DNA from: an uncultured Solibacteraceae bacterium
Lineage (GTDB): Bacteria > Acidobacteriota > Terriglobia > 20CM-2-55-15
Length of the DNA stretch: 64,000 bases
Reading direction: 5' to 3'
Assembly (NCBI GenBank): GCA_964584785.1
Contig: CAZPBY010000011.1
Location: forward strand, 65,877 to 129,876
Shown here piece by piece: positions 1-64,000 of the stretch. Each line of letters starts with the position of its first letter. The stretch's first letter is position 1. The translations under genes were made by a program, and so were the position numbers. The notes below the pieces were generated by a model. The model saw nothing but the letters and a program-made list of their open reading frames with translations, was not told the origin of the DNA and did not search any database.

Positions 1-467
1 ACGCCTCGAAGGAGTTGGACAAGCACTACAGACGGCTTGGCCCGGTCCCGTGGAGACAGGACGGTTGGGGTGCCGCCGTCATCATCGATTGTGGGCGTGT
101 CTTTGATTTTCTATCGTGGTATCGGCCCCTCACGCTTGCGCGAGCGATGGCAGAGAAGCCGCTGGTCGAGTCTCTGCGCGGCGACATCTGGTGGCGCCTC
201 GAACTGCCGGGCACATGCTCGCCGGCGCACTTCAAGAAAATGGAATTGGAAAAAATCGGCAAACTACCGGTCGATCCGGAAAAAGTCCAAACCGTTTTTC
301 CCGGCCTGCGTCCCGGTCTGTCCGCCGCAGTGAGCGATATCTCGATCGCGAACCGTTTGAGCGCAGCGACTGTCATCGATTTTCGAATGTTGGCCAAACC
401 CGGTGAACCTTCGAAGGGGCGATCGCGAACGATCCAGGGCATCGAGCAGCTGCTGATCGAAAAGTGA
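1..467 (+). CDS. 3' end of a hypothetical protein; the reading frame is open to the window edge and position 15 is TTG, not ATG
   Basis: The frame stays open back to nt 3, so the gene starts upstream of the window. No family recognised. The minus-strand alternative 26..442 is equally unrecognisable. Strand was chosen weakly on codon periodicity. Confidence 0.3.
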   Translation, partial: ASKELDKHYRRLGPVPWRQDGWGAAVIIDCGRVFDFLSWYRPLTLARAMAEKPLVESLRGDIWWRLELPGTCSPAHFKKMELEKIGKLPVDPEKVQTVFPGLRPGLSAAVSDISIANRLSAATVIDFRMLAKPGEPSKGRSRTIQGIEQLLIEK

Positions 468-502
468 TAGTCGCGATGGATTCGTGCGGTCGCGTTTCAA
501 AT

Positions 503-2257
503 TCAGGGCAGAGAAACCGGAATGCCGAGCAGCACCTTCACGGCGACGGGTTCTCCACCGAGTTCAGCCGGCCTGAAAATCCATTTGCCTAAAGCCGCGA
601 GTACGGCCGCGTTCAACTGAGTGTCGGGACTTTGCTTCACCGACAGGTCCTGAAGTTTTCCTTCCGTATTCATGATGGCGTAGACCACGATCATCCTTCG
701 GTCGTATTTCCGCCCCAGTTCCGGTGGGAAATCCGGCTGGACCTTTGTTGCGGGGAACGGCGGAATGATGCCTTCATTCGATTTGCCCGCCGGCACGGAA
801 GGACTGGCGCCCATCACGGCATATTGCAGCGTCCACGACGGCCGCGGCGCGCCGTTGGGTGACTTCATGTCGAGGTAGACGGTGTACGCCTTCTCGTGAA
901 GGAACACGCCGAAATCCGGCAGTCCGCCACCGCTGTTGCCGGTCGATACGATGGTGATGCCATACGAACCGGTCGGAGCCGATGCATTCGACGAGCCCGA
1001 CGAGCCGAGCGTAATCGTTCCCGTGCGCGGCGACGCGGGGTTCCCTGGGCTTCCGGTTTCCAATCGTCCGCCTGTGATCGTCATTCCGCCAAACGGGCTG
1101 CGCGGCGGAGCCGGGGAGGCGCTGGTTTCAGCGTCCTTTGGTTTCACCGCCGTGCTTTCGGGAACGGCTTCCTTTGTGGATGCGGTGCTGGAAGCGGCGG
1201 GCTCCTTCACCGGTTCCTTCGGCGGCTCCTTAGTTGCGTTGTTCGGTGACGTTTCCTTCGGCGGCGCCGCCGGAGGCGCTGCCGCTTTTGTACCGGGCGC
1301 GATTGCGGCCGCCGTCAAGTTCGGTTCCGGCGAGATCGCAACTCGGCCTCGAGCCTCGCCGTTTGGAACCCGGACGACGGGTTCGGGCGGTGACGGCAAC
1401 GGGGTGATCGAAAGCACATTTTCTTTGTCGGGACCTTCCACCGGTACCGGAGCGGTCTTCGCAACTTTGAGTGGTTCGGGTGCCGGCGGAGGCTCCACAG
1501 GTTTTGGCGCAGGTGGCGGCGCCATGACATCGGCAGCAGCGGACGGAAGCGTCACTCGCGGTTGTTTCGCCGAAATCGGCGCAGGGACATTATTCGCGGC
1601 CACCAGAAGCTTTGTATCCGCTTTCGCCAGCTTCGGCTCCGGTTTGACTTCCGGTTTTGGCCGGACGTCCGGAATGGCCGGAGGCTTCGGAGCTTCCATT
1701 TTTGGCAAAGGCGCCGCGTTCGCCATCTGGATCAGGTTCGGCAGCTGGATCGGCGGAGGAATCACAACGGGATTCTCGAGCGCAGGCTGAAGTAATGTTT
1801 GAAACCGGTTTGTCGGGTTCGGCGAATCGGAAACGATCGCTTGGGGTCCGGGATAGCTCATTCCCGGTGCTGGTTTCTTCCTGGCAACTGCGGCGTCACT
1901 CTTTGGTTTGGAGGATTCCTCTGCGGCGGCCTTACCTTCGTCGTCACCCCCGACGCTGGGGAAATAGATCAGCTTCGCTTCATGCCGGATATCCATCATC
2001 AACAATAATTCCGGCGGCGGAGCGGGTTCCGCAAAATATCCGGCGTATACCTGCATGAAGAGCAGGCTGAAGAGAATCACCTCGTGGAATAGTGCCGAAT
2101 AAAGCAGCCCGCGGCTTGGAACCCTGCCGATGCTGGGAGTAGAACCTGTCGCGTATGGAAACGGAATGCCGTAGCGCGTTGGCCACAGTCGCACGGTCGA
2201 GTGCGTGGGCCGGTCGTGAAGGTTCAGAGTAGTGAGCAGAGGCGTCCTTGCCAACAT
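503..2257 (-). CDS. TonB-family energy transducer: N-terminal TM anchor, long Pro/Ala/Lys-rich linker, C-terminal TonB domain
   Basis: The C-terminus (…GKLQDLSVKQSPDTQLNAAVLAALGKWIFRPAELGGEPVAVKVLLGIPVSL) matches the TonB C-terminal fold. PAPPKPEPK-type proline-rich spacer. One hydrophobic helix near the N-terminus. The true start may lie downstream of the first ATG. Confidence 0.6.
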   Translation of the reverse strand: MLARTPLLTTLNLHDRPTHSTVRLWPTRYGIPFPYATGSTPSIGRVPSRGLLYSALFHEVILFSLLFMQVYAGYFAEPAPPPELLLMMDIRHEAKLIYFPSVGGDDEGKAAAEESSKPKSDAAVARKKPAPGMSYPGPQAIVSDSPNPTNRFQTLLQPALENPVVIPPPIQLPNLIQMANAAPLPKMEAPKPPAIPDVRPKPEVKPEPKLAKADTKLLVAANNVPAPISAKQPRVTLPSAAADVMAPPPAPKPVEPPPAPEPLKVAKTAPVPVEGPDKENVLSITPLPSPPEPVVRVPNGEARGRVAISPEPNLTAAAIAPGTKAAAPPAAPPKETSPNNATKEPPKEPVKEPAASSTASTKEAVPESTAVKPKDAETSASPAPPRSPFGGMTITGGRLETGSPGNPASPRTGTITLGSSGSSNASAPTGSYGITIVSTGNSGGGLPDFGVFLHEKAYTVYLDMKSPNGAPRPSWTLQYAVMGASPSVPAGKSNEGIIPPFPATKVQPDFPPELGRKYDRRMIVVYAIMNTEGKLQDLSVKQSPDTQLNAAVLAALGKWIFRPAELGGEPVAVKVLLGIPVSLP

Positions 2258-2263
2258 AGTTAC

Positions 2264-4045
2264 TTAACGGAACAAAGCGGCCTTCAGGACCGTGTAGGCA
2301 ACATTGTTGTTGAGCACCATATTGATGGTGGTGCCGCTGCTCATTTGCAGTTTGTCGCTGATGATGGCGCCGATCACATAGCTCGTCGAACCGGAGCCGC
2401 CCTTGAATTGCACCTGGTCGCCGTAAGCGCTGGATGAGCACGTCGTGTTTGCGCCGGGATCCGCGGAGCCGTCTGCTCCCGCGGTGCATTGATGAATGTA
2501 CATGGCGCCCGCCATGGAGAACTTCGAGCCGCCCGCCAGGACTGGTGTCGCTGCCTGGGCACGGTTCTGGAAAAAGAGAATTCCACGTTGTCTGCCATTC
2601 GGGTTTTTGGTGAGATCGTCTGCGTCCGGATTAGGGTCTCCATAATCGCCCGAACATGGAGCGAGCAGAACACTGCCGGAAATCGTCGTAGGGATGAAGG
2701 TTGGCAATGTCGCACCGGGGCACTTGGAATTGGATGTATCGAAGTTTGTAATGGTACGGTTACCAGGATTGCAATCTCCGCCACTTCCCTGAGCTGAAAA
2801 GGTGTCGTGTTTGCCGTCAGTGTCTGCCATATAGAATATCGTTCCACCGGTACCATCACCTGTATCGGTTGAGGGACGAGCACATCCGGCCGACTTGAGG
2901 GTGAATCCGCCCTTCGAAAGGTAGTAGACGCCCGGCTTGAAGATGATGGTCTTGTCTACCGTGATTCCATTTGTGTAGATGCCGGCGGAGTACTCGTCGC
3001 AGCCGTTAGGGTCCGGACATCCATGGTCGTTCACGTTGTGGGAGACTGTCGGATTGGTGGTCAGTCCCGTGGTGGGCGGAGCCGCGAAGGAGGAAAAGGG
3101 GTCCGAGGCAGGCGTCCCCGGAGAAACCCACTTTGGAGTGCGAGGACTCGTACAAGAAGTCGGCGCATTGGTTGTTGAACACCCCGTTGTGGTGCTGTTC
3201 GGACAGAAGGTGCCACCCCACGCCGACGATGTTGTGGGGCCTCCAAACACCAGAAGCTGTCCACCGCAATAGTCGGGTCCTCCATAGACAAGATTGATCG
3301 TTCCGGTTCCCGTCACTGCGGTTGTACTGCTGGAGTTGATTGCCAGCGTCAGTTCTGCGCCACCCATGATGGTAATAGTGCCATTGTTGTCCAGACTCGA
3401 GCCGGTTGGTGCGAGAAGTCCGATGGGAGCTGCTGATGCTACGTTGACGATGCCGCAAAGTGAAGCCGCCTTGACGTCCGTCGTGTTCGAACTGGAAAGC
3501 AGGCCCAAGAAAAAATTATGAACGCGATCCACCACATCGACACGCATGAGGGAGTTCGACACGGTACTCGATGGAGTAATTCCGGGAACGGGACATGCCG
3601 CACCGGCCGGACATGCGCTCTTGTCCGGGAAACTCACGTACACGTTGATCCCTGCGGTAGTTCCTGTGGAGGTCGCTTGTGCGCGCGTCAAGGTGCTCGA
3701 GTAGCTGTTCTCAGTCGCATACCAGCAGGGTTGAGCCGTGGTGGTGGTATAGCAATCGAAAGCCGTGCCTGACGTAAAATTAGGGTTGAGACCACCTGTA
3801 CCGGTGGGTGCGTGGTTGGCCACGGCCAGCATGTCCATTGCACCGGCGACACAAACGGCGTCGGCGACGTTTTGAGCTGTCTGTCGATGAAACCACAGGT
3901 AGGAATAGTCGACGGCCAAAGCCGCGGCTATGAGAACAAAAAGAGCGAGGCACACCATAACAAGGATGATGGCCTGACCGCTCTCTCGTGGCCGCTCCGT
4001 GCATAGTGTTCCTCTTGTAGTGATGGTTTCCGCCATCGTTAACAT
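2264..4045 (-). CDS. tadG: TadG-like Tad pilus pseudopilin / pilus-assembly protein, unusually large (593 aa), Ser/Thr/Gly/Cys-rich
   Basis: The N-terminus (RESGQAIILVMVCLALFVLIAAALAVDYSYLW) is the TadE/TadG-type hydrophobic segment. The remainder is low-complexity and T/S/G-rich with multiple Cys. It sits immediately downstream of two tadE-like genes. Confidence 0.6.
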   Translation of the reverse strand: MLTMAETITTRGTLCTERPRESGQAIILVMVCLALFVLIAAALAVDYSYLWFHRQTAQNVADAVCVAGAMDMLAVANHAPTGTGGLNPNFTSGTAFDCYTTTTAQPCWYATENSYSSTLTRAQATSTGTTAGINVYVSFPDKSACPAGAACPVPGITPSSTVSNSLMRVDVVDRVHNFFLGLLSSSNTTDVKAASLCGIVNVASAAPIGLLAPTGSSLDNNGTITIMGGAELTLAINSSSTTAVTGTGTINLVYGGPDYCGGQLLVFGGPTTSSAWGGTFCPNSTTTGCSTTNAPTSCTSPRTPKWVSPGTPASDPFSSFAAPPTTGLTTNPTVSHNVNDHGCPDPNGCDEYSAGIYTNGITVDKTIIFKPGVYYLSKGGFTLKSAGCARPSTDTGDGTGGTIFYMADTDGKHDTFSAQGSGGDCNPGNRTITNFDTSNSKCPGATLPTFIPTTISGSVLLAPCSGDYGDPNPDADDLTKNPNGRQRGILFFQNRAQAATPVLAGGSKFSMAGAMYIHQCTAGADGSADPGANTTCSSSAYGDQVQFKGGSGSTSYVIGAIISDKLQMSSGTTINMVLNNNVAYTVLKAALFR

Positions 4046-4081
4046 ACTCGCTTCCTTGCTAGTTTGTTTGGCTCTACAGCC

Positions 4082-4540
4082 TCAATACACAATGCGGCCC
4101 TGAGCCGCAGCTTTAACGGTTCCCGGACTACCTCCAAGCGTGAAGATCGATACAAATGGATACGTCAGCTCGACGCGCACCCGGTTTGGTGCTTTATTGT
4201 TGCCGTCGAGGTAGCAGATGGAAACCGTCATGCCGGAGTAATTGGCGTAACCGCGGATAACGGAGTCGACTGCAGTGATATTCGTCGCACAGTCGGAACT
4301 TGAACCGGACGCCGGACCGCTTGAAGCGTCGAGCGAAGATGATTTCGTGTTGTAACCGTGCGCGACAGCGTATCGCACGCCTTCCTTGGCCGCGACAGAC
4401 ATGACGACGTAGGTGTACATCAAGAGCACATACTGCAGTGCGGCAAAGATAAAAGTCATGAGCAGGATGGCGGACACCATGAAGTCCACAGTTGCCTGTC
4501 CCCGCTCCGGTGATGTCTTGTTGTGCCTGACGTTTCGCAT
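4082..4540 (-). CDS. tadE: TadE-like pseudopilin (Flp pilus assembly)
   Basis: Start refined to the internal Met (MRNVRHNKTSPERGQATVDFMVSAILLMTFIFAALQY…). This avoids a 61-bp overlap with the upstream gene. ERGQATVxF plus a hydrophobic helix is the TadE-like N-terminal motif. Confidence 0.6.
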   Translation of the reverse strand: MRNVRHNKTSPERGQATVDFMVSAILLMTFIFAALQYVLLMYTYVVMSVAAKEGVRYAVAHGYNTKSSSLDASSGPASGSSSDCATNITAVDSVIRGYANYSGMTVSICYLDGNNKAPNRVRVELTYPFVSIFTLGGSPGTVKAAAQGRIVY

Positions 4541-4557
4541 CCTTGCTACATCCGCTT

Positions 4558-5175
4558 TCAGTTCATCGATCGCATGGAAAGCTGCCGATGAAAGGTACAA
4601 CTGCCCCCGCTGGTGCAAATCGAAACCGGCATCGTCGCCAGGTTAAAGGGGGAGCCGGTGATGATCGGCGAAAAAGTGTAGGTCACATCAACGCGACTTA
4701 GGACGAAATAGGGCGATTCGGGATCGCTGGACGGCAGTGGACTTCCACCGGACGTGTTGGATCCGCAGGTCGACTGATTCGTACAGGTGACGCAGTTTGA
4801 GCGCGTCACGCCACTGGACGTGTAGATGCCGCTGCCGCTAACCAGAACGGCGCTGCTGCAAACCTGAACCTGTGCGCTGGCGTAAGAACCCAGGGCTCCA
4901 TACATGTCCTGGTAAGCCAACGACGTGACGGTACTGCTCGTGGAAGTGGCAGGCGTTGCGGAAGGCAGGCCGCTGGCCTCCCCGGCCGGCGTCGAAAATC
5001 CCAGAATTCCATACTCGAGTGCCGTGCGCGGTGCCGTCGCGATGTTAAGCGCAACAAGAACAAAAAAGCTGAAATTGATGATGTTGAAGATGACGGTCAG
5101 GAGGACGGGCAGAACCAACGCGGTTTCAACGAGGGCCTGGCCTGAATTGCTTTTGAAAATCCGTTTCACTGCCAT
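4558..5175 (-). CDS. tadE: TadE-like pseudopilin (Flp pilus assembly)
   Basis: The N-terminus (SNSGQALVETALVLPVLLTVIFNII) is the canonical TadE/TadF motif. First gene of the minus-strand pseudopilin operon. Confidence 0.65.
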   Translation of the reverse strand: MAVKRIFKSNSGQALVETALVLPVLLTVIFNIINFSFFVLVALNIATAPRTALEYGILGFSTPAGEASGLPSATPATSTSSTVTSLAYQDMYGALGSYASAQVQVCSSAVLVSGSGIYTSSGVTRSNCVTCTNQSTCGSNTSGGSPLPSSDPESPYFVLSRVDVTYTFSPIITGSPFNLATMPVSICTSGGSCTFHRQLSMRSMN

Positions 5176-5344
5176 CGGTTCATCCTAAACCTAAGGGCTA
5201 ATTTTTAACGCGGGGTCCTCGGAGATGCAAGGGCATTCTCGAACTTCCGCGGGTATGCGTTCAACCGCATGACGTCATCAGGGTATTTGACGATGGGCCG
5301 CCCTTGCCAAAACCATGCCTGTAGTGTAACCAGACAAAGCATTC

Positions 5345-6862
5345 TTGCAGCGAGGGAAGTCTTTGACTGAAACGGCAACACTCTTATCGAACTCAACCTT
5401 TGTATCTCGTCCGGCCCGCTGGCTCCGGCTTGTATTCTCTTTTCCGGCGATGCTGGCGGTAATGCTCGGTTGCAACATCTTTATCCTTGCCCGAGGCACA
5501 ATTACCGATCCGGACATCTGGTGGCACAACCGCAACGTCGAATATCTCTTTCAGACGCATCACTTCCCAAACCAGGATGCCTATTCCTTCACCGTTGCCG
5601 GGAAGGATTGGATGAACTATGAGTGGCTTGCCGAAATACCGTTTTACGGCGCGTGGAAAGCCGCAGGACCTGTAGGGATCGAAGTTTTGATGATCATACT
5701 GGTCGAGGTGATTTTCCTCGAACTGCTTTACCTCTGCTACCGCGTGAGCGGTAACATCAAAGCGTCGTTGCTCTCCTGCGCTTTTTGCAGCTACCTGGCG
5801 GTAGTCAATTTCGGTCCGCGCACGATACTGTTTGGCTACGCATTCCTGGTTCTGCTGCTGATCATCCTCGAACGGTTTCGCTCCGGAAAGACCGGTTGCA
5901 TCTGGCTGCTGCCGCCTCTTTTCGCTGTCTGGTCCAACACGCACGGTTCCTGGCTGCTCGGGCTGATCGTGTTCGGTATCGTCGTCGCGGCGGGTTTTGT
6001 TGAGGGGCAATGGGGACGCGTCGAGTCCACGCGTTGGAGCGTCCGCGACATGATCCGCCTGGCCGGCGCCTGGCTGGCAAGCGCTGCCGCTCTTCTGCTG
6101 AATCCGTTCGGCTGGCGAATGGTGGTTTATCCCTTTGAATTTGCCTCGAAGCAGACGCTGAACGTGTCGCATGTCATTGAATGGGCTTCGGTCGACTTCC
6201 ACGATGTCCGCGGCAAGGTGGTCCTGGGTCTGCTGATCGGAATTATTCTCCTGGCGCTGTTTCGCAATCGAAAGTGGGCGCTGGCGGAACTCGGGTTACT
6301 CCTGTTCGGACTCTACTCCGGATTAACCTATGTGCGCTTTCTGTTCTTTCTTGCAGTCCTTATAGCTCCGCTTCTGGCCAAGTTGCTGGACTTCATTCCT
6401 CCGTATCAGCCGGAAATCGACAAGCCGGCGCTGAACGCCGTCTTCATGATTGGCGCGATTGTCGCTATTGCGACTCAGTTCCCCGTGCATTCGGCAACGG
6501 CTCATCAGGCCGACGCAGCCACACAGTTCCCCGCCGGGGCCCTTCCGTATTTTGGGGACCATCCGCTGGAGGGCAATCTTCTGAACTATTACAACTGGGG
6601 CGGCTATCTCGGTTGGCACAATCGTGACCTGAAGGTGTTTATCGACAGCCGTGTCGACATATTCGAGTATGCGGGCGTCCTTCGCGACTACCTGGACATT
6701 GCGGAGCTTCGTGAACCCGATAAGCTGCTGGACAAGTATCAGGTCCGTTATGTGCTGTTCCCGCCATCACACCACTTGACTTACGTTCTGGAGCACGATC
6801 CTCGCTGGAAAGTGAACTATCGCGACTCGGTTAGTGTTCTTTTCGAGCGCAAGTCATCGTGA
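5345..6862 (+). CDS. Polytopic membrane protein, probable GT-C-fold glycosyltransferase/polymerase-like; unassigned family, paralog of 8564..10072
   Basis: About 10 TM helices followed by a roughly 120-aa soluble C-terminal domain. The N-terminal loop motif DPDIWWHNRN…YSFTVAGKDWMNYEWLAEI is conserved with the paralog (DTDLWWHLRN…YSFTAAGAAWVDHSWLSEL). The C-terminal blocks (DSRVDIFEYAGVLRDY / DTRTDIFEYNGVLADY) are also conserved. Confidence 0.55.
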   Translation: MQRGKSLTETATLLSNSTFVSRPARWLRLVFSFPAMLAVMLGCNIFILARGTITDPDIWWHNRNVEYLFQTHHFPNQDAYSFTVAGKDWMNYEWLAEIPFYGAWKAAGPVGIEVLMIILVEVIFLELLYLCYRVSGNIKASLLSCAFCSYLAVVNFGPRTILFGYAFLVLLLIILERFRSGKTGCIWLLPPLFAVWSNTHGSWLLGLIVFGIVVAAGFVEGQWGRVESTRWSVRDMIRLAGAWLASAAALLLNPFGWRMVVYPFEFASKQTLNVSHVIEWASVDFHDVRGKVVLGLLIGIILLALFRNRKWALAELGLLLFGLYSGLTYVRFLFFLAVLIAPLLAKLLDFIPPYQPEIDKPALNAVFMIGAIVAIATQFPVHSATAHQADAATQFPAGALPYFGDHPLEGNLLNYYNWGGYLGWHNRDLKVFIDSRVDIFEYAGVLRDYLDIAELREPDKLLDKYQVRYVLFPPSHHLTYVLEHDPRWKVNYRDSVSVLFERKSS

Positions 6863-6892
6863 AGATTCCAAAGTAATGGTGACAATACACCT

Positions 6893-8581
6893 GTGAATGG
6901 GTCGTTTTTAGCGATGGAGGTGTGTCTGGCTGCTTTGGCGGTCGGCGCCGCTTACATTGCTCCCGGATGGCTCGCGAGTGGGTATCGAAGACTGGACAGT
7001 GTGTTGACTCGCGCATCGCGCCGTCCAGGTGTGGCAGTCCTGGCAATCGGCGCGCTGGCACTCGTCGCCCGGGCGGCGGTGCTGCCGGTGCTGCCGGTTC
7101 CTCAACCGAGAATTCAGGACGAATTCAGCTATCTTCTCGCTGCCGACACTTTTGCCCACGGCCGGATGACGAACCCTGCGCATCCGATGTGGGTTCACTT
7201 CGAAAGCTTCCACATCATCCACAACCCGACCTATGCCTCCATGTACTACCCCGGGTTGGGGCTCATGCTCGCTGCAGGCGAGGTCGTATTCGGCCATCCA
7301 TTCGTCGGCGTGTGGCTGAGTCTGGGATTCATGTGCGCCGCAATTTGTTGGATGCTTCAGGGCTGGCTGCCCGGAAAGTGGGCCGTCCTGGGCGGCTGTA
7401 TCGCCATTGTCCGCGTCGCGATGTTCAGCTACTGGGCGGACAGCTACTTCGGCGGGACACTACCCGCGATCGGTGGTGCGCTGGTTCTTGGAGCTTTGCC
7501 GCGCATTCAACGGCGGCGGCAGGTCCGGCATTCACTTGTGATGGCCGCAGGTCTGGCGATACTTGCGAACACCCGGCCCTGGGAAGGGCTGTTCTTTGGC
7601 ATACCTGTGGCGGCCGTGATAATAGGTTGGATGCTGCAAAAGAACGCTCCGTCCGTGCGAGTATGCATTCGCAGGATCATTCTGCCGATCTCGCTGGCGC
7701 TGGTATTGATCGTTTCCGCCATGGGTTATTACTTCTGGCGCGTCACCGGTAGTCCCTTTCGCATTCCTTACCAGGTCAACATACAGACCTACGGTTTGAT
7801 GTATTTTCCGTGGCAGGAACTGAAGCCGTTGCCTGAGTATCACCATGCGGTGATGCGCGACTTTTACGAAAAATACAGCCTGGACCCGTACCTGAAGGCG
7901 AATTCAAACCCGTCCGACAGGGTGATTGGCACTCTGGCCGGGTTCTGGTTGTTCTATTTCGGGCCGGTTCTCACACTTCCTTTCCTGGTATGGACGGTGA
8001 CCAGGCCTGCCGGCGTGGGGAGGTTTGCCAGCCGGAAAACGCGCTTTTTCGCGGCCGTGTGCCTTGTCACGCTTGTCGGAATCATGCTGCCCATCTACGG
8101 AGCGCAGCCGCACTATGGCGGAGCGTTACTGAGCGCCTTCTATGCACTGCTCTTACAGGCGATGCGGCACACGCGCTTCTGGCGATGGGAAGGGAAACGC
8201 GCTGGAGAAGTCATCATTGCGTCAGTGCTGTGTATCTGCGCCGCGCTTGTTGTCGTGCGTGTTGCGACTCCCTTGCCGTGCGGCAAACTCCGGACCTGGT
8301 GTTCCGAACCCTTCGGCAACACCGATCGGGCAAGGGTATTGGCCGAATTGTCCGCTTATGAGGGAGGGCAGCTGGCTATAGTCCGATATGGACCGAATCA
8401 TGACTCCGTATTCAATGAATGGGTCTACAACGATGCGGGGATCGACCAATCAAAAGTCGTTTGGGCCCGGGAAATGTCACCCGCTGAAGATCGCGAGTTG
8501 ATCCATTACTTCAAAGACCGCCAGGTGTGGCTGGTCGAAGCGGACGAAAAGCCCGCCAGAGTGTCACCTTACCTGCAATGA
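6893..8581 (+). CDS. GT39/GT83-like (PMT/ArnT-type) GT-C membrane glycosyltransferase
   Basis: A multi-TM protein with an acidic DE motif in the first extracytoplasmic loop (PQPRIQDEFSYLLAADTFAHGRMTNPAHPMW). This resembles the DE…HPP loop of PMT_2/ArnT enzymes. Long hydrophobic body. Confidence 0.5.
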   Translation: MNGSFLAMEVCLAALAVGAAYIAPGWLASGYRRLDSVLTRASRRPGVAVLAIGALALVARAAVLPVLPVPQPRIQDEFSYLLAADTFAHGRMTNPAHPMWVHFESFHIIHNPTYASMYYPGLGLMLAAGEVVFGHPFVGVWLSLGFMCAAICWMLQGWLPGKWAVLGGCIAIVRVAMFSYWADSYFGGTLPAIGGALVLGALPRIQRRRQVRHSLVMAAGLAILANTRPWEGLFFGIPVAAVIIGWMLQKNAPSVRVCIRRIILPISLALVLIVSAMGYYFWRVTGSPFRIPYQVNIQTYGLMYFPWQELKPLPEYHHAVMRDFYEKYSLDPYLKANSNPSDRVIGTLAGFWLFYFGPVLTLPFLVWTVTRPAGVGRFASRKTRFFAAVCLVTLVGIMLPIYGAQPHYGGALLSAFYALLLQAMRHTRFWRWEGKRAGEVIIASVLCICAALVVVRVATPLPCGKLRTWCSEPFGNTDRARVLAELSAYEGGQLAIVRYGPNHDSVFNEWVYNDAGIDQSKVVWAREMSPAEDRELIHYFKDRQVWLVEADEKPARVSPYLQ

Positions 8582-10072
8582 ATCTTCGTGCCGGCGCTTG
8601 TAGATGACCGCCTGATGGTCTGAGTAAGCGCGCTCCCACCGGGAAGACTTCGACAGATAGTAGGCCAGAGGTGTGCCTGCCGGATAGATCACATACCCGA
8701 TACTGTACTTATCGAGCAGGTCATCCGTGTTCTGAAACGTCGAGATTGAAAAGTAATCGGCCAATACTCCGTTGTACTCGAAAATGTCCGTCCGCGTGTC
8801 GATGAACGTGGGGATTTCGGGAGCGAACCATTCGACGTATCCTCCCCATTCGTACTGGTTGAATATGTTTCCTGCGCCGTGATTGGCTTTCAGGTAATTC
8901 GTCGCGGATGCCGGAAAGAACGCGTTCACCTGGGCGGTGAGAGTTTGCTCCGCCGGAAAAGCCAGTACCATCGCCAGCGCGATGATGCCGAGGATCGAGG
9001 CGTTGACGATCCTTCGCTCGTTCGAAGGATCGTAGGAACTCAAGCGAGGAAGATGGCGCACCAGAAGCGGCGGCAGGACAATCCCGGTCATCACCAGGAA
9101 ACGAATGTGGGTCAGGCCGCAAAACACCACGAACGCCGTGAGCACTGCGTCGTCGATCCGCCATCGCCCCTTCGGGAACAACGCCGCCGCGAAAACCGCC
9201 GCCAGCGTCACGAGGGCATAAGCACCGAGCCGATCATTGAAATTGATGGAAGCCCACTCGCTGCCGATCGCGACGTTGAATTTCTGGCTGAGCATCAGAT
9301 CGAAGGGATACCGTACGAGCCGCCATCCATACGGATTGACAAAGAGTGCGGCAATCGAGGCCGCAAACACGCTCAGCATCCGTCGGATTTCGGCGGAGGT
9401 CCAGGGCGACGAAGTGAGGCGTCCTTCATACCTCGGGATCAACCCGGAGCCGAAGATCAGTCCGAATATCACCATTCCCATCGGCCAACCACCATGCAAA
9501 TTGATCCACAACGTGAACAGCGGTGGTATCAGCCACAGCGGGGCGTTTCTCGTATCCCTGAACCGCAGCAGGATTGCGAAGAGTGCCACAAAGCAGAGCC
9601 AGCCGAAGTTTTGGGCGCGAGGCGTAAAGCCGACCCCGGCCAGCAAGCCTCCGAACACAGCGGCGAGTCCGGCTACCAACGGGTCCGCGGCTCGTTTGAC
9701 GCACAACTGGAAGATCGCTATGCCAATCACTGCCACGCTAATAGCAAAGATCACAAATACGCCGCGCATCCCAAGGGTCTGATAGCCGGCATGGTAGATG
9801 AGTTCCGAAAGCCACGAATGGTCGACCCAGGCGGCGCCGGCGGCGGTGAAGGAATATGAATCGACGTTCGGCAGCCGGAAGTTGGAAACGATGTATCGAG
9901 CGTTGCGAAGATGCCACCACAGGTCGGTGTCGACCAGATTACCGCGGCATGTCCAGAATGCTTTGGCTGCGATGATGGCCATGAGGACCGTCGGGAAAGT
10001 GAAGAATCCGCCGTGTACTGGCCTCGTCAGCCGATCGGCTTTTGGAGTCTCCATAATAGGTCCGTGCAGCAT
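8564..10072 (-). CDS. Polytopic membrane protein, same unassigned 'DxWWH' family as 5345..6862
   Basis: Clear paralogy with 5345..6862 along its whole length. Convergent with the GT39-like gene, with 18-bp 3' overlap. Confidence 0.55.
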   Translation of the reverse strand: MLHGPIMETPKADRLTRPVHGGFFTFPTVLMAIIAAKAFWTCRGNLVDTDLWWHLRNARYIVSNFRLPNVDSYSFTAAGAAWVDHSWLSELIYHAGYQTLGMRGVFVIFAISVAVIGIAIFQLCVKRAADPLVAGLAAVFGGLLAGVGFTPRAQNFGWLCFVALFAILLRFRDTRNAPLWLIPPLFTLWINLHGGWPMGMVIFGLIFGSGLIPRYEGRLTSSPWTSAEIRRMLSVFAASIAALFVNPYGWRLVRYPFDLMLSQKFNVAIGSEWASINFNDRLGAYALVTLAAVFAAALFPKGRWRIDDAVLTAFVVFCGLTHIRFLVMTGIVLPPLLVRHLPRLSSYDPSNERRIVNASILGIIALAMVLAFPAEQTLTAQVNAFFPASATNYLKANHGAGNIFNQYEWGGYVEWFAPEIPTFIDTRTDIFEYNGVLADYFSISTFQNTDDLLDKYSIGYVIYPAGTPLAYYLSKSSRWERAYSDHQAVIYKRRHEDSLQVR

Positions 10073-10088
10073 AGTCTTTCAGTACAAA

Positions 10089-11456
10089 CTAAATCAGTTT
10101 CTTGTATCGGAATACTGCGGGAATCAAAGAATCCAGCCGTGACTGGCTGGGATACAGCTGGAATAATTCGAAACAAGTCCGAGAACCATTCGCCTCGGCG
10201 TGGACGTAGCATTCCAGCACCATCTTCTTGTGCTCCGTCACGTAATCGGCCGCACTCCAAATGCTCCGGTCTTGCGCAACCGTACTGAAGAGAAGATAGC
10301 CCAGCATCGCCGTTTTGAAGTAACTTCCATACCGAAGATCCGAAAAGACAAAGAACAGCCCGACCGGCACAAGCATCGTGTAGCTGACATATCGCGAAGA
10401 AAGAGCCTGATTGGCGCCAAATGAGGATCGGCCCAGGGTTATCAGCAAGGCGAACATCACTCCGTAGCCGACAAGAAACGTTCCTGTAAGCGCATTTCGC
10501 CGATCGCTGGAGCGAAGGCCGGCAACTCCAATCGTTCCGGCGAGCAGCGTTGCCAACACCAGCACAAAAGCAAGTGGAGTCGTTGCCGGACCCGGCGAGA
10601 ATATTCCAGCGCCTAGCGCGAAAAACCCCTTACTGATCGCCGCCATGAAATAAACAACCATGTTTGCGGAAAGCCGGGAAGCCGGGCTGACCTGGAAGTC
10701 CCGGGCAAATCCCACGAAATAAGACGCAATGATCAGTGTGTTGGCGGCGGTGAAAGCGATCCATTGAGGAGTAGCCTGTTTTTCCTCGCGGTGTTCGAAT
10801 ACCAGGAACAGCGCCGTTATGAACGGTAGCAGCAGACCATGAAGACTCGAATATGCACTCAGAAGAGAAAGGACAGTAAGAGCGACGTTTCGCCGCGTGC
10901 GCAGATTCCCTGGGCAAAGGTTCACGACGAGAAGCCACAAGACCGCGAACCACAGCGGCAAGATGAACATGAGTTGGAAGCCCCAGATGAGGTTTTCCAT
11001 CTGAAGTATGTTGAGGACCGTCAGAGGTATGACAAGGTCCAGAACAGAAATCCTTCCGGCGGTCTTGTACCTCAGCAGAACGAGACCTGCCGCGGCAGCG
11101 AAAATAAGAGTGGCTGTCACGTAGATCTCGACGGTCTGGCTCCAGTTCGTTAACCTGGCCAGCCCTTTCATCAAAAGCAAACCGACACCGATTCGATGCT
11201 CGTCATGCTGCGATAGAAGGAGTTCCTTTAGTGAGGCGTTGCCGATTAAAAGACTGCCGACATCCCACTCATCCCAGAAAGGGACATTGACCGCGTTGCT
11301 CACGACGAAGCGGAAGAAGTGGCGGCAAATGACGCAGGCGCCCAGCGCGAAGAGCACCAACTGTGCTTTAGTCGACAACAACAGGTGTGCCGGCGACCTT
11401 CTGGTGTTATGCCATTCCATTCGGCAACTCGGAGTGCAGCCGGACCTGAAAGACAA
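10089..11456 (-). CDS. Polytopic integral membrane protein, possible GT-C glycosyltransferase
   Basis: At least 10 predicted TM helices. Acidic loop motif FWDEWD near the N-terminus. No recognisable soluble domain. It lies within a cluster of GT-C genes. Confidence 0.4.
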   Translation of the reverse strand: MSFRSGCTPSCRMEWHNTRRSPAHLLLSTKAQLVLFALGACVICRHFFRFVVSNAVNVPFWDEWDVGSLLIGNASLKELLLSQHDEHRIGVGLLLMKGLARLTNWSQTVEIYVTATLIFAAAAGLVLLRYKTAGRISVLDLVIPLTVLNILQMENLIWGFQLMFILPLWFAVLWLLVVNLCPGNLRTRRNVALTVLSLLSAYSSLHGLLLPFITALFLVFEHREEKQATPQWIAFTAANTLIIASYFVGFARDFQVSPASRLSANMVVYFMAAISKGFFALGAGIFSPGPATTPLAFVLVLATLLAGTIGVAGLRSSDRRNALTGTFLVGYGVMFALLITLGRSSFGANQALSSRYVSYTMLVPVGLFFVFSDLRYGSYFKTAMLGYLLFSTVAQDRSIWSAADYVTEHKKMVLECYVHAEANGSRTCFELFQLYPSQSRLDSLIPAVFRYKKLI

Positions 11457-12654
11457 GGAACGTCAGTATGGGTAGTGACACCAGGAAGAAATGAGAAGGC
11501 ATCACAAACAACAAGAACGGAGCGGCAAGCATCCCGACACACGTCAACACCATGAAAAAGGGGAAGCGGTTCAGGATGTAGTCGCCCGCTATCAAGCGAT
11601 TCAAGAGAATCGCGACCGGAATCACCAGGTAACAGACGTCATGAACGAACGCATAGTAGCTGACCGTCACACTCACCGTGATCGCAACAAGGAACGCGGT
11701 GCCCGAAGACGCCTTGCGCAATGCCGGCCGTGTCGCGACAACCATCAAAGTGAGCATCGATGCGGTAGCGATGGCAATTTGTATCCATGTTTCCGGCCAA
11801 CGGCCATTCGCTAGCCCAAAGATGAGTCCGCGCAGATTGGCCATGAGTGTGACATCGAGAGGAAATCCTCCGCCTGCGCCGACGGAAAACAACGACCGCG
11901 CAAAGATAACGGCTTTGGCAGGACCGATCACCATCAGGGAAACTACAAGAGCAGCCCCAGTCGACATAGCGAAGCCTGAAAGGAATCGCCAGCGTCGCCA
12001 GACCAGAAACAGTAAGGCAATCGGGCCGACAATTTGAGGCTTGAATGCGCCAAGTCCGACGAGCAGGCCCGCCGGGAGATCCTTGCCGTCATCCAGGTAG
12101 ACGAAAGCGGACGCCAGAAGCGCCAGTAGAATGACGGAATCCTGTCCTTGAATCAGGGCCACGCAGACCGGCAGGAATGCCGGAAACAGCAGTGCAGGCA
12201 ACCATCTCCAGCAACGAGCAATCTCAGCGAGCTTCGACCTGAGGACGTGTACCGTCAGGCCGAGCACAACAAAATTGATGCCCAGAAACATCAGGTAAGC
12301 GGCGCGATAATTCAGCAGTGAGAGCGGAACGAACAGAAGCGCCTGGTACGCCGGCCTGATGAATGGGAGCGCACCCTGTTCCACACTAACGACAGCATTT
12401 TGGAAGTGCCACTGCGATTCATAGTTATACAACTCGCTGGAGTGGCCCGTGCGCACCATGTACCCGGCTGTGTAGAGTTGACGGAAATCCGCGTGGCCGC
12501 TCAAGGCCGTAGGCAAAAAGGCGAGCAACACCAGCATTTGAAAACTGGCGAGAAGAGGAACCAGCGCCAAAGTGGCGTCCTTCGTCAGCTTGGGCAAGTC
12601 CAGTTGATCGAGCCACGAACGCAAATGGCCCTGGAAGTCGTTTCGCATTGTCAT
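11407..12654 (-). CDS. DUF2029 / GT87-like (PimE-type) polyprenol-phosphate-mannose-dependent glycosyltransferase
   Basis: The N-terminal loop (ADFRQLYTAGYMVRTGHSSELYNYE) matches the DF..Y…G…LY signature of DUF2029/GT87. Multi-TM. Paralog of 12745..14022. Confidence 0.55.
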   Translation of the reverse strand: MTMRNDFQGHLRSWLDQLDLPKLTKDATLALVPLLASFQMLVLLAFLPTALSGHADFRQLYTAGYMVRTGHSSELYNYESQWHFQNAVVSVEQGALPFIRPAYQALLFVPLSLLNYRAAYLMFLGINFVVLGLTVHVLRSKLAEIARCWRWLPALLFPAFLPVCVALIQGQDSVILLALLASAFVYLDDGKDLPAGLLVGLGAFKPQIVGPIALLFLVWRRWRFLSGFAMSTGAALVVSLMVIGPAKAVIFARSLFSVGAGGGFPLDVTLMANLRGLIFGLANGRWPETWIQIAIATASMLTLMVVATRPALRKASSGTAFLVAITVSVTVSYYAFVHDVCYLVIPVAILLNRLIAGDYILNRFPFFMVLTCVGMLAAPFLLFVMPSHFFLVSLPILTFLVFQVRLHSELPNGMA

Positions 12655-12744
12655 TCCTCGATCCGTCTCGGAATAGCGCCATCCGGCAGCCGCACGGTTG
12701 CCGGGTAATTCGCGCGGGGGCAGATGTTAATCTAAGGGCTTTTC

Positions 12745-14022
12745 TCAGGCAATCGTTTGTTTATCGGCACTACTATTCCCGGAAAGGTGGACGGCGGCGA
12801 TCGCGAATGTAATCAGTATGGGACACATGACGTACATGTGCAGCCCCTTCAGACCTATCGCGACAATGGGAACGCCGAATAACAGCAAACTACTCGCACT
12901 AAGCGCTGTTCTCCACCACCCCTGTCCAAACCTGAAATCCGGGCAACCGAGGACTAGAAGAACGGCGAGCAGCATCAGGCTCAGGTCGTGGTAAAGCGAA
13001 TGAAAACCAGTGACGATCGATACTGCGAGTGCTGCGGCAAAGAGCAATTCCGGTCGCCCCCCGCTTCCGAGATCCTGGCGGCGCCAAACCCAGGCTACAA
13101 ACGCGATTAGTGAAATTGCAGTTAGCGCAGAAAGCAGAGTAATCCACGATGGAGCGATTCGACCGCTGAGGACGACCTGGAAGAAGCTGTTTACGGACAT
13201 CATGTGGAAAGCAGGAACAATGCCGTTATACGGATGGGCCGGGTTCGTCGCGATTCCAAAGAGCAGCTGGACGTAGGAACGCACGCCATCGACGCCTACA
13301 GCGACAATGGATATCACTCCGAGAATCATTGCCATGGTGGCTAGTCCGGCAAGGGTTGCCCACTTCCGGCGCACCAGGTAAATCAAGGCAAACGGCACAA
13401 CAAGTTGAAACCGAAAGAGCCCAAGCCCCAGAAACAGACCCGCGCGATAATCACGTCCTGCTTTGACGCTCAGGTAGACCAGCGAGTACAGCACAAGCAA
13501 CACGATCGAGGTCTGACCCTGGAGAAATGCGACCCACACCGGCAGGTAGGCAAAACAAAGTATCAGGTACTGGAAGGTTGGGGTTGGAACTGGGGCAAAT
13601 GGGCGAATGGCCCAACAAAACCAAAGCCAAAGCAGGATGTCGATAAGACCCCATAGAAAGTAGGCTTGGAAATACGACATCCAGGCGAAAGGCATGACGA
13701 AGAGAGCTTCAAACGGCGGGTGAATCACAGGCAGCAGCCCGGAAATGTGAAAGACTTCCTTCTCGGCGTTCATCTGCTCCTGGAAATCGTACAGATGGGC
13801 AGCATCGCCATGACGCATGATCCAGGCTGCGATGTACATGCTGTTGAAATCATTTCGGGCCGCTTCGCGGGATACGACTTCAAATCCAAGTACTGCCAGA
13901 AGCAACAGGACAGTGACGGCAACGCCGATTCGAACGTCCCGTACCGATGTCTGGCCGCCATCTGACATTTTGCTGGTGACTCCGCCTCGCCAGGCCGGAT
14001 CGTAACACGCCAAAGGACCCAC
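12745..14022 (-). CDS. DUF2029 / GT87-like membrane glycosyltransferase (paralog)
   Basis: NDFNSMYIAAWIMRHGDAAHLYDF is the same signature as in the neighbouring paralog. Multi-TM. Confidence 0.55.
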   Translation of the reverse strand: MGPLACYDPAWRGGVTSKMSDGGQTSVRDVRIGVAVTVLLLLAVLGFEVVSREAARNDFNSMYIAAWIMRHGDAAHLYDFQEQMNAEKEVFHISGLLPVIHPPFEALFVMPFAWMSYFQAYFLWGLIDILLWLWFCWAIRPFAPVPTPTFQYLILCFAYLPVWVAFLQGQTSIVLLVLYSLVYLSVKAGRDYRAGLFLGLGLFRFQLVVPFALIYLVRRKWATLAGLATMAMILGVISIVAVGVDGVRSYVQLLFGIATNPAHPYNGIVPAFHMMSVNSFFQVVLSGRIAPSWITLLSALTAISLIAFVAWVWRRQDLGSGGRPELLFAAALAVSIVTGFHSLYHDLSLMLLAVLLVLGCPDFRFGQGWWRTALSASSLLLFGVPIVAIGLKGLHMYVMCPILITFAIAAVHLSGNSSADKQTIA

Positions 14023-14095
14023 GGGTGCCAGGTAGACGGAAGAATTCCACTTGTGCCGGCATGCCTAGTGTTTATTATCGGGCCGGGGGATTTGT

Positions 14096-14704
14096 GTGAG
14101 TAGATCGCAAAATAACGGCAATGGGTTTCGAGATTATTACGAAGTCCTTCAACTAAGTCCGAACGCGGACGCCGACACCATCAGCCGGGTCTATCGCATT
14201 CTGGTCAAGCGATATCACCCGGACAATCAGACGTCTGCCAACGAAAAGAAATTTGCGGAAGTTCTCGAAGCGTACCGTGTCCTGTCCGATGAAGAAAAAC
14301 GCACCGCTTATGACCTCGTTTACGAGGAGAATCGGGCTGCATTGCTGAAGATCTTCGACGAGGCGTCGGGGACAAGCAGCTTTGAATCTGATAAACGCAT
14401 TCTGGACGGCATTTTGTCGCTGCTTTACGTTGCGCGCCGCAGGGACCCGGTAAAGGGTACGATGGGTACGATCCAAATCGAACGGCTGCTCGGATGTCCG
14501 GCCGAGCATCTCGAATTTCATATCTGGTACCTGGTGGAAAAGAAGTGGATTGAGCGTCAAAGCAACGGAATGTTCGCCATCACGGCTGCCGGCCTGGACC
14601 ATATGGTCGAGGAAGACTCGCTGATCGTCCGTCGCAACCGGCTCCTCGCGGAGAAGTCCTCGTCTGCGAGCGAGGGCAGGGTCAAAGAGATCGAAAAAAC
14701 CTGA
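14096..14704 (+). CDS. J-domain (DnaJ-like) protein with C-terminal winged-helix-like domain
   Basis: N-terminal J domain with an HPD motif (DYYEVLQLSPNADADTISRVYRILVKRYHPDN). The C-terminal half (…LEFHIWYLVEKKWIERQSNGMFAITAAGLDHMVEE) resembles a winged HTH. Confidence 0.7.
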   Translation: MSRSQNNGNGFRDYYEVLQLSPNADADTISRVYRILVKRYHPDNQTSANEKKFAEVLEAYRVLSDEEKRTAYDLVYEENRAALLKIFDEASGTSSFESDKRILDGILSLLYVARRRDPVKGTMGTIQIERLLGCPAEHLEFHIWYLVEKKWIERQSNGMFAITAAGLDHMVEEDSLIVRRNRLLAEKSSSASEGRVKEIEKT

Positions 14705-14779
14705 CGCCTATCGCCTGAAGACCGCGTATTTCCTATTGCCAAAAGCGTGTCTCTCTGGTTGAATCACGATCGGCCAGCC

Positions 14780-14798
14780 CGGAATCGGATTCCGGGTT
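14780..14798 (+). terminator. Perfect 9-bp-arm hairpin (cccggaatc g gattccggg) followed by T-rich ttaggtt. Candidate terminator of the J-domain gene or an operator upstream of flp.
   Basis: Inverted repeat read directly from the sequence, 36 nt upstream of the flp1 start. Confidence 0.25.
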
Positions 14799-14834
14799 AG
14801 GTTAGCGAAACATCCCAAGGAATGAGGAGAAGTT

Positions 14835-15020
14835 ATGGCTAAGATGCAGCATTTATTTAACGCCCTCCACCAGGACGAAAGCGGCCAAGGATTGGTCGAA
14901 TACGTTCTCGTCATCGCGCTCATCGCACTCGGATCGGTTGCCACAATGTCCAGCGCCGCAAGCGCAATCGCCCAGGCGTTCGACAAGCTCGACAACAAGC
15001 TGGTCAGCGCACTGCCGTAA
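14835..15020 (+). CDS. flp: Flp-family type IVb/c prepilin (Tad pilus major pilin), copy 1
   Basis: 61 aa with the canonical Flp motif ESG|QGLVEYVLVIALIALG (G↓XXXXEY prepilin peptidase site). Good RBS (aggaga) 7 nt upstream. Confidence 0.85.
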   Translation: MAKMQHLFNALHQDESGQGLVEYVLVIALIALGSVATMSSAASAIAQAFDKLDNKLVSALP

Positions 15021-15282
15021 ATCAGCACCGGTTTTTGGCAAGCCCGCATAAGCGCCTATCGCCGCACCACTATCTTTCACTCCAACAGGAGCGGGTGCGG
15101 GTTTGCTTTTCTTCATCGTGCCTCTTGTCTAGTAACCCGGCGAGGTCCGCGCGCTGCAGGTTCGTAGTGTCTTACTAGATACTGTCATACTTATCACTTA
15201 GCCACCTGGTGGACACCATAGTGAGTAACGCCCATTTCACCTGCAGCGTCTACTAACTTAAGTGTATCCACCAACTTTTTAG

Positions 15283-15311
15283 TTGACTGCTTTTCGTCAT
15301 CGCACCTATAT
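15283..15311 (+). promoter_or_regulatory. Candidate sigma70-type promoter for flp2 (TTGACT-N17-TATATT) within an AT-rich spacer
   Basis: ttgactgcttttcgtcatcgcacctatatt sits about 140 nt upstream of the flp2 start. The surrounding roughly 260 bp is markedly AT-richer than the flanks. Confidence 0.2.
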
Positions 15312-15451
15312 TGTGCCCTGCCAATAGTTCCATTGTGTAGAACCATTCGGCAATTGCCAAATGTATATGGTTCTGCTCCAATGGCGGCGGGTTCATGGCA
15401 TTGACAGCCTAATGCTGCGAATACCGACATCCCAATGATTGAGGAGAGAGT

Positions 15452-15637
15452 ATGGCCAAGATGGATCGTTTACTGAATGACCTTCACACCGATGAAAGCG
15501 GTCAGGGGTTGGTCGAGTACGTGCTCGTAATCGCGTTAATCGCATTAGGGTCCGTTGCGACAATGTCCAGCGCCGCAAGTTCAATCGCGCAAGCGTTCAA
15601 TAAGCTCAACAACAAGCTCATTAGCGCCGTTCCGTAG
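15452..15637 (+). CDS. flp: Flp-family prepilin, copy 2
   Basis: 61 aa with DESG|QGLVEYVLVIALIALGSVATMSSAAS. The mature region differs from copy 1 at 5 residues and the leader differs more. Many synonymous DNA differences. Confidence 0.85.
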   Translation: MAKMDRLLNDLHTDESGQGLVEYVLVIALIALGSVATMSSAASSIAQAFNKLNNKLISAVP

Positions 15638-15765
15638 ACTGCTCCCAGCTTCATGTGCGTTTAAGAGATCGTGCCGGTGTCGAAAGGTGCCGGCCAGATC
15701 CTTATTCTACCCACATTTCTGGAAACGGGCCTGGTGTTAACCGGGCTTCATCTATCGGAGAACGA

Positions 15766-16279
15766 CGTGATCTTTGCTTTGGCGATCGCTGTGGTAGCCG
15801 CCGTCGCAGATTTGCGTACTAAGCGGATACCCAACTGGTTGACGTACGGAGGGATTATTAGCGCTTTAGCTGGGCGTCTAGTGATGCTGGGTTGGCCTGG
15901 CCTGAAAGACGGGCTGGAAGGCATGCTTCTCGGCTCTTCCGTTTTCCTGATTCTATTTGTGCTCGGCGGAATGGGCGGCGGTGACGTCAAACTGATGGCC
16001 GCTGTCGGCGCGTTTGCGGGAACAGCCTCGATCGCGCCGCTTTTGATCGCGACTGCAGTAGCAGGTGGTGTCATGGCGGTGGTCATGATGACACTTCGCG
16101 GTCGGATACTGATAACGCTGTGGAACAGTCTTGAACTAGCGCGTCATCACATGACGGCCGGGCTGCAGCCACACCCCGTATTGAATGTGCGTGAGTCTCA
16201 TTCGATGCGATTACCATTCGCGCCGGCTATCGCCGCTGGAGTTTTGTATTGTTTGAGCCAGACATTTCCGTGGAGGTGA
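15766..16279 (+). CDS. cpaA: Prepilin peptidase CpaA/TadV (A24 peptidase family)
   Basis: …AVADLRTKRIPNWLTYGG… and the GGGDVKLMAAVGAF motif. GTG start at 15766 preceded by ggag gives a typical roughly 170-aa CpaA. The longer ORF from 15671 is less likely. Confidence 0.7.
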
Positions 16280-16282
16280 TTC

Positions 16283-17200
16283 ATGGACCTGCGCCGCATA
16301 TTAATTGCATTCGCGCTATCCGCTGTCATATCGACAGCATTAACCGTACTGCTTGCGAAGAAGTTGCGTCCGAGTAGCTCGGGCCCCGCTGTCATCCAGG
16401 TGGTTGCAGCTTCGAAGCAGCTGGCGGCCGGTGTTCCGCTTACCGCACAGGATCTGACAACTATCTCGTGGCCGTCGAACATCCCATTGAACGGATCGGT
16501 TAACAAGACTGAAGACGTGATCGGACATCCACTCCGCGTTTCCGTCGATGCGATGCAGCCTATTTTGGACCGGGATCTCGCTGCGGCTGGATCCGGGTTC
16601 GGCCTCGCGGCAAGGATTCCTGCCGGGATGCGCGCCACCGCGGTTCGATCGAACGAGATCGTCGGCGTTGCAGGCTTTCTTTTTCCTGGTTCACGAGTGG
16701 ATGTGCTGGCGACGTACGCCTTGTCGAACGGCCCTCTGGCCGGTCTTCTGGGCGGAGGTTCGCAGACGTCCACGCAAACAGTACTGCAAAATGTAGAGGT
16801 CCTTACCGCCGGTACAGCCACGGAACCGGATCCGCAAGGACGACCGCAGACAGTCAATGTCGTCACACTATTGCTTACGCCTGAGGACTCACAAAAGCTG
16901 TTGCTCGCAAGTTCTCAGGGTTCCATTCAATTTGTACTGCGCAGCGGCGTGGATCGCGACAAGTTGACGATTCCACCAACTCGGATTAGCCAGTTGACCG
17001 ACGCCAGCAACGCTCCGCTTGCGGAGCAGCTGATGAATGCCGTGACACGAGCGCCGCGAGCGCAGGCACCAGCGCCTGCTCCTGCTCCGGCCCCCGTTGT
17101 TCAGGCGCCGCCGGCACCGAAAGCGCCGGAACCGTACGTCGTTGAAGTGATACAGGGCACACAGAGATCGACTCAGAAATTTGCAGGACCTGGTCAATAG
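16283..17200 (+). CDS. cpaB: Flp pilus assembly protein CpaB/RcpC
   Basis: N-terminal TM, SAF-like region, Pro/Ala-rich C-terminus. Position between cpaA and the secretin. Confidence 0.75.
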   Translation: MDLRRILIAFALSAVISTALTVLLAKKLRPSSSGPAVIQVVAASKQLAAGVPLTAQDLTTISWPSNIPLNGSVNKTEDVIGHPLRVSVDAMQPILDRDLAAAGSGFGLAARIPAGMRATAVRSNEIVGVAGFLFPGSRVDVLATYALSNGPLAGLLGGGSQTSTQTVLQNVEVLTAGTATEPDPQGRPQTVNVVTLLLTPEDSQKLLLASSQGSIQFVLRSGVDRDKLTIPPTRISQLTDASNAPLAEQLMNAVTRAPRAQAPAPAPAPAPVVQAPPAPKAPEPYVVEVIQGTQRSTQKFAGPGQ

Positions 17201-17202
17201 CC

Positions 17203-18561
17203 ATGAGAGCAGCTACATTAATTCTCATTCTAGTGTTCCTTGCCGCGCCACTGTACAGCGCGCCACCACAGCAGACCGCCGAAGGGCAGACACTTCACGT
17301 CGTGGTGAACAAGTCGGTAGTGGTCAATGTACAGGCACCCATTCAGCGATTACTGACCAGTAATCCCGCAGTCATCGAGACCGTAGTTACGACGCCTTCA
17401 CAGATCGTCGTCTCAGGCAAGGCTGCCGGCGTCAGCAGCATGATCATCTGGGACGGCCCGGATCACTCACAGCTGCTGGATGTCGTCGTGGAACCCGACG
17501 TCTCGGCGTTCCGAGCCGCGATCGAGCGCGCCTATCCGAACCAGTCCGTCGGCGTCGAGACCAGCGACTCGCGCCTCATTCTGTCCGGCGCCGTCACTTC
17601 TCAGAGGATTATCGATGACCTTGTGAAGATGGCCGGTCTGTACTCGCCCCAGGTCGTGAACCTGTTGAACCTTGGCGACGTTCATGCCCGCCAGATGATG
17701 CTGGAGGTAAAGTTCGCGGAAGTAGACCGCACCAAGATCTCCCAGTTCGGTATCAATGTGCTGAGTACCTCGGCTGCGAACACGCCCGGAGCTTTGTCGA
17801 CGCAACAGTTCGGGGCCCCTTCTCTTCAGTCGGCAGGCATCGGAGGCGCGAGCACCCAGCGCGGCAGCGCATCGTTTAACGTTCCCGATCTCCTGAATGT
17901 CTTCCTGTTCCGGCCCGATCTCAACCTTGCGGCGACGATCAAGGACCTCGAACAGAAGGCGCTTCTGCAGATTCTCGCGGAGCCGAACCTGATGGCGTTG
18001 AACGGACAGCAGGCAAGTTTTCTTGCCGGCGGCGAATTCCCGTTCCCCGTTGTTCAATCCGGACAGAGTGCGGGAGCGGTTACCGTTCAATTCCGGCCAT
18101 TCGGTGTGAGGCTCGACTTCAAAGGAACCATCGGTGACGACAACATCATCCGTCTTCATGTCGTGCCTGAAGTCAGCGCGTTGGATTTTTCGAACTCGGT
18201 TTCCATATCGGGATTCGTCATTCCCGCTCTGTCGACGCGCAAGGCGGAGACGGAGATCGAACTGAAAGACGGACAGTCTTTCGGCATCGCCGGACTGATG
18301 GATCACCGTGCTGTGGCACAGATGAACAAGCTGCCCGGTTTGGGCGATATCCCGATTCTCGGACAGTTGTTTCGATCGAAGCTCGTCAACCGAAGCAATA
18401 CGGAGCTGGTCGTCATCGTGACGCCACGGATCGTCGATCCGGTGAAGACCACCGCAGCGCCGCAGCCACCCACAAATGCGATGCCGTTCCTGGATTCGCC
18501 TTCGTTCGACAAAGGGATTCCCGGAAACAAAAACCTGAAGACACCACGGCAACAGGATTAG
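17203..18561 (+). CDS. cpaC: Tad pilus secretin CpaC/RcpA
   Basis: Secretin C-domain (ILAEPNLMALNGQQASFLAGGEFPFPV…TELVVIVTPRIVDP). Signal peptide. Confidence 0.85.
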   Translation: MRAATLILILVFLAAPLYSAPPQQTAEGQTLHVVVNKSVVVNVQAPIQRLLTSNPAVIETVVTTPSQIVVSGKAAGVSSMIIWDGPDHSQLLDVVVEPDVSAFRAAIERAYPNQSVGVETSDSRLILSGAVTSQRIIDDLVKMAGLYSPQVVNLLNLGDVHARQMMLEVKFAEVDRTKISQFGINVLSTSAANTPGALSTQQFGAPSLQSAGIGGASTQRGSASFNVPDLLNVFLFRPDLNLAATIKDLEQKALLQILAEPNLMALNGQQASFLAGGEFPFPVVQSGQSAGAVTVQFRPFGVRLDFKGTIGDDNIIRLHVVPEVSALDFSNSVSISGFVIPALSTRKAETEIELKDGQSFGIAGLMDHRAVAQMNKLPGLGDIPILGQLFRSKLVNRSNTELVVIVTPRIVDPVKTTAAPQPPTNAMPFLDSPSFDKGIPGNKNLKTPRQQD

Positions 18562-18563
18562 TC

Positions 18564-19808
18564 ATGGCTCAAGATGCGCGCAATGATCTACGAGTCGATT
18601 CGAACGGCGACCTCCTGTCGATGGCAACGATTGCCCTCGACCGTGAGACCGAACTGCTCGTGCGGCTCTGGCTTCCTTCGCTGAAGTCGACCATCCGAGC
18701 CGCCTTCGCGGACTACGGCCCGCAGGATCATGAATCGATTCAGGAGTGGTTGGGTAACCCTTCTCTGGACATCTGCATCGTCGATTTCGATACCGATCCC
18801 GGGAAGGCTCTAGGCATTTCCGCGCTCATCCAGCACTACAGCCCAAACACCGCCATCTTCGCGGTATCCGGCGACAACACGCCCGAAGTCATTATTCAGG
18901 CGATGCGCAGCGGTTGCCGCGAATATCTGTTCAAACCGGTAGACCGGGAACAATTGACTAAAGCGGTTGCCCGCGTCGGAAGCCGGCAACGGCCCAGGCC
19001 AAAGCGCTCGAACACTCAGGTCCTGTCATTCATCGGCGCCAAGGGAGGCTGCGGAGTGACGACAGTTGCGACGCAGTTAGGTGGCTTGCTGGCCAGCTTC
19101 TGTTCAAGGAAGACAATTCTTTTGGATCTGCATCCGACTCTCGGCGATGCTGCGCTGTATCTGGGGTTCACGAGTCACAAGTACAACTCTCTCGATCTCA
19201 TCCAGAACACAGGCCGCATGGATTCGGAGCTGCTGCAGAGCCTGGTACTCCACCACCAGAGCGGCCTCGACGTAGTGCCCGCGCCGCAGGACTTCGATAG
19301 TACGCAACGAATTTCTCCGGAAGCAATGGCGAACACGTTGGCCTTCCTGCGCGATCGCTACGACTGCATCCTTGTCGACCTGCCGTCGAGGCTGAATGAC
19401 GAAACGGTTGGAGTCGTCAGTCACTCCGAATACATCTACGTGGTCACCGTCGCTGAAGTGGCGGCTCTGCGGAACGTGGCCCGGATACTGAATTATCTGG
19501 ATCACGCTCAAGTGGCTGCCGACCGAGTCCGCGTCATTCTCAACCGTTTTGAAAAACGCAGCGCCATTTCGGAGGCGCAAATCGAGAAAGTGATCGGCCG
19601 GAAAATCTTCTGGTCGGTTCCGAACGAATATCAACAAGCCGTGAAGACGATTACGGGAGGCGATCCCGCATCTCAAATCTCGCGGTCCGAACTATTGCGG
19701 AATATCAAAGGATGGGCCGAAGCGATCGGAGGGAAGCCGGCGGCCGATGATAAGGGTCCGAAAAAGAGGGGTGGACTCCTGGGAATTCTGGGAGGGGTTG
19801 AGGCCTAA
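18564..19808 (+). CDS. cpaE: CpaE/TadZ: receiver-like N-domain plus MinD/ParA-type ATPase
   Basis: Deviant Walker A (VLSFIGAKGGCGVTTVATQLG). N-terminal CheY-like fold. Confidence 0.8.
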   Translation: MAQDARNDLRVDSNGDLLSMATIALDRETELLVRLWLPSLKSTIRAAFADYGPQDHESIQEWLGNPSLDICIVDFDTDPGKALGISALIQHYSPNTAIFAVSGDNTPEVIIQAMRSGCREYLFKPVDREQLTKAVARVGSRQRPRPKRSNTQVLSFIGAKGGCGVTTVATQLGGLLASFCSRKTILLDLHPTLGDAALYLGFTSHKYNSLDLIQNTGRMDSELLQSLVLHHQSGLDVVPAPQDFDSTQRISPEAMANTLAFLRDRYDCILVDLPSRLNDETVGVVSHSEYIYVVTVAEVAALRNVARILNYLDHAQVAADRVRVILNRFEKRSAISEAQIEKVIGRKIFWSVPNEYQQAVKTITGGDPASQISRSELLRNIKGWAEAIGGKPAADDKGPKKRGGLLGILGGVEA

Positions 19809-19813
19809 CGACA

Positions 19814-21187
<1,374 letters not shown>

Positions 21188-21199
21188 AAGGAGCATGCG

Positions 21200-22153
21200 A
21201 TGATTCTTGTGATCTTTATCGTGGTGTTGGGCCTCTCGCTCGGCATCCAGCTCTTTGTTCTGAAGTCGACGAAATCCGAGAAGGCAATCGAACGTCAGCT
21301 TGCCGACATCCGGGAGACTCGGAAAGAGGGAGAGAAAACCGCCTCCATTCTCAAGGAAGAGCGGCTCAGTCCTGTTCCGTGGATGCATGACGTCCTCGCC
21401 AAGATTCCTCTCTCGTCAAGATGGGTTTACCTGATCAAGCAGGCGGGCGTGAAGTGGTTTGTATCCTCGCTCGTTATTTCCACGATCGGTCTGGCTCTCG
21501 CGGGTGCCGTGGCTGCTGCGATATTCGTGACGAATTCTTTCATTATTCTTGCCGCCGGCTTGATGGCCGGCGCAATTCCTTACGGATATCTGGCGGTGTT
21601 GCGGTATCAAAAGGTTCAAGCCTGCGGCGCTCAGTTGCCTCAAGCCGTCGAGTTGATGGCGAGGGCGCTCAAAGCAGGGCACGCTCTCAATTCCGCGCTC
21701 GAAATGGTAAGCCAGGACGTGCCGGAACCTTTGGCCACGGAGTTTCGAACCGTTCACGAGCAGCAGAACCTCGGATTGCCTTTGCGTGATGCTTTGATAA
21801 ACCTATCGCGACGGATACCGCACAACGACATGAAGTTTCTGATCACAGCGCTGCTGCTGCAGAAGGAAACCGGTGGAAACCTTGTCCAGATTCTGGAGAC
21901 GGCGTCGTTTCTGGTGCGGCAGCGCGCACGAACACGTAAGCAGATCAAGATCTATACCTCGCAGGCTCGTGCGAGTGCGTGGGTGGTAGGGTTGATGCCT
22001 TTCCTCTTATTCGTTATCTTGAGCGTGTACGACCCAAGCTACGAGATGCAGCTGCTTAATGATCCGACCGGCTCGCGTATTTTCAGCGGAAGCCTGGTCT
22101 TACTGACGATCGGTGTTGTTTTGATCCGGAAGATCGTCGCTGCGAAAGTGTGA
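21200..22153 (+). CDS. tadB: TadB inner-membrane platform protein (GspF-like)
   Basis: T2SSF-like TM topology. Position after cpaF. Confidence 0.8.
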   Translation: MILVIFIVVLGLSLGIQLFVLKSTKSEKAIERQLADIRETRKEGEKTASILKEERLSPVPWMHDVLAKIPLSSRWVYLIKQAGVKWFVSSLVISTIGLALAGAVAAAIFVTNSFIILAAGLMAGAIPYGYLAVLRYQKVQACGAQLPQAVELMARALKAGHALNSALEMVSQDVPEPLATEFRTVHEQQNLGLPLRDALINLSRRIPHNDMKFLITALLLQKETGGNLVQILETASFLVRQRARTRKQIKIYTSQARASAWVVGLMPFLLFVILSVYDPSYEMQLLNDPTGSRIFSGSLVLLTIGVVLIRKIVAAKV

Positions 22154-22157
22154 AGCC

Positions 22158-23066
22158 ATGACAACCATTTTATTTGTTGCGCTCGGCAGCTTTGTAGTTT
22201 CCATGTTGCTGTTCGTCCTTGTCCTGGGACGTCAATCGCGCCAGAGCGTCATGCTCGAGCAGATTGCGCGCCAGGCTCGAGCGGATTTCGGCGAGGTCCC
22301 CGGAGTAACGGATTGGTCCGCCTACAGGGATTGGATCGCCAGGCCGTCCGCCTTTATTCGCGGCATCGTGTCGAAAAAGCCCGATCCGGAAGTTGCCCGC
22401 CGGTTGTCGCTTGCGGGTTATCGGCAGCCGGAACATGCAGACATTTTCATCGGATCGCGGCTGGCTGTGCCCGCCTTGCTGGGATTGCTTGTCGTGATCT
22501 TTGTGTCGACGAACGTCCTGTTCTTTGTTTTTATGGCGATGCTCATCGGCTTCTTTATCCCCGATTTCTGGCTGGCGGAAGCGACCAAGCGTCGGAGAGA
22601 ACGGATCGGCGATTCATTACCGGACACGCTGGATTTGATATCCATCTGCATGGATGCCGGACTTGGCCTGGACCAGGCGATCGTTCGCGTGGGGCACGAG
22701 GTCCGCTGGTCTCAGCCCGACATCACCACCGAGCTCCTGCAGATCAATTTCGAGCAGAGCGCCGGAGTGCCGCGCATCGATTCATGGCGTGCTTTCTCGG
22801 AACGCGTCCCGCTCGATAGTCTCCGGAACCTCGTTTCCATGCTGATTCAAACTGAACGCTTCGGAACGCCGATCGCACAGGCTTTGAGCACTTTTTCCGA
22901 AACCTTACGCAGGGAGCGGACGCAGGCCGCCGAAGAAGTAGGCGCCCGCGCTGCTGTGAAGCTCGTATTTCCGATGGTAATCTTTATCTTCCCGATGATG
23001 TTTGTTGTGACCGTCGGGCCGGCTGTGCTTGGATTGATCAACAACTTTAGCAAGCTGCTCGAATAG
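22158..23066 (+). CDS. tadC: TadC inner-membrane platform protein (GspF-like)
   Basis: T2SSF-like. Paralogous to tadB. Confidence 0.8.
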   Translation: MTTILFVALGSFVVSMLLFVLVLGRQSRQSVMLEQIARQARADFGEVPGVTDWSAYRDWIARPSAFIRGIVSKKPDPEVARRLSLAGYRQPEHADIFIGSRLAVPALLGLLVVIFVSTNVLFFVFMAMLIGFFIPDFWLAEATKRRRERIGDSLPDTLDLISICMDAGLGLDQAIVRVGHEVRWSQPDITTELLQINFEQSAGVPRIDSWRAFSERVPLDSLRNLVSMLIQTERFGTPIAQALSTFSETLRRERTQAAEEVGARAAVKLVFPMVIFIFPMMFVVTVGPAVLGLINNFSKLLE

Positions 23067-23118
23067 TGGAATTCGATCGGCAGCTTAACTAAAACTTAAA
23101 ACAAACGAAGGGAGAAAA

Positions 23119-23211
23119 ATGAGCTCAGAAACAATGGTTCGCGTCGTCGCAGGTGTACTTTTCGTCATCGTGCTTTTCGTGCTGGTTTACCGGATGAAGA
23201 AGAAAACGTAG
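23119..23211 (+). CDS. Small single-TM peptide (30 aa): MSSETMVRVVAGVLFVIVLFVLVYRMKKKT
   Basis: Not in the ORF track because it is under 60 aa. Strong RBS (gaagggagaaaaATG). Hydrophobic core with a basic C-terminus. It sits between tadC and the DUF192 gene. Confidence 0.35.
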   Translation: MSSETMVRVVAGVLFVIVLFVLVYRMKKKT

Positions 23212-23238
23212 GAGGGGACCTGACCTGATCCAGGCCAG

Positions 23239-23601
23239 ATGTTCGGCCCAAAACGATCTGTGACCGTCTACAACGAGACGAGGGACACGCTCCTCGCCCG
23301 TCGCGTTACCGTGGCCGATTCCGTCCTCAGCCGTTTGGTCGGTCTACTCGGCCGCGCCTCCCTTCCGCCCGATACGGGTATCTGGATTCGTCCCTGCAAT
23401 TCGATCCACACGATCGGCATGCTGTTTCGGTTCGATCTTCTATTGATCGACAAAAACCACAGAGTGGTCGGGCTGCGCCAACGCGTGCGGCCCTTCACCC
23501 TGACCTGGCCGAACCTTCGAGCCAACAGCGTTCTCGAGCTTCCCGCCGACACCATCGTGAACAGCCGCACCGAGCTCGGCGATTCACTGCGAATCGAATG
23601 A
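23239..23601 (+). CDS. DUF192 (COG1430) family protein
   Basis: VTVADSVLSRLVGLLGRASLPPDTGIWIRPCNSIHTIGMLFRFDLLLIDKNHRVVGL matches the DUF192 core (…GLmgR…GMlF.f…D…fid.n..Vv). Confidence 0.5.
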   Translation: MFGPKRSVTVYNETRDTLLARRVTVADSVLSRLVGLLGRASLPPDTGIWIRPCNSIHTIGMLFRFDLLLIDKNHRVVGLRQRVRPFTLTWPNLRANSVLELPADTIVNSRTELGDSLRIE

Positions 23602-23698
23602 TCGATACTTTCCGGTTCATGGATTCTTTCAATCTACTTTGTGGAGAACCGTAGTCAGCCCGCGGATTCGCAACCATTAATTCAAACACTTCAACGAC

Positions 23699-24454
23699 AT
23701 GTATTTCGCAATGAATGGTCCGCCGACTGCTAAGTCGTACTCCATGAACCATCGCAGTCGCGGGAAGATTGTGGTCCTCTGGGTACCACTGTGTATTTCT
23801 CTGTGGTTTTCCTACAGCTATGCTCTGAAATATTTGACGAGAGAACCCGAGCAGTACGGGATTTACATTGCCCGTCACGACTGGTTGTATGCCCACATCA
23901 TTGCCGGCCTGTTTGCATTACTTCTCGGACCCGCGCAACTCTACCTTGGACTGAATGAACGCACTGCGATCGTTCACCGCGTGATGGGGGTGACGTACGT
24001 TCTGGCCGTCATGGCCGGCGGCACCGCCGCGTTCTACCTTGCGGCGTATAACGATTTCGGTTGGGTCTTCACGTTTGGCTTTGGCTCAATGGCTGCGGCC
24101 TGGATGATCACGACGATTCTGGCGACGATTGCAATCTGTCTTCGACAAAAGGAACAGCATCGCGAATGGATGATTCGCAGTTACGTCGTGACGTTTGGGT
24201 TTGTCTTCTTTCGAGTATTGTTCGAGGCATTCGACATGGCGAAACTGGGAACCATCGTCGAGCGGAAGACGGCCGCGGTTTGGCTGGCATGGGCCGTGCC
24301 GTTGTTCATCACGGAAACGGTGCTGCAGGCCCGAAAGATCTTTGCGCCGCGGCCTAAACTGGTTCCCGTGCAAAGCGCGCAGTCGTACACCATCGCTCAC
24401 GAGCCCGTGCGGCTCCAGGTTGAACCCGAAGCGCCGACGCAGGGACTGTCCTGA
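23699..24454 (+). CDS. Integral membrane protein, DUF2306-like
   Basis: Four to six TM helices. The HR…G motif region (TAIVHRVMGVTYVL) is reminiscent of DUF2306. Confidence 0.35.
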   Translation: MYFAMNGPPTAKSYSMNHRSRGKIVVLWVPLCISLWFSYSYALKYLTREPEQYGIYIARHDWLYAHIIAGLFALLLGPAQLYLGLNERTAIVHRVMGVTYVLAVMAGGTAAFYLAAYNDFGWVFTFGFGSMAAAWMITTILATIAICLRQKEQHREWMIRSYVVTFGFVFFRVLFEAFDMAKLGTIVERKTAAVWLAWAVPLFITETVLQARKIFAPRPKLVPVQSAQSYTIAHEPVRLQVEPEAPTQGLS

Positions 24455-24534
24455 AGCTTCTTCTTTTTCCTCTCGCTCCATTTGTATAATGAACTCCCCG
24501 GCTTGCCGTCGTCCAAAACTTGCAAAGGTGAACC

Positions 24535-24891
24535 ATGGGAATCACGAATGTTCAAGTCACCGTCGGAAATCCTGCCGATCCGTCCCGTCAATGTGAAGTC
24601 GAGTTCCTGGTGGATTCGGGAGCGACGTATAGTCTGGTGCCTCAAGAGATTCTTGCCGCTTTGGGAATCGAGCCGCATTCCACCCGCGAATTTGTTTTGG
24701 GTAACGGCGAGATCGTTCAACGCCGAATGGGGACGGCCATCTTCGAGTATCGCGGAGAGCGGGGCGATTCACTCGTCATGTTCGGAGAGGCCGGCGACGC
24801 GCCTCTAATCGGTGCGACAACGCTCGAAGGATTCGGATTCATTCTCGATCCATTTCGACGCGAGTTAAAGCCGCTTCCCATGTTGCTGTAG
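24535..24891 (+). CDS. Retropepsin-like (clan AA) aspartic protease
   Basis: FLVDSGATYSLVP carries the D(S/T)GA catalytic motif. 118 aa is the typical size of bacterial retropepsin-like proteins. Confidence 0.6.
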   Translation: MGITNVQVTVGNPADPSRQCEVEFLVDSGATYSLVPQEILAALGIEPHSTREFVLGNGEIVQRRMGTAIFEYRGERGDSLVMFGEAGDAPLIGATTLEGFGFILDPFRRELKPLPMLL

Positions 24892-24946
24892 ACCCAAGCG
24901 CGCAAGAATCCCCTTTTCTGTCCCTCGGCTGTCAAAAACTGACGGC

Positions 24947-25738
24947 ATGACGGTGACCGTGTCCGTATTGGGCAGTGGCAGTCGCGGCAACAGCACATTT
25001 GTTCGGACGGATCGGGTACGGTTACTGATTGACGCCGGAATCAGCCGCCGCGAAGTCGCGGCGCGTCTCGAATCCATCGGCGAGGATCCCGACGGTGTGG
25101 ACGCGGTTCTGGTCACGCACGAACACAACGATCACGCCTCCGCGCTTCGCGTCATGATGAAGGAGCTTCCGGTCCGCGCCTACCTGACGTGGGGAGCGAT
25201 CGCCGCGCTAAAGACGGATGAGTACGAACGGAACGGATCCGAGATCGTTCCCATCACTCCGGGCGTCGCCTTCACGATCGGTGATGCCGGGATCATGCCT
25301 TTTCGCGTTCCTCACGATGCGGTCGAACCCGTTGCGTTCAGCATCACGGTCGAGGGTCTGAAAATCACGCAATTAACAGATGTGGGCTGGCTGCCGGAGC
25401 CGGTCGCGAACCAACTTCGAAACTCGGATGTTCTCATTCTGGAATCGAATCACGATCTGGAAATGTTGCGATCGGGTCCATATCCGTGGAGTCTCAAGGA
25501 GCGGTTGATGAGCCGTCACGGCCATTTGTCCAACACCGCCGTTGCGCAATTCATACGGGAGCAGCACGATGGAAAGGCGCGTCATCTGGTGCTGGCGCAT
25601 CTGAGTTCTCGAAACAATCATCCGGAGATCGCCCGTCAGGAAGCGGTGCGCGCCATGCGATCGCGCGGACTGGACGTGGATCGTCTTTTTGTGACAGACC
25701 AGGACAGTCCAAGCCCGCCCATATGGATGTGTGGCTGA
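24947..25738 (+). CDS. MBL-fold metallo-hydrolase (YycJ/PhnP-like)
   Basis: VLGSGSRGN…, the VTHEHNDH motif, and a later GHLSN motif. Confidence 0.7.
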   Translation: MTVTVSVLGSGSRGNSTFVRTDRVRLLIDAGISRREVAARLESIGEDPDGVDAVLVTHEHNDHASALRVMMKELPVRAYLTWGAIAALKTDEYERNGSEIVPITPGVAFTIGDAGIMPFRVPHDAVEPVAFSITVEGLKITQLTDVGWLPEPVANQLRNSDVLILESNHDLEMLRSGPYPWSLKERLMSRHGHLSNTAVAQFIREQHDGKARHLVLAHLSSRNNHPEIARQEAVRAMRSRGLDVDRLFVTDQDSPSPPIWMCG

Positions 25739-25763
25739 AGAGCATGAGAAACTGTGATGTATC

Positions 25764-25854
25764 GTCACGAAGCCCGTCGCTGCGCTCCGGGTTCTGCACG
25801 TGTTACTCGACACGCACAATGTTCAGAACCGGAGCGCAGCGACGGGCTTCGTGG
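25764..25854. repeat. REP/MITE-like palindromic element, copy 1
   Basis: Left arm cgtcacgaagcccgtcgctgcgctccgggttctgcac, 26-nt loop, right arm tgttcagaaccggagcgcagcgacgggcttcgtgg. One of five related copies in the window. Confidence 0.7.
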
Positions 25855-25879
25855 AACAACGTTCAAGGAGCGAAGTAGC

Positions 25880-27172
25880 TTGATCCCACGTTACACCCGA
25901 CCAAAGATGGGGCGAATCTGGGAAGACCAGAACAAGTACCAGCGATGGCTCGACGTTGAATTGGCTGTTACCGAGACGCTCGCTGAAGAAGGCATTGTGC
26001 CGAAAGACGCGGCCGCGGAAATCAAAACGAAGGCCGGATTTTCGGTAGACCGCATCAATGCGATCGAGGCGGAGGTGAAGCATGACGTCATTGCATTCAC
26101 CACATCGGTGGCGGAGCACGTCGGGCCGGCCGCCGGGTATTTCCATTTCGGCCTGACATCGTCGGACGTTCTCGACACCGCGATGGCCCTGCAGGTCGTC
26201 GAAGCGTCCGGCATCATCCTGACGGGAATTCAGCGTCTTCAATCCGTTTTGAAAAAGCGCGCTCAGGAGTTCAAATACACTGTCGCCGTCGGCCGTACGC
26301 ACGGCATTCACGCCGAGCCGACGACGTTTGGCCTGAAGCTCGCGATCTGGCACGACGAGATGCGGCGTCATGAAGGCCGTATGCGCGAAGCTGCCGAAAC
26401 AATGCGCGTCGGAAAGCTCTCCGGCGCTGTCGGCACGTTCGCTCATCTCTCGCCGGACGTCGAAGAGAAAGTGATGCGGAAGCTCAGCCTGAAACCGGCT
26501 CCGGCGGCCTCGCAGGTCGTGCAGCGCGATCGCCATGCTCATTACATTTCCACGCTGGCCCTGATCGGAGCGACGCTCGAGAAAATCGCCGTCGAAGTGC
26601 GTCACCTTCAACGGACCGAGGTTCGCGAAGCCGAAGAGTATTTTTCGCCCGGACAGAAGGGTTCCTCCTCGATGCCGCACAAGCGGAATCCGATAACCTC
26701 CGAACAGATTGCGGGTCTCGCGCGAATTCTGCGAAGCAACGCGGTCGCGGCGATGGAAAACGTTGCGTTGTGGCACGAGCGCGACATTTCGCATTCGTCG
26801 GTCGAAAGAATCATCTTTCCCGACTCCACGATTCTCATGGACTACCTCCTCGAGAAGACATCGAACCTCATCGAGCGTCTTGTCGTGTATCCCGAGCGAA
26901 TGAAGGAAAACCTTGAACTGACGCAGGGGCTTGTCTACTCGGGCGAACTGCTGCTGGCGCTCGTCGCGAAAGGTGTCACGCGCGAGGACGCTTACCGCTG
27001 GGTGCAGCGCAATGCCATGCGGGTTTGGGATGAAGGCGGTACATTCCGCGACAAGGTTCTCGGCGACGCGGATATCTCTCTCTCGCTGTCGCGTTCGGAA
27101 GTCGCGCACGTTTTCGATTCCACTCGGCTGCTCGCCAACGTCGACCGCATTTTTGAAAGGGTTTTTGGATAA
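25880..27172 (+). CDS. purB: Adenylosuccinate lyase
   Basis: Fumarate-lyase signature [12 protein letters not shown]-terminus [14 protein letters not shown] aligns with PurB. TTG start with aggag RBS. The ORF-track start at 25754 runs through the REP element and is rejected. Confidence 0.9.
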
Positions 27173-27175
27173 ACT

Positions 27176-27424
27176 ATGAAAGCCACAGTCATCGTGACGC
27201 TCAAGCCGACAGTTTTGGATCCTCAGGGCATGACCATTCAGCGGAGTGTCGAATCGCTAGGACTCGCCGCCGTCGCCGACATCCGCCAGGGCAAGTACTT
27301 CGATGTCACCCTGAAGGAAGGTTCCACACCCGATCAGGGGCGTCAGACGATCGAGCGGCTCGCGAAGGATGTGTTGACCAATCCTGTCATCGAGCAGTAC
27401 CGAATCCTTTGGGAGTCATCATGA
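27176..27424 (+). CDS. purS: Phosphoribosylformylglycinamidine synthase subunit PurS
   Basis: 82 aa. [18 protein letters not shown]… is typical of PurS. It sits between purB and purQ. Confidence 0.85.
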
Positions 27425-28115
27425 AGTTCGGAGTCGTCATCTTTCCCGGTTCCAACTGCGATCACGATTGCTATTACGTCGTCGAGTCCGTTATCGGCAA
27501 GCCCGTGGAGTTTGTCTGGCATCAGGACACCGAGCTCCGGAAATTCGATGCCGTCATTCTTCCCGGCGGCTTTGCGTACGGTGACTATCTGCGTACGGGC
27601 GCCCTCGCGCGATTTTCACCCGTGATGAAGGCGGTGCAGGATTACGCCGCGAAAGGCGGCCTCGTGTTCGGCATTTGCAACGGCTTTCAAATTCTTTGCG
27701 AAGCGGGATTGCTTCCGGGAGCGCTCCTGAGAAATGTCGGAATGAAGTACGTGTGCAAGTTCCTGCATCTTCGCACCGAGACGATCCACACTCCGTTCAC
27801 GAACCTGCTCTCCAAAGGACAACTGCTGCAGATCCCGATCGGCCACGGTGACGGCAACTATTTTGCGGACCCCGGAACGCTCGATCGTCTCGAGGCGAAC
27901 GATCAGGTTGTCTTCCGGTACGTCGATGCGAACGGGAAGGCCACGGCCGAAGCGAATCCGAACGGATCGCTGCGCAATATCGCGGGAATAGTCAACGAAG
28001 GACGGAACGTGTTGGGAATGATGCCGCACCCCGACCGATCGAGCGAATCGATTCTCGGAAGCGCAGACGGCAAGCTGATTTTCGAATCGATGGTCAACGC
28101 ATTGGTTCTCAAAGC

Positions 28116-28119
<4 letters not shown>
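27421..28119 (+). CDS. purQ: Phosphoribosylformylglycinamidine synthase subunit PurQ (glutaminase)
   Basis: [16 protein letters not shown]… and the GICNGFQ catalytic Cys motif. Start taken at ATG 27421 (4-bp overlap with purS). Confidence 0.9.
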
Positions 28120-30317
<2,198 letters not shown>

Positions 30318-30338
30318 AACAAGTCAAAGCCTGTTCAC

Positions 30339-30400
30339 CACAGAGACACAGAGGGCACGGAGAGGAAACCAGATCTCCGTGCCCTCTGTGTCTCTGTGGT
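30339..30400. repeat. Long perfect hairpin (about 28-bp arms: caccacagagacacagagggcacggaga / tctccgtgccctctgtgtctctgtggtg, loop ggaaaccaga) between purL and purF
   Basis: Read directly from the sequence. Different sequence family from the five REP-like copies. Confidence 0.6.
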
Positions 30401-30454
30401 GAACAGAACTCTGAGCACAGCAACGGGCTCCGTGGGTTAAACTAGGGGATTACT

Positions 30455-31858
30455 ATGTGTGGAATTTTCGGCATTGCGAACCATCCGGATGCGGCGGGAA
30501 TGACCTACCTTGGACTCTACGCGCTGCAGCACCGCGGTCAGGAGAGCTGCGGGATTTCTTCGTCCGACGGCTACGAACTTCACAAGCACACCGCGATGGG
30601 GCATGTGAACGACGTTTTTTCCGGTGATGTCCTGAAACACCTGCCGGGCGACCGCGCCATCGGCCACACGCGCTATTCGACAGCCGGCGATTCCTGCACC
30701 TACAACGCGCAGCCCATCGTCGTAAAGTGCTCGCATGGAGCGGTCGCGCTTGCTCACAACGGAAACCTGATCAATGCCCACACGCTTCGCGCGGACCTCG
30801 AGCAGGACGGCGCGATTTTTCAATCGACGAGCGACACGGAAGTCATCCTGCATTTGATCGCGCGATCCCAAACCGGCGATTTCATGGCTGCTCTCGGCGA
30901 AGCGCTGGCTCGCATTCAGGGCGCATATTCGCTGCTGATGCTGACGGACGACAAGCTGATCGGCATCCGAGATCCCAACGGCTTTCGTCCGCTGAATCTC
31001 GGCAGGCTGAACGGCTCGTATGTGCTCGCATCGGAAACTTGCGCTTTCGACCTGATCGGCGCGACGTACATTCGCGAAGTCGAAGCGGGCGAGATCGTCG
31101 TCATTCGTGGAACCGAGCTCCAATCCGTGAAACTGCCCCACGCGCGGCGGCTCGCGAAGTGCATCTTCGAGCACGTTTATTTTTCGCGGCCCGACAGCAT
31201 CGTTTTCGGCCGGACCGTCCAACAGAGCCGTGATCGGATGGGGCGCATTCTGGCGCAGGAGAGTCCGGTCGAAGCGGATCTGATTGTGCCTATTCCCGAC
31301 TCCGGAGTTGCCGCCGCCGTCGGTTATGCACAGGAGAGCGGCATTCCGTTCGCGTTTGGATTGATCCGCAATCATTACGTCGGCCGCACATTCATCGAGC
31401 CGAAGACGTCCATTCGCAACCTTGGCGTGAAGGTGAAGCTGAACCCTGTGAAAGATCTGCTTGCGGGCAAACGCGTGGTGTTGATCGACGATTCGATCGT
31501 GCGCGGCACGACGAGCCGTAAAATCGTGAAGATGGTGCGGGCCGCAGGAGCAAAAGAAGTCCACATGCGGATCAGCTGTCCGCCGACGATCTCTCCGTGT
31601 TTCTATGGAGTCGACACGCCGACGAAAAAAGAACTCATTGCCTCGAGCCACACGGTCGAGGAAATTGGAAAATATATCGAAGCGGATTCGCTGGCCTATC
31701 TCAGCATGGCCGGCATGCTCCGCGCGGTCGGCGACCAGAACGAATTCTGCACCGCGTGCTACACCGGCCAGTACCCGCTCGAATTCGCGGAGATGATGCC
31801 CGACGCCAAGGCAGACGATCGTCAGCTGGATCTGTGGGAAGCATCCCTTAAAGACTAG
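30455..31858 (+). CDS. purF: Amidophosphoribosyltransferase
   Basis: MCGIFGI N-terminal nucleophile Cys. PRTase motif VVLIDDSIVRGTT. Confidence 0.9.
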   Translation: MCGIFGIANHPDAAGMTYLGLYALQHRGQESCGISSSDGYELHKHTAMGHVNDVFSGDVLKHLPGDRAIGHTRYSTAGDSCTYNAQPIVVKCSHGAVALAHNGNLINAHTLRADLEQDGAIFQSTSDTEVILHLIARSQTGDFMAALGEALARIQGAYSLLMLTDDKLIGIRDPNGFRPLNLGRLNGSYVLASETCAFDLIGATYIREVEAGEIVVIRGTELQSVKLPHARRLAKCIFEHVYFSRPDSIVFGRTVQQSRDRMGRILAQESPVEADLIVPIPDSGVAAAVGYAQESGIPFAFGLIRNHYVGRTFIEPKTSIRNLGVKVKLNPVKDLLAGKRVVLIDDSIVRGTTSRKIVKMVRAAGAKEVHMRISCPPTISPCFYGVDTPTKKELIASSHTVEEIGKYIEADSLAYLSMAGMLRAVGDQNEFCTACYTGQYPLEFAEMMPDAKADDRQLDLWEASLKD

Positions 31859-31860
31859 AG

Positions 31861-32892
31861 ATGTCGAAAACGCCGCTCACTTACAAAGACGCCGGTGTCA
31901 ACATCGATACGTTCAATAGCGCCAGGGATCGCATTCGCGCGCTGGCTCGCTCGACCTACACGCCCGGCGTCATTTCGGACATCGGCGCATTCGGGGGCAT
32001 GTTCGAATGCGCGTTCGGCGACATCCGGCAGCCCGTTCTCGTTTCGAGCACAGACGGCGTCGGCACGAAACTCAAGATCGCGGTGATGCTGAATCGTCAC
32101 AACACGATCGGCGTGGATCTCGTGAATCACTGCGTCAACGACATTCTTGTTCAGGGAGCCCGTCCTCTGTTTTTCCTCGACTACATCGCCACGGGAAAAC
32201 TCGATCGCGACATTCTGCTGTCCGTCATTGAAGGCCTGGCGAACGCCTGCCGTGACGCCGGTTGCGCGCTGATCGGAGGAGAGACGGCCGAAATGCCGGG
32301 GTTCTACGCCGATGGCGAATACGACGTCGCGGGGTTTATCGTCGGAGTCGTGGACAAGGCGAAAGTCATCGACGGTAAATTGATCCGTCATGGAGACATC
32401 CTGATCGGACTTCCATCGTCGGGCCTCCACACCAACGGCTATTCGCTGGCTCGCAAAGTGTTTTTCGAGATCGGCGGATTGCAGGCGGATTCGCGCGTCG
32501 ACGGCCTGGACGGCACGATCGGCGAACTGCTCCTTCGCACGCACATCAACTATGAACCGGTCGTTCGCGAAGCCATCAAGAGTGGTCTTGTCGAAGGACT
32601 CGCGCATATTACCGGCGGCGGAATCACCGAGAACCTGGATCGCATCCTTCCTTCCAATTGCCAGGCCGAAGTTCAACTCGGATCGTGGCCCGTTCTTCCG
32701 CTCTGTCGCGTCATTGCGCAGATGGGAAACGTCGAGCCGATGGAAATGCTTCGCGCCACAAACATGGGAATCGGAATGATCGCCGTCGTTCATCCATCGA
32801 ATATGGATGCGTTCACCGCAACGCTGAAAACGCCCTGGTATCGAATCGGCCGGATTATCCCCGGCGAGCCCCGCGTAACCTATCGCGCATGA
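31861..32892 (+). CDS. purM: Phosphoribosylformylglycinamidine cyclo-ligase (AIR synthase)
   Basis: …YKDAGVNID… N-terminus. AIRS and AIRS_C domains. Confidence 0.9.
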   Translation: MSKTPLTYKDAGVNIDTFNSARDRIRALARSTYTPGVISDIGAFGGMFECAFGDIRQPVLVSSTDGVGTKLKIAVMLNRHNTIGVDLVNHCVNDILVQGARPLFFLDYIATGKLDRDILLSVIEGLANACRDAGCALIGGETAEMPGFYADGEYDVAGFIVGVVDKAKVIDGKLIRHGDILIGLPSSGLHTNGYSLARKVFFEIGGLQADSRVDGLDGTIGELLLRTHINYEPVVREAIKSGLVEGLAHITGGGITENLDRILPSNCQAEVQLGSWPVLPLCRVIAQMGNVEPMEMLRATNMGIGMIAVVHPSNMDAFTATLKTPWYRIGRIIPGEPRVTYRA

Positions 32893-33512
32893 TCATCCAG
32901 CCTCCGAACAGACGGCTTGGCATTTTGCTCTCCGGCCGTGGTTCGAACTTTCAGGCGATCGCGGACAACATCGCTGCCGGAAAACTGAATGCGGAAATCG
33001 CCGTCGTCATCAGCAATGTCGAGGATGCGCCGGGCCTCGCGAACGCCCGTCAACGCGGCCTGCCGGCGCTTTGCATTCCATCGAAGAAACGTCCACGCGA
33101 GGAGTTCGAAACGGACCTGGTGAGGGTCTTAAATGAACACAATGTCGGACTGGTGATCCTCGCAGGTTTCATGAGGATCCTCACCCGCGTCTTTATCGAC
33201 TCTTTCCCCTACGGTATCCTGAATATTCATCCATCGCTGCTGCCTGCGTTTCAAGGACTCGAGGTTCAGAAACAGGCACTCGAACACGGAGTGAAATTCA
33301 GCGGCTGCTCGGTTCATTTGGTGACAGGCCCGCTGGACGACGGTCCGATCGTGAATCAAGCTGTGGTACCGGTTTTCGATCACGATACGGTGGAAACGCT
33401 TTCGGAAAGAATCCTGAAGGAAGAGCACCGCATTTATTCGGAAGCGATTGAATTGGTCTTGTCGGGCCGATGTGAAGTGACCGGTCGTCGCATCAGAATG
33501 CGTATGCTGTAA
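32889..33512 (+). CDS. purN: Phosphoribosylglycinamide formyltransferase
   Basis: LGILLSGRGSNFQAI and the NIHPSLLP motif. ATGA overlap with the purM stop. The ORF-track start at 32658 is rejected. Confidence 0.85.
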   Translation: MIIQPPNRRLGILLSGRGSNFQAIADNIAAGKLNAEIAVVISNVEDAPGLANARQRGLPALCIPSKKRPREEFETDLVRVLNEHNVGLVILAGFMRILTRVFIDSFPYGILNIHPSLLPAFQGLEVQKQALEHGVKFSGCSVHLVTGPLDDGPIVNQAVVPVFDHDTVETLSERILKEEHRIYSEAIELVLSGRCEVTGRRIRMRML

Positions 33513-33516
33513 ACGG

Positions 33517-33610
33517 TCGTCACGAAGCCCGTCGCTACGCTTCGGGTTCTGCACGCGGTACCGTTCGACGACGGTGTTCAGAACCCGGAGCGAGCGACGG
33601 GCTTCGTGAC
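33517..33610. repeat. REP/MITE-like palindromic element, copy 2 (more diverged arms)
   Basis: gtcgtcacgaagcccgtcgctacgcttcgggttctgcac…gtgttcagaacccggagcgagcgacgggcttcgtgacgac. It ends 22 nt upstream of the tyrS start. Confidence 0.7.
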
Positions 33611-33631
33611 GACATTTTTCGAATACTTATT

Positions 33632-34900
33632 ATGGACTTTTGTGACGAGATCAAATGGCGGAGTCTGTGGCACACGGCTTCGGAAGGTATCGAAGAACAC
33701 TTCGCGGCGAACAAGGTCACCGCTTATATCGGCTTTGACCCCACGGCATCGAGCCTGCATGTCGGCAGTTTTCTGCCGATCATGATGCTGGTTCGCCTCC
33801 AGCGTTCGGGTCACACGCCGATCGCGATTGTGGGCGGCGGAACAGGTTTGATCGGCGATCCGTCGGGCCGGACGACCGAACGGCACCTGTTGTCGAAGGA
33901 AGCCACCGACGAAAACCTGCAGGGCATTCGCAGCCAGTTGGAGCGGTTCCTCGATTTCTCCGCCGTCTCGAATCCGGCGCAGATCATCAACAACGCCGAC
34001 TGGCTGGTGGTCACGCCGATGGTCGATTTCATGCGCGATATCGGAAAGCATTTCACCGTGAATTACATGCTGGCGAAAGACTCCGTCGACCGGCGGATCG
34101 AAAGCGAAGACGGAATTTCGTACACCGAGTTCAGCTACATGCTTCTTCAGGCCTACGACTATCTGGTCCTGGCACAGAATTACGGCTGCTCGCTGCAGAT
34201 GGGCGGCAGCGATCAGTGGGGCAACATCACAGCAGGCATGGACCTCATTCGCAAAGTCGCCGGAAAACGAGCGCACGGTCTTGTGGTTCCTCTCATCACC
34301 AATGCGGCCGGTGTGAAATTCGGCAAGACGGAGGGCGGTCCGCTGTGGCTGGATAAGAATCGAACGTCGCCGTACCGGTTGTATCAGTTCTGGCTGAACA
34401 CGTCGGATGCGGACGTCATTAAGTACCTGAAGTATTTCACGCTGCTCAGCCGCGAAGAGATTGCGCATCTCGACCGCCGTCTCGATGAGGCGCCCGAGTC
34501 TCGCGAGGCACAACGCCGGCTGGCCGAGGAGTGCACGCGTATGGTGCACGACGAGTCCGCGCTTGCGGCCGCCGTGCGCGCATCGAACGCGCTTTTTGGC
34601 GAGGATGTCTCGAGCTTGCCGGCGTCGGACATCGCGGACATTTTTGCGGAGGTTCCGTCGAAGACCGTCACCCATGATCGGCTGGGCGCCGGGATTGGCG
34701 TCGTGGATTTGATCGTCGAGTCCGGAGTGTGCCCCTCGAAAAGCGAAGCCCGCCGCCTGCTGGACAGCGGCGGCTTCTATCTGAATAACGTTCGTGTCAA
34801 GGATCCCCGCTTGATTGTTGACGCGAGCCATGCCATCGAAGGCACATTCATCGTGCTCCGAAAAGGAGCCAAGACCTACGTTTTGATCAAAGTGGAATAG
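33632..34900 (+). CDS. tyrS: Tyrosine--tRNA ligase
   Basis: Class I motifs (…LHVGSFLP… ; KFGKTEGG KMSKS-like). C-terminal S4 domain. Confidence 0.9.
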   Translation: MDFCDEIKWRSLWHTASEGIEEHFAANKVTAYIGFDPTASSLHVGSFLPIMMLVRLQRSGHTPIAIVGGGTGLIGDPSGRTTERHLLSKEATDENLQGIRSQLERFLDFSAVSNPAQIINNADWLVVTPMVDFMRDIGKHFTVNYMLAKDSVDRRIESEDGISYTEFSYMLLQAYDYLVLAQNYGCSLQMGGSDQWGNITAGMDLIRKVAGKRAHGLVVPLITNAAGVKFGKTEGGPLWLDKNRTSPYRLYQFWLNTSDADVIKYLKYFTLLSREEIAHLDRRLDEAPESREAQRRLAEECTRMVHDESALAAAVRASNALFGEDVSSLPASDIADIFAEVPSKTVTHDRLGAGIGVVDLIVESGVCPSKSEARRLLDSGGFYLNNVRVKDPRLIVDASHAIEGTFIVLRKGAKTYVLIKVE

Positions 34901-37283
34901 GGCGCAGCACAGTACCCGCCCTGCACAGTTCTTCTACCGCGCGGCGCACGTGGTCGGCGATCTCCTCGTGGCTCTCCGTCGTGAACACCAGCGCGCTGCC
35001 AATTGCCACGCGGACGGGGCCGCGTTTGGGCCAGCTATCCCGGATCGAATACAACTGATACAAACCTTCGATGCAGACTGGTACGATGGGGACGCGGAAC
35101 TGCATCGCCATCACGCCGATTCCAGGTCGAAACGGATGCAGCGCGCCATCGCGGGTTCGTGCTCCTTCCGGAAACACCAGCGGACAGTATCCGCGCTTGA
35201 CCAGTTCGCCGGTGTAGTTGAGTGCCCGTCGCGCGCCGGACATTTCCTGCGGCAACGGATATGCATTGAACAGGACCGATGCCAGGAAGTACTCGAACCG
35301 CGAAACGCTTTGCCTCATCGCAGGCGCAAGACGCATCCGCCACGAAAAAGGAAGCGCTGCGAACACAGCCGGTGTATCGAGATGACTCGTGTGGTTTGCT
35401 GCAAAGATGACCTGCGGCGGAAGATCCTGAAGATTCTCGAGCCCGGTGACGGTCAACGGCAGGTAATGTTTGAACAGCGGAATGGAAGCGAGATGTTGAA
35501 ACGCCGTCCGAAACCATCGAACTGGAAAAAAACGAGGCCATCGAGGCGGCATAGCCACACTCTGCGCTCGCGGGGCGGCCGGTCCCCCCTGACGTTGCGT
35601 CGCACGGTGGATCCATTCGTCCAGCTCTCGCGAGTTTTTCAAATTCGAAAACTCTTCCTCATTGAATTCGATCTGATACCTGCATTCCAATTCCGCCAGC
35701 AACTCCACGCGCTCGAGTGACGACATGGCCGCAAGATCAACTTTGTTCTGCGGTGCGTCCGCCGCCGCAGCGGTCCCTGCCACGATTCGCGCTGCGATTT
35801 CGCCGCGCTTTACTTTCATGGTCGACGGGGTGCGTGGAAAGTCCGGGTCGGGCCAGACGGACCATCCCTTGATCCGCTGGTGCGCCTCGAGCTTTTCATT
35901 GGCCCGCGCGACAATCGACTGCACATCCGCAGCGGTGTCATTCAAGATGATCGCGGCGTGAACCTGTTCGCTGCCGTTGGACGGTATCCCGATAACAGCG
36001 CTTCCCTGAATTTGCGGAAACGCGCCAAGCACTGCTTCGATGTCTTGAGGGAAAACGTTGAGTCCTTCAGCCGTGACGATGACGTCCTTCTTTCTTCCGC
36101 GATAATACAGACGGCCGTCGGCGTCGATGTTACCGAGGTCGCCGGTGTGAAGCCATCCGCCATCGTCCGTGGTCACGCTTTCGCCCCGAACCAGAATCTC
36201 GCCATCCGGAGCGATCATCACGTCCTGTCCCGGAACAACCTTGCCGAGCGATCCGCGCTTCGCGTTGAACGGATGATTCACGGCCACAACAGGGCTCGCC
36301 TCCGTCAAACCGTATCCCTGCACGACGAGGAATCCTCGCCGTCCCCAGAATTCTTCAAGCTCCGGGTCCACTCGGGCGCCGCCCACGACGAACGCCCAGA
36401 ACTTCCAGCCGAAAGCGTGGTGAACTTTGCGGCTCCGCCAAATGCGCATCACGACGGAACGCGGCGCGTTCGTCAACTTGAATCGGCGTGCGACTTCGTT
36501 CTTCAGGTTGTCGAGAATTTTCGGTACCGTCACCACGGCCGTGATTCGATGTTCTCGAACGATCTCCATCAGTTTTCCCGAATGCAGCTCCGGCGTGAAA
36601 GCCGCGGCGCCGCCAAGCAGCACAGGAATGAAGATGCCGAGCGATTGTCCGAACATATGGCTGAGCGGCAGCAGGTCGAGCAGGCGCACGGGCCGAAACG
36701 GCAACGACCACTGTTTGTACTTGTCGATCTCGGACTTGAAAGGGCGAAGGTTCGCGCAAATGTTGCGGTGGCGATGAACGACGCCCTTCGGTTCGCCCGT
36801 TGTTCCCGACGTGTAGACGATTTCGACGACATCGTCCGGTCGGGCGTCCGTCATCTGAAAGGATGGTTTGCGGGGGAGAGCCGCGATGAGATCCAACACG
36901 GCCGTATCCACAACCAGCCTGGGCCGTGATTCCGAGCGGATCCGCTGCACCAGCTCTGTCGAAAACCGGAAGTCCACAGGAACGGCTTCAACGCCGCGCG
37001 CCACGCATGCCCAGAAGACCGCGACCCATTCCGCTCTGTTCTCCGCCCAGATCAGGATGCGGTCGCCCTTGCGAACCTCGTTGGCATCGAAGTAGGAGAG
37101 GGCCGCACCGATGAGGCCGTAGAGGTCCGCGTAGCTTGAAACGATGGTGCGGAAGCCGTTGGTCCAGCGAACGGCTTCCCGGCTGCGAAGCCGCGAGATT
37201 TCAGGCAAAAGATCCTGCAAGGTCCGCATATCCAACTCGCCATCAGCCGGACAATCGGGTGAACTCGCGAGAGAGTTGCGCAC
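34887..37283 (-). CDS. Tri-domain fusion: AMP-dependent acyl synthetase/ligase, carrier-protein-like segment, and 1-acyl-sn-glycerol-3-phosphate (lysophospholipid) acyltransferase (Aas-like, inverted domain order)
   Basis: AMP-binding motif IVYTSGTTGEPKGVVHRH. Mid segment DLAAMSSLERVELLAELE (PP-binding-like). C-terminal HX4D acyltransferase motif FAANHTSHLDTP. Confidence 0.7.
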   Translation of the reverse strand: MRNSLASSPDCPADGELDMRTLQDLLPEISRLRSREAVRWTNGFRTIVSSYADLYGLIGAALSYFDANEVRKGDRILIWAENRAEWVAVFWACVARGVEAVPVDFRFSTELVQRIRSESRPRLVVDTAVLDLIAALPRKPSFQMTDARPDDVVEIVYTSGTTGEPKGVVHRHRNICANLRPFKSEIDKYKQWSLPFRPVRLLDLLPLSHMFGQSLGIFIPVLLGGAAAFTPELHSGKLMEIVREHRITAVVTVPKILDNLKNEVARRFKLTNAPRSVVMRIWRSRKVHHAFGWKFWAFVVGGARVDPELEEFWGRRGFLVVQGYGLTEASPVVAVNHPFNAKRGSLGKVVPGQDVMIAPDGEILVRGESVTTDDGGWLHTGDLGNIDADGRLYYRGRKKDVIVTAEGLNVFPQDIEAVLGAFPQIQGSAVIGIPSNGSEQVHAAIILNDTAADVQSIVARANEKLEAHQRIKGWSVWPDPDFPRTPSTMKVKRGEIAARIVAGTAAAADAPQNKVDLAAMSSLERVELLAELECRYQIEFNEEEFSNLKNSRELDEWIHRATQRQGGPAAPRAQSVAMPPRWPRFFPVRWFRTAFQHLASIPLFKHYLPLTVTGLENLQDLPPQVIFAANHTSHLDTPAVFAALPFSWRMRLAPAMRQSVSRFEYFLASVLFNAYPLPQEMSGARRALNYTGELVKRGYCPLVFPEGARTRDGALHPFRPGIGVMAMQFRVPIVPVCIEGLYQLYSIRDSWPKRGPVRVAIGSALVFTTESHEEIADHVRRAVEELCRAGTVLRPIPL

Positions 37284-38583
37284 TCACCTCCACTCGATAC
37301 GGCTCGGCGGCGTTCAGCGACAACAACGATTCCGGCAACCGTGCGAGTTCGGTTTTGCATCGGGCGCGACACGCGTCGAGCGATTCCACTGGGCCCACGC
37401 GGCGTCCGCCTTCCATCACTTTCACCAGGAGGGGACGGCCGTCGATCTTTTCGTCCGATCGGGCGAGCACATCGCGCGATAATCGCGCGTGTTGGGTTTC
37501 ACGAAAAACCTGCTTTCTGCCGGGGAGCGTGGTTTTCTGCGGAGCCAGTTTTACACGCGGCTTGCCGGCATACTCCACCAGCTTGTAAGCGGTATCGAGA
37601 AATGGCGCATCCGCGGACGTTCCCATCAACGTGCCGACGCCAAAACCGTCGATCGGCGCGCCGCCGCGCACCAGTTCGTCGACGGCGTTTTCGTCGAGAC
37701 TGCTGCTCACGAATATCTTCACATGGGGCAAATTGGCGCGATTCAAAAGCTCGCGGCTCCGGTGCGACAGCACGCCAAGGTCGCCGGAATCCAGCCGGAT
37801 GCCCGAGATGCGAAACCGTGAGCCCATTTCGCGGGCAAGCTGAATCAACTTTTCGACGCCCTTCAGCGTGTCGTACGTATCGACCAGGATGATCGCGTCC
37901 GAATGGGTTGTGATGAAGTGTCGAAACGCATCGGATTCGTCATCGAAAGCCTGGATGTAACTGTGGGCCATCGTGCCGGCCACCGGAATGCCGAACAACT
38001 TCGCCGCGAGCACATTGGACGTCCCGTCGATGCCGGCAATATAAAACGCGCGGGACGCCTTGATGCCGGCGTCCGCGCCATGCATCCGCCGAAGACCGAA
38101 GTCGACTACAGACCGGCCCTGCGCCGCATGAATCACGCGAGCGGCCTTTGAAGCCGCCATCGTGCCGAGTTGAATCTGATTCATCACAAGTGTTTCGACG
38201 ATCTGAGCTTGCGGAAGAGGAGCGATGATTTCGACGAGGGGCTCATTCCCAAAAGCAATAGTTCCTTCAGGCATTGCATAAACGTCGCCCGTGAAGCAAA
38301 GCCCGGAGAGACTATCGAGAAAACCCTCCGAGAATTTTCCCAACGAACGGAGGTAGTCGATGGCGTCCTGCGAAAAGGAAAAGGTTTCCAGCATTCCCAG
38401 GACGTGTTCGAGACCGCACGCCACCAGGTAATTCCGGTTGCGCGGCACTCTTCTCACAAAGAGATCGAAGACCGCTGTGCCGTTCATGCCCGCCTGAAAA
38501 TAGGACTCGAGCATGGTCAGTTCGTAAAAGTCCGTCAGCAGCGCGGCGTTTGTGTCGTCAACCCAGGGCGAGGTCATAAACAT
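37243..38583 (-). CDS. pncB: Nicotinate phosphoribosyltransferase
   Basis: N-terminus …LLTDFYELTMLESYF… and overall NAPRTase architecture. Confidence 0.8.
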   Translation of the reverse strand: MFMTSPWVDDTNAALLTDFYELTMLESYFQAGMNGTAVFDLFVRRVPRNRNYLVACGLEHVLGMLETFSFSQDAIDYLRSLGKFSEGFLDSLSGLCFTGDVYAMPEGTIAFGNEPLVEIIAPLPQAQIVETLVMNQIQLGTMAASKAARVIHAAQGRSVVDFGLRRMHGADAGIKASRAFYIAGIDGTSNVLAAKLFGIPVAGTMAHSYIQAFDDESDAFRHFITTHSDAIILVDTYDTLKGVEKLIQLAREMGSRFRISGIRLDSGDLGVLSHRSRELLNRANLPHVKIFVSSSLDENAVDELVRGGAPIDGFGVGTLMGTSADAPFLDTAYKLVEYAGKPRVKLAPQKTTLPGRKQVFRETQHARLSRDVLARSDEKIDGRPLLVKVMEGGRRVGPVESLDACRARCKTELARLPESLLSLNAAEPYRVEVSAQLSREFTRLSG

Positions 38584-38607
38584 TGAGAATTATCACGCAG
38601 CCGGTGT

Positions 38608-40281
38608 TTGAGGACCAGCGGTGAACAGTCACGGCTTGCCAAGCGGTGCGTCTCGCATCAGAATCTCGGTGTGACGTCACTCAAAGCGATCATCGGCCTT
38701 CTCGCGCTTGCAGCGGCTCTGGCCGCTCCTTCCATCGAACAAACATCTCAGGGTACACGACCAGCGGCCAGGATCGTGGCCAGCTTTAATGGTCTTGGCC
38801 TCGGCTTTGAGGGTCCGCAGGGCAGCGCGACATTCCGCAATCCGTCGGACAACAGCCTCGCGGTCGGTCCTGATCACGTTTTTCAAATCGTCAATTCACG
38901 AATGGCGATTTACAGCAAGGACGGCAAGCCGCTTTACGGTCCGGTCTTGACGAACACCGTGTTCAAGGGTTTTGGCGGCGCATGCGAAGCCAACAACAAC
39001 GGAGACGCGGTTGTGCGATACGACCAACTCGCCGAGCGATGGCTTGTGGTGATGCCGATATTCCGCCGCGCTGCTGTGCGTCCGGATCAACCGCGGCCCG
39101 GTAAATCCGGTGAGCCCGCCCAGGTCAGTGTACCCGGAAGACCCGGTCAGCCTGGCGCTTCCGCAAAGCTCTTCGTTCCGCCGCCCAGTACGCCGCCGCC
39201 ACCCGGTCCGCCGCCACAGCGCGGACAGGCGGCTCCGCGCGGAGAGCCGGGTCCGCAAGGCTCGTATTCGATGTGTTACGCCATCAGCGCGACGCGCGAT
39301 CCGTTGGGCGCGTACTATCGCTACGAATTCCTTCGACCGCTCTTTCCGGACTATCCACGCCCTGCAGTCTGGTCCGACGGATACTACGTTCCGACGAGCA
39401 CCGGCGACGATGTCATCCAGAAGCATGCGTGTGTCGTCGAGCGCGACAAGATGCTGAAAGGCGAACCCGCAAGCGAACAATGCGTGATCGTCGATGACGT
39501 CAATTTTCTCAACAACGCCGACATCGACGGGAGGGCCCTGCCGCCGGCCGGTGCGCCGAACATCATGATCGCGGCCGGCGGCACTCAACTGAAAAAGGTG
39601 CTGGAGGACGACGGCATCTTCGTCTGGAAATTTCATGTCGACTGGAAGAACCCCGCGAACACGAAGGTCACAGGCCCGGAGAAGATCGCGGTCGCGCCAT
39701 ATCATTACCTCTGTGACGGGCAGTTGACGAACTGCGTGCCGCAGCCCGGAACGCAGTCGCGCCTGGACGCTCAAGGCGACAAGATCATGGCGCGGCTGGT
39801 GTACCGCAAGGTTGGCAATCGCGAATCGGTTGTGGCCGTGCATTCGGTGAACACGTCGGTGGGCGGGGGAGGCGTCCGGTGGTATGAGTTTCGCGTCGAT
39901 AATAAAACTCGCAGCGTGTCTTTGCACCAGCAGGGCACGTATGCGCCGGATGGCTTGTACCGCTGGATGGCGAGCCCCGCGATCGACAAATTCGGCAACA
40001 TCGGCATCGGCTACTCGTTCGGCGGCATACCGCATTTCGCCGGACAACGGTTCGCCGGCCGGTTGGTTAACGATCCGCCGGGTCAATTGACATTAAGTGA
40101 AGCTGTACTCGTCGAAGGGGAAGGCGTGCAGAACGCGATGCGATGGGAGGACTACGCGCAGACGGCGATCGATCCCGTGGACGATTGCACCGTCTGGTAC
40201 GTTGGGGACTACATCAAGAAAGGTGAGACGAGTTACTCGTCGAGGATAGGCGCTTTCCGAATGCCCGGTTGTTCACAATAG
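38608..40281 (+). CDS. Exported hypothetical protein with a collagen-like G-X-Y/Pro-rich insert
   Basis: Signal peptide (VTSLKAIIGLLALAAALAAPS; probable GTG start at 38668). GKSGEPAQVSVPGRPGQPG and PPPSTPPPPGPPPQRG stretches. No family recognised. Confidence 0.5.
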   Translation: MRTSGEQSRLAKRCVSHQNLGVTSLKAIIGLLALAAALAAPSIEQTSQGTRPAARIVASFNGLGLGFEGPQGSATFRNPSDNSLAVGPDHVFQIVNSRMAIYSKDGKPLYGPVLTNTVFKGFGGACEANNNGDAVVRYDQLAERWLVVMPIFRRAAVRPDQPRPGKSGEPAQVSVPGRPGQPGASAKLFVPPPSTPPPPGPPPQRGQAAPRGEPGPQGSYSMCYAISATRDPLGAYYRYEFLRPLFPDYPRPAVWSDGYYVPTSTGDDVIQKHACVVERDKMLKGEPASEQCVIVDDVNFLNNADIDGRALPPAGAPNIMIAAGGTQLKKVLEDDGIFVWKFHVDWKNPANTKVTGPEKIAVAPYHYLCDGQLTNCVPQPGTQSRLDAQGDKIMARLVYRKVGNRESVVAVHSVNTSVGGGGVRWYEFRVDNKTRSVSLHQQGTYAPDGLYRWMASPAIDKFGNIGIGYSFGGIPHFAGQRFAGRLVNDPPGQLTLSEAVLVEGEGVQNAMRWEDYAQTAIDPVDDCTVWYVGDYIKKGETSYSSRIGAFRMPGCSQ

Positions 40282-40309
40282 ACTTTTATAAAGACAACGA
40301 GGATAAACA

Positions 40310-40561
40310 ATGAGCACACCTGAACCGACAAAAGAGGAATTGCTAGCGCGGATCGCGGAACTCGAGAAGCAGAGCGGCACCAAACGGAGCGGAAGGCTGG
40401 ACTTCAAGGTCAGCGAAAAAGGAGGAGTCAGCGTTTACGGCCTGGGCCGTTTTCCAGTCACGCTGTATTACGAGCAGTGGATGCGCCTTCTCGGAGCTAG
40501 CGAGGAGCTTAAAGGATTCATCGAAGAGAATAAGAGCAAACTGAAGCTCAAGGGCGAGTAG
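40310..40561 (+). CDS. Small hypothetical protein (83 aa) with N-terminal coiled-coil
   Basis: Good RBS. EELLARIAELEKQ heptad-like start. Tandem with the exported protein upstream. Confidence 0.4.
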   Translation: MSTPEPTKEELLARIAELEKQSGTKRSGRLDFKVSEKGGVSVYGLGRFPVTLYYEQWMRLLGASEELKGFIEENKSKLKLKGE

Positions 40562-40567
40562 GGGTGA

Positions 40568-40673
40568 ACGTCACGAAGCCCGTCGCTGCGCTCCGGGTTC
40601 TGCACTTTGCGGCAACCCTGCACGTTACGGTAACCCTGTCAGAACCCGGAGCGCAGCGACGGGCTATGTGACG
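40568..40673. repeat. REP/MITE-like palindromic element, copy 3 (35-nt loop)
   Basis: acgtcacgaagcccgtcgctgcgctccgggttctgcac…tgtcagaacccggagcgcagcgacgggctatgtgacg. Convergent gene context. Confidence 0.7.
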
Positions 40674-40685
40674 AACCGTGACCGG

Positions 40686-43004
40686 TCAGAATGACCGTGC
40701 CGTCAATGCCGACTTCACTCTTTCCGGCGTAAACGGCACCTGACGTAGGCGCAATCCCGTCGCGTCGAACACCGCGTTCGCAATCGCCGCCGCGACAATC
40801 GTGACGGCAGTTTCTCCGGCGCCCATCGCCCTTTCCTCAGGGCGATTGATTAACACGGTTTCAATCCTGGGGATACTCGCGCCGACCGCCAGTGGACGAT
40901 ACGTCCGCCAATCCACGGACGTGACCTTCTCCGCGTCCCACGTGACTTCCTCCAGCAGCGTCCGGCTGACGCCGTGAAGCGCGCCACCCTCGAGTTGATT
41001 CTTCAATCCATCAGGATTCGAAATCGGACCCGAGTCGTTGGCGATCACCAGACGCTTGACCGTGATGACGCCGGTATCCTGATTCACGTCCACTTCCGCA
41101 ACCATCGCGCAATATCCGTTGTCGCCTTCATACAGCACCGAGGACATACCGCGGCCTGACGCAACGCCGTTGCGCCGTATACCCGAGCGGGGCGACGGCC
41201 GTGTCTCCCAATTCGCGGTCTTAGTCACGGTCTTCACGACCTCGATTAAACGCGGATCGCGAAGATGCCGGAGTCGATACTCCACCGGATCCACGCGAAG
41301 CGATGCCGCGATCTCATCGATGAACGATTCGTGTGCAAACGAATTCTGCAGGCGTTCCGGCGATCGCAACGGTCCCGTGAAAAACGGCGACTTCACGTTA
41401 TGGATCAAAACTCGAACGCTGCCGACATTGCCCGTACCGCCGGAGTAATACGATGGAACGGCATTGTTGCCGTTGGAGTAGTTGCCGGGTTCGGGCGCCG
41501 GCGATCTCGCCGCAAACGGTTGCGGGCTGAACCCTGCAAGAAATCCGCCGGCGACATTACCCGGCGCGTTGGCTCCAGGCCGTCCGCCCATCACGGCGGA
41601 CCATGATTCGTGGTCCCACGCCGCGATCGATCCGTCCGCGTTCAAGGCGGCGCGTTCGTCGATGACGAATGCGTAGCCGTAGTTCTCCCAGGCCATCTCG
41701 TCTTTCCGTGTGAGCTGCACTCGAACGGGCTTGCCCACGGCCTGCGACAACATCGCGGCGTCGTACGAAACCGAGTCCGCCTGATTGACGCCGTAGCATC
41801 CGGAACCCTGACGATAGATGACGTGGACATCCTCGGGCTTCATGCCAAGGACTATCGCCATCGATGCCTTCAGCGGATACACCGCTTGAGTCGGAGACCA
41901 GATCGTCGCCTTGTTGGCCTGAACGTCGGCGACGGCGCACGAACTGCCGATCGATCCGTGCATCTGGTACGGATACTGATACGTTGCTTTCACGACCTTC
42001 GGCGCGGCGCCGAGTTTCGCGTCGACGTCCTTTGCATTCACTGCAAGTGTGTCGCGAGTGGGTTTCGTATTGCGCAGATAGTCTGCGAAGTTCGCGTAGG
42101 AGGGCAGTCCTTCGCCGGCGCTCCAGTTGATCTTCAGTTTGTTCGCCGCCTGAATCGCCTGCCACGGTTTTTCCGCGACGACGCCCACGAAGTTCTTCTT
42201 CACGACGACCTTCACGAGGCCCGGCATTCCCGCGACCGACGATTCATCCACGCTCACCACATTCGCACCGACGGCCGGCGGCCTGACGACGCGTCCGTGG
42301 AGCATTCCCGGAACCTTCACGTTGTGCGCATACTCATGGCGTCCTGTGACGATTGCCGGAATGTCGAGCCGCTGAACCGGCTTTCCGAGAACCGCCCATT
42401 CGCTTGCGGGTTTCCGTTTGGCGCTGCGATTGAGGGTTACGGCGAATTTCCTGCCGCCGATCAACTCGCCGTACGTGATCTTCTTCGACGGCTCCGACTT
42501 CGCGGTGATGACGCCGTCTTTCAACGTCACTTGATCGGCCGCCACGCCAAGCTGCTTCGAGCCGGCGGCCAGCAGAGCCTCGCGAGCCGTCGCTCCGGCG
42601 AGAGCCAGCGCGCCCTGATTGAAATTGGTGGGATGAGATTGCGCGCCGGACGTGGTTCCCTGGTCGGGCGTGAAAGCCGTGTCGCATTGAATCAGTTTTA
42701 CGCGCGAGATCGGAACGCTGAGCTCTTCGGCAATCAGTTGTGTTTGCGCCGTAAAGAGCCCCTGGCCGATTTCGCACTTGCCCGTGTAGGCCGTGACGTT
42801 GCCGGCGCTGTCGATCGCGATCCAGCCGTCGAGGTCGTTGCTGCTCGCGCCGTCGAGACGCGGCGCGGGCGCTTGTCCGCGCTGGATGCGGAGCAGTGGG
42901 GCGGCGAGTCCGGCCAAGCTGAATTGAACGATGAATGCGCGTCGTGAGATGAGCGGAGCGAATGTGAGCCCGATAGGGCGAAACCATAAACCTATGGGAT
43001 TCAT
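40686..43004 (-). CDS. Molybdopterin-binding aldehyde/isoquinoline oxidoreductase beta subunit (IorB/PaoC-like), Tat-exported
   Basis: Start refined to MNPIGLWFRPIGLTFAPLISRRAFIV (twin-Arg motif). RBS aaggggtgaagg. ATGA overlap with the upstream 2Fe-2S subunit. XDH/aldehyde-oxidase MoCo-binding domains. The long ORF-track extension to 43352 is rejected. Confidence 0.75.
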   Translation of the reverse strand: MNPIGLWFRPIGLTFAPLISRRAFIVQFSLAGLAAPLLRIQRGQAPAPRLDGASSNDLDGWIAIDSAGNVTAYTGKCEIGQGLFTAQTQLIAEELSVPISRVKLIQCDTAFTPDQGTTSGAQSHPTNFNQGALALAGATAREALLAAGSKQLGVAADQVTLKDGVITAKSEPSKKITYGELIGGRKFAVTLNRSAKRKPASEWAVLGKPVQRLDIPAIVTGRHEYAHNVKVPGMLHGRVVRPPAVGANVVSVDESSVAGMPGLVKVVVKKNFVGVVAEKPWQAIQAANKLKINWSAGEGLPSYANFADYLRNTKPTRDTLAVNAKDVDAKLGAAPKVVKATYQYPYQMHGSIGSSCAVADVQANKATIWSPTQAVYPLKASMAIVLGMKPEDVHVIYRQGSGCYGVNQADSVSYDAAMLSQAVGKPVRVQLTRKDEMAWENYGYAFVIDERAALNADGSIAAWDHESWSAVMGGRPGANAPGNVAGGFLAGFSPQPFAARSPAPEPGNYSNGNNAVPSYYSGGTGNVGSVRVLIHNVKSPFFTGPLRSPERLQNSFAHESFIDEIAASLRVDPVEYRLRHLRDPRLIEVVKTVTKTANWETRPSPRSGIRRNGVASGRGMSSVLYEGDNGYCAMVAEVDVNQDTGVITVKRLVIANDSGPISNPDGLKNQLEGGALHGVSRTLLEEVTWDAEKVTSVDWRTYRPLAVGASIPRIETVLINRPEERAMGAGETAVTIVAAAIANAVFDATGLRLRQVPFTPERVKSALTARSF

Positions 43005-43468
43005 ACCTTCACCCCTTTCGCATATTTCTGAATCGCGGTCATCATGCGCGTATGGACGTGGCAGCGGCACAACACGTTCGACATCGCCTGCTGGATTTGC
43101 GGTTCCGTCGCTCGTGGATTGCGGTCGAGGAACGCTTTGGCGGTCATGATGACGCCGTTGATACAGAAGCCGCATTGGACGGCCTGTTCGTCGATGAACG
43201 ACTGCTGGATCGGGTGCGGCTTTTCGATCGTACCCAGTCCCTCCAGCGTCGTGATGTCGCCGCCGGCGACGTTGCTGACCGGCGTAATGCACGACCGGAT
43301 AGCTTCGCCTTTCACGATCACCGTGCACGCGCCGCACTGTCCCAGGCCGCATCCGAATTTCGGCGCTCGATAGTCCAGGTCGTCGCTGAGTACGTACAAC
43401 AGCGGAGTCGCCGGGTCAACGTCGACCGTGTGGCTCCGCCCGTTCACATTCAGTCTTATGGTTGGCAT
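43001..43468 (-). CDS. (2Fe-2S)-binding subunit of IorAB-type oxidoreductase
   Basis: Cys ligands CGLGQCGAC… and CGFC…C.C in the XDH small-subunit pattern. Confidence 0.8.
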   Translation of the reverse strand: MPTIRLNVNGRSHTVDVDPATPLLYVLSDDLDYRAPKFGCGLGQCGACTVIVKGEAIRSCITPVSNVAGGDITTLEGLGTIEKPHPIQQSFIDEQAVQCGFCINGVIMTAKAFLDRNPRATEPQIQQAMSNVLCRCHVHTRMMTAIQKYAKGVKV

Positions 43469-43498
43469 AGCCCGCGATTCTACACCCGGCAGGATTAG

Positions 43499-43590
43499 CG
43501 AACGAAGCCCGTCGCTGTGCTCCGGGTTCTGACATTCCTCGCAAGAGCCACAGTGTTCAGAACCCGGAGCGCAGCGACGGAATCAGTGAC
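43499..43590. repeat. REP/MITE-like palindromic element, copy 4 (divergent-promoter context)
   Basis: gaacgaagcccgtcgctgtgctccgggttctgaca…cacagtgttcagaacccggagcgcagcgacggaatcagtgacg. Confidence 0.7.
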
Positions 43591-43696
43591 GTTATCTATT
43601 CGTAATCACATCAATTCCTTACACTCGGTCTATCTAAGCAGTTGTTTTCCAGTGACTTAAGGTGGTACAACTGGCTGGATCGGATGGAGGATATGA

Positions 43697-46219
43697 ATGT
43701 CAAATCGATCGTCGGTGCTGCTCGGCAGCGCGATCATTTCGGTCATTGCACTCGGCACTTTTAATTTTGCGCAACAGCCCACGAGCCCGAAGCCTTCGAT
43801 AACAGCTACACCATCAACGTCTCTTAGGCGAACGGCAGCATCGACAGCATCATCTGCAACTCCCGCGATGACGTTGGATGCGCAGAACGCGATGGTCAAG
43901 CAATACTGCAGCGGTTGCCACAACGACAAACTCAAAACCGGCGACATGTCGTTGACTCAAATCGACCTCGCGCATCCGGAGAAGAATCCCGAGCTGGCCG
44001 AAAAAATGATTCGCAAATTGCGTGTGGGAGTGATGCCTCCGGCGGGCAATCCAAGACCTCCGGCGGAGACGGCAAAAGCGTTCGTTTCGGCTCTTGAAAG
44101 CTCCATCGATAAAGTGGCGGCATTGAACCCGAATCCCGGCCGGCGCCCATTTCAACGATTGACGCGCACGGAATACGCTCGCTCGGTTCACGATCTTCTC
44201 GACATCGATGTCGACGTCGCGGCGCTGCTTCCTCCTGACACGTTGAGCGACGGCTTCGACAACATCGCGGACTCTCAGGCATTTTCGCCGACGCTGCTCG
44301 AAGGCTACATGCGCGCCGCTGCGAAGATCAGCCGCGATGCGCTCGGCGATCCGAAAGCCACGCCGGCTTCGGTGGTTTTCAAAACCGACAGGACGGCGTC
44401 GCAAATGCGTCACGTCGACGGCGCCCCGATGGGAACTCGCGGCGGCATCTCGGTTGTCTACAACTTTCCCGCGGACGGCGAGTACAACTTCCGCGCGCTG
44501 ATGCACGGAACGTCGGAGGGTGCGTTGTTCGGCTGGATTTCGGGCGAGCAGTTGGAATTCTCGATCGATGGCGACCGCATTTACCTTCAGGAACTCGATC
44601 CGCGAATGTCCGAGACGCAACCGACCGGCCTGAACGTCACAAGCGGCCGCGTCTTCGTCAAAGCGGGATCGCATCGGGTATCGGTGGCGTTCATTCAAAA
44701 ACATTCCGGTGTGGTCGACGACAACATCACGCCGATCGAACACACACTGGCTGACGTCGACATCGGCGATTATCGCGAGTTGACGATCTTCCCGCACGTT
44801 CGTGAACTCGAAGTCGCCGGGCCGTTCAACGCGACCGGTGTATCCGATACCGACAGCCGACGCAAGGTTTTCAAGTGCCGTCCGACAACTCCCAACGAAG
44901 AAGTGCCGTGCGCCACGAAGATCGTCACCGATCTTGCCGCCCGCGCCTATCGCCGGCCCACGACAACCGAAGATCTCGAAGGTCTGATGACCTTCTACGA
45001 TCGCGGCCGTAAAGCTGCGGATTTTGAAACCGGCGTCCGCACGGCCCTGCAGGCGATTCTGGCAAGTCCGAAATTCGTTTTTAGATTCGAACAGCAGCCC
45101 GCGACCGTGAAGCCGGGACAGGTCTATCGCGTTTCCGATCTCGAACTGGCGTCGCGTCTATCGTATTTCCTCTGGAACACGCTGCCCGACGACGATCTGA
45201 TCGCTGTCGCTAAACAGGGAAGGCTGCGAGATCCACTCGTGCTCGAGAAACAAATCCGCCGCATGCTGATGGACCCGAAAGCGGAATCGATCTCGACGAA
45301 ATTCGCCGGTCAATGGCTGCACCTTCCCGATCTCGACAACATCCATCCCGACGCGTTTTATTATCCGCAATACGACCACACGCTCGCCGAATCGATGAGG
45401 CGCGAGACCGAGCTCTTTTTCCACAGCATCGTCCGCGAAGATCGCAACGTGGTCGATCTGCTGACGGCGAATCACACATTCGTGAATGAACGCCTGGCGA
45501 AACACTATGGAATTCCGAACATCCTCGGTGAAAAATTCCGCCGCGTCGAATTGACCGACGATTATCGCCGTGGGCTTCTCGGAAAGGGTTCGGTGCTGAC
45601 GCTCACCAGTGTTGCAGAGCGGACGTCGCCCGTTCAGCGCGGCAAGTGGGTGATGGTGGTGTTGTTTGGCACGCCGCCGCCACCGCCTCCACCGGTCGTT
45701 CCGAAACTGGAGGAAACGGCAGCTGCGGCGGATGGAAAGTCGCTGACGGTTCGCGAGCGCATGGAGATCCATCGCGCCAATCCATCGTGCAATTCGTGCC
45801 ACCGGTTGATCGATCCGATCGGGCTCGCGCTCGAGAATTTCGATGTGACGGGCGCCTGGAGAACGCTGGATCGTACGGCATCGATCGGCGATGCAGGCGT
45901 TCGCATTCGATCTGTCGGCGTGGCGATCGACACGAACACCACGCTTTATGATGGAACCAGGTTGGACGGTCCCGCCACTCTGAGGCAGGCGATCGTCAAT
46001 CACTCGGATGCGTTCATCAACAACCTGACCGAGAAGCTCACGGAGTACGCCCTCGGGCGCCGAGTCGAGTATTACGACATGCCATTGATCCGAACGATCA
46101 CAAGAGACGCGGCAAAGAACAACAATCGCTTTTCCTCATTGGTACTGGGAATCGTGAAGAGCCCGGCCTTCCAAATGAGCAAAGCGGAAGCGGCGCCCAC
46201 TGACGCGCCCAACAAGTAG
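43697..46219 (+). CDS. DUF1592/DUF1588-type (planctomycete PSD/PSCyt-like) exported protein with two CXXCH motifs
   Basis: Signal peptide. CSGCH (…MVKQYCSGCHND…) and CNSCH (…ANPSCNSCHRLIDP…). Domain order typical of DUF1587/1592/1595/1588/1585 proteins. Confidence 0.7.
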   Translation: MSNRSSVLLGSAIISVIALGTFNFAQQPTSPKPSITATPSTSLRRTAASTASSATPAMTLDAQNAMVKQYCSGCHNDKLKTGDMSLTQIDLAHPEKNPELAEKMIRKLRVGVMPPAGNPRPPAETAKAFVSALESSIDKVAALNPNPGRRPFQRLTRTEYARSVHDLLDIDVDVAALLPPDTLSDGFDNIADSQAFSPTLLEGYMRAAAKISRDALGDPKATPASVVFKTDRTASQMRHVDGAPMGTRGGISVVYNFPADGEYNFRALMHGTSEGALFGWISGEQLEFSIDGDRIYLQELDPRMSETQPTGLNVTSGRVFVKAGSHRVSVAFIQKHSGVVDDNITPIEHTLADVDIGDYRELTIFPHVRELEVAGPFNATGVSDTDSRRKVFKCRPTTPNEEVPCATKIVTDLAARAYRRPTTTEDLEGLMTFYDRGRKAADFETGVRTALQAILASPKFVFRFEQQPATVKPGQVYRVSDLELASRLSYFLWNTLPDDDLIAVAKQGRLRDPLVLEKQIRRMLMDPKAESISTKFAGQWLHLPDLDNIHPDAFYYPQYDHTLAESMRRETELFFHSIVREDRNVVDLLTANHTFVNERLAKHYGIPNILGEKFRRVELTDDYRRGLLGKGSVLTLTSVAERTSPVQRGKWVMVVLFGTPPPPPPPVVPKLEETAAAADGKSLTVRERMEIHRANPSCNSCHRLIDPIGLALENFDVTGAWRTLDRTASIGDAGVRIRSVGVAIDTNTTLYDGTRLDGPATLRQAIVNHSDAFINNLTEKLTEYALGRRVEYYDMPLIRTITRDAAKNNNRFSSLVLGIVKSPAFQMSKAEAAPTDAPNK

Positions 46220-46229
46220 GAGGAACGGA

Positions 46230-47603
46230 ATGTTTATCACGAAGGAACACATTTCACGCCGCACCATGCTGCGCGGCATGGGCGCCACCGCAGTGGCTCT
46301 GCCTTTCCTGGAATCCATGGTGCCCGCAATGTCCGCGGCCGCAGCGAAACCGAAGACCCGGCTCGCTGTGATCGAGATGGTCCACGGCGCGGCCGGCAGT
46401 ACGGTGATCGGCCGCGAAAAGAATCTCTGGGCGCCGGCCGCCGAAGGCCGGGAGTTCGATCTGAGCCAGGGAAACCTCCTTCCGCTGGAACCGTGGAAAG
46501 ATCACATCACGATTCCGAGCAACACCGATATGCATCCCGCCGAAGCATACGAACTGCACGAACTGGGCGGCGATCACTTCCGTGCCAGCGCGGTGTTCCT
46601 GACGCAGGCGCATCCGAAACAGACACAAGGCTCCGACATTTATTGCGGCACATCGTTCGATCAGGTCTATGCGCAGGCGGCGGGTCAGGACACGCCGCTG
46701 CCGTCGATCCAGCTTTCCATCGAGAGCGTCGATCAGGCCGGCGGCTGCGCGTACAACTATTCGTGCGTTTACACCGACTCAATCAGCTGGGCGTCGCCAA
46801 CCAAACCGCTGCCGATGGTCCGCGATCCCCGCATGGTCTTCGATATGTTGTTCGGCGCCGGCACCACCGTCGAAGAACGCGCCGAGCGCATGGGTACCGA
46901 CAAGAGCATTCTCGATTGGATCACTCACGAAGTCGCCGGCCTGAAGAATACGCTGCCGAAGTCCGACCGAACGCGCCTTGACGAGTACCTCGAAAACGTT
47001 CGCGAGATCGAACGCCGTATTGAACGGATCGAACAGCGGAATCGGAGCGGCGAAGCCCGACTGTTGCCGAGCGCTCCGGTCGGTGTTCCCGATTCTTATG
47101 AAGAGCATGTGAAGTTGATGTACGACCTGCAGACGACCGCGTTTGCCGGCGACATCACGCGAGTTTCCGCGTTTAAGATGAGCCGCGACGTTTCAGGCCG
47201 CGCATTCCCGGAGAGCGGCAACAATGCTGGGTTCCATGGCGCCTCGCATCACGGCGAAAACGAGCAGCGCATCATTCAATTCGGTTTGATTAACAAGTAT
47301 CACGTGAGCCTGGTTGCATACTTCATCGAGAAGCTGAAGAAGACCACGGACCTTGACGGCAATTCGCTTCTCGACAACACACTGGTTGTGTACGGATCGC
47401 CCATGGGCGACGGCAACCTTCACAACCATAAACGCGTTCCGGTGTTCCTTGCGGGCCATGCGGGCGGACAGCTCAAAGGCCGTCTGCACCTGAAAGCGCC
47501 GGACGGGACGCCGACCGCGAACATTTACCTGACTCTGTTACACAAACTGGGGCTGGACGACGTCGCCGTCTTCGGTGACAGCACCGGAGAGCTCGCACTG
47601 TAA
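46230..47603 (+). CDS. DUF1552-family protein with Tat signal, the usual partner of DUF1592 proteins
   Basis: SRRTMLRGMGATAVALPFLES twin-Arg signal. Characteristic pairing immediately downstream of the DUF1592 gene. Confidence 0.7.
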   Translation: MFITKEHISRRTMLRGMGATAVALPFLESMVPAMSAAAAKPKTRLAVIEMVHGAAGSTVIGREKNLWAPAAEGREFDLSQGNLLPLEPWKDHITIPSNTDMHPAEAYELHELGGDHFRASAVFLTQAHPKQTQGSDIYCGTSFDQVYAQAAGQDTPLPSIQLSIESVDQAGGCAYNYSCVYTDSISWASPTKPLPMVRDPRMVFDMLFGAGTTVEERAERMGTDKSILDWITHEVAGLKNTLPKSDRTRLDEYLENVREIERRIERIEQRNRSGEARLLPSAPVGVPDSYEEHVKLMYDLQTTAFAGDITRVSAFKMSRDVSGRAFPESGNNAGFHGASHHGENEQRIIQFGLINKYHVSLVAYFIEKLKKTTDLDGNSLLDNTLVVYGSPMGDGNLHNHKRVPVFLAGHAGGQLKGRLHLKAPDGTPTANIYLTLLHKLGLDDVAVFGDSTGELAL

Positions 47604-47615
47604 AGAGGAGAACAC

Positions 47616-49410
47616 CATGTTGCGTAGAAACCTGATAATCGGACTCGCGATGGCCCTGATCGGCGTCATTTGTGCGGCGTCCTTGATCATCGGCGCGGCG
47701 GAAGATTCCCGCGTGGCGAACGCTGCGATGAAAGGCGATAAAGACGCCGTCCGTTCGCTGATCAAGCAGGCCGCGGACGTCAACGCCGCTCAGGGCGACG
47801 GCATGACCGCTCTGCACTGGGCCGCGATGAACAACGACGCCGACCTTGCGCAGATGCTGCTCTATGCCGGCGCCAACATCCGAGCCGCGACGCGAATCGG
47901 CGGTTACACGCCGCTCTTCATGGCCGCGAAAAACGGATCGGCCGCGGTGCTCGACATTCTTCTCAAGAACGGCGCGGATCCGAAAGCCAAAGGCATCGAT
48001 GGCCTGACTCCTCTGATGATGGCCGCCATGGGAGGCGATCGTGAGACGGTCCGGCTGCTCATCGAGAAGGGTGCCGATGTCAACGCGAAGGAAAGCGAGC
48101 TCGGTCAGACCGCGGTGATGTTCGCCGCAGCTTTCGATCGTCCGGCAGTGATCGAGGAACTTGCGAAGCAGGGTGCAGACTTGAATCTCGCGACGCCCGT
48201 AAAACCGCCGGCACAACAGGTCCGCGGAAACTTTGCCCAGCAGCAGCCTCAACCGCAAACCGCCCAGCAAGCCGAGCCACCGCAAGCCGCGCAGCGCGGT
48301 CAACGCGGACAGCGTGGCGCACAAACTCCGCAGGCGGGCGCTCAACCCGCGCAACAACCGCAGCAGGCTCAGCAACAGCAGCCGCAACAACAACAGCCGC
48401 CGATCGATATCGGAACGCGCGGCGGCGGCAATCCGCGCGGCGGTTTGACGCCATTGATGTATGCGTCTCGCGAGGGCAGCTTGTCCGCCGCCAAGGCATT
48501 GGTTCAGTCGGGCGTCAAGCTGAATGAGTTGAGCGCGGACAAGAGCAGCGCCTTGCTGCTCGCATCCATCAACGGCAAGTTCGACGTTGCGAAGTTTCTG
48601 GTCGAACAGGGCGCCGATGTGAATCTCGAAAGCATGGACGGCGCAACGGCACTCAACGCCGTTGTGCACACCCAGTGGTCGCGCGAATCGTTCCACCCGC
48701 AGCCGTCGATCAAGCAGGAACAGACGTCGTATATCGATCTGATGAAGATGATGCTCGATCGCGGCGCCAATCCCAATGCCCGGATTACGAAAGCCCTCTG
48801 GTACAGCTCGTACGGATACGTTTACGAAGGCACGAGCGAGATCGGAACAACGCCATTCTGGAGATGCGCTCAGGTCGCGGATGTCGATGGCATGCGCTTA
48901 CTGATCTCCCGCGGCGCCGATCCGACGCTGCCCAACAAGGATGGCGTCAACGCATTCCTCGCGGCCTCCGGAGCCGGCACTCACGGCAACGATGAAGTCA
49001 ATCACCCGGCAGGCCGGTTGTCTGCGGTGAAGTATCTCGTCGAAGAACTTCGGTTTGACGTGAACGCCGCCGACAACGGCACCACATTCCGCGGCGAAGC
49101 CGCGCAACAGGCCCGGCAACAGCAGCAGCCACAACAGGGCCAGCCTCAGCAACCGCCTCAACAGAATCCGTTCGGCGGAATGGGCGCAGGCGGTTTTACC
49201 GCGATCCACAACGCCGCGTCGCGCGGTGATAACGAGATGATTCTCTATCTGGTGTCCAAGGGCGCCAAGGTGGACGTTGCGACAGGCGCCGGAATCACGC
49301 CGGTCGATATGGCGAACGGTCCTCGTCAGCGCGTCCAGCCCTTCGCAGACACCATCGCGCTCCTGGAGATGCTTGGAGCGAAAAACAACCACAAGTGCGT
49401 TTCCTGCTAA
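47616..49410 (+). CDS. Exported ankyrin-repeat protein with Gln/Pro-rich low-complexity inserts
   Basis: Start at ATG 47616 (RBS aaagaggaga). The ORF-track start at 47575 lies inside the upstream gene. N-terminal TM/signal. Repeated …G.TALHWAA..G…v..LL..GA… ankyrin units. Q/P-rich linkers. Confidence 0.75.
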
Positions 49411-49423
49411 GCTGACAAACGAC

Positions 49424-49508
49424 GCACGAAGCCCGTCGCTGTGCTCCGGGTTCTGACAGTCGCGGCACAATGTTCAGAACCCGGAGCGCAGCGACGGGCT
49501 TCGTGCCG
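49424..49508. repeat. REP/MITE-like palindromic element, copy 5
   Basis: gcacgaagcccgtcgctgtgctccgggttctgaca…cacaatgttcagaacccggagcgcagcgacgggcttcgtgccg. Convergent context. Confidence 0.7.
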
Positions 49509-49535
49509 TGAAGTAGCATTCGCGGGACCAAACGA

Positions 49536-50708
49536 TCAGTGCGACATGCGGATCACCTGGTTGTAGCTTTCCAGGCGGCCGGCGTGGAATTCCTTGAGCA
49601 GGTCTTGTATCGACGAAAGCAGACTGGCGCGGATGCTCGGTGGCTGGAAGCGCCGGCCGCTGGCAACCGAGCGGATAAACACACTCCTGGAGTCGAGCGG
49701 CAAACCGGCAACGTTGTCATAGAAATGCCGCCAGTCGTCGTTCTGCTGGAACAAATACTGCTCGACATTCGATGTGTAGAACGCCGACACGTTGGCGCCA
49801 TGATCCTTTAGATATCGGGCAACGTTGCGCAGCGCGCGGTCTCCCGCGAAATCGCCGACGAGCGGAACGATCACATTGCGTTTTTCGAGATCCTGAAGAA
49901 CGTGAAAGCTTTCGGCGCTGGCCAGATAACTGCGATTGTGACCCTCTTCGTCGGTTTCCATCATGAGCTGCGCGTAAGTCGGCATTCCGCGCATTCCTCC
50001 GAAGCGGTAGCCTCCGCCAAATCCTCCTGCGCCCGCACCGAATGCGCCTCCGCCGACGCCGAATGTGTAAGCCAGATCGGGCCCGGCTTCGAAAAATGCG
50101 CTGTAGACATAACGAATATTGCGCTCGTCTTCGGCGGACAATTTGAAGTGATGATGCTCGGTCAGGTGCGCGAGCAAGGCTTTCAGATTTTCCTCGAAGA
50201 GTTTTTCATCGTGCTCGATCTGCAGGTATGCCTGCAGCAGCGACTCGGCGGTGTCGTCGGCCATCAGGCCCTCGGGCTGAGGCCGTGAAAACAATCGCGA
50301 TAGAAACTCGACGCGATCGGCGGACATTTCGATCAGCGCCTTGTACATCAGGTGCTCGAGCATGTTCTGGCGGCGGATATCGACGATGAACGAGATCTTC
50401 GGTTCGAGGGCCACGATATACGTGAAGTTCTGGTCGGGGCCGACGCCGAGATACACGCCGTCCGGCGCCCGGTCCTTCTTCAGTTCCGACACCACCCACT
50501 GGAACTGACGTTCGTTGGAGACGAAATTATCGGAGCGAAAAAAGCCGTTCGCTTCCGAGAAGTCCGAGACCATCTGCCAGAAATCCGCGTCGCTGATTTC
50601 TCTCGGCAGGTTTGCGGCGACGGTGCGGGGTGCCGGCGCGAGCCACAGCAATACCGTGATCGCCACGGCCGCGATCGCACCCGCAACAAGACTGCGCCGT
50701 CTATTCAT
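49536..50708 (-). CDS. Exported hypothetical protein with an internal Gly-rich segment
   Basis: N-terminal signal/TM (SLVAGAIAAVAITVLLWLAPAP). GVGGGAFGAGAGGFGGGYRFGG block. No family recognised. Confidence 0.45.
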   Translation of the reverse strand: MNRRRSLVAGAIAAVAITVLLWLAPAPRTVAANLPREISDADFWQMVSDFSEANGFFRSDNFVSNERQFQWVVSELKKDRAPDGVYLGVGPDQNFTYIVALEPKISFIVDIRRQNMLEHLMYKALIEMSADRVEFLSRLFSRPQPEGLMADDTAESLLQAYLQIEHDEKLFEENLKALLAHLTEHHHFKLSAEDERNIRYVYSAFFEAGPDLAYTFGVGGGAFGAGAGGFGGGYRFGGMRGMPTYAQLMMETDEEGHNRSYLASAESFHVLQDLEKRNVIVPLVGDFAGDRALRNVARYLKDHGANVSAFYTSNVEQYLFQQNDDWRHFYDNVAGLPLDSRSVFIRSVASGRRFQPPSIRASLLSSIQDLLKEFHAGRLESYNQVIRMSH

Positions 50709-50715
50709 CGTTATC

Positions 50716-53496
50716 TTATTTTCGTTGGGCCTTCCGCAGCTCTTCCAGCGTGCGTTTCAACTCGTCGAGCTTACTGCCGGCTTCGCCCAGCTTACCATCT
50801 GCGGTCAGCCGCTGGTAGTCCGCGAGTGCGGCGTTTGCGCGATCCACCAGGCTGTGAACATCGGCGCCTGCCGTGGATCCCGGCGCCGGTTCGCCCGTGG
50901 CGGCGGTTGTCGCGCCCGGGGTTGTTGAAGTGGACTGCGTAGTCGTTTCCGGGCCGCGGCCTGTGGTCAATTGCGTGAGCGCTTCTTCGAACGTCGACGC
51001 GTAGGCGAGGCGGTCCTGTGTCGCCAGCACGACAAGCCGCAACTCCGGCATTGGGCTTCGTTCCGCCTGGAGATAAATCGGCTCGGCGAACAACAAGGTG
51101 TCGTTGAGCGGCATCACCAGCAGATTTCCTCGTATGACTTTCGAACCCTGCTGATTCCATAGCGTGAGCTGCGACGACAGCTGAGAGTTCTGATCGATGC
51201 GCGCCTGAATCTGCAGCGGCCCGTCGACGAACGTGGTTTTCGGAAAGTGATAAGACCGAAGCTTGCCGTACGCATCGCCGTCGCTGCGCGCGGCCAGCCA
51301 CCCGATCAGGTTGTTTCGGTTCGCGGGAGTGAACGGCAGGATTGAGACGAACTCGAGGTTCTTGTCGCCCGGAAACGCCATCAGGATAAAGAACGGCTCG
51401 AGCGCATCCGGGGAAGACACGCCGCTTCCTTGCGAGCGGCTCTGCTGTGCGACCGTCCACAAATCTTCATGGTTGTAAAACACCTGTTCGTTCTCGACGT
51501 GATACGTCGTGTACAGCATCGCTTGAACGCGGAGAAGCTCCTCCGGATACCGAACGTGCTTGCGCAGCGAATCGGGCATGGACGCCGCGGGTTTGAACAG
51601 CTGCGGAAACATCTTCTGGTAAGCGTCGATCAGCGGATCCGTGGTGTCGAACACGTAGAACGAAACATCGCCGTTGTAGGCGTCCACAGCAATTTTTACG
51701 CTGTTGCGAAGGTAGTTGATGTAACCGTTGGACGTCCGAATGTGCCGTGCGTAGGGGTATTGATCGGTTGAGGTGTATGCGTCGATCAACCAGTACAGCG
51801 CTCCATCGTCCCCAACTACAATGTACGGATCCGGATCGAGCGTCAGAAAGGGCGCAAGCCGCTGGGCGCGATCGCTGATGTTGCGATGCAGCAGAAGCTT
51901 GCTGTCGGCCGTGATGTCATCCGAGAAGGGAACCTTCAGAATATCGCCGTTCTCGAACGCAAGCACCAGGCGGCGCGCAAGCGAACTCATCGCAATTCCA
52001 CCGGTACCCGAGTAGGTCGTGTAGTTGTTGGAGTCGCCCTCCGGATAGTTGAATTCTTTTTGATGGGTCTTCACATAAACAGGCCAGTCCGTGAGTTCGC
52101 CGAAATAAATTTCCGGCCGGGTGACTTTGATGTCGGGCCGTGCTGTTTTGACGGGCATGTCGGACAAGACGAACTGCGGCAGACCTTCGCGTGAAAACCG
52201 GCTGACGGGATTCATCGTCACACCATAGCCGTGCGTGTAGATCAGCCTCTGGTTCACCCAGTTCTGAGATCCGGCGGGTAGCTTGTTCAAACTCAACTCG
52301 CGAGTCGCCAGCATCACCTCCACGGGTTTGCCGTCCACGGTGTATCGATCGACGTCGATGTCGTGAAAGTCGTAGTAGGTCCGGATTTCCTGAATCTGCC
52401 GCAACGTATCCTGCAGCGCGCGCCAGTCCCAAAGCCGAATGTTGTCGAGCGTGGGCCGGTGTTCGCTCGGATCGAACGTCGCGTTGATGAGATTCGGCTG
52501 GAACGGAACTTCCTCCACGTGGTCGAGATCGAACGCGCGGCGAGTGAACTGGATGTTGTTGCGGATGTACGGCGTTTCCCGCACCAGTTCGTTGGGACGC
52601 ACAACGAATGTCGTGGTGTATGCGGGAATGAGAACGCCGGCAACCGCGTACGTCGCGGCGGGCAGCACTACCGCCGCAACCAGATTTCGAATGCGGCCCG
52701 ACGCCAGATTCAACAAAGCGATCGCGGCTCCGGCAACGAGTGCAACGGACGTCAGGGCTAGTGCGGGCGCGGCGATCTTGTCGCCGACGTAACTGATTCC
52801 GGAGAAGAGTTCGTGATCCTCGAGGAGCAGTTTGTAACGCGCGATGAACACTTGAAGCGCGGCCGCCGCGAGCAGGAAACTCAGCGCAATCGAGACGCCG
52901 CGAAACCGGGCCGTCGAATCGGCTATCGATAACAGCATCGCCGCGACCATGACGACGACTGCCAGAGCCGTGAGCCAGCCGCCGATGAGGTCCAGCGCCG
53001 GGATCGTGAAAAAGAAGAACGAGAGCGGTTTGCCGAAGATCGGATCCACCGTCGCGTCGCCACCGGCGCGATTAATGTACAACGCCAGCGTCATCCACTC
53101 GCCGCTGAAGATCAGACCGAAGAACACGCCGGCGAGAATCGCAACCGGACGTGCCAGGCTTCGCGCCGTCTCCAGACCGGGGAGGTAAACCGGGTTTCCG
53201 TTGAGCATCATCAGCGCTCGCCGTGGTCCTCGTGACGACGGAATGACGAGCCGGAACAAGACCCAAAGAATGATCGTCGTCGCCAGGAAGAACGCCGCGA
53301 AGACGAGGGATTCCGCCTTCAACTGATACCAGTAGACGGACTCGAATCCGAGGCTCCCGAACCAGAGACTATCCACGTAAATCGACGTCGACTGGAAAGC
53401 AGCAATGACGACAATGATTATCAGAACAATTTTGAGAATGAATCGCCGGGAAGGCCCTGCGGGTAGTGCCGGTGGATCATAAGGAGTGGATCGCAT
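50716..53496 (-). CDS. UPF0182-family large membrane protein
   Basis: About 926 aa. N-terminus …IVLIIIVVIAAFQSTSIYVDSLWFGSLGFESVYWYQLKAE… and the overall size and topology match UPF0182 (COG1615). Confidence 0.55.
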   Translation of the reverse strand: MRSTPYDPPALPAGPSRRFILKIVLIIIVVIAAFQSTSIYVDSLWFGSLGFESVYWYQLKAESLVFAAFFLATTIILWVLFRLVIPSSRGPRRALMMLNGNPVYLPGLETARSLARPVAILAGVFFGLIFSGEWMTLALYINRAGGDATVDPIFGKPLSFFFFTIPALDLIGGWLTALAVVVMVAAMLLSIADSTARFRGVSIALSFLLAAAALQVFIARYKLLLEDHELFSGISYVGDKIAAPALALTSVALVAGAAIALLNLASGRIRNLVAAVVLPAATYAVAGVLIPAYTTTFVVRPNELVRETPYIRNNIQFTRRAFDLDHVEEVPFQPNLINATFDPSEHRPTLDNIRLWDWRALQDTLRQIQEIRTYYDFHDIDVDRYTVDGKPVEVMLATRELSLNKLPAGSQNWVNQRLIYTHGYGVTMNPVSRFSREGLPQFVLSDMPVKTARPDIKVTRPEIYFGELTDWPVYVKTHQKEFNYPEGDSNNYTTYSGTGGIAMSSLARRLVLAFENGDILKVPFSDDITADSKLLLHRNISDRAQRLAPFLTLDPDPYIVVGDDGALYWLIDAYTSTDQYPYARHIRTSNGYINYLRNSVKIAVDAYNGDVSFYVFDTTDPLIDAYQKMFPQLFKPAASMPDSLRKHVRYPEELLRVQAMLYTTYHVENEQVFYNHEDLWTVAQQSRSQGSGVSSPDALEPFFILMAFPGDKNLEFVSILPFTPANRNNLIGWLAARSDGDAYGKLRSYHFPKTTFVDGPLQIQARIDQNSQLSSQLTLWNQQGSKVIRGNLLVMPLNDTLLFAEPIYLQAERSPMPELRLVVLATQDRLAYASTFEEALTQLTTGRGPETTTQSTSTTPGATTAATGEPAPGSTAGADVHSLVDRANAALADYQRLTADGKLGEAGSKLDELKRTLEELRKAQRK

Positions 53497-53531
53497 GTTT
53501 GCTCATACTATTCTAATTAGGAACGGAAATA

Positions 53532-53579
53532 GAAATTGGACGAATCCTGCATTGGCAATGCAGGATTCGTTCAATTTCT
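53532..53579. promoter_or_regulatory. Near-perfect 22-bp-arm palindrome (gaaattggacgaatcctgcattg gc caatgcaggattcgttcaatttc) in the divergent UPF0182 / XDH promoter region. Candidate dimeric-regulator operator.
   Basis: Read from the sequence. AT-rich. Centred about 50 nt upstream of the xdh small-subunit start. Confidence 0.3.
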
Positions 53580-53605
53580 GAATTCCCCCGTACAATTGAA
53601 AGGCT

Positions 53606-54082
53606 ATGGATAAAACCACAATTCCAATTCGGCTCAGGGTCAACGGGCGTGACCACCATCTCGACATCGATGCGCGGGTGACGTTGCTCGACGCGCTTCG
53701 CGAGAATCTGCAGCTTACCGGCACCAAGAAGGGCTGTGACCACGGGCAGTGTGGCGCGTGCACCGTTCACGTGAACGGCCGGAGGATCAATTCATGCCTG
53801 ACATTAGCCGTCATGCATCAGGGGGATGAAATCACGACTATCGAAGGTCTGGCGCGCGGCGACGAGCTGCATCCGGTGCAGGCCGCGTTCATCGAACACG
53901 ACGCGTTTCAATGCGGCTACTGCACGCCGGGCCAGATCATGTCGGCCGTGGCGCTGCTCGGGGAGCCGATCGAACCGAAGGACGACGCCGTTCGCGAAGC
54001 CATGAGCGGCAACATCTGCCGCTGCGGCGCGTATCCCAACATTGTTGCGGCCGTGCGGTTCGCGCAGTCGCGGAGGAGTTGA
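53606..54082 (+). CDS. Xanthine dehydrogenase-family (2Fe-2S)-binding small subunit (CoxS/XdhC-like)
   Basis: CDHGQCGACTV… and CGYCTPG…C.C cysteine clusters. Confidence 0.85.
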   Translation: MDKTTIPIRLRVNGRDHHLDIDARVTLLDALRENLQLTGTKKGCDHGQCGACTVHVNGRRINSCLTLAVMHQGDEITTIEGLARGDELHPVQAAFIEHDAFQCGYCTPGQIMSAVALLGEPIEPKDDAVREAMSGNICRCGAYPNIVAAVRFAQSRRS

Positions 54083-54085
54083 ATT

Positions 54086-55075
54086 ATGCAGCCATTTCAA
54101 TACGCCGCCGCAGACACTGTTCAAGACACGGTTCGCAGTGCCGCTGCGAACGGACGAGGCCGATTCATCGCCGGCGGCACCTGCATGGTCGACCTCATGA
54201 AGCTGGACGTGGAAACGCCGGAGCAATTGATCGACGTCAATCGGCTTCCACTCGAGACCATCAGCGCAACACCTTCGGGAGGCGTTCGGATCGGCGCGCT
54301 GGCTCGCAACAGCACCGTTGCGCATCATCCTTTGATTCGTGAGCGCTATCCCCTGTTGTCGGAAGCCGTATTGTCCGGCGCTTCCGCGCAACTTCGCAAC
54401 ATGGCGACGGTCGGCGGGAATCTGATGCAGCGCACACGATGCACGTATTTCCGCGATATCCATCAACCGTGCAACAAGCGATCGCGCGGCTCCGGTTGCG
54501 GCGCTCTGGATGGCTTCAACCGGGCTCATGCGATTCTCGGAACGAGCGATCACTGCATCGCCACGCATCCGTCCGACATGAGCGTTGCCCTGATCTGCCT
54601 CGACGCCGTGATCGAGACTCAGGGGCCGGAGGGTCCTCGTCAAATCGGCATCCGTGATTTCCACACGCTGCCCGGCGACACGCCGCATATCGAGACGGTT
54701 TTGCGGGACGGTGAACTGATCGTGGCGGTCGAAGTTCCAGCGCCGCCGCGAAACGCCGTCAGCCGGTATGTGAAGGTGCGCGATCGCGCATCTTACGAGT
54801 TCGCGCTTGTTTCGGTCGCCGCGATCCTTTCGCTATCCGGTGGAAACATCGCCGAAGCGCGCATTGGCTTCGGCGGCGTCGCAACGAAGCCGTGGCGTGC
54901 GGATGCCGTTGAGAATGTGCTCCGCGGCGCCAAACCCACGGCGGAGCTGTTCCGCTCGGTGGCTCAGACGGCCGTTGCGGAAGCTGTTCCGCGGCGTCAC
55001 AACCGGTTCAAGGTCGAATTGTTGAAGCGCACTCTGATACGAACATTGTCCGATCTCACGGGAGTTCAGCTATGA
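54086..55075 (+). CDS. Xanthine dehydrogenase-family FAD-binding medium subunit (CoxM/XdhB-like)
   Basis: FIAGGTCMVDLMK FAD-binding motif. CO-dehydrogenase flavoprotein C-domain. Confidence 0.8.
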   Translation: MQPFQYAAADTVQDTVRSAAANGRGRFIAGGTCMVDLMKLDVETPEQLIDVNRLPLETISATPSGGVRIGALARNSTVAHHPLIRERYPLLSEAVLSGASAQLRNMATVGGNLMQRTRCTYFRDIHQPCNKRSRGSGCGALDGFNRAHAILGTSDHCIATHPSDMSVALICLDAVIETQGPEGPRQIGIRDFHTLPGDTPHIETVLRDGELIVAVEVPAPPRNAVSRYVKVRDRASYEFALVSVAAILSLSGGNIAEARIGFGGVATKPWRADAVENVLRGAKPTAELFRSVAQTAVAEAVPRRHNRFKVELLKRTLIRTLSDLTGVQL

Positions 55076-57207
55076 GTGGAAAGGCGGCCCGACCTATGGA
55101 TCGCGTCGATGGAAAACTGAAAGTGACCGGCGTCGCGCAGTATGCCGCCGATCGCGGTGCCGAAGGAATGTTGTATGGAGTGCCCGCCGGCAGCACGATC
55201 GCTCGCGGACGCATTCTGGCCATGAATACCGAACGCGCTGAGAAATCTCCCGGCGTCGCGGCCGTCATTTCGCGACGGACGATGCCCCGGTTGAAAATGC
55301 CCGCGAACGATTTTGGTTCCTGGACGAAACTCGGCGAAGCCCGGCTGTTATTCGCGGACGACAACATCCATTACGCCGGACAATACGTTGCGCTTGTCGT
55401 CGCCGACACGCTCGAACACGCCACCGCAGCTGCAGCTCTGGTCGACATCTCATATGAAGAGCAAAAGCCTGTCGTCGAGACCGGAAATGCGATGGACACG
55501 CTGTTCGTGCCGAAGGCGGTTTTCGGACCGCCGCATAAGGCTCGCGGCAACGTGGATCAGGCTTTGAAGACTGCCAGGTTCAGGCTGGATCAGAACTACA
55601 GCACTCCCATCGAGCATCACAATCCGATGGAACCTTCGGCCACAGTCGCCGTTTGGCACAACGATAATCTGACGCTGTACGATGCCACCCAGTGGGTGAT
55701 GGGCGCTCGAAACTGCGTGGCCGATATGCTCGACATCAATCGCGAGCGCGTCACGATCGTTTCCGAGTTTGTCGGCGGCGGCTTCGGCTGCAAGGGTTTC
55801 ATCTGGCCCCATCAGGTTCTGGCAGCGATTGCCGCAAAGCAGGTGGGCCGTCCGGTGAAGGTGGCGCTGAGCCGCAGGCAGATGTATTCGGCGTGCGGCC
55901 ACCGGCCGGAGACGCGTCAGCAGGTGACGCTCGGCGCGGATGACAAAGGCAGGCTGGTGGCGATCCGTCATTCGAGCATCTCGCAAACGTCGACGGTCGA
56001 TGAACACACGGAGCTTTGCGGTGTGGCCACCGGCTTCCTCTACGATTGTCCGAATGTTGAAACGAATCATCAACTGCTGCGCGTCAACATCGCCACGCCG
56101 ACGCCGATGCGGGCCCCCGGTGAAAGTCCGGGAATGTTCGCGACCGAATCCGCGCTCGATGAGTTGTCGTACCTCGCGGGTCTCGATCCCGTCGAACTGC
56201 GGCTTCGCAACTATGCGGAGACCGATCCGGATGTCCGGCTACCGTTTTCCGGAAAACATCTGCGCGCATGCTATGAGATAGGTCGCGAGCGCATCGGTTG
56301 GAATCAACGATCGCGTGAACCGCGTTCGATGCGCGACGGACGGTATCTCGTGGGCTACGGCATGGCGACGGCGACGTATCCCGCATATCGCTCTCCAGGC
56401 GCGGCTCTGGTTCGATTGCACGATGACGGCATCGTCGAGGTGGCAAGCGCAACTCAGGACATCGGAACCGGTACTTACACCACCATGACGCAGATTGCCT
56501 CCGAAACGCTCGGCATTCCGGCCAGTCAGATTCACGCCTCGCTCGGCGATTCACGGCTGCCTCCGGCTCCGGTGTCCGGCGGTTCGATGACGACGGCTAG
56601 TGTGACGCCCGCGGTCAAAGCGGCGTGTGAGGATGCGCTCCGCAAGCTCGCTCAAATGGGGATGAAGGACGGCGAACGCAATTACGCCGCTATCCTTCGG
56701 AGTAAGGGCGTTAAACAGATCGAAGGCCATGCCCAGGTTCAACCCGGCGAAGAATGGGCGAAGTTCTCGTTTCATTCTTTCGGCGCCCAATTCGCTCAGG
56801 TCCGCGTGGATCCGGAACTGGGAATCGTCGAGGTGCAGCGCATGGTCAGCGTCTTCGACATCGGCCGCGTGCTCAACATGAAGACGGCGCGCAGCCAGGC
56901 TTACGGCGGAATCACTCAGGGAATCGGGATGGCGCTGATGGAGCACACCATTTACGATCAGCGGAACGGCGCGATCGTCAGCGATAACCTTGCGGACTAC
57001 CTGCTTCCCGTCAACGCGGACATTCACCACATCGACGTATCGTTCGTCGATATTCCCGACATGAACATCAGCTCGGTCGGCGCCCGGGGAATGGGCGAGA
57101 TTGCGATTACCGGCGTCGCTCCGGCGATCGCCAATGCCGTGTACCACGCCACCGGCATCCGCGTCCGCGACCTTCCGATCACGATCGAGAAGCTGTTGGC
57201 CTCGTGA
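55072..57207 (+). CDS. Xanthine dehydrogenase-family molybdopterin-binding large subunit (CoxL/XdhA-like)
   Basis: 711 aa. Ald_Xan_dh_C-type motifs (…GGGFG…). 4-bp overlaps with flanking genes. Confidence 0.85.
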   Translation: MSGKAARPMDRVDGKLKVTGVAQYAADRGAEGMLYGVPAGSTIARGRILAMNTERAEKSPGVAAVISRRTMPRLKMPANDFGSWTKLGEARLLFADDNIHYAGQYVALVVADTLEHATAAAALVDISYEEQKPVVETGNAMDTLFVPKAVFGPPHKARGNVDQALKTARFRLDQNYSTPIEHHNPMEPSATVAVWHNDNLTLYDATQWVMGARNCVADMLDINRERVTIVSEFVGGGFGCKGFIWPHQVLAAIAAKQVGRPVKVALSRRQMYSACGHRPETRQQVTLGADDKGRLVAIRHSSISQTSTVDEHTELCGVATGFLYDCPNVETNHQLLRVNIATPTPMRAPGESPGMFATESALDELSYLAGLDPVELRLRNYAETDPDVRLPFSGKHLRACYEIGRERIGWNQRSREPRSMRDGRYLVGYGMATATYPAYRSPGAALVRLHDDGIVEVASATQDIGTGTYTTMTQIASETLGIPASQIHASLGDSRLPPAPVSGGSMTTASVTPAVKAACEDALRKLAQMGMKDGERNYAAILRSKGVKQIEGHAQVQPGEEWAKFSFHSFGAQFAQVRVDPELGIVEVQRMVSVFDIGRVLNMKTARSQAYGGITQGIGMALMEHTIYDQRNGAIVSDNLADYLLPVNADIHHIDVSFVDIPDMNISSVGARGMGEIAITGVAPAIANAVYHATGIRVRDLPITIEKLLAS

Positions 57208-57701
57208 ACGACATGACGCCCAAAGCTGCAAGAATTCTCGTCCTGGCTCTGATGTTCGTGACCGTGGGCTGCGATCGCGTCACCAAACAACTGGCCGCCG
57301 CGAATCTGGTTGGAGTCGTGCCGGTGTCCTATCTCGGCGATACGATCCGGTTGGAGTACACCGAGAACGCCGGCGCTTTCCTGAGTCTGGGGGAGAATCT
57401 TCCCGATTGGGCGAGGACGGGAGTGTTTGTTATAGGTGTCGGTGCGCTACTTCTCGCGGTCGCGTATCTGGCGATCCGGCATCGCTGGTCGGGCGGCCTG
57501 CTGATCGGCGCGGCGCTGATGTGGGCCGGCGGCCTGTCGAACCTGGTCGATCGCATCGTGCGCGGACACGTCGTCGACTTCATCAACCTCGGCGTCGGCT
57601 CGCTGCGCACCGGCATCTTCAACATCGCCGACGTCGCGATCATCACCGGCGTCGCCTTGATCCTGATCGAGAGCGCTCGAAAGGAAGACGTCCTCGCCTG
57701 A
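57204..57701 (+). CDS. lspA: Lipoprotein signal peptidase (signal peptidase II)
   Basis: Motifs TENAGAFLS (NxGAAF), GGLSNLVDR, VVDF, FNIADVAI. Four TM helices. Confidence 0.8.
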   Translation: MNDMTPKAARILVLALMFVTVGCDRVTKQLAAANLVGVVPVSYLGDTIRLEYTENAGAFLSLGENLPDWARTGVFVIGVGALLLAVAYLAIRHRWSGGLLIGAALMWAGGLSNLVDRIVRGHVVDFINLGVGSLRTGIFNIADVAIITGVALILIESARKEDVLA

Positions 57702-57840
57702 ATTTGGCATCGAGCCTCAACGCTGATTTCAAGATTTTGTAAATTTCTCGCTCAATAAAAGGTAAACGCGGCGCCATTACGGGTATGTCCGGGGTTGGCA
57801 CTGACTTTCATGTATGCATACTGTCATAATGAACTCCGGT

Positions 57841-59079
57841 TCATTCCAACCTGCCCAACACTGAATCCAGGTTGGCTCGCGCGATCGCCACCTCCGCTTC
57901 GGCGGCGAGTTCCGCTGTTTGCGCGTCGAGAAGGGACCGTTGTTGAAAGATAACGTCGGTGAGTTTGGCATCGCCGAGTCTATAGGCGAGTTGCGTTATG
58001 GAGAATCCCGCTTCGCTCTCACCCACCACGCCGCCTCGAATCAAGTCTAAAGAACGCATGGCGGCTTCGTACCGGCGCGAGGCGGCTGTCACTTCCATGC
58101 GAATCGTGTTCTCCAACGCCTCGCGCTCTGCTGTTGCCTGGCTGATTTTCGATGCGGCTTCCTGAATATTCCCCTGTTCCCGATTCCAAAGCGGCAAGGG
58201 AATAGACACACCGAACTCCAGCACGCTGTCTTTCACAAACGCTTGTGGTTGCGTTGCCGTTGCAAAGCGGCTGACGTTAGGCTCTCGAGCATAACGAACG
58301 GACCCGACGATCGTCGGCGCCACCTGCGCACGCGCAAGCATGACGCCGACATTCGCGAGCGTTTCACGAATGCGCGCGGCGCGAAGATCGGGTCTGGTGC
58401 GGAATGCGGCCTCGATGAGATCGTCTTCAGTTTCGCGCGATGCGGGCATGGTCACGGGGAGCGACGGTAATGGCAACGGCTCTGCAGGGGAGATCCCGGC
58501 TATTTTGCGGAGTTCCAGCATTTCTTGAGTCAGTTGGCTTTCCGCCGAGAGCCTTTGTGCTTCTACTCGATTGTTTTCAGCTTGCAAAAGGTGCGATTCG
58601 AGCCGTGATGCATCCCCCGATGACAGTCGCACCGTCATCACCTGTACCATTTGCTGATTGAGCCCTCGGTTCCGCTCGAGGAAATTCAGCCGTGCAGAAG
58701 TTTCGGCCGCACGCAAATACGCGATTCTCAACTGTCCGATCAACTGGCGCTCCTGGTCCGCAATTTCCGCCTTAGCGAGTTCAAGTTCAGCTTCCGCGAC
58801 TTGTGTGCGCTTCAGTCGTTTACCGCCGATTTCAAACGCCTGGGAAAGCGTTACCGCGAATCCGCTTTCGCCTTCGTTCGCGAAAAGCGCATCTGTGGTT
58901 CTCGACAAGTCCAGTGAGGGATTCGGTCTCAGCGCTGCCTGTTTCAATCGTCCCTCCGCTTGCCGAAGCTGTTCGCGCGCCGCATGCAGGCTCTTGTTCT
59001 GCGCCAGCGTGGTTTGTGCGAGTTGATCGAATGAGATTCCCGCTGTGGCTTGCAGCATCAAAAGAAAAACAAGTGTCAT
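57841..59079 (-). CDS. TolC-like outer-membrane efflux protein (CzcC/CusC family)
   Basis: Duplicated OEP coiled-coil repeats. Signal peptide. ATGA-type overlap with the upstream RND pump. Confidence 0.7.
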   Translation of the reverse strand: MTLVFLLMLQATAGISFDQLAQTTLAQNKSLHAAREQLRQAEGRLKQAALRPNPSLDLSRTTDALFANEGESGFAVTLSQAFEIGGKRLKRTQVAEAELELAKAEIADQERQLIGQLRIAYLRAAETSARLNFLERNRGLNQQMVQVMTVRLSSGDASRLESHLLQAENNRVEAQRLSAESQLTQEMLELRKIAGISPAEPLPLPSLPVTMPASRETEDDLIEAAFRTRPDLRAARIRETLANVGVMLARAQVAPTIVGSVRYAREPNVSRFATATQPQAFVKDSVLEFGVSIPLPLWNREQGNIQEAASKISQATAEREALENTIRMEVTAASRRYEAAMRSLDLIRGGVVGESEAGFSITQLAYRLGDAKLTDVIFQQRSLLDAQTAELAAEAEVAIARANLDSVLGRLE

Positions 59080-62000
59080 AAAGCTTCCTCGCCTGAAATC
59101 GAAAGGTGCTCGCGCGCCATTTTCCGACGAAGGATTGCGCGCTGCTCGGGCTGCACCTCTCGACCGAATTTCAAGAATAGAGTTGGCAGAACGATCATGT
59201 TCAGAAATGTCGATGTCAGCAGGCCGCCGATGATGACCACGGCCATCGGTTGCTCCAGTTCGCGGCCAGGCCGGCCTGCGCTCAAAGCCAACGGCAATAG
59301 ACCAAGGCCGGCGGTAAGCGCCGTCATCAGGATAGGTGCGAGCCGCTCCATTGCCCCTCGAATCACAAGTTCTCGTCCAAATGGCAGGTTTTCCTCGATC
59401 ATCAAATGGTTGTAGTGGGTCATGAGCATTATTCCGTTGCGCGTGGCGATGCCGAAGAGAGTGACGAAACCGACAAGTGAGGCGACCGATGTCTCACCTT
59501 CGCTCGCGATGAGGACCGCGCCCACCCCACCGATCAGGGCGAGTGGCAAGTTCGACATCACCAGAACGGCCTGCCGCAGGGAACGGAAAGCGAGGAACAA
59601 CAGAAGGAAAATGCCGACAACGGCAGCGGTGCCAAGTAGCATAATCTGCCGGAATGCTTCGGTCTGCGCCTCATACTGCCCGCCATACGCGATGTAGTAT
59701 CCGGATGGCAGCTTCACTTTCTCTGCGACTCGCTGCTTGACCTCAGGCACAACGGATGAAAGGGAACCGCTGATGTTCGACGAAACCACAACACGACGCT
59801 GGGCATTCTCGCGGTTGATCATGCCGGGTGCATTGACGATTTCAATATCAGCGAACTGAGCCAATGGGATTTTGCCGCCGAGGGGCGTGTCGATAAGCGT
59901 GCCGCGTATGGCATCCAGATCGGAAGCAGTTGCCGGATCAAACCGCACAACCAAATCGAACGACCTTTGCTGCTCGAAGACATCCGACACTTTCGTTCCA
60001 AAGAAACCTGTCTCGATTGCTTCGGCCACATCGCGGCTATTCAGCCCATGCAGCGCCATTGGGTCGCGGCGGAATTGGATGAGAAGTTTCGGAACGCCGG
60101 TCTGCTGTTCGACGGCGAGATCCGTGACGCCCTCGATTTGAGCCATCACATTGCGAACCTCCTCGCCCTTCGCCTGAAGGACATCGAGATCGGGGCCGAA
60201 TACCTTCACGACGACGGTGGCGGTTGTCCCGGTCAACGTCTCTTCAATGCGCTCCGAGATGAACTGCATCACATTGAACGTGAACCCGACAATGTCTTCG
60301 AGGTGGCGCCGCACATCGTCGAGCACTTCGTCGCGCACGCGTGATGTGTCCTTGAGATTGACGTCCAGTTCGGTGATATTCGGCCCAAACGTGTCCTCAC
60401 CAAGCTCGGTCCGTCCGGATCGCTGCGCAGTCTTGAGCGTCTCGGGAACCTGCCTCAAGCGATCCTGCACGATGGCACCGACGCGCATGGATTCTTCGAG
60501 TGATGTGCCGGGCAGTCCGTTCATGTGAATGATGAGACTTCCTTCATTGAACTCCGGTAGAAATTCACCGCCGAGAAAAGGAACTGCGATTAGCGCACCG
60601 GCGAGAAGGAGTATAGAGACCACGAGGACAGCACCCGGGTGATTGAGAACCGGATCGAGATATCGGCGGTAGCGCCGCTTAAGGAAGGCTGTCGTCTGTG
60701 TATCCTCCGGGCGCATTGCTACGCCGGGAAGGAAAAAATAACAAAGAGCCGGGGTTACCGTGAGGGCGACGAACAGCGAAGCGAGAATCGCAATGATATA
60801 CGCGTAACCAAGCGGTGCAAAAATCCGGCCTGCCAATCCGGACAGGGAAAAGATCGGCAGAAACACCAGTGCCACGATGACTGTCGCATACACCACTGAT
60901 CCGCGTACTTCGGTCGATGCCCGATAGATGACGGACAGTACTGGTTCCGGTTTTTCCCGAGCGCCGTTTTCGCGCAAACGGCGAAACACGTTTTCGACGT
61001 CGATAATGGCATCATCCACGACTTCGCCGATGGCAATGGCGAGGCCTCCCAGTGTCATCGTATTGATCGTGCCGCCAAGACGATCCAGCGCGATGATCGC
61101 AGCGAGCAGCGACAGCGGAATTGCCGTAAAGCTGATCAGCCCTGCCCGCCAACTGAAAAGAAATACAATCAGAACGATGATGACCAGGATGCCGCCCTGA
61201 ATCATCGCCGAGTTGATGTTCGAAATCGCACGCTCAATGAAGTCCGCCTGACGGAAGATCGCGGGGTCGAGAATGACATCCGACGGAAGAGCGCGCTTCA
61301 CTTCCTCCAACGCAGCTTCGGCCGCATGAGTCGTTGTGAGCGTGTTCGCCCATGGCTGTTTGTTGACCATGAGAAAAACGCTGGGCTTTCCGAAGGTGGA
61401 GGAATCACCAACCTTGTACTCGGCGCCGAGTCGTACCTGGGCCACGTCGCGGATTCGGACCGGCACCTTGTTTTTGACTTCGACGGTTGCGTTCTCCAGA
61501 TCTGAAATCGAGTGCACGCGGCCTTCGCCCTGAATGACCATCGACTGCTGCCGCGTGTCAAAGAATCCGGCTCCGGCGATGGCGTTAGCGCTCCGCGCAG
61601 CAGTCACGACTTGGGTTAGGGTGACGCCATAGTCCTTCAGTTTCACCGGATCGGGAATCACCTGGTATTGCTTGACCTCACCTCCAAAAGTCGTCACTTG
61701 AGCAATTCCGGGAACGGCGAGCAACCGCGGACGGAGAGTCCAATCCGCCATGGTGCGGAGATCCATTAACGATGTTTTGTCTGATGTGAGACTGATCTTC
61801 AGCAGAACGCCGGCCGGAGGGCTGATGGGCATCATCTGCGGTTGTCCCGCCGTGGCCGGCAAATGTGTGGACGCCAGCTGAAGCTTCTCCGTGATGAGCT
61901 GCCGGGCGCGAAAGATATCGGTGTTGACCTGAAAAACACATGTGATGACCGAAAGCCCCACAATCGAGGAGGAGCGAATCGTGTCCAGCTCGGCTGTGCC

Positions 62001-62222
62001 GTTGAGTTGCGTCTCGAGCGGCAGCGTTACAAGCTGCTCCACTTCTTCCACAGATAACCCGACGGCCTCCGTCTGAATGACGACTTGCGGAGGAGCGAAC
62101 TCTGGGAACACATCCAGAGGAACCTGCAGAGCCGCCCGAACCCCGAATGCAACGAGCAGTAGAACGAGAATAAGCATGACCAGGCGGTTTTGTAGCGACC
62201 ACAGAATGATCCGATTCAGCAT
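59076..62222 (-). CDS. czcA: Heavy-metal efflux RND transporter (CzcA/CusA family, HME-RND)
   Basis: 1048 aa. N-terminus MLNRIILWSLQNRLVMLILVLLLVAFG…LDVFPEF is typical of CzcA/CusA. 12-TM topology with two large periplasmic loops. Confidence 0.9.
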   Translation of the reverse strand: MLNRIILWSLQNRLVMLILVLLLVAFGVRAALQVPLDVFPEFAPPQVVIQTEAVGLSVEEVEQLVTLPLETQLNGTAELDTIRSSSIVGLSVITCVFQVNTDIFRARQLITEKLQLASTHLPATAGQPQMMPISPPAGVLLKISLTSDKTSLMDLRTMADWTLRPRLLAVPGIAQVTTFGGEVKQYQVIPDPVKLKDYGVTLTQVVTAARSANAIAGAGFFDTRQQSMVIQGEGRVHSISDLENATVEVKNKVPVRIRDVAQVRLGAEYKVGDSSTFGKPSVFLMVNKQPWANTLTTTHAAEAALEEVKRALPSDVILDPAIFRQADFIERAISNINSAMIQGGILVIIVLIVFLFSWRAGLISFTAIPLSLLAAIIALDRLGGTINTMTLGGLAIAIGEVVDDAIIDVENVFRRLRENGAREKPEPVLSVIYRASTEVRGSVVYATVIVALVFLPIFSLSGLAGRIFAPLGYAYIIAILASLFVALTVTPALCYFFLPGVAMRPEDTQTTAFLKRRYRRYLDPVLNHPGAVLVVSILLLAGALIAVPFLGGEFLPEFNEGSLIIHMNGLPGTSLEESMRVGAIVQDRLRQVPETLKTAQRSGRTELGEDTFGPNITELDVNLKDTSRVRDEVLDDVRRHLEDIVGFTFNVMQFISERIEETLTGTTATVVVKVFGPDLDVLQAKGEEVRNVMAQIEGVTDLAVEQQTGVPKLLIQFRRDPMALHGLNSRDVAEAIETGFFGTKVSDVFEQQRSFDLVVRFDPATASDLDAIRGTLIDTPLGGKIPLAQFADIEIVNAPGMINRENAQRRVVVSSNISGSLSSVVPEVKQRVAEKVKLPSGYYIAYGGQYEAQTEAFRQIMLLGTAAVVGIFLLLFLAFRSLRQAVLVMSNLPLALIGGVGAVLIASEGETSVASLVGFVTLFGIATRNGIMLMTHYNHLMIEENLPFGRELVIRGAMERLAPILMTALTAGLGLLPLALSAGRPGRELEQPMAVVIIGGLLTSTFLNMIVLPTLFLKFGREVQPEQRAILRRKMAREHLSISGEEAL

Positions 62223-62228
62223 ATTCTC

Positions 62229-63470
62229 TTAAGGCTGCGCGCTATCGCGCTTGCGCTTCGCGGCGTTGCCTCGCTCCTCATCGGCCGGGATGAGGCTCTT
62301 CAGCGCTTCGCTATTCAAGGACTGCGCGCCGACTGAAACGACTTTCTCGCCGGCGGAAAGCCCTTCAAGAATTGCGATGTTGCCAACCCTCCGAGCGCCG
62401 GGTGTCACGGCACGACGCTGAAAGACTCCGGGTTGGGTTTCAACGAAAACACTCGAGATGCCTTGCTCCGAGAGAATCGCCGCGGCCGGCACGACAATGG
62501 TTTTTTGAGGTTTCCCCGTTGGTATGCGCGCTTCAATGGCCATTTCGATTTTGAGGTTCTGGTTGGAGTTTGGAACCGCGAAGGTGACCGGAATCGTGCG
62601 GTTCTGCGCATCAACGGCGATACCGATATTCACCAGCCGGCCGTGGTGGGACCGCGATGGGTCGGATGGAATGACGATCTCCGCGGTTAAGGCACGCCGT
62701 ATCTTTGTCAGATCGCTCTCGTGAACGGCAGCTTCCGCCCACACGGTGGCCGTGTCCACGATCGTCATCAGGCTCTTCGAAGGTTCAACTTGCTCGCCGG
62801 GAATCAGATTCAGTGAAGTAATCGCTCCGGAGATGGGGGCACGAATGGGCGTCCGCCGCTGCTCGCTTTGTTGCGCCGCGGCCTGGTCGTATTCAGCCCC
62901 GGCGCGTTGCGCTCCTTCCAGCTTTGCTTGTGCCTGCTTTAGATTCGATTCGGTCGCTTGAAATTCTTTGAGAGCAATTGCACCGCCGTCATACAGCTGT
63001 CGAGACCTGTCGAACTCCATCTGTCGGAGGTCGACTTCCTGCCGGGCCTGGTCGATCTCGCTCTGAAGCTGCAGGGAAGCGGTTTTGAATTGCACACGCT
63101 CGGACGCGGCAAATATCTGCTCAATGTCGGCGAGAAATTGGCCTGCCCGAACTTGATCGCCGAGGCGCGGTAAGCGGTCCGCCTCAGCCAGGACCCTCCC
63201 TGGGAAGGGGGCGAATACCTGGCTTTCGGCTCCGGAGCGCGGCTTGATGCGGCCTATTGCGTCGATCGTTGGAGAGATTTCTTCTTCGACCACCTTGGTT
63301 GTTTGAATATTGTTCGTCTTAATTTGTTCCGCTGTGAGGTGAACCGCTCCGTCCGGCGAGATGTGCGTCTTTGAATGTTCGTCCTGGCGCTCTTCCCGCC
63401 CGCGGCCCGCGTCTGAAGTGCACGCTCCGAGCGGAATACACAATAGAAATGCAAAAATGTACTCTCGCAT
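62229..63470 (-). CDS. RND efflux periplasmic adaptor (CzcB/CusB family)
   Basis: Lipoprotein-like N-terminus (…LGACTS). HlyD-like coiled-coil and beta-barrel segments. Confidence 0.75.
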   Translation of the reverse strand: MREYIFAFLLCIPLGACTSDAGRGREERQDEHSKTHISPDGAVHLTAEQIKTNNIQTTKVVEEEISPTIDAIGRIKPRSGAESQVFAPFPGRVLAEADRLPRLGDQVRAGQFLADIEQIFAASERVQFKTASLQLQSEIDQARQEVDLRQMEFDRSRQLYDGGAIALKEFQATESNLKQAQAKLEGAQRAGAEYDQAAAQQSEQRRTPIRAPISGAITSLNLIPGEQVEPSKSLMTIVDTATVWAEAAVHESDLTKIRRALTAEIVIPSDPSRSHHGRLVNIGIAVDAQNRTIPVTFAVPNSNQNLKIEMAIEARIPTGKPQKTIVVPAAAILSEQGISSVFVETQPGVFQRRAVTPGARRVGNIAILEGLSAGEKVVSVGAQSLNSEALKSLIPADEERGNAAKRKRDSAQP

Positions 63471-63512
63471 AAATAATCCTCGATGAATTGAAATGAGCGG
63501 GCTACAAACGTT

Positions 63513-63863
63513 CTAGATTCGGAAGTCGTGCAGCGTGAGGAATAAGGCGCGGTCTGTCGTGCTTCGGGGAAGCATCGCGCTGATCTGCCCTTCAACGCCG
63601 CGCAGGCGCGTTGGACCGAGGATCCGTTTGCGAAACGATATCAGACGCAAACCGGTTACGGTCCGGCGCAGAGCGAAAGCCAGAAAGCAAAACAGGCACA
63701 GCGCGTACCGGGCCAGGTCCGAAGTATCCTGAGCGATGCCGTCGGTCTTGTCGAACACCTCGAAGACTGGGGATATAGCGACGACCGCTATGAAAAGCAG
63801 GGCAACCCATTTCGCGATGTCGCGCATAGGAGAAGCATACGCATGAAAGGAGACCAAGAGCAA
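63513..63863 (-). CDS. Small two-TM hypothetical membrane protein upstream of the RND operon
   Basis: An ORF with two hydrophobic helices. No family recognised. The start is uncertain (possibly the internal Met MRDIAKW). Confidence 0.3.
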   Translation of the reverse strand: MLLVSFHAYASPMRDIAKWVALLFIAVVAISPVFEVFDKTDGIAQDTSDLARYALCLFCFLAFALRRTVTGLRLISFRKRILGPTRLRGVEGQISAMLPRSTTDRALFLTLHDFRI

Positions 63864-64000
63864 GCGGGGCCAACCGCGATTGTGAGCCGGTTTGTCTTGG
63901 AACTGCTATCCCGCGCGATGACTTGGGCGGTTAAGGGCGGATCGCGTCGAGGGTGGCGAAATGATCGGTGAGATCCGATGTGGATGACGGGTCTCCCGAG

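Follow-up and report, generated by a model that had tools for sequence, protein, structure and literature searches.

The closest described systems include TfpW of P. aeruginosa group IV (PA7/Pa5196), a GT-C membrane enzyme whose gene adjoins pilA and which O-glycosylates Ser/Thr of the T4a pilin at the periplasmic face, from a polyprenyl-phosphate-linked sugar (bioRxiv 10.1101/2020.04.19.049825). Archaeal Epd pili, the nearest relatives and sister system of Tad pili, have pilins that are glycosylated through AglB (PMC6668835, PMC3875500). For Tad pili themselves, Flp1 of A. actinomycetemcomitans has been reported as glycosylated (PMC6182317), and the structure of the Caulobacter Tad pilus has no visible glycan (PMC10710030), so glycosylation is not a trait of Tad pili in general. 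We analysed a 64,000-nucleotide stretch of DNA (the window) in which a complete Tad/Flp locus, at 503-23601, is interrupted by six genes for polytopic membrane proteins, at 5345-14022. The best reading, which we hold with moderate confidence, is of a Terriglobia-type Tad locus with its own periplasmic-face glycosylation module, putatively acting on pilins and pseudopilins. The original prediction considered this system undescribed, and we found no publication describing such a Tad-embedded glycosyltransferase island, although TfpW beside pilA and the glycosylated Flp1 of A. actinomycetemcomitans are precedents.

Pfam and hydropathy analyses confirmed the predicted split of the Tad locus by a six-gene membrane-protein island, in both coordinates and gene content (Table 1). 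The island spans 8.7 kb and holds six ORFs, all polytopic by hydropathy, in two operons: A1-B, which diverges from tadE-tadE-tadG, and GT87b-GT87a-C-A2, which diverges from a J-domain gene and flp-flp-cpaA...tadC. The claim that only polytopic proteins lie between tadE and flp holds for the six island ORFs but overlooked this J-domain gene, whose product is soluble and whose homologues occupy the equivalent position in two related loci and adjoin B in a third. The intergenic region at 5176-5344, from which the pseudopilin operon and the first GT-C genes had been predicted to be co-regulated, yielded no consensus promoter, and the sigma-54 activator gene that sits between the tadE operon and A in relatives is missing there. 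The final gene of the pseudopilin operon encodes a TonB-domain protein, with homologues 3' of tadG in six related loci, and the DUF192 gene is a conserved terminal gene in Tad loci of this type (25 Tad loci, 0 non-Tad loci). The products of cpaA, cpaB, cpaC, cpaE, cpaF, tadB and tadC all score above the Pfam gathering threshold; those of flp1 and flp2 match PF04964 at E 1e-4 over their full length, with scores under the gathering cut-off. Flp1 has a G/QGLVEY processing motif, read off the sequence, and its predicted mature form is of 44 aa with six Ser/Thr; the expected masses of the mature Flp forms at the locus are 4460 (Flp1) and 4474 Da. The TadG-like protein and TadE1 are Ser/Thr-rich, at 23% and 27% Ser+Thr by composition count.

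Table 1. Features of the Tad/Flp locus and its membrane-protein island, in window coordinates.
Feature	Position	Strand	Basis
TonB C-terminal domain protein, 584 aa, bitopic, Pro/Ala-rich linker	503..2257	-	PF03544, E 2.4e-5
TadG-like pseudopilin, 593 aa	2264..4045	-	PF13400, E 4e-8
TadE-like pseudopilin 2	4082..4618	-	PF07811, E 8e-7
TadE-like pseudopilin 1, with Ser/Thr/Pro-rich stretches	4558..5175	-	PF07811, E 5e-6
Intergenic, divergent: tadE operon versus A1-B	5176..5344	.	ORF map
A1, GT-C fold, OST-like (STT3/AglB/PglB-like)	5345..6862	+	predicted fold
B, GT-C fold (ArnT/ALG12/PMT-like), small C-terminal domain	6893..8581	+	predicted fold
A2, paralog of A1, motifs intact	8564..10072	-	36% identity (tblastn), alignment
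C, polytopic membrane protein, large uncharacterised family	10089..11456	-	hydropathy
GT87a (DUF2029/PimE family GT-C)	11407..12654	-	PF09594, E 3.1e-21
GT87b, 27% identity to GT87a	12745..14022	-	PF09594, E 2.2e-21
Intergenic, divergent: GT87b-GT87a-C-A2 operon versus J-domain gene/flp	14023..14095	.	ORF map
J-domain (DnaJ) protein, soluble, without TM segment	14096..14704	+	PF00226, E 3.4e-20
flp1, major pilin	14835..15020	+	PF04964, E 1e-4
flp2, 84% identity to flp1	15452..15637	+	PF04964
cpaA/tadV prepilin peptidase	15671..16279	+	PF01478, E 1.5e-18
cpaB/rcpC	16283..17200	+	PF16976, E 7e-28
cpaC/rcpA secretin	17203..18561	+	PF00263, E 1e-43
cpaE/tadZ, REC + ParA-like ATPase	18564..19808	+	PF13614 and PF00072
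cpaF/tadA ATPase	19814..21187	+	PF00437, E 2e-55
tadB platform protein	21200..22153	+	PF00482
tadC platform protein	22158..23066	+	PF00482
DUF192 protein	23239..23601	+	PF02643, E 8e-15

The island had been predicted to consist of GT-C proteins throughout, and this stands for five of the six: GT87a and GT87b by Pfam, A1 and B by predicted fold, and A2 as the paralog of A1; C lacks a glycosyltransferase assignment. Both proteins expected to be DUF2029/GT87-like pass PF09594 (GT87a scoring 76.7 bits where the cut-off is 25), and phmmer searches with them against the PDB did not reach PimE. The proposed HMM check confirmed the family of these two; B failed PF13231 and C had no Pfam match. A paralog pair was likewise anticipated, and proved to be A1 and A2; what had not been foreseen is that A is, from its predicted structure, an OST-like GT-C protein, on which two independent structure comparisons agree. 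Its nearest structural relatives are STT3, AglB, PglB and DPY19, peptide-modifying without exception. Neither Flp1 nor Flp2 contains an N-x-S/T sequon, so A, if an OST, would not be a canonical N-OST for Flp; in TadE and TadG the sequon frequency is at chance level. The description of B as PMT/ArnT-like was correct as to the predicted GT-C fold, but no HMM placed it in GT39/PMT and it has no MIR domain, and B gave zero matches to Pfam, NCBIfam and PDB sequence profiles. C carries the motif VNVPFWDEWD after TM1 and matches nothing in Pfam or the PDB; a word index returned 14 homologues, against 16,310 representatives by exhaustive HMMER.

The arrangement is not a chance one, since dozens of related loci repeat it. 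Absence of the island from all related Tad loci had been set beforehand as an outcome that would refute the original prediction; instead, two samples showed it to be conserved. Of 76 genome loci sampled through B (41-54% identity), 31 hold Tad genes no more than 10 kb from the B homologue, many of them in the order tadG-tadE-tadE, then A B ... GT87, then flp flp cpaA-F, and the eight nearest homologues of the window's B are all Tad-linked. The second sample, drawn through CpaB and so independent of the island, comprised 16 metagenomic Tad loci in which the sequence upstream of cpaB extends for 5 kb or more; 15 of them have A, B or GT87 genes on the upstream side of flp. The A/B/GT87 gene nearest to flp is at a median distance of 533 bp, the distance being less than 1.6 kb for 32 of the 46 loci, and in nine loci B is immediately 3' of flp on the same strand. 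All three A-centred look-ups found A divergent from a sigma-54 activator-tadE-tadE operon, which in two of them also holds a Tad-like pseudopilin gene, and 26 of the 32 loci with A hold Tad or sigma-54 activator genes. The island-Tad gene neighbourhood is conserved across Terriglobia, with the island families at the equivalent position across family-level diversity and at 41-69% protein identity. Because the block recurs at the equivalent spot in relatives, a built-in system for coating the pilus with sugar is probable.

The GT-C enzymes could instead act on a non-protein acceptor and share no more than location and regulation with the pilus, a possibility that we take seriously but consider rather doubtful. 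Such an acceptor might be lipid A/LPS core, a different glycolipid of the envelope, or an adhesive polysaccharide that is associated with Tad and is assembled or decorated in the periplasm, and co-location might, for example, keep surface glycans from masking a short pilus or provide a pilus-plus-glue adhesion unit. For more than half of the sampled B homologues there is no Tad gene as close as 10 kb, and pilus specificity is therefore not a property of the B family as such; these Tad-less homologues often stand beside GT2, DegT aminotransferase and methyltransferase genes, in the manner of an arn-type lipid-modification module. PimE, a GT87 member, is a lipoglycan mannosyltransferase and acts on lipid-linked glycans. 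The argument that there are no cytoplasmic glycosyltransferases, and hence no polysaccharide cluster, holds for this window, where tblastn found no GT2, PMT_2, flippase-like, sigma-54 activator or sugar-donor synthesis gene; homologous islands, however, often carry GT2, DegT, PAP2 phosphatase, epimerase and methyltransferase genes, and one has a full sugar-nucleotide and GT2 tool-kit. Yet a non-protein acceptor leaves unexplained why A genes occur almost only beside the pseudopilin operon and why B follows flp in nine loci, and it sits uneasily with the peptide-modifying enzymes that are the top structural matches of A and with a window from which Wzx, Wzy, ABC exporter and OPX genes are absent.

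It is improbable that the GT-C-like proteins, or some of them, lack catalytic activity and serve as scaffolds or chaperones in the handling of membrane pilins, on the model of PIG-U/GAB1, a GT-C-fold subunit of GPI transamidase. The acidic residues of the first periplasmic loop and several Arg/His positions, which active GT-C enzymes would be expected to have, vary little or not at all: D55 and D57 are invariant in the A family alignment, and the D76-E77 pair of B and D61 of C are conserved at least 90%. Both GT87 genes are far over the Pfam family threshold, and related islands hold sugar-modifying genes and GT2 genes whose size suggests a possible role in donor supply. Least credible of all is the view that unrelated DNA was inserted at a recombination hot spot and has nothing to do with the function of the pilus, for although island content differs between genomes and C is rare at the Tad position (one homologue among 159 related loci compared), the idea is contradicted by the same families at the same position across Terriglobia families and by the uniform GC content of the locus.

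If the island is a pilus glycosylation module, as we prefer, polyprenyl-phosphate-linked sugars would be made by enzymes encoded elsewhere in the genome, or in many relatives possibly by the island GT2 gene, and would serve as donors on the periplasmic side of the inner membrane. There the enzymes would encounter processed and unprocessed Flp together with TadE/TadG, all exposing a Ser/Thr-containing C-terminal portion to the periplasm. Modification of the protein itself is best assigned to the OST-like A proteins as candidates, perhaps jointly with the ArnT/PMT-like B, and the GT87 enzymes, possibly with C, would extend the glycan; the subunits that build the pilus would then be glycosylated. 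Relatives differ in how many A, B, PMT_2 and GT87 genes they have and in which combination, and these varying sets may yield lineage-specific glycans.

A resembles STT3, AglB and PglB in its OST-like GT-C fold, in the conserved acidic residues with which its first external loop begins and in a conserved Glu (E279, within H-V-I-E-W of a flexible later loop), and its C-terminal domain, periplasmic and alpha/beta in A1, resembles that of A. fulgidus AglB-S2. It is unlike them in its size of only ~505 aa, in having W-G-G-Y in place of WWDYG and in its lack of a match to the STT3 HMM, and the Flp pilins of this locus are sequon-free. That A was inherited from archaea is pure speculation. B recalls ArnT (GT83)/PMT_2 in its weak collinear profile match to the PMT_2 proteins of sister islands and in its Tad-less homologues beside GT2/DegT, as ArnT is beside ArnC/ArnB, but it fails PF13231 and PF02366, and a Tad context is undescribed for ArnT. 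As in the polyprenol-phosphate-mannose-dependent GT87/PimE enzymes of Actinobacteria, both GT87 proteins pass the family HMM and have a D-F pair directly after TM1, whereas the host here is a diderm soil acidobacterium without PIM/LAM and the genes lie near flp. The concept, putative here, is that of actinobacterial Pmt/GT39 with Ppm1, in which a polyprenyl-phosphate sugar is placed onto Ser/Thr-rich exported proteins, and the first loop of B holds a conserved Asp-Glu pair; unlike that system, B has neither a match to a GT39 HMM nor a MIR domain, and the window lacks a Ppm1-like gene. From TfpW, a single enzyme serving a T4a pilus, the present locus differs in its Tad/T4c pilus, in its several GT-C genes, which fall into four or five families unrelated in sequence, and in the absence of D-Araf donor genes; pilin modification has been demonstrated for TfpW and is here a prediction. 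In the nine related loci where B follows flp, the gene order mirrors pilA-tfpW.

The window holds a complete Tad/Flp (type IVc) pilus locus, for which ORF listing and Pfam scans recovered every defining component: Flp with the G/xxxxEY motif, A24 prepilin peptidase, RcpC/CpaB, secretin, TadZ/CpaE, TadA/CpaF, TadB, TadC and TadE/TadG. The Flp HMM matches over its full length yet under the gathering score, and the processing motif is present. Between the pseudopilin operon and the flp genes lies an island of six genes, every one polytopic by hydropathy, and GC content is uniform across the locus. We call the island genes A1 and A2 (a paralog pair, family A), B and C (single-copy families), and GT87a and GT87b. 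They fall into two operons that each diverge from one of the pilin operons: A1-B lies opposite the tadE operon with 169 bp between, and GT87b-GT87a-C-A2 lies opposite a plus-strand J-domain gene with 73 bp between. The original prediction, that this stretch encodes only polytopic proteins, describes the six island ORFs correctly but overlooked the J-domain gene, whose soluble product lacks any TM segment.

Features of the Tad locus and its island (window coordinates)
Feature	Coordinates	Strand	Evidence or description
TonB-C-domain gene	503-2257	-	~580-aa bitopic protein with long Pro/Ala/Lys-rich linker
TadG-like gene	2264-4045	-	Pfam
TadE-like genes	4558-5175, 4082-4618	-	Pfam
A1	5345-6862	+	
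B	6893-8581	+	
A2	8564-10072	-	
C	10089-11456	-	
GT87a	11407-12654	-	GT87 HMM PF09594, 76.7 bits (cut-off 25)
GT87b	12745-14022	-	GT87 HMM PF09594, 77.2 bits (cut-off 25)
J-domain gene, directly upstream of flp1	14096-14704	+	202 aa; PF00226, E 3e-20
flp genes (two, 61 codons each)	14835-15020, 15452-15637	+	Flp HMM and G/QGLVEY processing site
cpaA, cpaB, cpaC, cpaE, cpaF, tadB, tadC	3' of flp genes, to 23066	+	
DUF192 (COG1430) gene, 3' of tadC	23239-23601	+	

Several further features of the locus recur among the related loci gathered for comparison (numbered with the prefix L). The J-domain protein, with its J domain at the N-terminus and an uncharacterised C-terminal half, has homologues at the equivalent position in L068 and L087, and in L070 the homologue adjoins a B gene. 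A role in pilin expression, as regulator or chaperone, is possible. The TonB-C-domain protein is the conserved final gene of the tadE-tadE-tadG operon in L019, L027, L028, L034, L035 and L163, and it is unusual for Tad pseudopilins to have a TonB-like partner. The DUF192 gene follows tadC in 25 related Tad loci and in none of the sampled non-Tad loci; its pattern is that of a conserved component, so far uncharacterised, of the Terriglobia-type Tad locus. Beyond it the window turns to housekeeping genes (purine synthesis, tyrS), amid which sits a 557-aa ORF that matches no Pfam family (38608-40281, plus strand). The spacer between flp1 and flp2 is unusually long (431 bp, 15021-15451) and contains the region's best sigma-70-like match (15283-15312), so that flp2-cpaA and the genes that follow may have a separate promoter; a sigma-54 promoter search and a sigma-70/terminator scan of the intergenic regions returned nothing exceeding chance.

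All six island proteins had been proposed to be GT-C glycosyltransferases. Sequence comparison and predicted structures give this assignment to five, with C as the exception. The models of A1 and B superpose on solved GT-C enzymes, and show the multi-TM core and the acidic first external loop of that superfamily. The two GT87 proteins, predicted as DUF2029/GT87-like, are confirmed as such by their PF09594 scores (E about 1e-21 for both), and are 27% identical to each other. After TM1 they carry D56-F57 (GT87a) and D58-F59 (GT87b), whose Asp may correspond to the catalytic Asp of the first periplasmic loop, Asp58 in PimE. A phmmer search of the PDB with GT87b did not reach PimE.

The A pair, previously left without a family, turns out to be OST-like in its predicted overall fold, with a C-terminal periplasmic domain. 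Neither A1 nor A2 has a Pfam match even at E up to 10, including STT3 (PF02516), or any match in NCBIfam, and PDB searches with the A1 sequence and the A family profile (phmmer, hmmsearch) reached no related chain and no OST. The C-terminal domain does not contain the WWDYG motif of GT66, and conserves W418-G-G-Y421 instead. The family has more than 1,400 homologues, unnamed or hypothetical, and the few with organism names are mostly Terriglobia. Its alignment shows invariant residues just after TM1 (D55, D57, W59, W60, H61) and elsewhere (E279, in a low-confidence loop; R331; G419-G420-Y421; D434-x-R436-x-D438), while at least 90% of the sequences keep W418.

B presents a similar picture. It has no Pfam match even at E up to 10 and none in NCBIfam, neither its sequence nor its family profile reached a related chain in the PDB, and its more than 6,800 homologues are likewise unnamed or hypothetical, the few organism-named ones being mostly Terriglobia. 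The earlier description of B as PMT/ArnT-like survives at the level of the predicted GT-C fold, but neither the GT39 HMMs nor PF13231 match it. We rejected an identity as a GT39 PMT: PF02366 and PF16192 find nothing, and the C-terminal domain of the model is small and alpha/beta, with no MIR insert. Among the features tested, B shares with GT39 PMTs only the Asp-Glu pair of the first loop (D76-E77, conserved in at least 90% of the family alignment); D85, in the same loop, is invariant. Profile-profile alignment with PMT_2 proteins of sister islands gave collinear, weak signals for A (46%, E 2e-4, 380 columns) and B (53%, E 1.3e-4, 418 columns), and because these are so remote, A and B would be at best distant relatives of PMT_2. 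The GT83/PMT_2 HMM PF13231 also fails to match A or C, and hhalign found no relationship among the A, B and C profiles.

C belongs to a family of 16,310 representatives at 50% identity (exhaustive HMMER), again without a Pfam model. At 455 aa the window's copy is shorter than most members (about 590 aa) by a C-terminal domain of some 130 aa. It carries a V-N-V-P-x-W-D-E-W motif after TM1, of which the W-D-E-W alone is suggestive of GT-C. The sequence has no hit in Pfam even at E up to 10 or in NCBIfam, a profile enlarged to 41 sequences from that search matched nothing in the PDB or Pfam and so reached no annotated family, and hhalign against the PMT_2 cluster was weak (5.5%, E 0.007).

Four independent samples show that the position of the island inside a Tad locus is meaningful. 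Three B homologues (53-55% identity) sit in the same setting, with tadG-tadE-tadE and a sigma-54 activator gene on one side, flp, flp and cpaA onward on the other, and A, a 154-aa protein, B, PMT_2 and GT87 between. The original prediction called for a check of whether glycosyltransferase genes are conserved in related Tad loci, and they are. A B-profile scan of the genome collection gave 76 distinct loci, all from Acidobacteriota MAGs save one labelled Binatia, and in 31 of them Tad genes lie no more than 10 kb away; by our estimate, which is not a measurement, chance would give roughly 1% for a random gene of a multi-megabase genome. When metagenomic loci were sampled by CpaB (47-69% identity), ignoring the island, 15 of the 16 that extend 5 kb or more upstream of cpaB carried A, B or GT87 upstream of flp. 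In look-ups centered on A in long contigs, A was divergent from a sigma-54 activator-tadE-tadE operon in all three cases, two of which also had a Tad-like pseudopilin gene in that operon. Tad or sigma-54 activator genes are present in 26 of the 32 loci holding A. The nearest A, B or GT87 gene lies a median of 533 bp from flp (46 loci holding flp and at least one of the three), and in nine of these flp is followed immediately by B on the same strand. The hallmark of TfpW-like systems, a GT-C gene adjacent to a pilin gene, is therefore found here.

Clustering the ORFs of every compared locus and scanning the cluster representatives showed what sister islands contain: PMT_2 genes (34), GT2 genes sized like polyprenyl-phosphate-sugar synthases (57), PAP2 phosphatases, DegT aminotransferases and methyltransferases, with an epimerase/dehydratase and GT2-methyltransferase set in L162. 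GT2, PMT_2, PAP2, DegT, the sigma-54 activator and the 154-aa protein are all absent from the 64-kb window, and the window island is thus a reduced variant whose sugar donors must come from elsewhere. The claim that cytoplasmic glycosyltransferases are missing therefore holds for this window but not in general. A sigma-54-dependent response regulator (REC, AAA+, HTH_8; ~490 aa) lies between tadE and A in L001-L003, L009, L019, L027, L028, L031, L034, L035 and L161-L163; at its place in the window (5176-5344) no sigma-54 promoter consensus stands out, and the regulator is absent across the 64 kb. Where sister islands carry the conserved, bitopic ~154-aa protein, which Pfam does not match, its gene is always found between A and B (15 loci; for example L001 5869-6345 and L002 9392-9889), and in the window the A1-B gap is only 30 bp.

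GT-C enzymes work at the periplasmic face with polyprenyl-phosphate-linked donors, as established for ArnT, PMT, OST, GT87 and TfpW, and the island enzymes would act likewise. Flp prepilins and TadE/TadG would sit in the inner membrane, their C-terminal parts exposed to the periplasm, where pilins or pseudopilins could be glycosylated ahead of assembly. Attachment of the glycan may fall to A (OST/DPY19-like, always flanking the pseudopilin operon), to B (often next to flp) or to both, with extension by the GT87 enzymes. This is the most economical model, and we consider it on balance probable. Each Flp is predicted to mature to 44 aa (4460 and 4474 Da), with six or seven Ser/Thr, and Ser/Thr make up 27% of TadE1 and 23% of TadG, reaching 53% in 30-residue windows. 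Canonical N-glycosylation is not supported: N-x-S/T sequons are lacking in Flp1 and Flp2 and occur at chance level in TadE and TadG, and A has W-G-G-Y where OSTs have WWDYG. Many Flp pilins of related loci end in G/T-x-Y-I/T-T/S (for example GAYIT, TTYTS), while those of the window end in VSALP and ISAVP. The conserved C-terminal Ser/Thr of the related pilins recalls, by analogy, the P. aeruginosa 1244 pilin, in which a glycan is attached at the C-terminal Ser.

Alternatively, the acceptor could be non-protein, namely LPS, a glycolipid or a Tad-associated polysaccharide, which we regard as possible but doubtful. B loci that lack a Tad gene within 10 kb (L013, L016, L022, L026, L042, L047 and others) recurrently hold SAM methyltransferase, GT2 and DegT aminotransferase modules, an arnB/arnC/arnT-like set that suggests amino-sugar modification of a Terriglobia envelope lipid. 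Since non-Tad B genes often lie in such modules, the B family consists of general polyprenyl-phosphate-sugar transferases, of which a subset is Tad-linked. The eight closest homologues of the window's B are all Tad-linked, as is the nearest relative of 54 of 67 Tad-linked B proteins, and A looks much more Tad-specific than B. It is quite improbable that the island proteins are non-catalytic scaffolds; the conserved residues of A and B fit active enzymes. Coincidental co-location is hardly credible given how often the linkage recurs.

Tad pili, widespread organelles of adhesion and surface sensing, have not been tied to any dedicated glycosylation machinery. If pilins or pseudopilins are indeed the acceptors, a whole clade of Tad pili would be sugar-coated in Terriglobia, one of the dominant soil lineages, which would matter for adhesion to soil particles, for aggregation and for recognition by phages or predators. 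A, B and C, three large families without a Pfam model, would gain a genomic context and a testable function, and bacterial protein glycosylation would gain an OST-like fold family.

The original prediction held the arrangement to be undescribed, and our full-text literature search agrees, finding no paper that ties Tad loci to GT-C, GT87 or DUF2029, or that reports such an arrangement in Acidobacteria. Flp1 of A. actinomycetemcomitans is reportedly glycosylated, with no enzyme named (PMC6182317), and no glycan is seen in a high-resolution structure of the Caulobacter Tad filament (PMC10710030). By predicted fold, A is closest to the STT3/AglB/PglB OSTs. Epd pili form the sister group to Tad pili (PMC6668835), and in Methanococcus their pilins are glycosylated by AglB (PMC3875500). 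A bolder reading, which we think unlikely, would make A an unrecognised bacterial OST-like (STT3/AglB-fold) branch for Tad pilins or pseudopilins, with Terriglobia Tad pili obligately glycosylated at sites other than N-x-S/T; an AglB-like enzyme serving a Tad/Epd-type pilus would then echo the archaeal origin of Tad systems. The nearest functional precedent for the island is TfpW, a GT-C enzyme that is encoded adjoining pilA and arabinosylates the group IV T4a pilin of P. aeruginosa (bioRxiv 10.1101/2020.04.19.049825). GT-C glycosylation encoded at a pilin locus is thus known, and what would be new here is its extension to Tad pili, to a multi-enzyme set and to families without any model.

Follow-up and report, generated by a model that had tools for sequence, protein, structure and literature searches.

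A TadG/CpaL-type minor pilin with a predicted beta-solenoid module and its conserved linkage to GT-C-like membrane enzymes in an acidobacterial Tad locus

The tadG-like gene at positions 2264..4045 (minus strand) of the window, i.e., the whole 64,000-nucleotide stretch of an uncultured Solibacteraceae bacterium that was analyzed, encodes a TadG/CpaL-type minor-pilin-like protein of 593 aa, as judged from its open reading frame, Pfam, its homologues and an AlphaFold2 (AF2) model. It probably serves as a large minor pilin in a Tad (type IVc) pilus, with a beta-solenoid tip module, and its operon is coupled to predicted GT-C enzymes.

TadG family and predicted fold

Pfam assigned residues 23-71 to the Tad domain PF13400 (E 4.1e-8; 33.9 bits, with a cut-off of 22.3), and the genes tadE1 and tadE2 were found directly upstream. 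The TadG-like identity proposed in the first-pass annotation was supported. In addition, more than 300 homologues from Terriglobia aligned end to end with the protein. These were 526-718 aa long, with a mean of about 590, and TadG/CpaL has been described as a protein of about 600 residues (PMC13533445); hence, the earlier claim of an unusually large TadG did not hold. Sequence identity was 36-44% among the 120 homologues listed and as low as about 30% for GTDB orthologues. The GTDB loci with full-length orthologues belonged nearly all to Acidobacteriota. Among 1.84 billion representatives, the C-terminal domain formed about 293 clusters (50% identity) and always followed a TadG N-terminus. The family alignment contained 48 invariant columns, 8 of which were Cys.

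The leader (aa 1-22, ending in RESG/Q) and the hydrophobic pilin-type alpha1 helix (aa 22-76) are encoded at positions 3818..4045 (minus strand), as delimited by DSSP on the model and the family alignment. The sequence ESGQ with its G/Q site was conserved across the family. However, while TadE1, TadE2 and Flp carry Glu or Asp at position +5, TadG of the window has Leu there, and none of the members of the family alignment has Glu. Since Glu is lacking at +5, processing of TadG by the prepilin peptidase and its incorporation into the fibre are not assured.

The AF2 model of TadG showed a pLDDT of 83.5 and a pTM of 0.78, with a pLDDT of at least 70 at 499 of the 593 residues. According to DSSP, a helix of 55 residues (22-76) is followed by about 35 short strands, the last of which is the conserved C-terminal strand. 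This beta-rich (beta-solenoid-like) module (aa 77-593; 2267..3817, minus strand) was delimited on the basis of the model, Foldseek and Cys conservation; it carries 10 conserved Cys and the C-terminal strand LKAaLfR. When the model was compared with the PDB by Foldseek, ComZ (6qvi_A) was the top match (E 1.3e-4, probability 0.89), but with a TM-score of only 0.20. The remaining matches, among them beta-helical ice-binding proteins, tapirins and pertactin, were all non-significant, and Foldseek against viral structures yielded nothing significant. A beta-solenoid is suggested by the predicted model together with its DSSP pattern and the character of the weak matches. No vWA domain was detected in TadG by Pfam or NCBIfam, and the model was likewise beta-rich with beta-helix matches. 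The NCBIfam scan also gave no match for TadG, for either TadE protein or for the membrane proteins, and a PDB sequence search with a TadG profile returned noise only.

TadG/CpaL has been described as a minor-pilin-like tip subunit with a large insert ahead of the donor C-terminal strand, comparable to Thermus ComZ (PMC13533445). CpaL combines a pilin module with vWA (PMC12607857), and variable tips are built from TadEFG homologues (PMC12075869). We read the protein of the window as a TadG/CpaL-type tip minor pilin, in which a predicted beta-solenoid module takes the place of the vWA module. A role as a disulfide-stabilised tip adhesin, which had been suggested before, would fit the predicted fold: 10 Cys were kept in at least 40 of 43 homologues, and the top structural match is the tip pilin ComZ.

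Tad locus and linked membrane enzymes

The operon is encoded on the minus strand and starts with tadE1 (4558..5175; Pfam TadE), the gene for a TadE-like minor pilin of 205 aa. It is followed by tadE2 (4082..4540; Pfam TadE), which encodes a second TadE-like minor pilin of 152 aa with a likely ATG start at 4540 (the listed ORF extends to 4618), by tadG and, as the last gene, by a gene for a TonB_C-like protein of 584 aa (503..2257), which comprises one TM, a Pro/Ala/Lys/Ser/Thr-rich linker and a TonB_C domain (Pfam TonB_C, E 2.4e-5). Orthologues of tadE1 (35-52% identity) were present in nearly all related loci, those of tadE2 (150-171 aa) were found at the same position in related loci, and 32 of 51 loci had a TonB_C-like orthologue as the next gene downstream of tadG. 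The genes for the fibre and its machinery lie on the plus strand. The Flp-type major pilin Flp1 (14835..15020; 61 aa, ESG/QGLVEY) was recognized from its ORF translation and from homologues annotated Flp_Fap in related loci, and a second Flp pilin, Flp2 (15452..15637), was recognized from its ORF and by sequence comparison (84% identical to Flp1). The Tad machinery (15671..23066) consists of the cpaA/tadV peptidase, cpaB/rcpC, the cpaC secretin, cpaE/tadZ, the cpaF/tadA ATPase, tadB and tadC, with the Pfam matches Peptidase_A24, RcpC, Secretin, AAA_31/Response_reg, T2SSE and, twice, T2SSF. These genes (two flp, cpaA, B, C, E, F, tadB and C) make up a complete locus and are located 11 kb from tadG, and the tadE1-tadE2-tadG operon also occurs in relatives.

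The first GT-C-like gene is divergent from tadE1-tadE2-tadG, with 1.3 kb between its start and that of tadG. It encodes M505 (5345..6862, plus strand), a polytopic membrane protein of 505 aa from a Pfam-less family with a GT-C fold predicted by AF2 and Foldseek. The intergenic region between tadE1 and M505 spans 5176..5344, or extends to 5461 with the 466-aa start of M505, i.e., a gap of 170-286 bp depending on the start; a 99% identical protein (P0121) begins 39 codons later. Of the earlier description of both units as divergently co-promoted, the divergent arrangement across 170-286 bp was retained, whereas co-promotion was not confirmed: neither a scan for sigma-70-like promoters nor a search for the sigma-54 consensus (TGGCAC-N5-TTGC, at most 2 mismatches) gave a match in the intergenic region. 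Over the whole window, 44 matches to the sigma-54 consensus were counted as compared to 66 expected by chance.

The AF2 model of M505 (pLDDT 83.2, pTM 0.83) matched STT3 best in Foldseek (E 1.7e-7, TM 0.60), and further matches were DPY19, AglB, PglB, AftD, ALG12 and ArnT, all including STT3 with a probability of 1.0. The motif D55-P-D57 (DPD) immediately after TM1 (aa 33-49) was invariant in 35 sequences. Thus, M505 is predicted to adopt a GT-C fold in which acidic residues open the first periplasmic loop. As the invariant DPD occupies the canonical catalytic position, it speaks for an enzyme that is active. The motif WWDxG of the C-terminal periplasmic domain was absent from M505, the nearest sequences being WWH (aa 59-61) and WGGY (aa 418-421). 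Due to the lack of WWD, M505 was not classified as an oligosaccharyltransferase (STT3/PglB/AglB).

Further genes of the island follow M505. M562 (6893..8581, plus strand) is a polytopic membrane protein without a Pfam family; orthologues occur in many related loci, and D76-E77 is invariant. Comparisons by hhalign of M562 with PMT_2, M562 with M505 and M505 with PMT_2 gave probabilities below 3% each, and M562 had no match in a PDB sequence search. Since hhalign gave no signal for M562, its GT-C nature is putative and suggested by the invariant D76-E77. M502 (8564..10072, minus strand) is a paralogue of M505 (36% identity, blastp), and M455 (10089..11456, minus strand) is a polytopic membrane protein without Pfam match and without an orthologue in the related loci compared. 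Two GT87-family glycosyltransferases are encoded at 11407..12654 (Pfam GT87, E 3e-21) and 12745..14022 (Pfam GT87, E 2e-21), both on the minus strand. Pfam searches up to E = 10 gave no match for M505, M562, M502 and M455, and Pfam scans of 35 and 16 members of the M505 and M562 families, respectively, gave none either. No Pfam PMT_2 match and no genes for sugar-donor synthesis were seen in the window. A conserved 151-aa protein found beside M505 in relatives was considered as a GtrA-like flippase and rejected as a single-TM protein; it is also absent from the window.

The linkage of the pilin operon to the glycosyltransferase island, noted before for this locus (1.3 kb), was strongly conserved across loci, with M505 being a predicted GT-C protein. 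In 40 of 56 species-level loci (about 70%), the gene immediately upstream of tadE1 was of the M505 type, a GT-C-island homologue was present in 45 of 54 loci, and a reciprocal check of the synteny succeeded in 3 of 3 cases. The related loci contained several different GT-C-like genes each, and PMT_2-like and GT87 enzymes occurred together. Such conservation of gene order suggests glycosylation of some product of the Tad locus. No relevant paper was found in a literature search for Tad or Flp glycosylation, or for a GT-C linkage in Acidobacteria.

The major Flp pilin might be this product, since major pilins are the targets of known pilin glycosylation systems (TfpW, PilO and PglL for type IVa pili, AglB in archaea); glycans would then shield the fibre, e.g., from phages, and TadG would be a bystander. 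The island is located between the minor-pilin operon and flp-cpaA in the window and several relatives, and mature Flp contains several Ser/Thr. However, among the 40 loci in which an M505-type gene lies beside tadE1, 19 lacked any flp or cpa gene within 10 kb, and M505 was still found upstream of tadE1 in loci where flp is downstream of tadG. Flp as the target appears quite improbable.

It is also conceivable, though unlikely, that the membrane enzymes modify no pilus protein and instead serve to make or decorate a glycolipid or polysaccharide of the periplasm or the cell surface, e.g., an adhesive matrix, which is co-regulated with Tad pili, or that M505 is non-catalytic. Lipids and polysaccharides are common substrates of GT-C and GT87 enzymes, the structural matches of M505 also include ArnT, AftD and ALG12, several different GT-C-like genes per locus would suit stepwise glycan building, and TadG offered no acceptor motif (see below). 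On the other hand, the tight, position-specific and divergent pairing of M505 with tadE1 in about 70% of the species-level loci is more specific than co-regulation usually requires, and the invariant DPD favours an active M505.

Composition of TadG and candidate acceptors

TadG is rich in T (13.2%), G (11.1%), A (10.5%), S (9.6%) and N (5.7%), with S+T+G+N amounting to 39.6%, and contains 20 Cys, 17 of them past the membrane helix. In comparison to 38 other proteins of the window, S+T (22.8% versus 12.3 ± 3.2%) and Cys (3.4% versus 0.9 ± 0.7%) were increased. By contrast, low-entropy windows of 12 residues covered 8.6% of TadG versus 6.9 ± 6.0% of the other window proteins. Hence, the S/T/G/N-rich, Cys-rich composition described in the first-pass annotation was verified, whereas the label "low-complexity" was not appropriate for a protein that is conserved over its whole length and confidently predicted to be folded. 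A mucin-like or disordered TadG was rejected on the basis of the pLDDT of 83.5, the ordinary low-entropy fraction and the conservation over the full length.

TadG orthologues from loci with and without linked glycosyltransferase genes did not differ in S+T content (18.7% and 18.8%, respectively), size or Cys count; the loci without such linkage include those of Acidobacteriaceae (Granulicella, Edaphobacter). N-x-S/T sequons were not enriched in TadG, with 7 observed versus 7.4 ± 2.4 expected, and only N237-S-S was kept in the family (30 of 43 homologues). The sequon analysis revealed no acceptor motif, and TadG as an N-glycoprotein (OST substrate) was rejected since its sequons occur at chance level. 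Due to the equal composition with and without linked glycosyltransferases and the sequons at chance level, the composition of TadG is no evidence for glycosylation. The S/T/G/N and Cys bias is a trait of the whole TadG family and probably of its extracellular beta-rich fold, not a mucin-like glycosylation signal. More generally, a Ser/Thr/Gly/Asn/Cys-rich makeup of a secreted beta-rich protein does not indicate glycosylation. The resemblance to a mucin-like, O-glycosylated protein claimed earlier was therefore not upheld, given the confident fold, the family-wide bias and a single mucin-like stretch of 19 aa. As to orthologues of the same kind without linked glycosyltransferases, composition was independent of this linkage, yet most orthologues are linked.

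The mucin-like stretch is an S/T/P/C-rich, lineage-specific insert (aa 286-304; 3134..3190, minus strand; TTGCSTTNAPTSCTSPRTP) identified in the family alignment. At least 50% of the family members have gaps in its columns, and it is otherwise present only in one homologue (P0003). TadG of the window also ranks at the top of its family in S+T content (22.8% versus 18.7 ± 2.8%), and its 20 Cys are the family maximum. With these features and the lineage-specific loop, this particular protein might carry some extra modification.

The GT-C, GT87 and other membrane enzymes encoded nearby could act mainly on TadG itself, whose many Ser/Thr would carry O-linked glycans that coat the tip. The conserved divergent neighbourhood of M505 and tadE1-tadE2-tadG, the association of the GT-C gene with the minor-pilin operon rather than with flp, and the protein-modifying GT-C enzymes STT3, DPY19, AglB and PglB as top structural matches of M505 are in line with this assumption, as are the S/T/P-rich surface insert and the precedent of a type IV pilin glycosylated by TfpW (bioRxiv 10.1101/2020.04.19.049825). 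However, besides the equal S/T content, size and Cys count of orthologues without linked glycosyltransferases, 56 of the 135 S/T positions are S/T in less than 30% of the homologues, and only 21 reach a conservation of at least 70%. For this region, the model predicts a confident fold and no disorder. Moreover, TadE1 is richer in S+T (27.3%, with 2.9% Cys), the TonB_C-like protein has a classic Pro-rich linker, and adjacency cannot choose among four co-operonic proteins. TadG as the main acceptor is thus unlikely; it would be one of four candidate acceptors, not favoured over TadE1, TadE2 or the TonB_C-like protein.

In the preferred reading of TadG as a tip minor pilin, the short leader and the hydrophobic alpha1 helix of 55 residues would anchor TadG in the inner membrane. 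TadG, TadE1 and TadE2 may form a complex that primes pilus assembly and is finally located at the pilus tip. The remaining approximately 515 residues of TadG would form a compact module that resembles a beta-solenoid and is held together by five or six disulfides, with C98-C107, C343-C349, C442-C464, C520-C536 and C65-C197 as candidate pairs. Replacing the vWA module of CpaL, this module could be presented at the tip as an adhesive or recognition surface. The minor-pilin operon is coupled in evolution to predicted periplasm-facing enzymes of the GT-C type, i.e., M505, its paralogue and GT87 or PMT_2 proteins, and polyprenyl-phosphate sugars may be used to glycosylate some product of the operon before or during assembly. 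A further-reaching view, which we regard as speculative and rather doubtful, is that Terriglobia glycosylate the Tad tip complex by a dedicated periplasmic pathway of several enzymes, with a new GT-C family (M505, with an STT3/DPY19-like fold and the DPD motif) that co-evolved with tadE1-tadE2-tadG and with the TadG solenoid among the acceptors. If so, no such system would have been described before for the minor pilins of bacterial Tad (type IVc) pili.

Tad pili mediate surface attachment in very many bacteria, and the origin of their tip specificity has recently come under study. The TadG family of abundant soil Acidobacteria suggests that the large tip subunit can exchange vWA for a predicted disulfide-locked beta-solenoid. 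The consistent pairing of the Pfam-less, GT-C-like M505 with the minor-pilin operon provides a testable lead to possible Tad-pilus glycosylation and to a new GT-C family.

Comparison with known systems

TadG of the window resembles TadG from Aggregatibacter actinomycetemcomitans and CpaL from Caulobacter crescentus in its TadE/G-like hydrophobic N-terminus, its size of about 600 residues, the two small TadE/F-type minor pilins encoded in the same tad locus and the large module before the conserved C-terminal strand. It differs from both by the lack of sequence similarity past the N-terminus and from CpaL by its module, which is predicted to be Cys-rich and beta-solenoid-like and in which no vWA was found. 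ComZ from Thermus thermophilus (6qvi) likewise has a pilin fold into which a large beta-solenoid, thought to sit at the tip, is inserted, and would be similar to TadG in this respect, but both proteins share only 8% identity and a TM-score of 0.20. Moreover, ComZ belongs to a type IVa competence pilus and is implicated in DNA uptake, whereas TadG belongs to a Tad pilus and nothing suggests DNA uptake.

The Kil Tip of Myxococcus xanthus (KilL/KilM/KilN, homologues of TadE/F/G) also comprises three minor pilins, the largest of which carries a variable tip domain giving specificity, as described in parts of PMC12075869; no glycosyltransferase linkage of the Kil system was found in those parts. 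The Kil system is a predation apparatus, and its likeness to the operon of the window is one of architecture.

The nearest functional precedent for the pairing of M505 with Tad genes is TfpW, a member of the GT-C superfamily. This polytopic protein, encoded beside the pilin genes, glycosylates group IV type IV pilins of Pseudomonas aeruginosa in the periplasm from a lipid-linked sugar (bioRxiv 10.1101/2020.04.19.049825). TfpW acts on a type IVa pilus, to whose major pilin it adds D-arabinofuranose, whereas M505 is encoded beside a Tad minor-pilin operon. No common sequence family was detected for M505 and TfpW, and the locus of the window has up to six GT-C-like genes as compared to one.

In actinobacterial protein O-mannosylation, initiation by PMT/GT39 is followed by extension by PimE-type GT87 enzymes. 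Both use polyprenyl-phosphate-mannose at the periplasmic face, and the usual acceptors are S/T/P-rich segments. Unlike in this system, the window lacks a Pfam PMT_2 match and visible donor-synthesis genes, and M505 and M562 match no Pfam family. In the related loci, however, PMT_2-like and GT87 enzymes are found together, as in the actinobacterial pathway.

Composition, size and conservation of TadG

The gene tadG (2264-4045, minus strand) encodes a protein of 593 aa with a single Pfam domain, PF13400 'Tad' (putative Flp pilus-assembly TadE/G-like; aa 23-71, E 4e-8), and without a match in NCBIfam. The protein is composed of 13.2% T, 11.1% G, 10.5% A, 9.6% S and 5.7% N, and contains 20 Cys. 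With 22.8% S+T and 3.4% Cys, TadG was richer in these residues than 38 other proteins of the window (12.3 ± 3.2% and 0.9 ± 0.7%, respectively), while the share of its residues in low-entropy 12-residue windows was ordinary (8.6% vs. 6.9 ± 6.0%). Thus, the compositional bias described in the first-pass annotation is real, but the term low-complexity does not apply.

A search of 5.8 billion proteins yielded 320 matches to TadG. The best 120 of these, some of them named 'pilus assembly protein TadG-related' and from Terriglobia or Acidoferrales, were 526-632 aa long, aligned over 93-100% of the query and showed 36-44% identity; for TadG/CpaL, a minor-pilin-like tip subunit, about 600 residues have been reported (PMC13533445). 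Given these lengths, the view of TadG as unusually large is unsupported. With the C-terminal 514 residues alone as query, 293 clusters (50% identity) were the only matches in a set of 1.84 billion representatives. Full-length matches began at about residue 70-100 in proteins mostly of 520-690 aa, and shorter ones resembled fragments. In a 43-sequence alignment, conservation spanned the entire length; 48 columns were invariant, and so were eight Cys (C65, C98, C107, C197, C343, C349, C442 and C464); C520 and C536 were kept in 40 of 43 sequences, C388 and C425 in about 60%. Within the lineage-wide family of TadG-related proteins, TadG of the window is unexceptional.

The composition had been read as that of a plausible, mucin-like glycosylation substrate encoded near an island, i.e., a block of polytopic membrane proteins with GT87 genes. 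A GTDB scan with one genome per species gave 80 loci, essentially all from Acidobacteriota. TadG orthologues with a homologue of this island in their 10-kb flanks (n = 45) were indistinguishable from unlinked ones (n = 9) in S+T (18.7% vs. 18.8%), S+T+G+N (37.3% vs. 37.1%), Cys (16 vs. 14) and length (597 vs. 569 aa). Therefore, the S/T/G/N bias is a trait of family and fold, with TadG of the window at the top of the family range. At 21 of its 135 S/T positions, S or T occurs in at least 70% of homologues, and at 56 in less than 30%. N-x-S/T sequons occurred at the expected number (7 vs. 7.4 ± 2.4), N237-S-S being the only conserved one. Hence, the composition of TadG does not point to glycosylation. 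The sole mucin-like stretch is a lineage-specific S/T/P/C-rich insert at aa 286-304.

Predicted fold of TadG

An AlphaFold2 model based on the family alignment (mean pLDDT 83.5, pTM 0.78) was of low confidence only in the leader and a few loops. It comprises a helix (22-76) of the length of type IV pilin alpha1, followed by about 35 short beta-strands including a conserved terminal strand (585-591). The sole significant match to a PDB structure was Thermus thermophilus ComZ (E 1.3e-4, probability 0.89, TM only 0.20), a minor pilin of the competence system whose pilin fold is interrupted by a beta-solenoid. Nearly all weaker matches were to beta-helical structures (ice-binding proteins, tapirins, pertactin and TPS domains); no significant match was found among viral structures or, by sequence, in the PDB.

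The model agrees with a published proposal in which both TadG/CpaL and ComZ have a large insertion that separates the pilin sheet from the donor C-terminal strand (PMC13533445). In CpaL this insertion is a vWA domain (PMC12607857), whereas no vWA domain was detected in TadG of the window, which on this model is a variant of TadG/CpaL with a predicted beta-solenoid in its place. The beta-solenoid is supported, short of demonstrated. TadG is quite probably a minor pilin of the TadG/CpaL type located at the pilus tip, with a disulfide-locked beta-solenoid as its display module; its composition would follow from this fold.

The minor-pilin operon and the adjacent island

In the window, tadG is the third gene of a minus-strand operon, after the TadE-like minor-pilin genes tadE1 (4558-5175) and tadE2 (4082-4540; listed ORF to 4618). 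The last gene (503-2257, minus strand) starts 6 nt past the tadG stop and encodes a TonB_C-like protein of 584 aa with one N-terminal TM, a Pro/Ala/Lys/Ser/Thr-rich linker of about 350 aa and a TonB_C domain. Among 51 related loci, 32 have an orthologue downstream of tadG.

Divergent from tadE1, at a gap of 170-286 bp, begins a run of six genes for polytopic membrane proteins. These include M505 (5345-6862, plus strand), M562 (6893-8581, plus strand), M502 (8564-10072, minus strand), a paralogue 36% identical to M505, and M455 (10089-11456, minus strand), all named by length in aa. M455 had no Pfam match and no orthologue among the related loci examined. The other two genes of the block, which encode Pfam GT87 glycosyltransferases (11407-12654 and 12745-14022), are followed by a gene for a DnaJ-domain protein of 202 aa (14096-14704, plus strand), a tandem pair of 84% identical flp pilin genes (14835-15020 and 15452-15637, plus strand), whose products both carry the processing site between DESG and QGLVEY, and cpaA-cpaB-cpaC-cpaE-cpaF-tadB-tadC. 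In the CpaE/TadZ homologue (18564-19808, plus strand), a response-regulator receiver domain precedes the ParA/MinD-like ATPase domain. A cluster of purine-biosynthesis genes (purB, purQ, purL, purF, purM, purN-like) followed by tyrS (25754-33512, plus strand) is overlain by long antisense ORFs (e.g., 30437-31651 and 31855-32793) that are probably spurious.

The divergent layout had been described correctly. For the proposed shared promoter, neither a sigma-70-like nor a sigma-54-like consensus was found in the tadE1/M505 gap. In seven relatives (L001, L002, L004, L005, L006, L087 and L088), the first gene of the minor-pilin operon encodes a sigma-54-dependent response regulator (Sigma54_activat). 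The window lacks this gene, and its intergenic region (5176-5461) had no sigma-54 promoter match; therefore, regulation may differ from that in relatives.

The M505 family comprises more than 1,400 matches. The 120 listed were 53-99% identical to M505 and lacked a Pfam domain, and the few named were all 'hypothetical protein'; the well-conserved M505/M502 family has no Pfam or NCBIfam model. The AlphaFold2 model of M505 (pLDDT 83.2, pTM 0.83) matched GT-C enzymes, i.e., polytopic glycosyltransferases, with a Foldseek probability of 1.0, led by yeast STT3 (E 1.7e-7, TM 0.60), along with the C-mannosyltransferase DPY19, AglB, PglB, AftD, ALG12 and ArnT. D55-P-D57, invariant in 35 family sequences, directly follows TM1, the canonical GT-C catalytic position. 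With the DPD motif and predicted STT3/DPY19-like fold of M505, the M505/M502 family looks like an undescribed GT-C family. A strict oligosaccharyltransferase was ruled out because the WWDxG motif is absent. M562 has no assigned family; its invariant D76-E77 is a suggestive sign of GT-C, but hhalign gave no signal against PMT_2 or M505.

Linkage of the tadG operon and the island proved real. An M505 orthologue (46-58% identity) lay divergently beside a [sigma-54 activator]-tadE1-tadE2-tadG operon in all five metagenomic relatives, four of which had the TonB_C-like gene after tadG, and M562, GT87 or PMT_2 genes were often alongside. A conserved single-TM protein of 151-156 aa without a Pfam family, whose gene is the next one past the M505 orthologue of six relatives (L002 3939-4397, L004 1380-1850, L005 4821-5276, L006 4696-5151, L087 11807-12262 and L088 11738-12202), has no counterpart in the window. 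Among GTDB loci, an island homologue was present in 45 of 54 with at least 8 kb upstream, and 40 of 56 had an M505-type gene immediately upstream of tadE1 (37 divergent). The gap fell into two size classes, about 2.1 kb, which is close to the length of the sigma-54 activator gene in annotated relatives, and 90-850 bp, the range that includes the window.

Alternatively, the island might modify the Flp pilin. However, 19 of these 40 loci had no flp or cpa gene within 10 kb, and M505 was still upstream of tadE1 where flp follows tadG. In the reciprocal direction, three M505 orthologues picked without regard to TadG all had Tad minor-pilin genes and a block of PMT_2/GT87 genes as neighbours. Thus, the conserved partner of M505 is the minor-pilin operon and not flp.

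Candidate acceptors and comparison with known systems

This conserved synteny suggests that a periplasmic GT-C pathway may modify some product of the minor-pilin operon; another possible acceptor is a non-protein one. Candidates within the operon are TadG, TadE1, TadE2 and the TonB_C-like protein; the last of these has a Pro-rich linker that would be the most classical O-glycosylation target. On composition alone, TadE1 (S+T 27.3%, Cys 2.9%) would be a stronger candidate than TadG. That these loci encode a glycosylation system dedicated to the Tad tip complex is a tentative and rather doubtful proposal. Overall, the first-pass annotation was confirmed in part as an observation and supported in part as an interpretation. 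The result of greater interest lies outside 2264-4045, in the conserved association between an undescribed GT-C-like family and the Tad minor-pilin operon. A literature search turned up no report of a link between Tad pili and GT-C enzymes in Acidobacteria. TfpW is a GT-C-type enzyme. Encoded next to pilin genes, it arabinosylates a type IVa major pilin and represents the closest functional precedent (bioRxiv 10.1101/2020.04.19.049825).

Follow-up and report, generated by a model that had tools for sequence, protein, structure and literature searches.

The window analysed here, a stretch of 64,000 nt in all, contains a complete Tad/Flp pilus locus in which is embedded an island carrying two related genes, A and B (Table 1). 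The first-pass annotation had placed two convergent open reading frames here; both were recovered with exactly the coordinates and strands claimed, and gene C lies between them, its 3' end overlapping that of gene B by 18 bp. Its overall reading, that A and B are glycosyltransferase-like members of an unnamed family, still stands, but the Tad/Flp locus that surrounds them had been overlooked. The TadG-like protein is Ser/Thr/Gly-rich, and the neighbouring TadE/TadF-like pair is divergent from A across a gap of 170 bp. The minus-strand operon begins with the second GT87 gene, ends with B and is divergent from the flp side; GT87 (PF09594) is a family of polyprenol-phosphate-mannose-dependent mannosyltransferases. 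The label GT39-like, given to gene C at first, is at most tentative: the family of gene C has no Pfam or PDB match and was aligned to genuine PMT_2-domain proteins with a probability of only 7.5%. With an invariant D76-E77-F78 following TM1, gene C probably encodes a further candidate GT-C enzyme. Relatives of gene C are present in 16 of 60 A-ortholog loci and counterparts of gene D in none of the 60. Donor-synthesis genes (polyprenyl-phosphate sugar synthase, sugar-nucleotide enzymes, flippase) were sought in the window and not found, as was also the case for DprE-like or TPR genes at the locus.

Table 1. Genes and protein features of the Tad/Flp locus and the A/B island, in window coordinates.
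Feature	Position	Strand	Description	Basis
TadG-like minor pilin or pilus-tip protein	2264..4045	-	593 aa	PF13400 Tad, E 4.1e-8
Two TadE/TadF-like pseudopilins	4082..4618, 4558..5175	-		PF07811 TadE, E 8.3e-7 and 4.6e-6
Gene A	5345..6862	+	505 aa, TTG start	ORF call
A residues 55-83	5507..5593	+	loop 1: D55-P-D57-I-W-W-H61 ... P75-N-Q-D78-A-Y-S81-F-T83	motif columns invariant or near-invariant
A residues 253-287	6101..6205	+	long flexible periplasmic loop: N253-P254, invariant E279-W280	
A residues 380-505	6482..6859	+	periplasmic alpha/beta C-domain: N414, W418-G-G-Y421, F432-x-D434-x-R436-x-D438	model secondary structure and conservation
Gene C	6893..8581	+	polytopic membrane protein, 562 aa	second Pfam-less family
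Gene B	8564..10072	-	502 aa, ATG start	ORF call
B residues 48-76	9845..9931	-	first periplasmic loop: D48-T-D50-L-W-W-H54 ... D71-S-Y-S74-F-T76	
Gene D	10089..11456	-	unassigned polytopic membrane protein, 455 aa, ~10 hydrophobic segments	same operon as B
GT87-family GT-C glycosyltransferase	11407..12654	-		PF09594, E 3.1e-21
Second GT87-family GT-C glycosyltransferase	12745..14022	-		PF09594, E 2.2e-21
flp1, Flp prepilin	14835..15020	+	61 aa, processing site between '...ESG' and 'QGLVEY...'	alignment with 47 Flp sequences
flp2, second Flp prepilin	15452..15637	+	61 aa	alignment with 47 Flp sequences
Tad machinery operon	15671..23066	+		Pfam matches
Prepilin peptidase TadV	15671..16279	+		Peptidase_A24
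RcpC/CpaB	16283..17200	+		RcpC
Secretin	17203..18561	+		Secretin
TadZ	18564..19808	+		AAA_31 plus Response_reg
TadA ATPase	19814..21187	+		T2SSE
TadB	21200..22153	+		T2SSF
TadC	22158..23066	+		T2SSF

The suggestion that A and B are full-length paralogs was borne out by BLASTP, which aligned the two proteins over 473 aa with 36% identity, 56% positives and 2 gaps (E = 9e-115), a sequence similarity far above chance level. The strings on which that suggestion was based are all present: the N-terminal loop DPDIWWHNRNVEYLF...YSFTVAGKDWMNYEWLAEI and C-domain block DSRVDIFEYAGVLRDY in A, and the N-terminal loop DTDLWWHLRNARYIV...YSFTAAGAAWVDHSWLSEL and C-domain block DTRTDIFEYNGVLADY in B. Translation of A may in fact begin slightly 3' of the TTG, and must do so before residue 31 because family conservation begins there. 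As had been proposed, the two proteins are unassigned; neither has a Pfam or NCBIfam match (E<=1) or a PDB sequence match, and among 83 diverse members of the family no recurring Pfam family was found at E<=10, only a weak match to PMT_4TMC in one of them (0.14). The family comprises ~30,000 clusters at 50% identity and has no established name; “DPD-WWH” family is used here as a descriptive label. In the tree A falls inside a Tad-linked ortholog clade and B forms a lone deep branch; the two are ancient paralogs within this one large unnamed family.

AF2 models were obtained for A (pLDDT 83.7, pTM 0.84) and B (pLDDT 81.7, pTM 0.83) and were compared with the PDB using Foldseek. For both models the best 10-20 matches are all of the GT-C fold, the polytopic membrane fold common to STT3, ArnT, PMT, ALG, DPY19 and Emb enzymes, at a probability of 1.00; others fall below 0.1, with the exception of ALG6 (0.51). 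Model A gave GT-C matches only, led by STT3 (E 1.2e-7, TMq 0.61), and model B gave STT3 (1.5e-7), DPY19, AglB, ArnT and AftB, the last also at 1.00. In both cases STT3, AglB and PglB rank first and are followed by DPY19, ALG12 and ArnT. On these models, A and B are GT-C fold membrane glycosyltransferases, which is in keeping with the earlier judgement that they resemble glycosyl- or oligosaccharyl-transferases more than transporters. That they are permeases or transporters, as polytopic membrane proteins without a family assignment might be, has next to no likelihood; this outcome, named at the outset as one that would overturn the glycosyltransferase-like reading, is effectively rejected, since no transporter rose above a probability of 0.1 in either search and every confident match was a GT-C glycosyltransferase.

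Each protein is predicted to have ~11 transmembrane helices, a cytoplasmic N-terminus and a periplasmic alpha/beta domain of ~125 residues (~380-505 in A), so that the architecture of a TM bundle followed by a periplasmic C-domain, claimed at first sight, is also present in the models. Every family-invariant polar residue is placed on the periplasmic side: D55, D57, H61 and D78 of loop 1, R159, N198/H200, E279, R331 and D434/R436/D438. The first periplasmic loop (residues 55-83 of A) is proposed as the candidate catalytic loop; its D57, found where the loop-1 helix begins, 8 residues past TM1, does not vary among 83 sequences that reach down to 26% identity. The largest loop is ~35 residues long, and the long flexible loop of A, in which residues 272-276 have low pLDDT, is a possible counterpart of the OST loop EL5 with its TIXE glutamate. 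The clades of A and B have 72 conserved positions in common, which include every motif core and are concentrated in the periplasmic loops and C-domain; only 5 positions are strictly clade-specific, none of them within a motif.

Profile comparisons divide the protein in two. Using as seeds PF13231-bearing proteins from Tad-linked islands of the same kind, hhalign matched the family to these PMT_2-type proteins with a probability of 90.7% (E 1.2e-6, score 60.2, against 18.6-18.7 for reversed-profile nulls), even though the Pfam PMT_2 model PF13231 itself matches none of the 83 members at E<=10. The match is carried by TM1-4 and loop 1: the DPD of loop 1 is paired with DPDEG, the invariant D57 being aligned with an Asp of that motif, and P..D.YSFT..G is paired with 'YrDFFsf.tPG'. 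The N-terminal half alone scores 88% against PMT_2-type proteins and 3.6% against OST, and the C-terminal half only 6.6% against PMT_2-type proteins. In sequence terms this is the only statistically solid relationship detected. The ArnT/PMT_2-like character of the N-terminal module is also an observation that counts against a pilin as substrate, some such enzymes modifying lipids and not proteins. The OST profile gives P 1.2e-3 with the C-terminal half and P 4.6e-4 with the whole protein (score 40.9; nulls 23-28, other GT-C families 22-34), although as an hhalign probability the likeness is weak, at 20-33%. At the level of profiles, then, the family shows the make-up of a mosaic, with an N-terminal module homologous to PMT_2-domain proteins and a C-terminal half that is weakly OST-like.

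Could A and B be true oligosaccharyltransferases, distant relatives of STT3, PglB and AglB that move a glycan assembled beforehand, as one block, off undecaprenyl pyrophosphate and onto a broad range of periplasmic or surface proteins, with Tad proteins among the targets? STT3, AglB and PglB lead the structural matches, the C-domain of B by itself matches the globular domain of AglB-S2 (3vu0_B, Foldseek), and the alignment to the OST profile is collinear over 374 columns. In this weak alignment I-x-E279, from the low-pLDDT loop, is paired with PglB T-I-M-E319 (low confidence, 20-33%), R331 with a helix of PglB ('LRAGLRF') and, where the soluble domain begins, WGGY-x8-VFIDGR with PglB WDYGY-x8-TLIDGG. 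Furthermore, if the glycan were made elsewhere in the genome, a Tad locus would need no more than one family member. However, several motifs expected of such an enzyme are not in place. The divalent-metal motif DxD/ExD of the loop after TM3 ('YYDTD', D154/D156 in PglB) falls opposite the conserved R159-P; at the site aligned with WWDYG (x-W418-G419-G420-Y421) the Asp that recognises the +2 Ser/Thr of a sequon has given way to an invariant Gly; and the C-domain ends before the PglB MI region, with no conserved D-x-x-K or M-x-x-I. The Pfam STT3 model PF02516 matches neither A nor B (E<=1) nor any of the 83 members even at E<=10, and an hmmsearch of PDB sequences with the family returned no OST. 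Together with the PMT_2-type N-terminal module and the N-x-S/T sequon seen in just 6 of 47 Flp pilins, this makes en bloc transfer improbable.

The association with Tad genes recurs. They lie <=10 kb away in 49 of the 60 A-ortholog loci, and of the 61 A-type loci in the synteny set, each with >=3 kb of sequence to either side, 42 have tadE/G as their closest Tad gene. The B orthologs are also Tad-linked, adjoining flp or tadC, and a third clade, ~26% identical to A, lies directly upstream of an Flp-like ORF, rcpC, a secretin gene and tadZABC; adjacency to tadE/G or flp is thus seen in three deep clades. In many Tad loci the family member is the sole GT-C-like gene. In soil Acidobacteriota, members of the family are consistently encoded as conserved accessory genes within Tad/Flp pilus clusters. 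Nevertheless, Tad genes are absent from the surroundings of 8 of those 61 A-type loci and of several tandem arrays of family members (L074, L078, L079, L127), which means that the link between family and pilus is not an exclusive one.

Close synteny with Tad genes, and the absence of donor-synthesis genes nearby, would also suit a protein that takes part in Tad assembly without being a catalyst, for example as a scaffold in the inner membrane or a chaperone of pilins, and that has kept the GT-C fold. This appears highly improbable, as the invariant residues, acidic, basic and His alike, are grouped on the periplasmic face, where GT-C active sites lie, and D57, R159, N198/H200, E279, R331 and D434/R436/D438 are kept down to ~26% identity, which is an enzyme-like pattern.

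Alternatively, the product could be an envelope glycoconjugate other than a protein (an exopolysaccharide with adhesive properties, a lipoglycan or an ArnT-like decoration of lipid A/LPS). It would cooperate with Tad pili, as the holdfast does with the pili of Caulobacter, or be regulated together with them, and the pilus proteins themselves would be unglycosylated. Homology of the N-terminal catalytic module to PMT_2/ArnT-type proteins is consistent with this, as are the co-located GT87 enzymes, whose family is known to take part in lipoglycan synthesis in mycobacteria, the tandem arrays without Tad genes, and an island gene content that differs among genomes in the way of surface-polysaccharide loci. 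The Caulobacter Tad pilus, the sole high-resolution Tad structure, moreover has no glycan density (PMC10710030). Against it, a lone family member between tadE and flp is often the only glycosyltransferase-like gene of a Tad cluster, polymerase, flippase, export and chain-length genes are absent near such lone members, and the nearest structures are those of the protein-glycosylating STT3 and DPY19 rather than ArnT or Emb. We therefore consider a glycoconjugate product rather unlikely.

The explanation that we prefer, at a probability of about 0.5, is that A and B are periplasmic GT-C glycosyltransferases that would use polyprenyl-phosphate sugars to modify a component of the Tad pilus, both donor and acceptor being inferred. 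Glycosylation of Flp has been proposed earlier, with the transferase not known (PMC12307814), and of the enzymes that might add sugars to Tad/Flp pili, A and B are so far the best candidates. A sugar on polyprenyl phosphate would be taken up on the periplasmic side of the inner membrane, D57 of loop 1 could serve as the catalytic base or acceptor-activating residue (D57 and D78 are both candidates), and the sugar would be passed to an acceptor that the flexible loop and the C-terminal domain hold between them; this scheme follows established GT-C enzymology. A monophosphate-linked single sugar is the more likely donor, rather than a pyrophosphate-linked oligosaccharide, because Arg-Pro stands in place of the metal-binding DxD and a number of invariant Arg and His are free for phosphate binding. 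The acceptor would be a Tad pilus protein, that is an Flp pilin and/or the TadE/TadF/TadG minor pilins, as suggested by synteny and by the resemblance to STT3 and DPY19, both GT-C enzymes that glycosylate proteins, and modification would occur in the periplasm before or during pilus assembly. The other GT-C or putative GT-C genes of the window (C, D and the two GT87 genes) could then extend or diversify the glycan.

In favour of such an acceptor, the exposed half of Flp pilins from A/B-family loci is 26% Ser/Thr. Against the proposal stand the lack of glycan density on the Caulobacter pilus and of donor-synthesis genes in the window; in addition, no conserved acceptor motif was found in the 47 Flp pilins, which also have no WxxW; the best-conserved motif, the mid-helix 'INSAF(S/T)', is missing from flp1 and flp2 of the window. 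Since A-type genes mostly adjoin tadE/tadG and B-type genes flp, A and B may, speculatively, serve different pilus acceptors; these differing neighbours are the only hint of different roles, and the two substrate or sugar specificities suggested at first are likewise speculative. A bolder proposal, to which we would give clearly less than even odds, is that the family is a new glycosyltransferase family and the missing Tad/Flp glycosyltransferase, combining an ArnT/PMT-like catalytic module with an STT3/AglB-like acceptor module, with the paralogous clades specialised for different subunits of the pilus and elongation by the neighbouring GT87 and PMT_2-type enzymes. If this were true, the Tad pili of bacteria and the type IV pili of archaea would both have a dedicated, locus-encoded GT-C glycosylation step.

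Several known systems may be compared. The PglL / TfpO (PilO) O-oligosaccharyltransferases glycosylate pilins in the periplasm, and tfpO adjoins pilA; the proposal for A and B shares the site of modification and the position of the gene beside that of the pilin, but these enzymes belong to another fold family (Wzy_C / O-antigen-ligase-like), to which neither Pfam scans nor fold searches revealed any relationship. On the ArnT/GT83 and PMT/GT39 side, PMT_2 (PF13231) proteins share profile-level homology over TM1-4 and loop 1, yet the C-terminal half is unaligned and the family, which reads D-P-D-(I/L)-W, has not kept the Glu of their 'DE' pair. GT39 enzymes have MIR domains in a large luminal loop and the family has none, and ArnT lies well below STT3 in the fold searches. 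STT3, AglB and PglB (GT66, PF02516) are the best structural matches (E ~1e-7, TMq ~0.6), but they have 13 TM helices and ~600 to >850 aa, compared with ~11 and ~500 aa in A and B, which in addition lack DxD, DK/MI and a Pfam match and have WWDYG degenerate as xWGGY. The second-best structural match, at E 6e-6 to 1e-5, is the tryptophan C-mannosyltransferase DPY19. It is a protein-glycosylating GT-C enzyme that uses a monophosphate-linked single sugar, works without a DxD metal site and has a variable module resembling that of STT3 (PMC10154233), the very combination of features that we infer for the A/B family; it differs in being eukaryotic, with 13 TM helices, a larger luminal dome and WxxW sequons.

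The closest functional analogy, compared here by description, is TfpW of Pseudomonas aeruginosa group IV strains, a GT-C pilin D-arabinofuranosyltransferase. TfpW serves type IVa rather than Tad/Flp pili, has a TPR C-terminal domain in place of the ~125-aa alpha/beta domain, and depends on a D-Araf (DprE1/DprE2) cluster, to which nothing in the window is comparable. As in A and B, however, its N-terminus is cytoplasmic, 11 TM segments are predicted, loop 1 carries an acidic motif and the C-terminal domain is periplasmic. Furthermore, the gene for this GT-C enzyme of 11 TM segments, which glycosylates type IV pilin, lies beside pilA (10.1101/2020.04.19.049825), directly adjoining the pilin gene that it serves just as genes of the A/B family adjoin those of the Tad pilus.

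The first-pass annotation described two convergent genes, A and B, as full-length paralogs of a membrane-protein family that it could not name, and this description was borne out. Both open reading frames were recovered with gene C between them (see table), all four quoted peptide strings are present in A and B, and the paralogy is beyond question, BLASTP aligning the two proteins over 473 residues with 36% identity, 56% positives and 2 gaps (E = 9e-115). The 3' ends of genes C and B overlap by 18 bp. In a neighbour-joining tree A falls within the clade linked to tadE and B forms a separate deep branch, so that the pair reflects an ancient paralogy and not a local duplication.

The label "unassigned" was likewise correct, as A and B are without a Pfam or NCBIfam match at E<=1; scans of A, B, C and D against these databases returned nothing for the first three and only noise for gene D. 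When 83 diverse members of the family, here called DPD-WWH, were scanned singly against Pfam at E<=10, no family recurred. A PDB sequence search with a profile of 32 members found only a TetR protein (E ~0.1), dismissed as a chance "WWH...W" resemblance. The homologs of A in a word-indexed search numbered at least 1,436, all "hypothetical" and without a Pfam domain, the few named sources being Terriglobia or Candidatus Sulfotelmatobacter. When 1.84 billion cluster representatives were searched exhaustively with the family profile, 30,143 clusters matched at E<=1e-3, of which 20,104 reached E<=1e-10 and 4,868 reached E<=1e-30; the family thus comprises some 30,000 clusters at 50% identity with no Pfam, NCBIfam, PDB or source annotation. 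Scanning one genome per GTDB species gave at least 561 loci, nearly all from Acidobacteriota MAGs. Across 83 sequences, down to 26% identity, the invariant or >=90% conserved residues (A numbering) are D57, W59, H61, S81, W94, R159, P190, W196, N198, H200, P254, P263, E279, W280, R331, N414, G419, G420, F432, D434, R436, D438 and W488.

AlphaFold2 gave confident models of both A (pLDDT 83.7, pTM 0.84) and B (pLDDT 81.7, pTM 0.83). Each has around 11 TM helices, a first periplasmic loop whose short helix begins at the DPD motif, and a C-terminal alpha/beta domain of about 125 residues; E279-W280 lies in a long loop (A residues 253-287) modelled with low confidence. In Foldseek searches of the PDB, the models of A and B respectively matched yeast STT3 (E 1.2e-7, TMq 0.61; E 1.5e-7), AglB (E 6e-6; 7e-6), DPY19 (E 1e-5; 6e-6) and ArnT (E 8e-3; 6e-4). 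PglB (E 1.9e-4), ALG12 (E 8e-4), human STT3A/B and EmbB were listed for A only, and AftB (E 1.4e-3) for B only. Model B also matched the isolated C-terminal globular domain of AglB-S2 (3vu0_B; probability 1.00, rmsd 4.5 Å, 161 columns). It is clear that the earlier interpretation was right on the fold class, which is GT-C for both proteins; a confident transporter assignment was looked for in the same Foldseek searches and clearly did not appear, all matches of model A past the GT-C set having probabilities below 0.1. The order of the helices and the positive-inside distribution would place all invariant polar residues on the periplasmic side of the models. We put the probability that A and B are GT-C enzymes of an undescribed family at roughly 90%.

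The relationship to known GT-C lineages was assessed with hhalign. Against an oligosaccharyltransferase (OST, GT66) profile of 14 PglBs, STT3A, STT3B and one fungal STT3, in which the C. lari PglB and human STT3A query sequences are 99-100% identical to PDB 3RCE and 6S7O, the family scored 40.9 over 374 collinear columns (P 4.6e-4, probability 33%). Reversed profiles scored 23-24, the best of 30 block-shuffles 27.7, and other GT-C families 22-34 with alignments that were short or out of register, while PglB and STT3, true homologs compared with equally shallow profiles, scored 52. This signal came from the combined profile only; comparisons with a single PglB, or with shallow PglB-only or STT3-only profiles, were not significant. 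The PglB homolog search yielded close Campylobacter sequences only. In the pairing, I-x-E279-W stands opposite T-I-M-E319 of PglB (the TIXE motif), the R331 helix opposite LRAGLRF, W418-G-G-Y opposite W-D-Y-G-Y and V-F-I-D434-(G/S)-R opposite T-L-I-D-G-G. The DxD metal motif of PglB falls opposite R159-P, and the position of the WWDYG aspartate is an invariant glycine in the family.

A stronger match (score 60.2, probability 90.7%, E 1.2e-6; reversed nulls 18.6-18.7) was obtained with 27 PMT_2-type proteins encoded in islands of this type, a set whose seeds carry PF13231. The two halves of the family behave differently: the N-terminal half (A residues 25-252) matched the PMT_2-type proteins at 88% and OST at 3.6%, whereas the C-terminal half (253-505) matched them at 6.6% and 19.8% respectively, the latter with P 1.2e-3 over 209 columns. 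A reading of the family as specifically STT3-like was dropped, since the N-terminal half is much closer to the PMT_2-type proteins. In loop 1, D-P-D57-x-W-W-H ... P75..D78-x-Y-S-F-T..G86 aligns with D-P-D-E-G ... Y-x-D-F-F-S-F-x-T-P-G of those proteins, which suggests that D57 is the counterpart of the catalytic loop-1 aspartate of ArnT/PMT-type enzymes. The defining sequence tests of GT66 and of PF13231 were both negative, and the family is therefore filed in neither. The description that fits it best is that of a new GT-C family, its conserved module being PMT_2/ArnT-like by sequence and its variable module and C-domain STT3/AglB/DPY19-like, strongly by structure and weakly by sequence. A PMT/ArnT-like catalytic module combined with an STT3/AglB-like variable module and C-domain, the sequon-reading motif being absent, makes the family an informative evolutionary intermediate.

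The label "GT39-like" given to gene C fared less well, finding no support from Pfam, PDB sequence search or hhalign. A set of 14 gene C family sequences had no Pfam match at E<=10 and no PDB sequence match, hhalign against the PMT_2-type proteins gave only 7.5%, and the gene C relatives in two homologous loci (L002 and L003) are Pfam-less genes and not the PF13231 genes. A GT-C identity of gene C is nevertheless plausible, because an invariant D76-E77-F78 follows TM1.

The most informative fact about the A/B island, missed by the earlier reading, is its Tad context. Six membrane-protein genes (A, C, B, D and the two GT87 genes) lie between two halves of a Tad/Flp pilus locus. A and C make up a plus-strand unit that diverges from tadE; on the minus strand, GT87b, GT87a, D and B make up a second unit, which diverges from the flp side. 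A search of the remaining 40 kb of the window for sugar-donor synthesis genes found housekeeping genes only.

Positions of the genes discussed, in the window and in homologous loci
Sequence	Feature	Position	Strand	Description
window	TonB_C protein gene	503..2257	-	584 aa, Pro/Ala/Lys-rich, C-terminal TonB_C domain; directly downstream of tadG
window	tadG	2264..4045		first half of Tad locus
window	two tadE-like genes	4082..5175		same side as tadG
window	gene A	5345..6862	+	505 aa
window	gene C	6893..8581	+	562 aa
window	gene B	8564..10072	-	502 aa
window	gene D	10089..11456	-	455 aa, polytopic, ~10 hydrophobic segments, no Pfam match
window	GT87 gene	11407..12654	-	PF09594, E ~1e-21
window	GT87 gene	12745..14022	-	PF09594, E ~1e-21
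window	DnaJ gene	14096..14704	+	202 aa, J-domain; between island and flp1
window	flp1	14835..15020	+	61 aa; other half of Tad locus
window	flp2	15452..15637	+	61 aa; other half of Tad locus
window	tadV, rcpC, secretin gene, tadZ, tadA, tadB, tadC	15671..23066		downstream of flp2
window	PSD/PSCyt and DUF1552 gene pair	43697..47603	+	DUF1592/1588/1587/1585/1595; DUF1552 (HXXSHH)
L001	sigma-54 regulator gene	7861..9288		Response_reg + Sigma54_activat
L002	sigma-54 regulator gene	8015..9496		Response_reg + Sigma54_activat
L003	sigma-54 regulator gene	7899..9368		Response_reg + Sigma54_activat
L001	genes after A-ortholog	12502..21549		Terriglobia MAG

Several other features of the window were recorded. 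The tandem Flp prepilin genes are ~85% identical and ~430 bp apart. The DnaJ gene has a counterpart in none of ~130 related loci, which suggests that its insertion into the Tad locus was specific to this lineage. Among 60 related loci, 15 have a relative of the TonB_C protein at the equivalent position, and this protein may therefore be one more accessory part of the Tad locus in Acidobacteriota. Gene D, whose predicted start overlaps the end of a GT87 gene by 50 bp, has a relative in none of the related loci compared and is an orphan member of the island. The Planctomycete-type PSD/PSCyt and DUF1552 gene pair is unrelated to the finding; these families, of unassigned function, are typical of Planctomycetota and Acidobacteriota.

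The Tad linkage is conserved in three deep clades. On three long contigs the order is tadG, tadE, tadE (with a sigma-54 activator gene next), an A-ortholog (42-60% identical to A), variable GT-C genes, flp, tadV, rcpC and the secretin gene. Among 60 species-representative loci with full flanks, a Tad gene lies within 10 kb of the A-ortholog in 49, on both sides in 26 of these. Where A-type loci extend at least 3 kb each side, tadE/G is the nearest Tad gene in 42 of 61, at less than 700 bp in 21 of the 42; 8 of the 61 are exceptions with no Tad gene nearby. B orthologs (48-64% identical to B) are divergent from flp or directly follow tadC, flp being the nearest Tad gene in 6/9 loci. In the third clade (~26% identical to A), GT87 genes flank the family member on one side, and a short distance downstream on the other side come a 53-aa Flp-like ORF, rcpC, the secretin gene and tadZABC. 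In many loci the A-ortholog is the sole GT-C-like gene (e.g. L011, L022, L033, L037, L039, L050, L060 and L069), and among the 60 A-ortholog loci C-like genes occur in 16, GT87 genes in 13 and gene D in none. The conserved core of the island is thus the family member, and the remaining genes are variable extras. The proteins of the family probably function with the Tad system.

Some loci carry additional genes. A sigma-54-dependent response regulator gene, absent from the window, lies between tadE and the A-ortholog in several of them (see table). Because such activators occur in homologous loci, the window was searched for sigma-54 promoters; matches were fewer than expected by chance, with none upstream of A, B or flp. 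In L001 the genes after the A-ortholog encode a GT2 enzyme, two further family members, a GT2 fused to a methyltransferase, an NAD-dependent epimerase, two methyltransferases and transketolase subunits; this island is much richer in sugar modification and could reveal the donor pathway. On three Sulfotelmatobacter-like contigs (L131-L133), the cluster of GT87, family-member and Tad genes has two conserved neighbours upstream of the third-clade member, one encoding an FHA-GAF-SpoIIE protein (PP2C phosphatase) and the other a glucoamylase (Glyco_hydro_15). More distant family members occur in tandem, 3-4 copies at a time, in L074, L078, L079 and L127, where no Tad gene lies within 10 kb; pilus loci are therefore not the only genomic setting of the family.

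It had been proposed that the two diverged copies reflect two substrate or sugar specificities. Of the positions conserved at >=90%, 72 are common to the A and B clades, every motif included, and only five positions are strictly clade-specific (L162/N155, L313/I306, P352/S345, D359/E352 and Y395/F386). As none of these five falls within a motif core, the active site lends no support to different sugar specificities. Both clade-typical neighbourhoods are kept in the window, A beside tadE/G and B beside flp, and one may speculate that this hints at different acceptors.

Beyond what the analysis shows, namely the GT-C fold, the periplasm-facing conserved polar residues, the loop-1 homology to the PMT_2-type catalytic loop and the Tad synteny, a mechanism can be proposed in which a polyprenyl-phosphate-linked sugar would be used at the periplasmic face. 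D57 would be the catalytic or acceptor-activating residue, R159, H200, R331 and R436 are candidate phosphate binders, and the flexible E279 loop and C-domain may close over the acceptor by analogy with EL5 and the soluble domain of OSTs. A monophosphate-linked single sugar seems a likelier donor than a pyrophosphate-linked oligosaccharide, since the family lacks the DxD metal site and the GT87 (PF09594) enzymes encoded in the island belong to a polyprenol-phosphate-mannose-dependent family. A protein acceptor is favoured because the nearest structures, STT3 and DPY19, are protein-glycosylating GT-Cs; the variable module of DPY19 has been noted to resemble that of STT3 (PMC10154233).

Local acceptor candidates would be Flp, which has a mature length of ~44 aa and an exposed half that is 26% Ser/Thr, and the Ser/Thr-rich TadE/TadG proteins. 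When an acceptor motif was sought in Flp, N-x-S/T was found in only 6 of 47 pilins. Classical N-glycosylation is thus unlikely, given the rarity of the sequon and the missing sequon-reading aspartate. A conserved Flp motif, INSAF(S/T), was considered as an acceptor candidate; it is kept in most Flp of related loci and missing from the window's own Flp proteins, whose mature products read IAQAF(D/N). A pilin or minor pilin as the acceptor is a tentative proposal, to which we give slightly less than an even chance; the Caulobacter Tad pilus, which shows no glycan density (PMC10710030), counts against it. A glycan on acidobacterial pili is a prediction from sequence and context.

Tad/Flp pili are widespread organelles of adhesion and colonisation, and Acidobacteriota rank among the soil phyla that are most abundant and hardest to work with. 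Flp has long been suspected to undergo post-translational modification, and we know of no enzyme assigned to it. For the glycosylation of acidobacterial pili the family offers a concrete candidate that can be tested, and it is a probable new glycosyltransferase family for CAZy and Pfam. Glycans on pilins often determine how a strain resists phages, how it adheres and what surface charge it carries, so differences in gene content between the islands may explain strain-level diversity in soil biofilm behaviour. What is new here is a GT-C family of very large size whose link to Tad/Flp pilus loci is conserved; a literature search for a GT-C gene in Tad loci found no paper describing one. Earlier work implicated RcpC in Flp pilin glycosylation, with no transferase identified (PMC12307814). 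The pilin-linked GT-C enzyme known so far is TfpW, which has 11 TM segments, is encoded beside pilA and arabinosylates the P. aeruginosa pilin (10.1101/2020.04.19.049825); TfpW belongs to type IVa pili, whereas the link of the present family is to Tad/Flp pilus loci.
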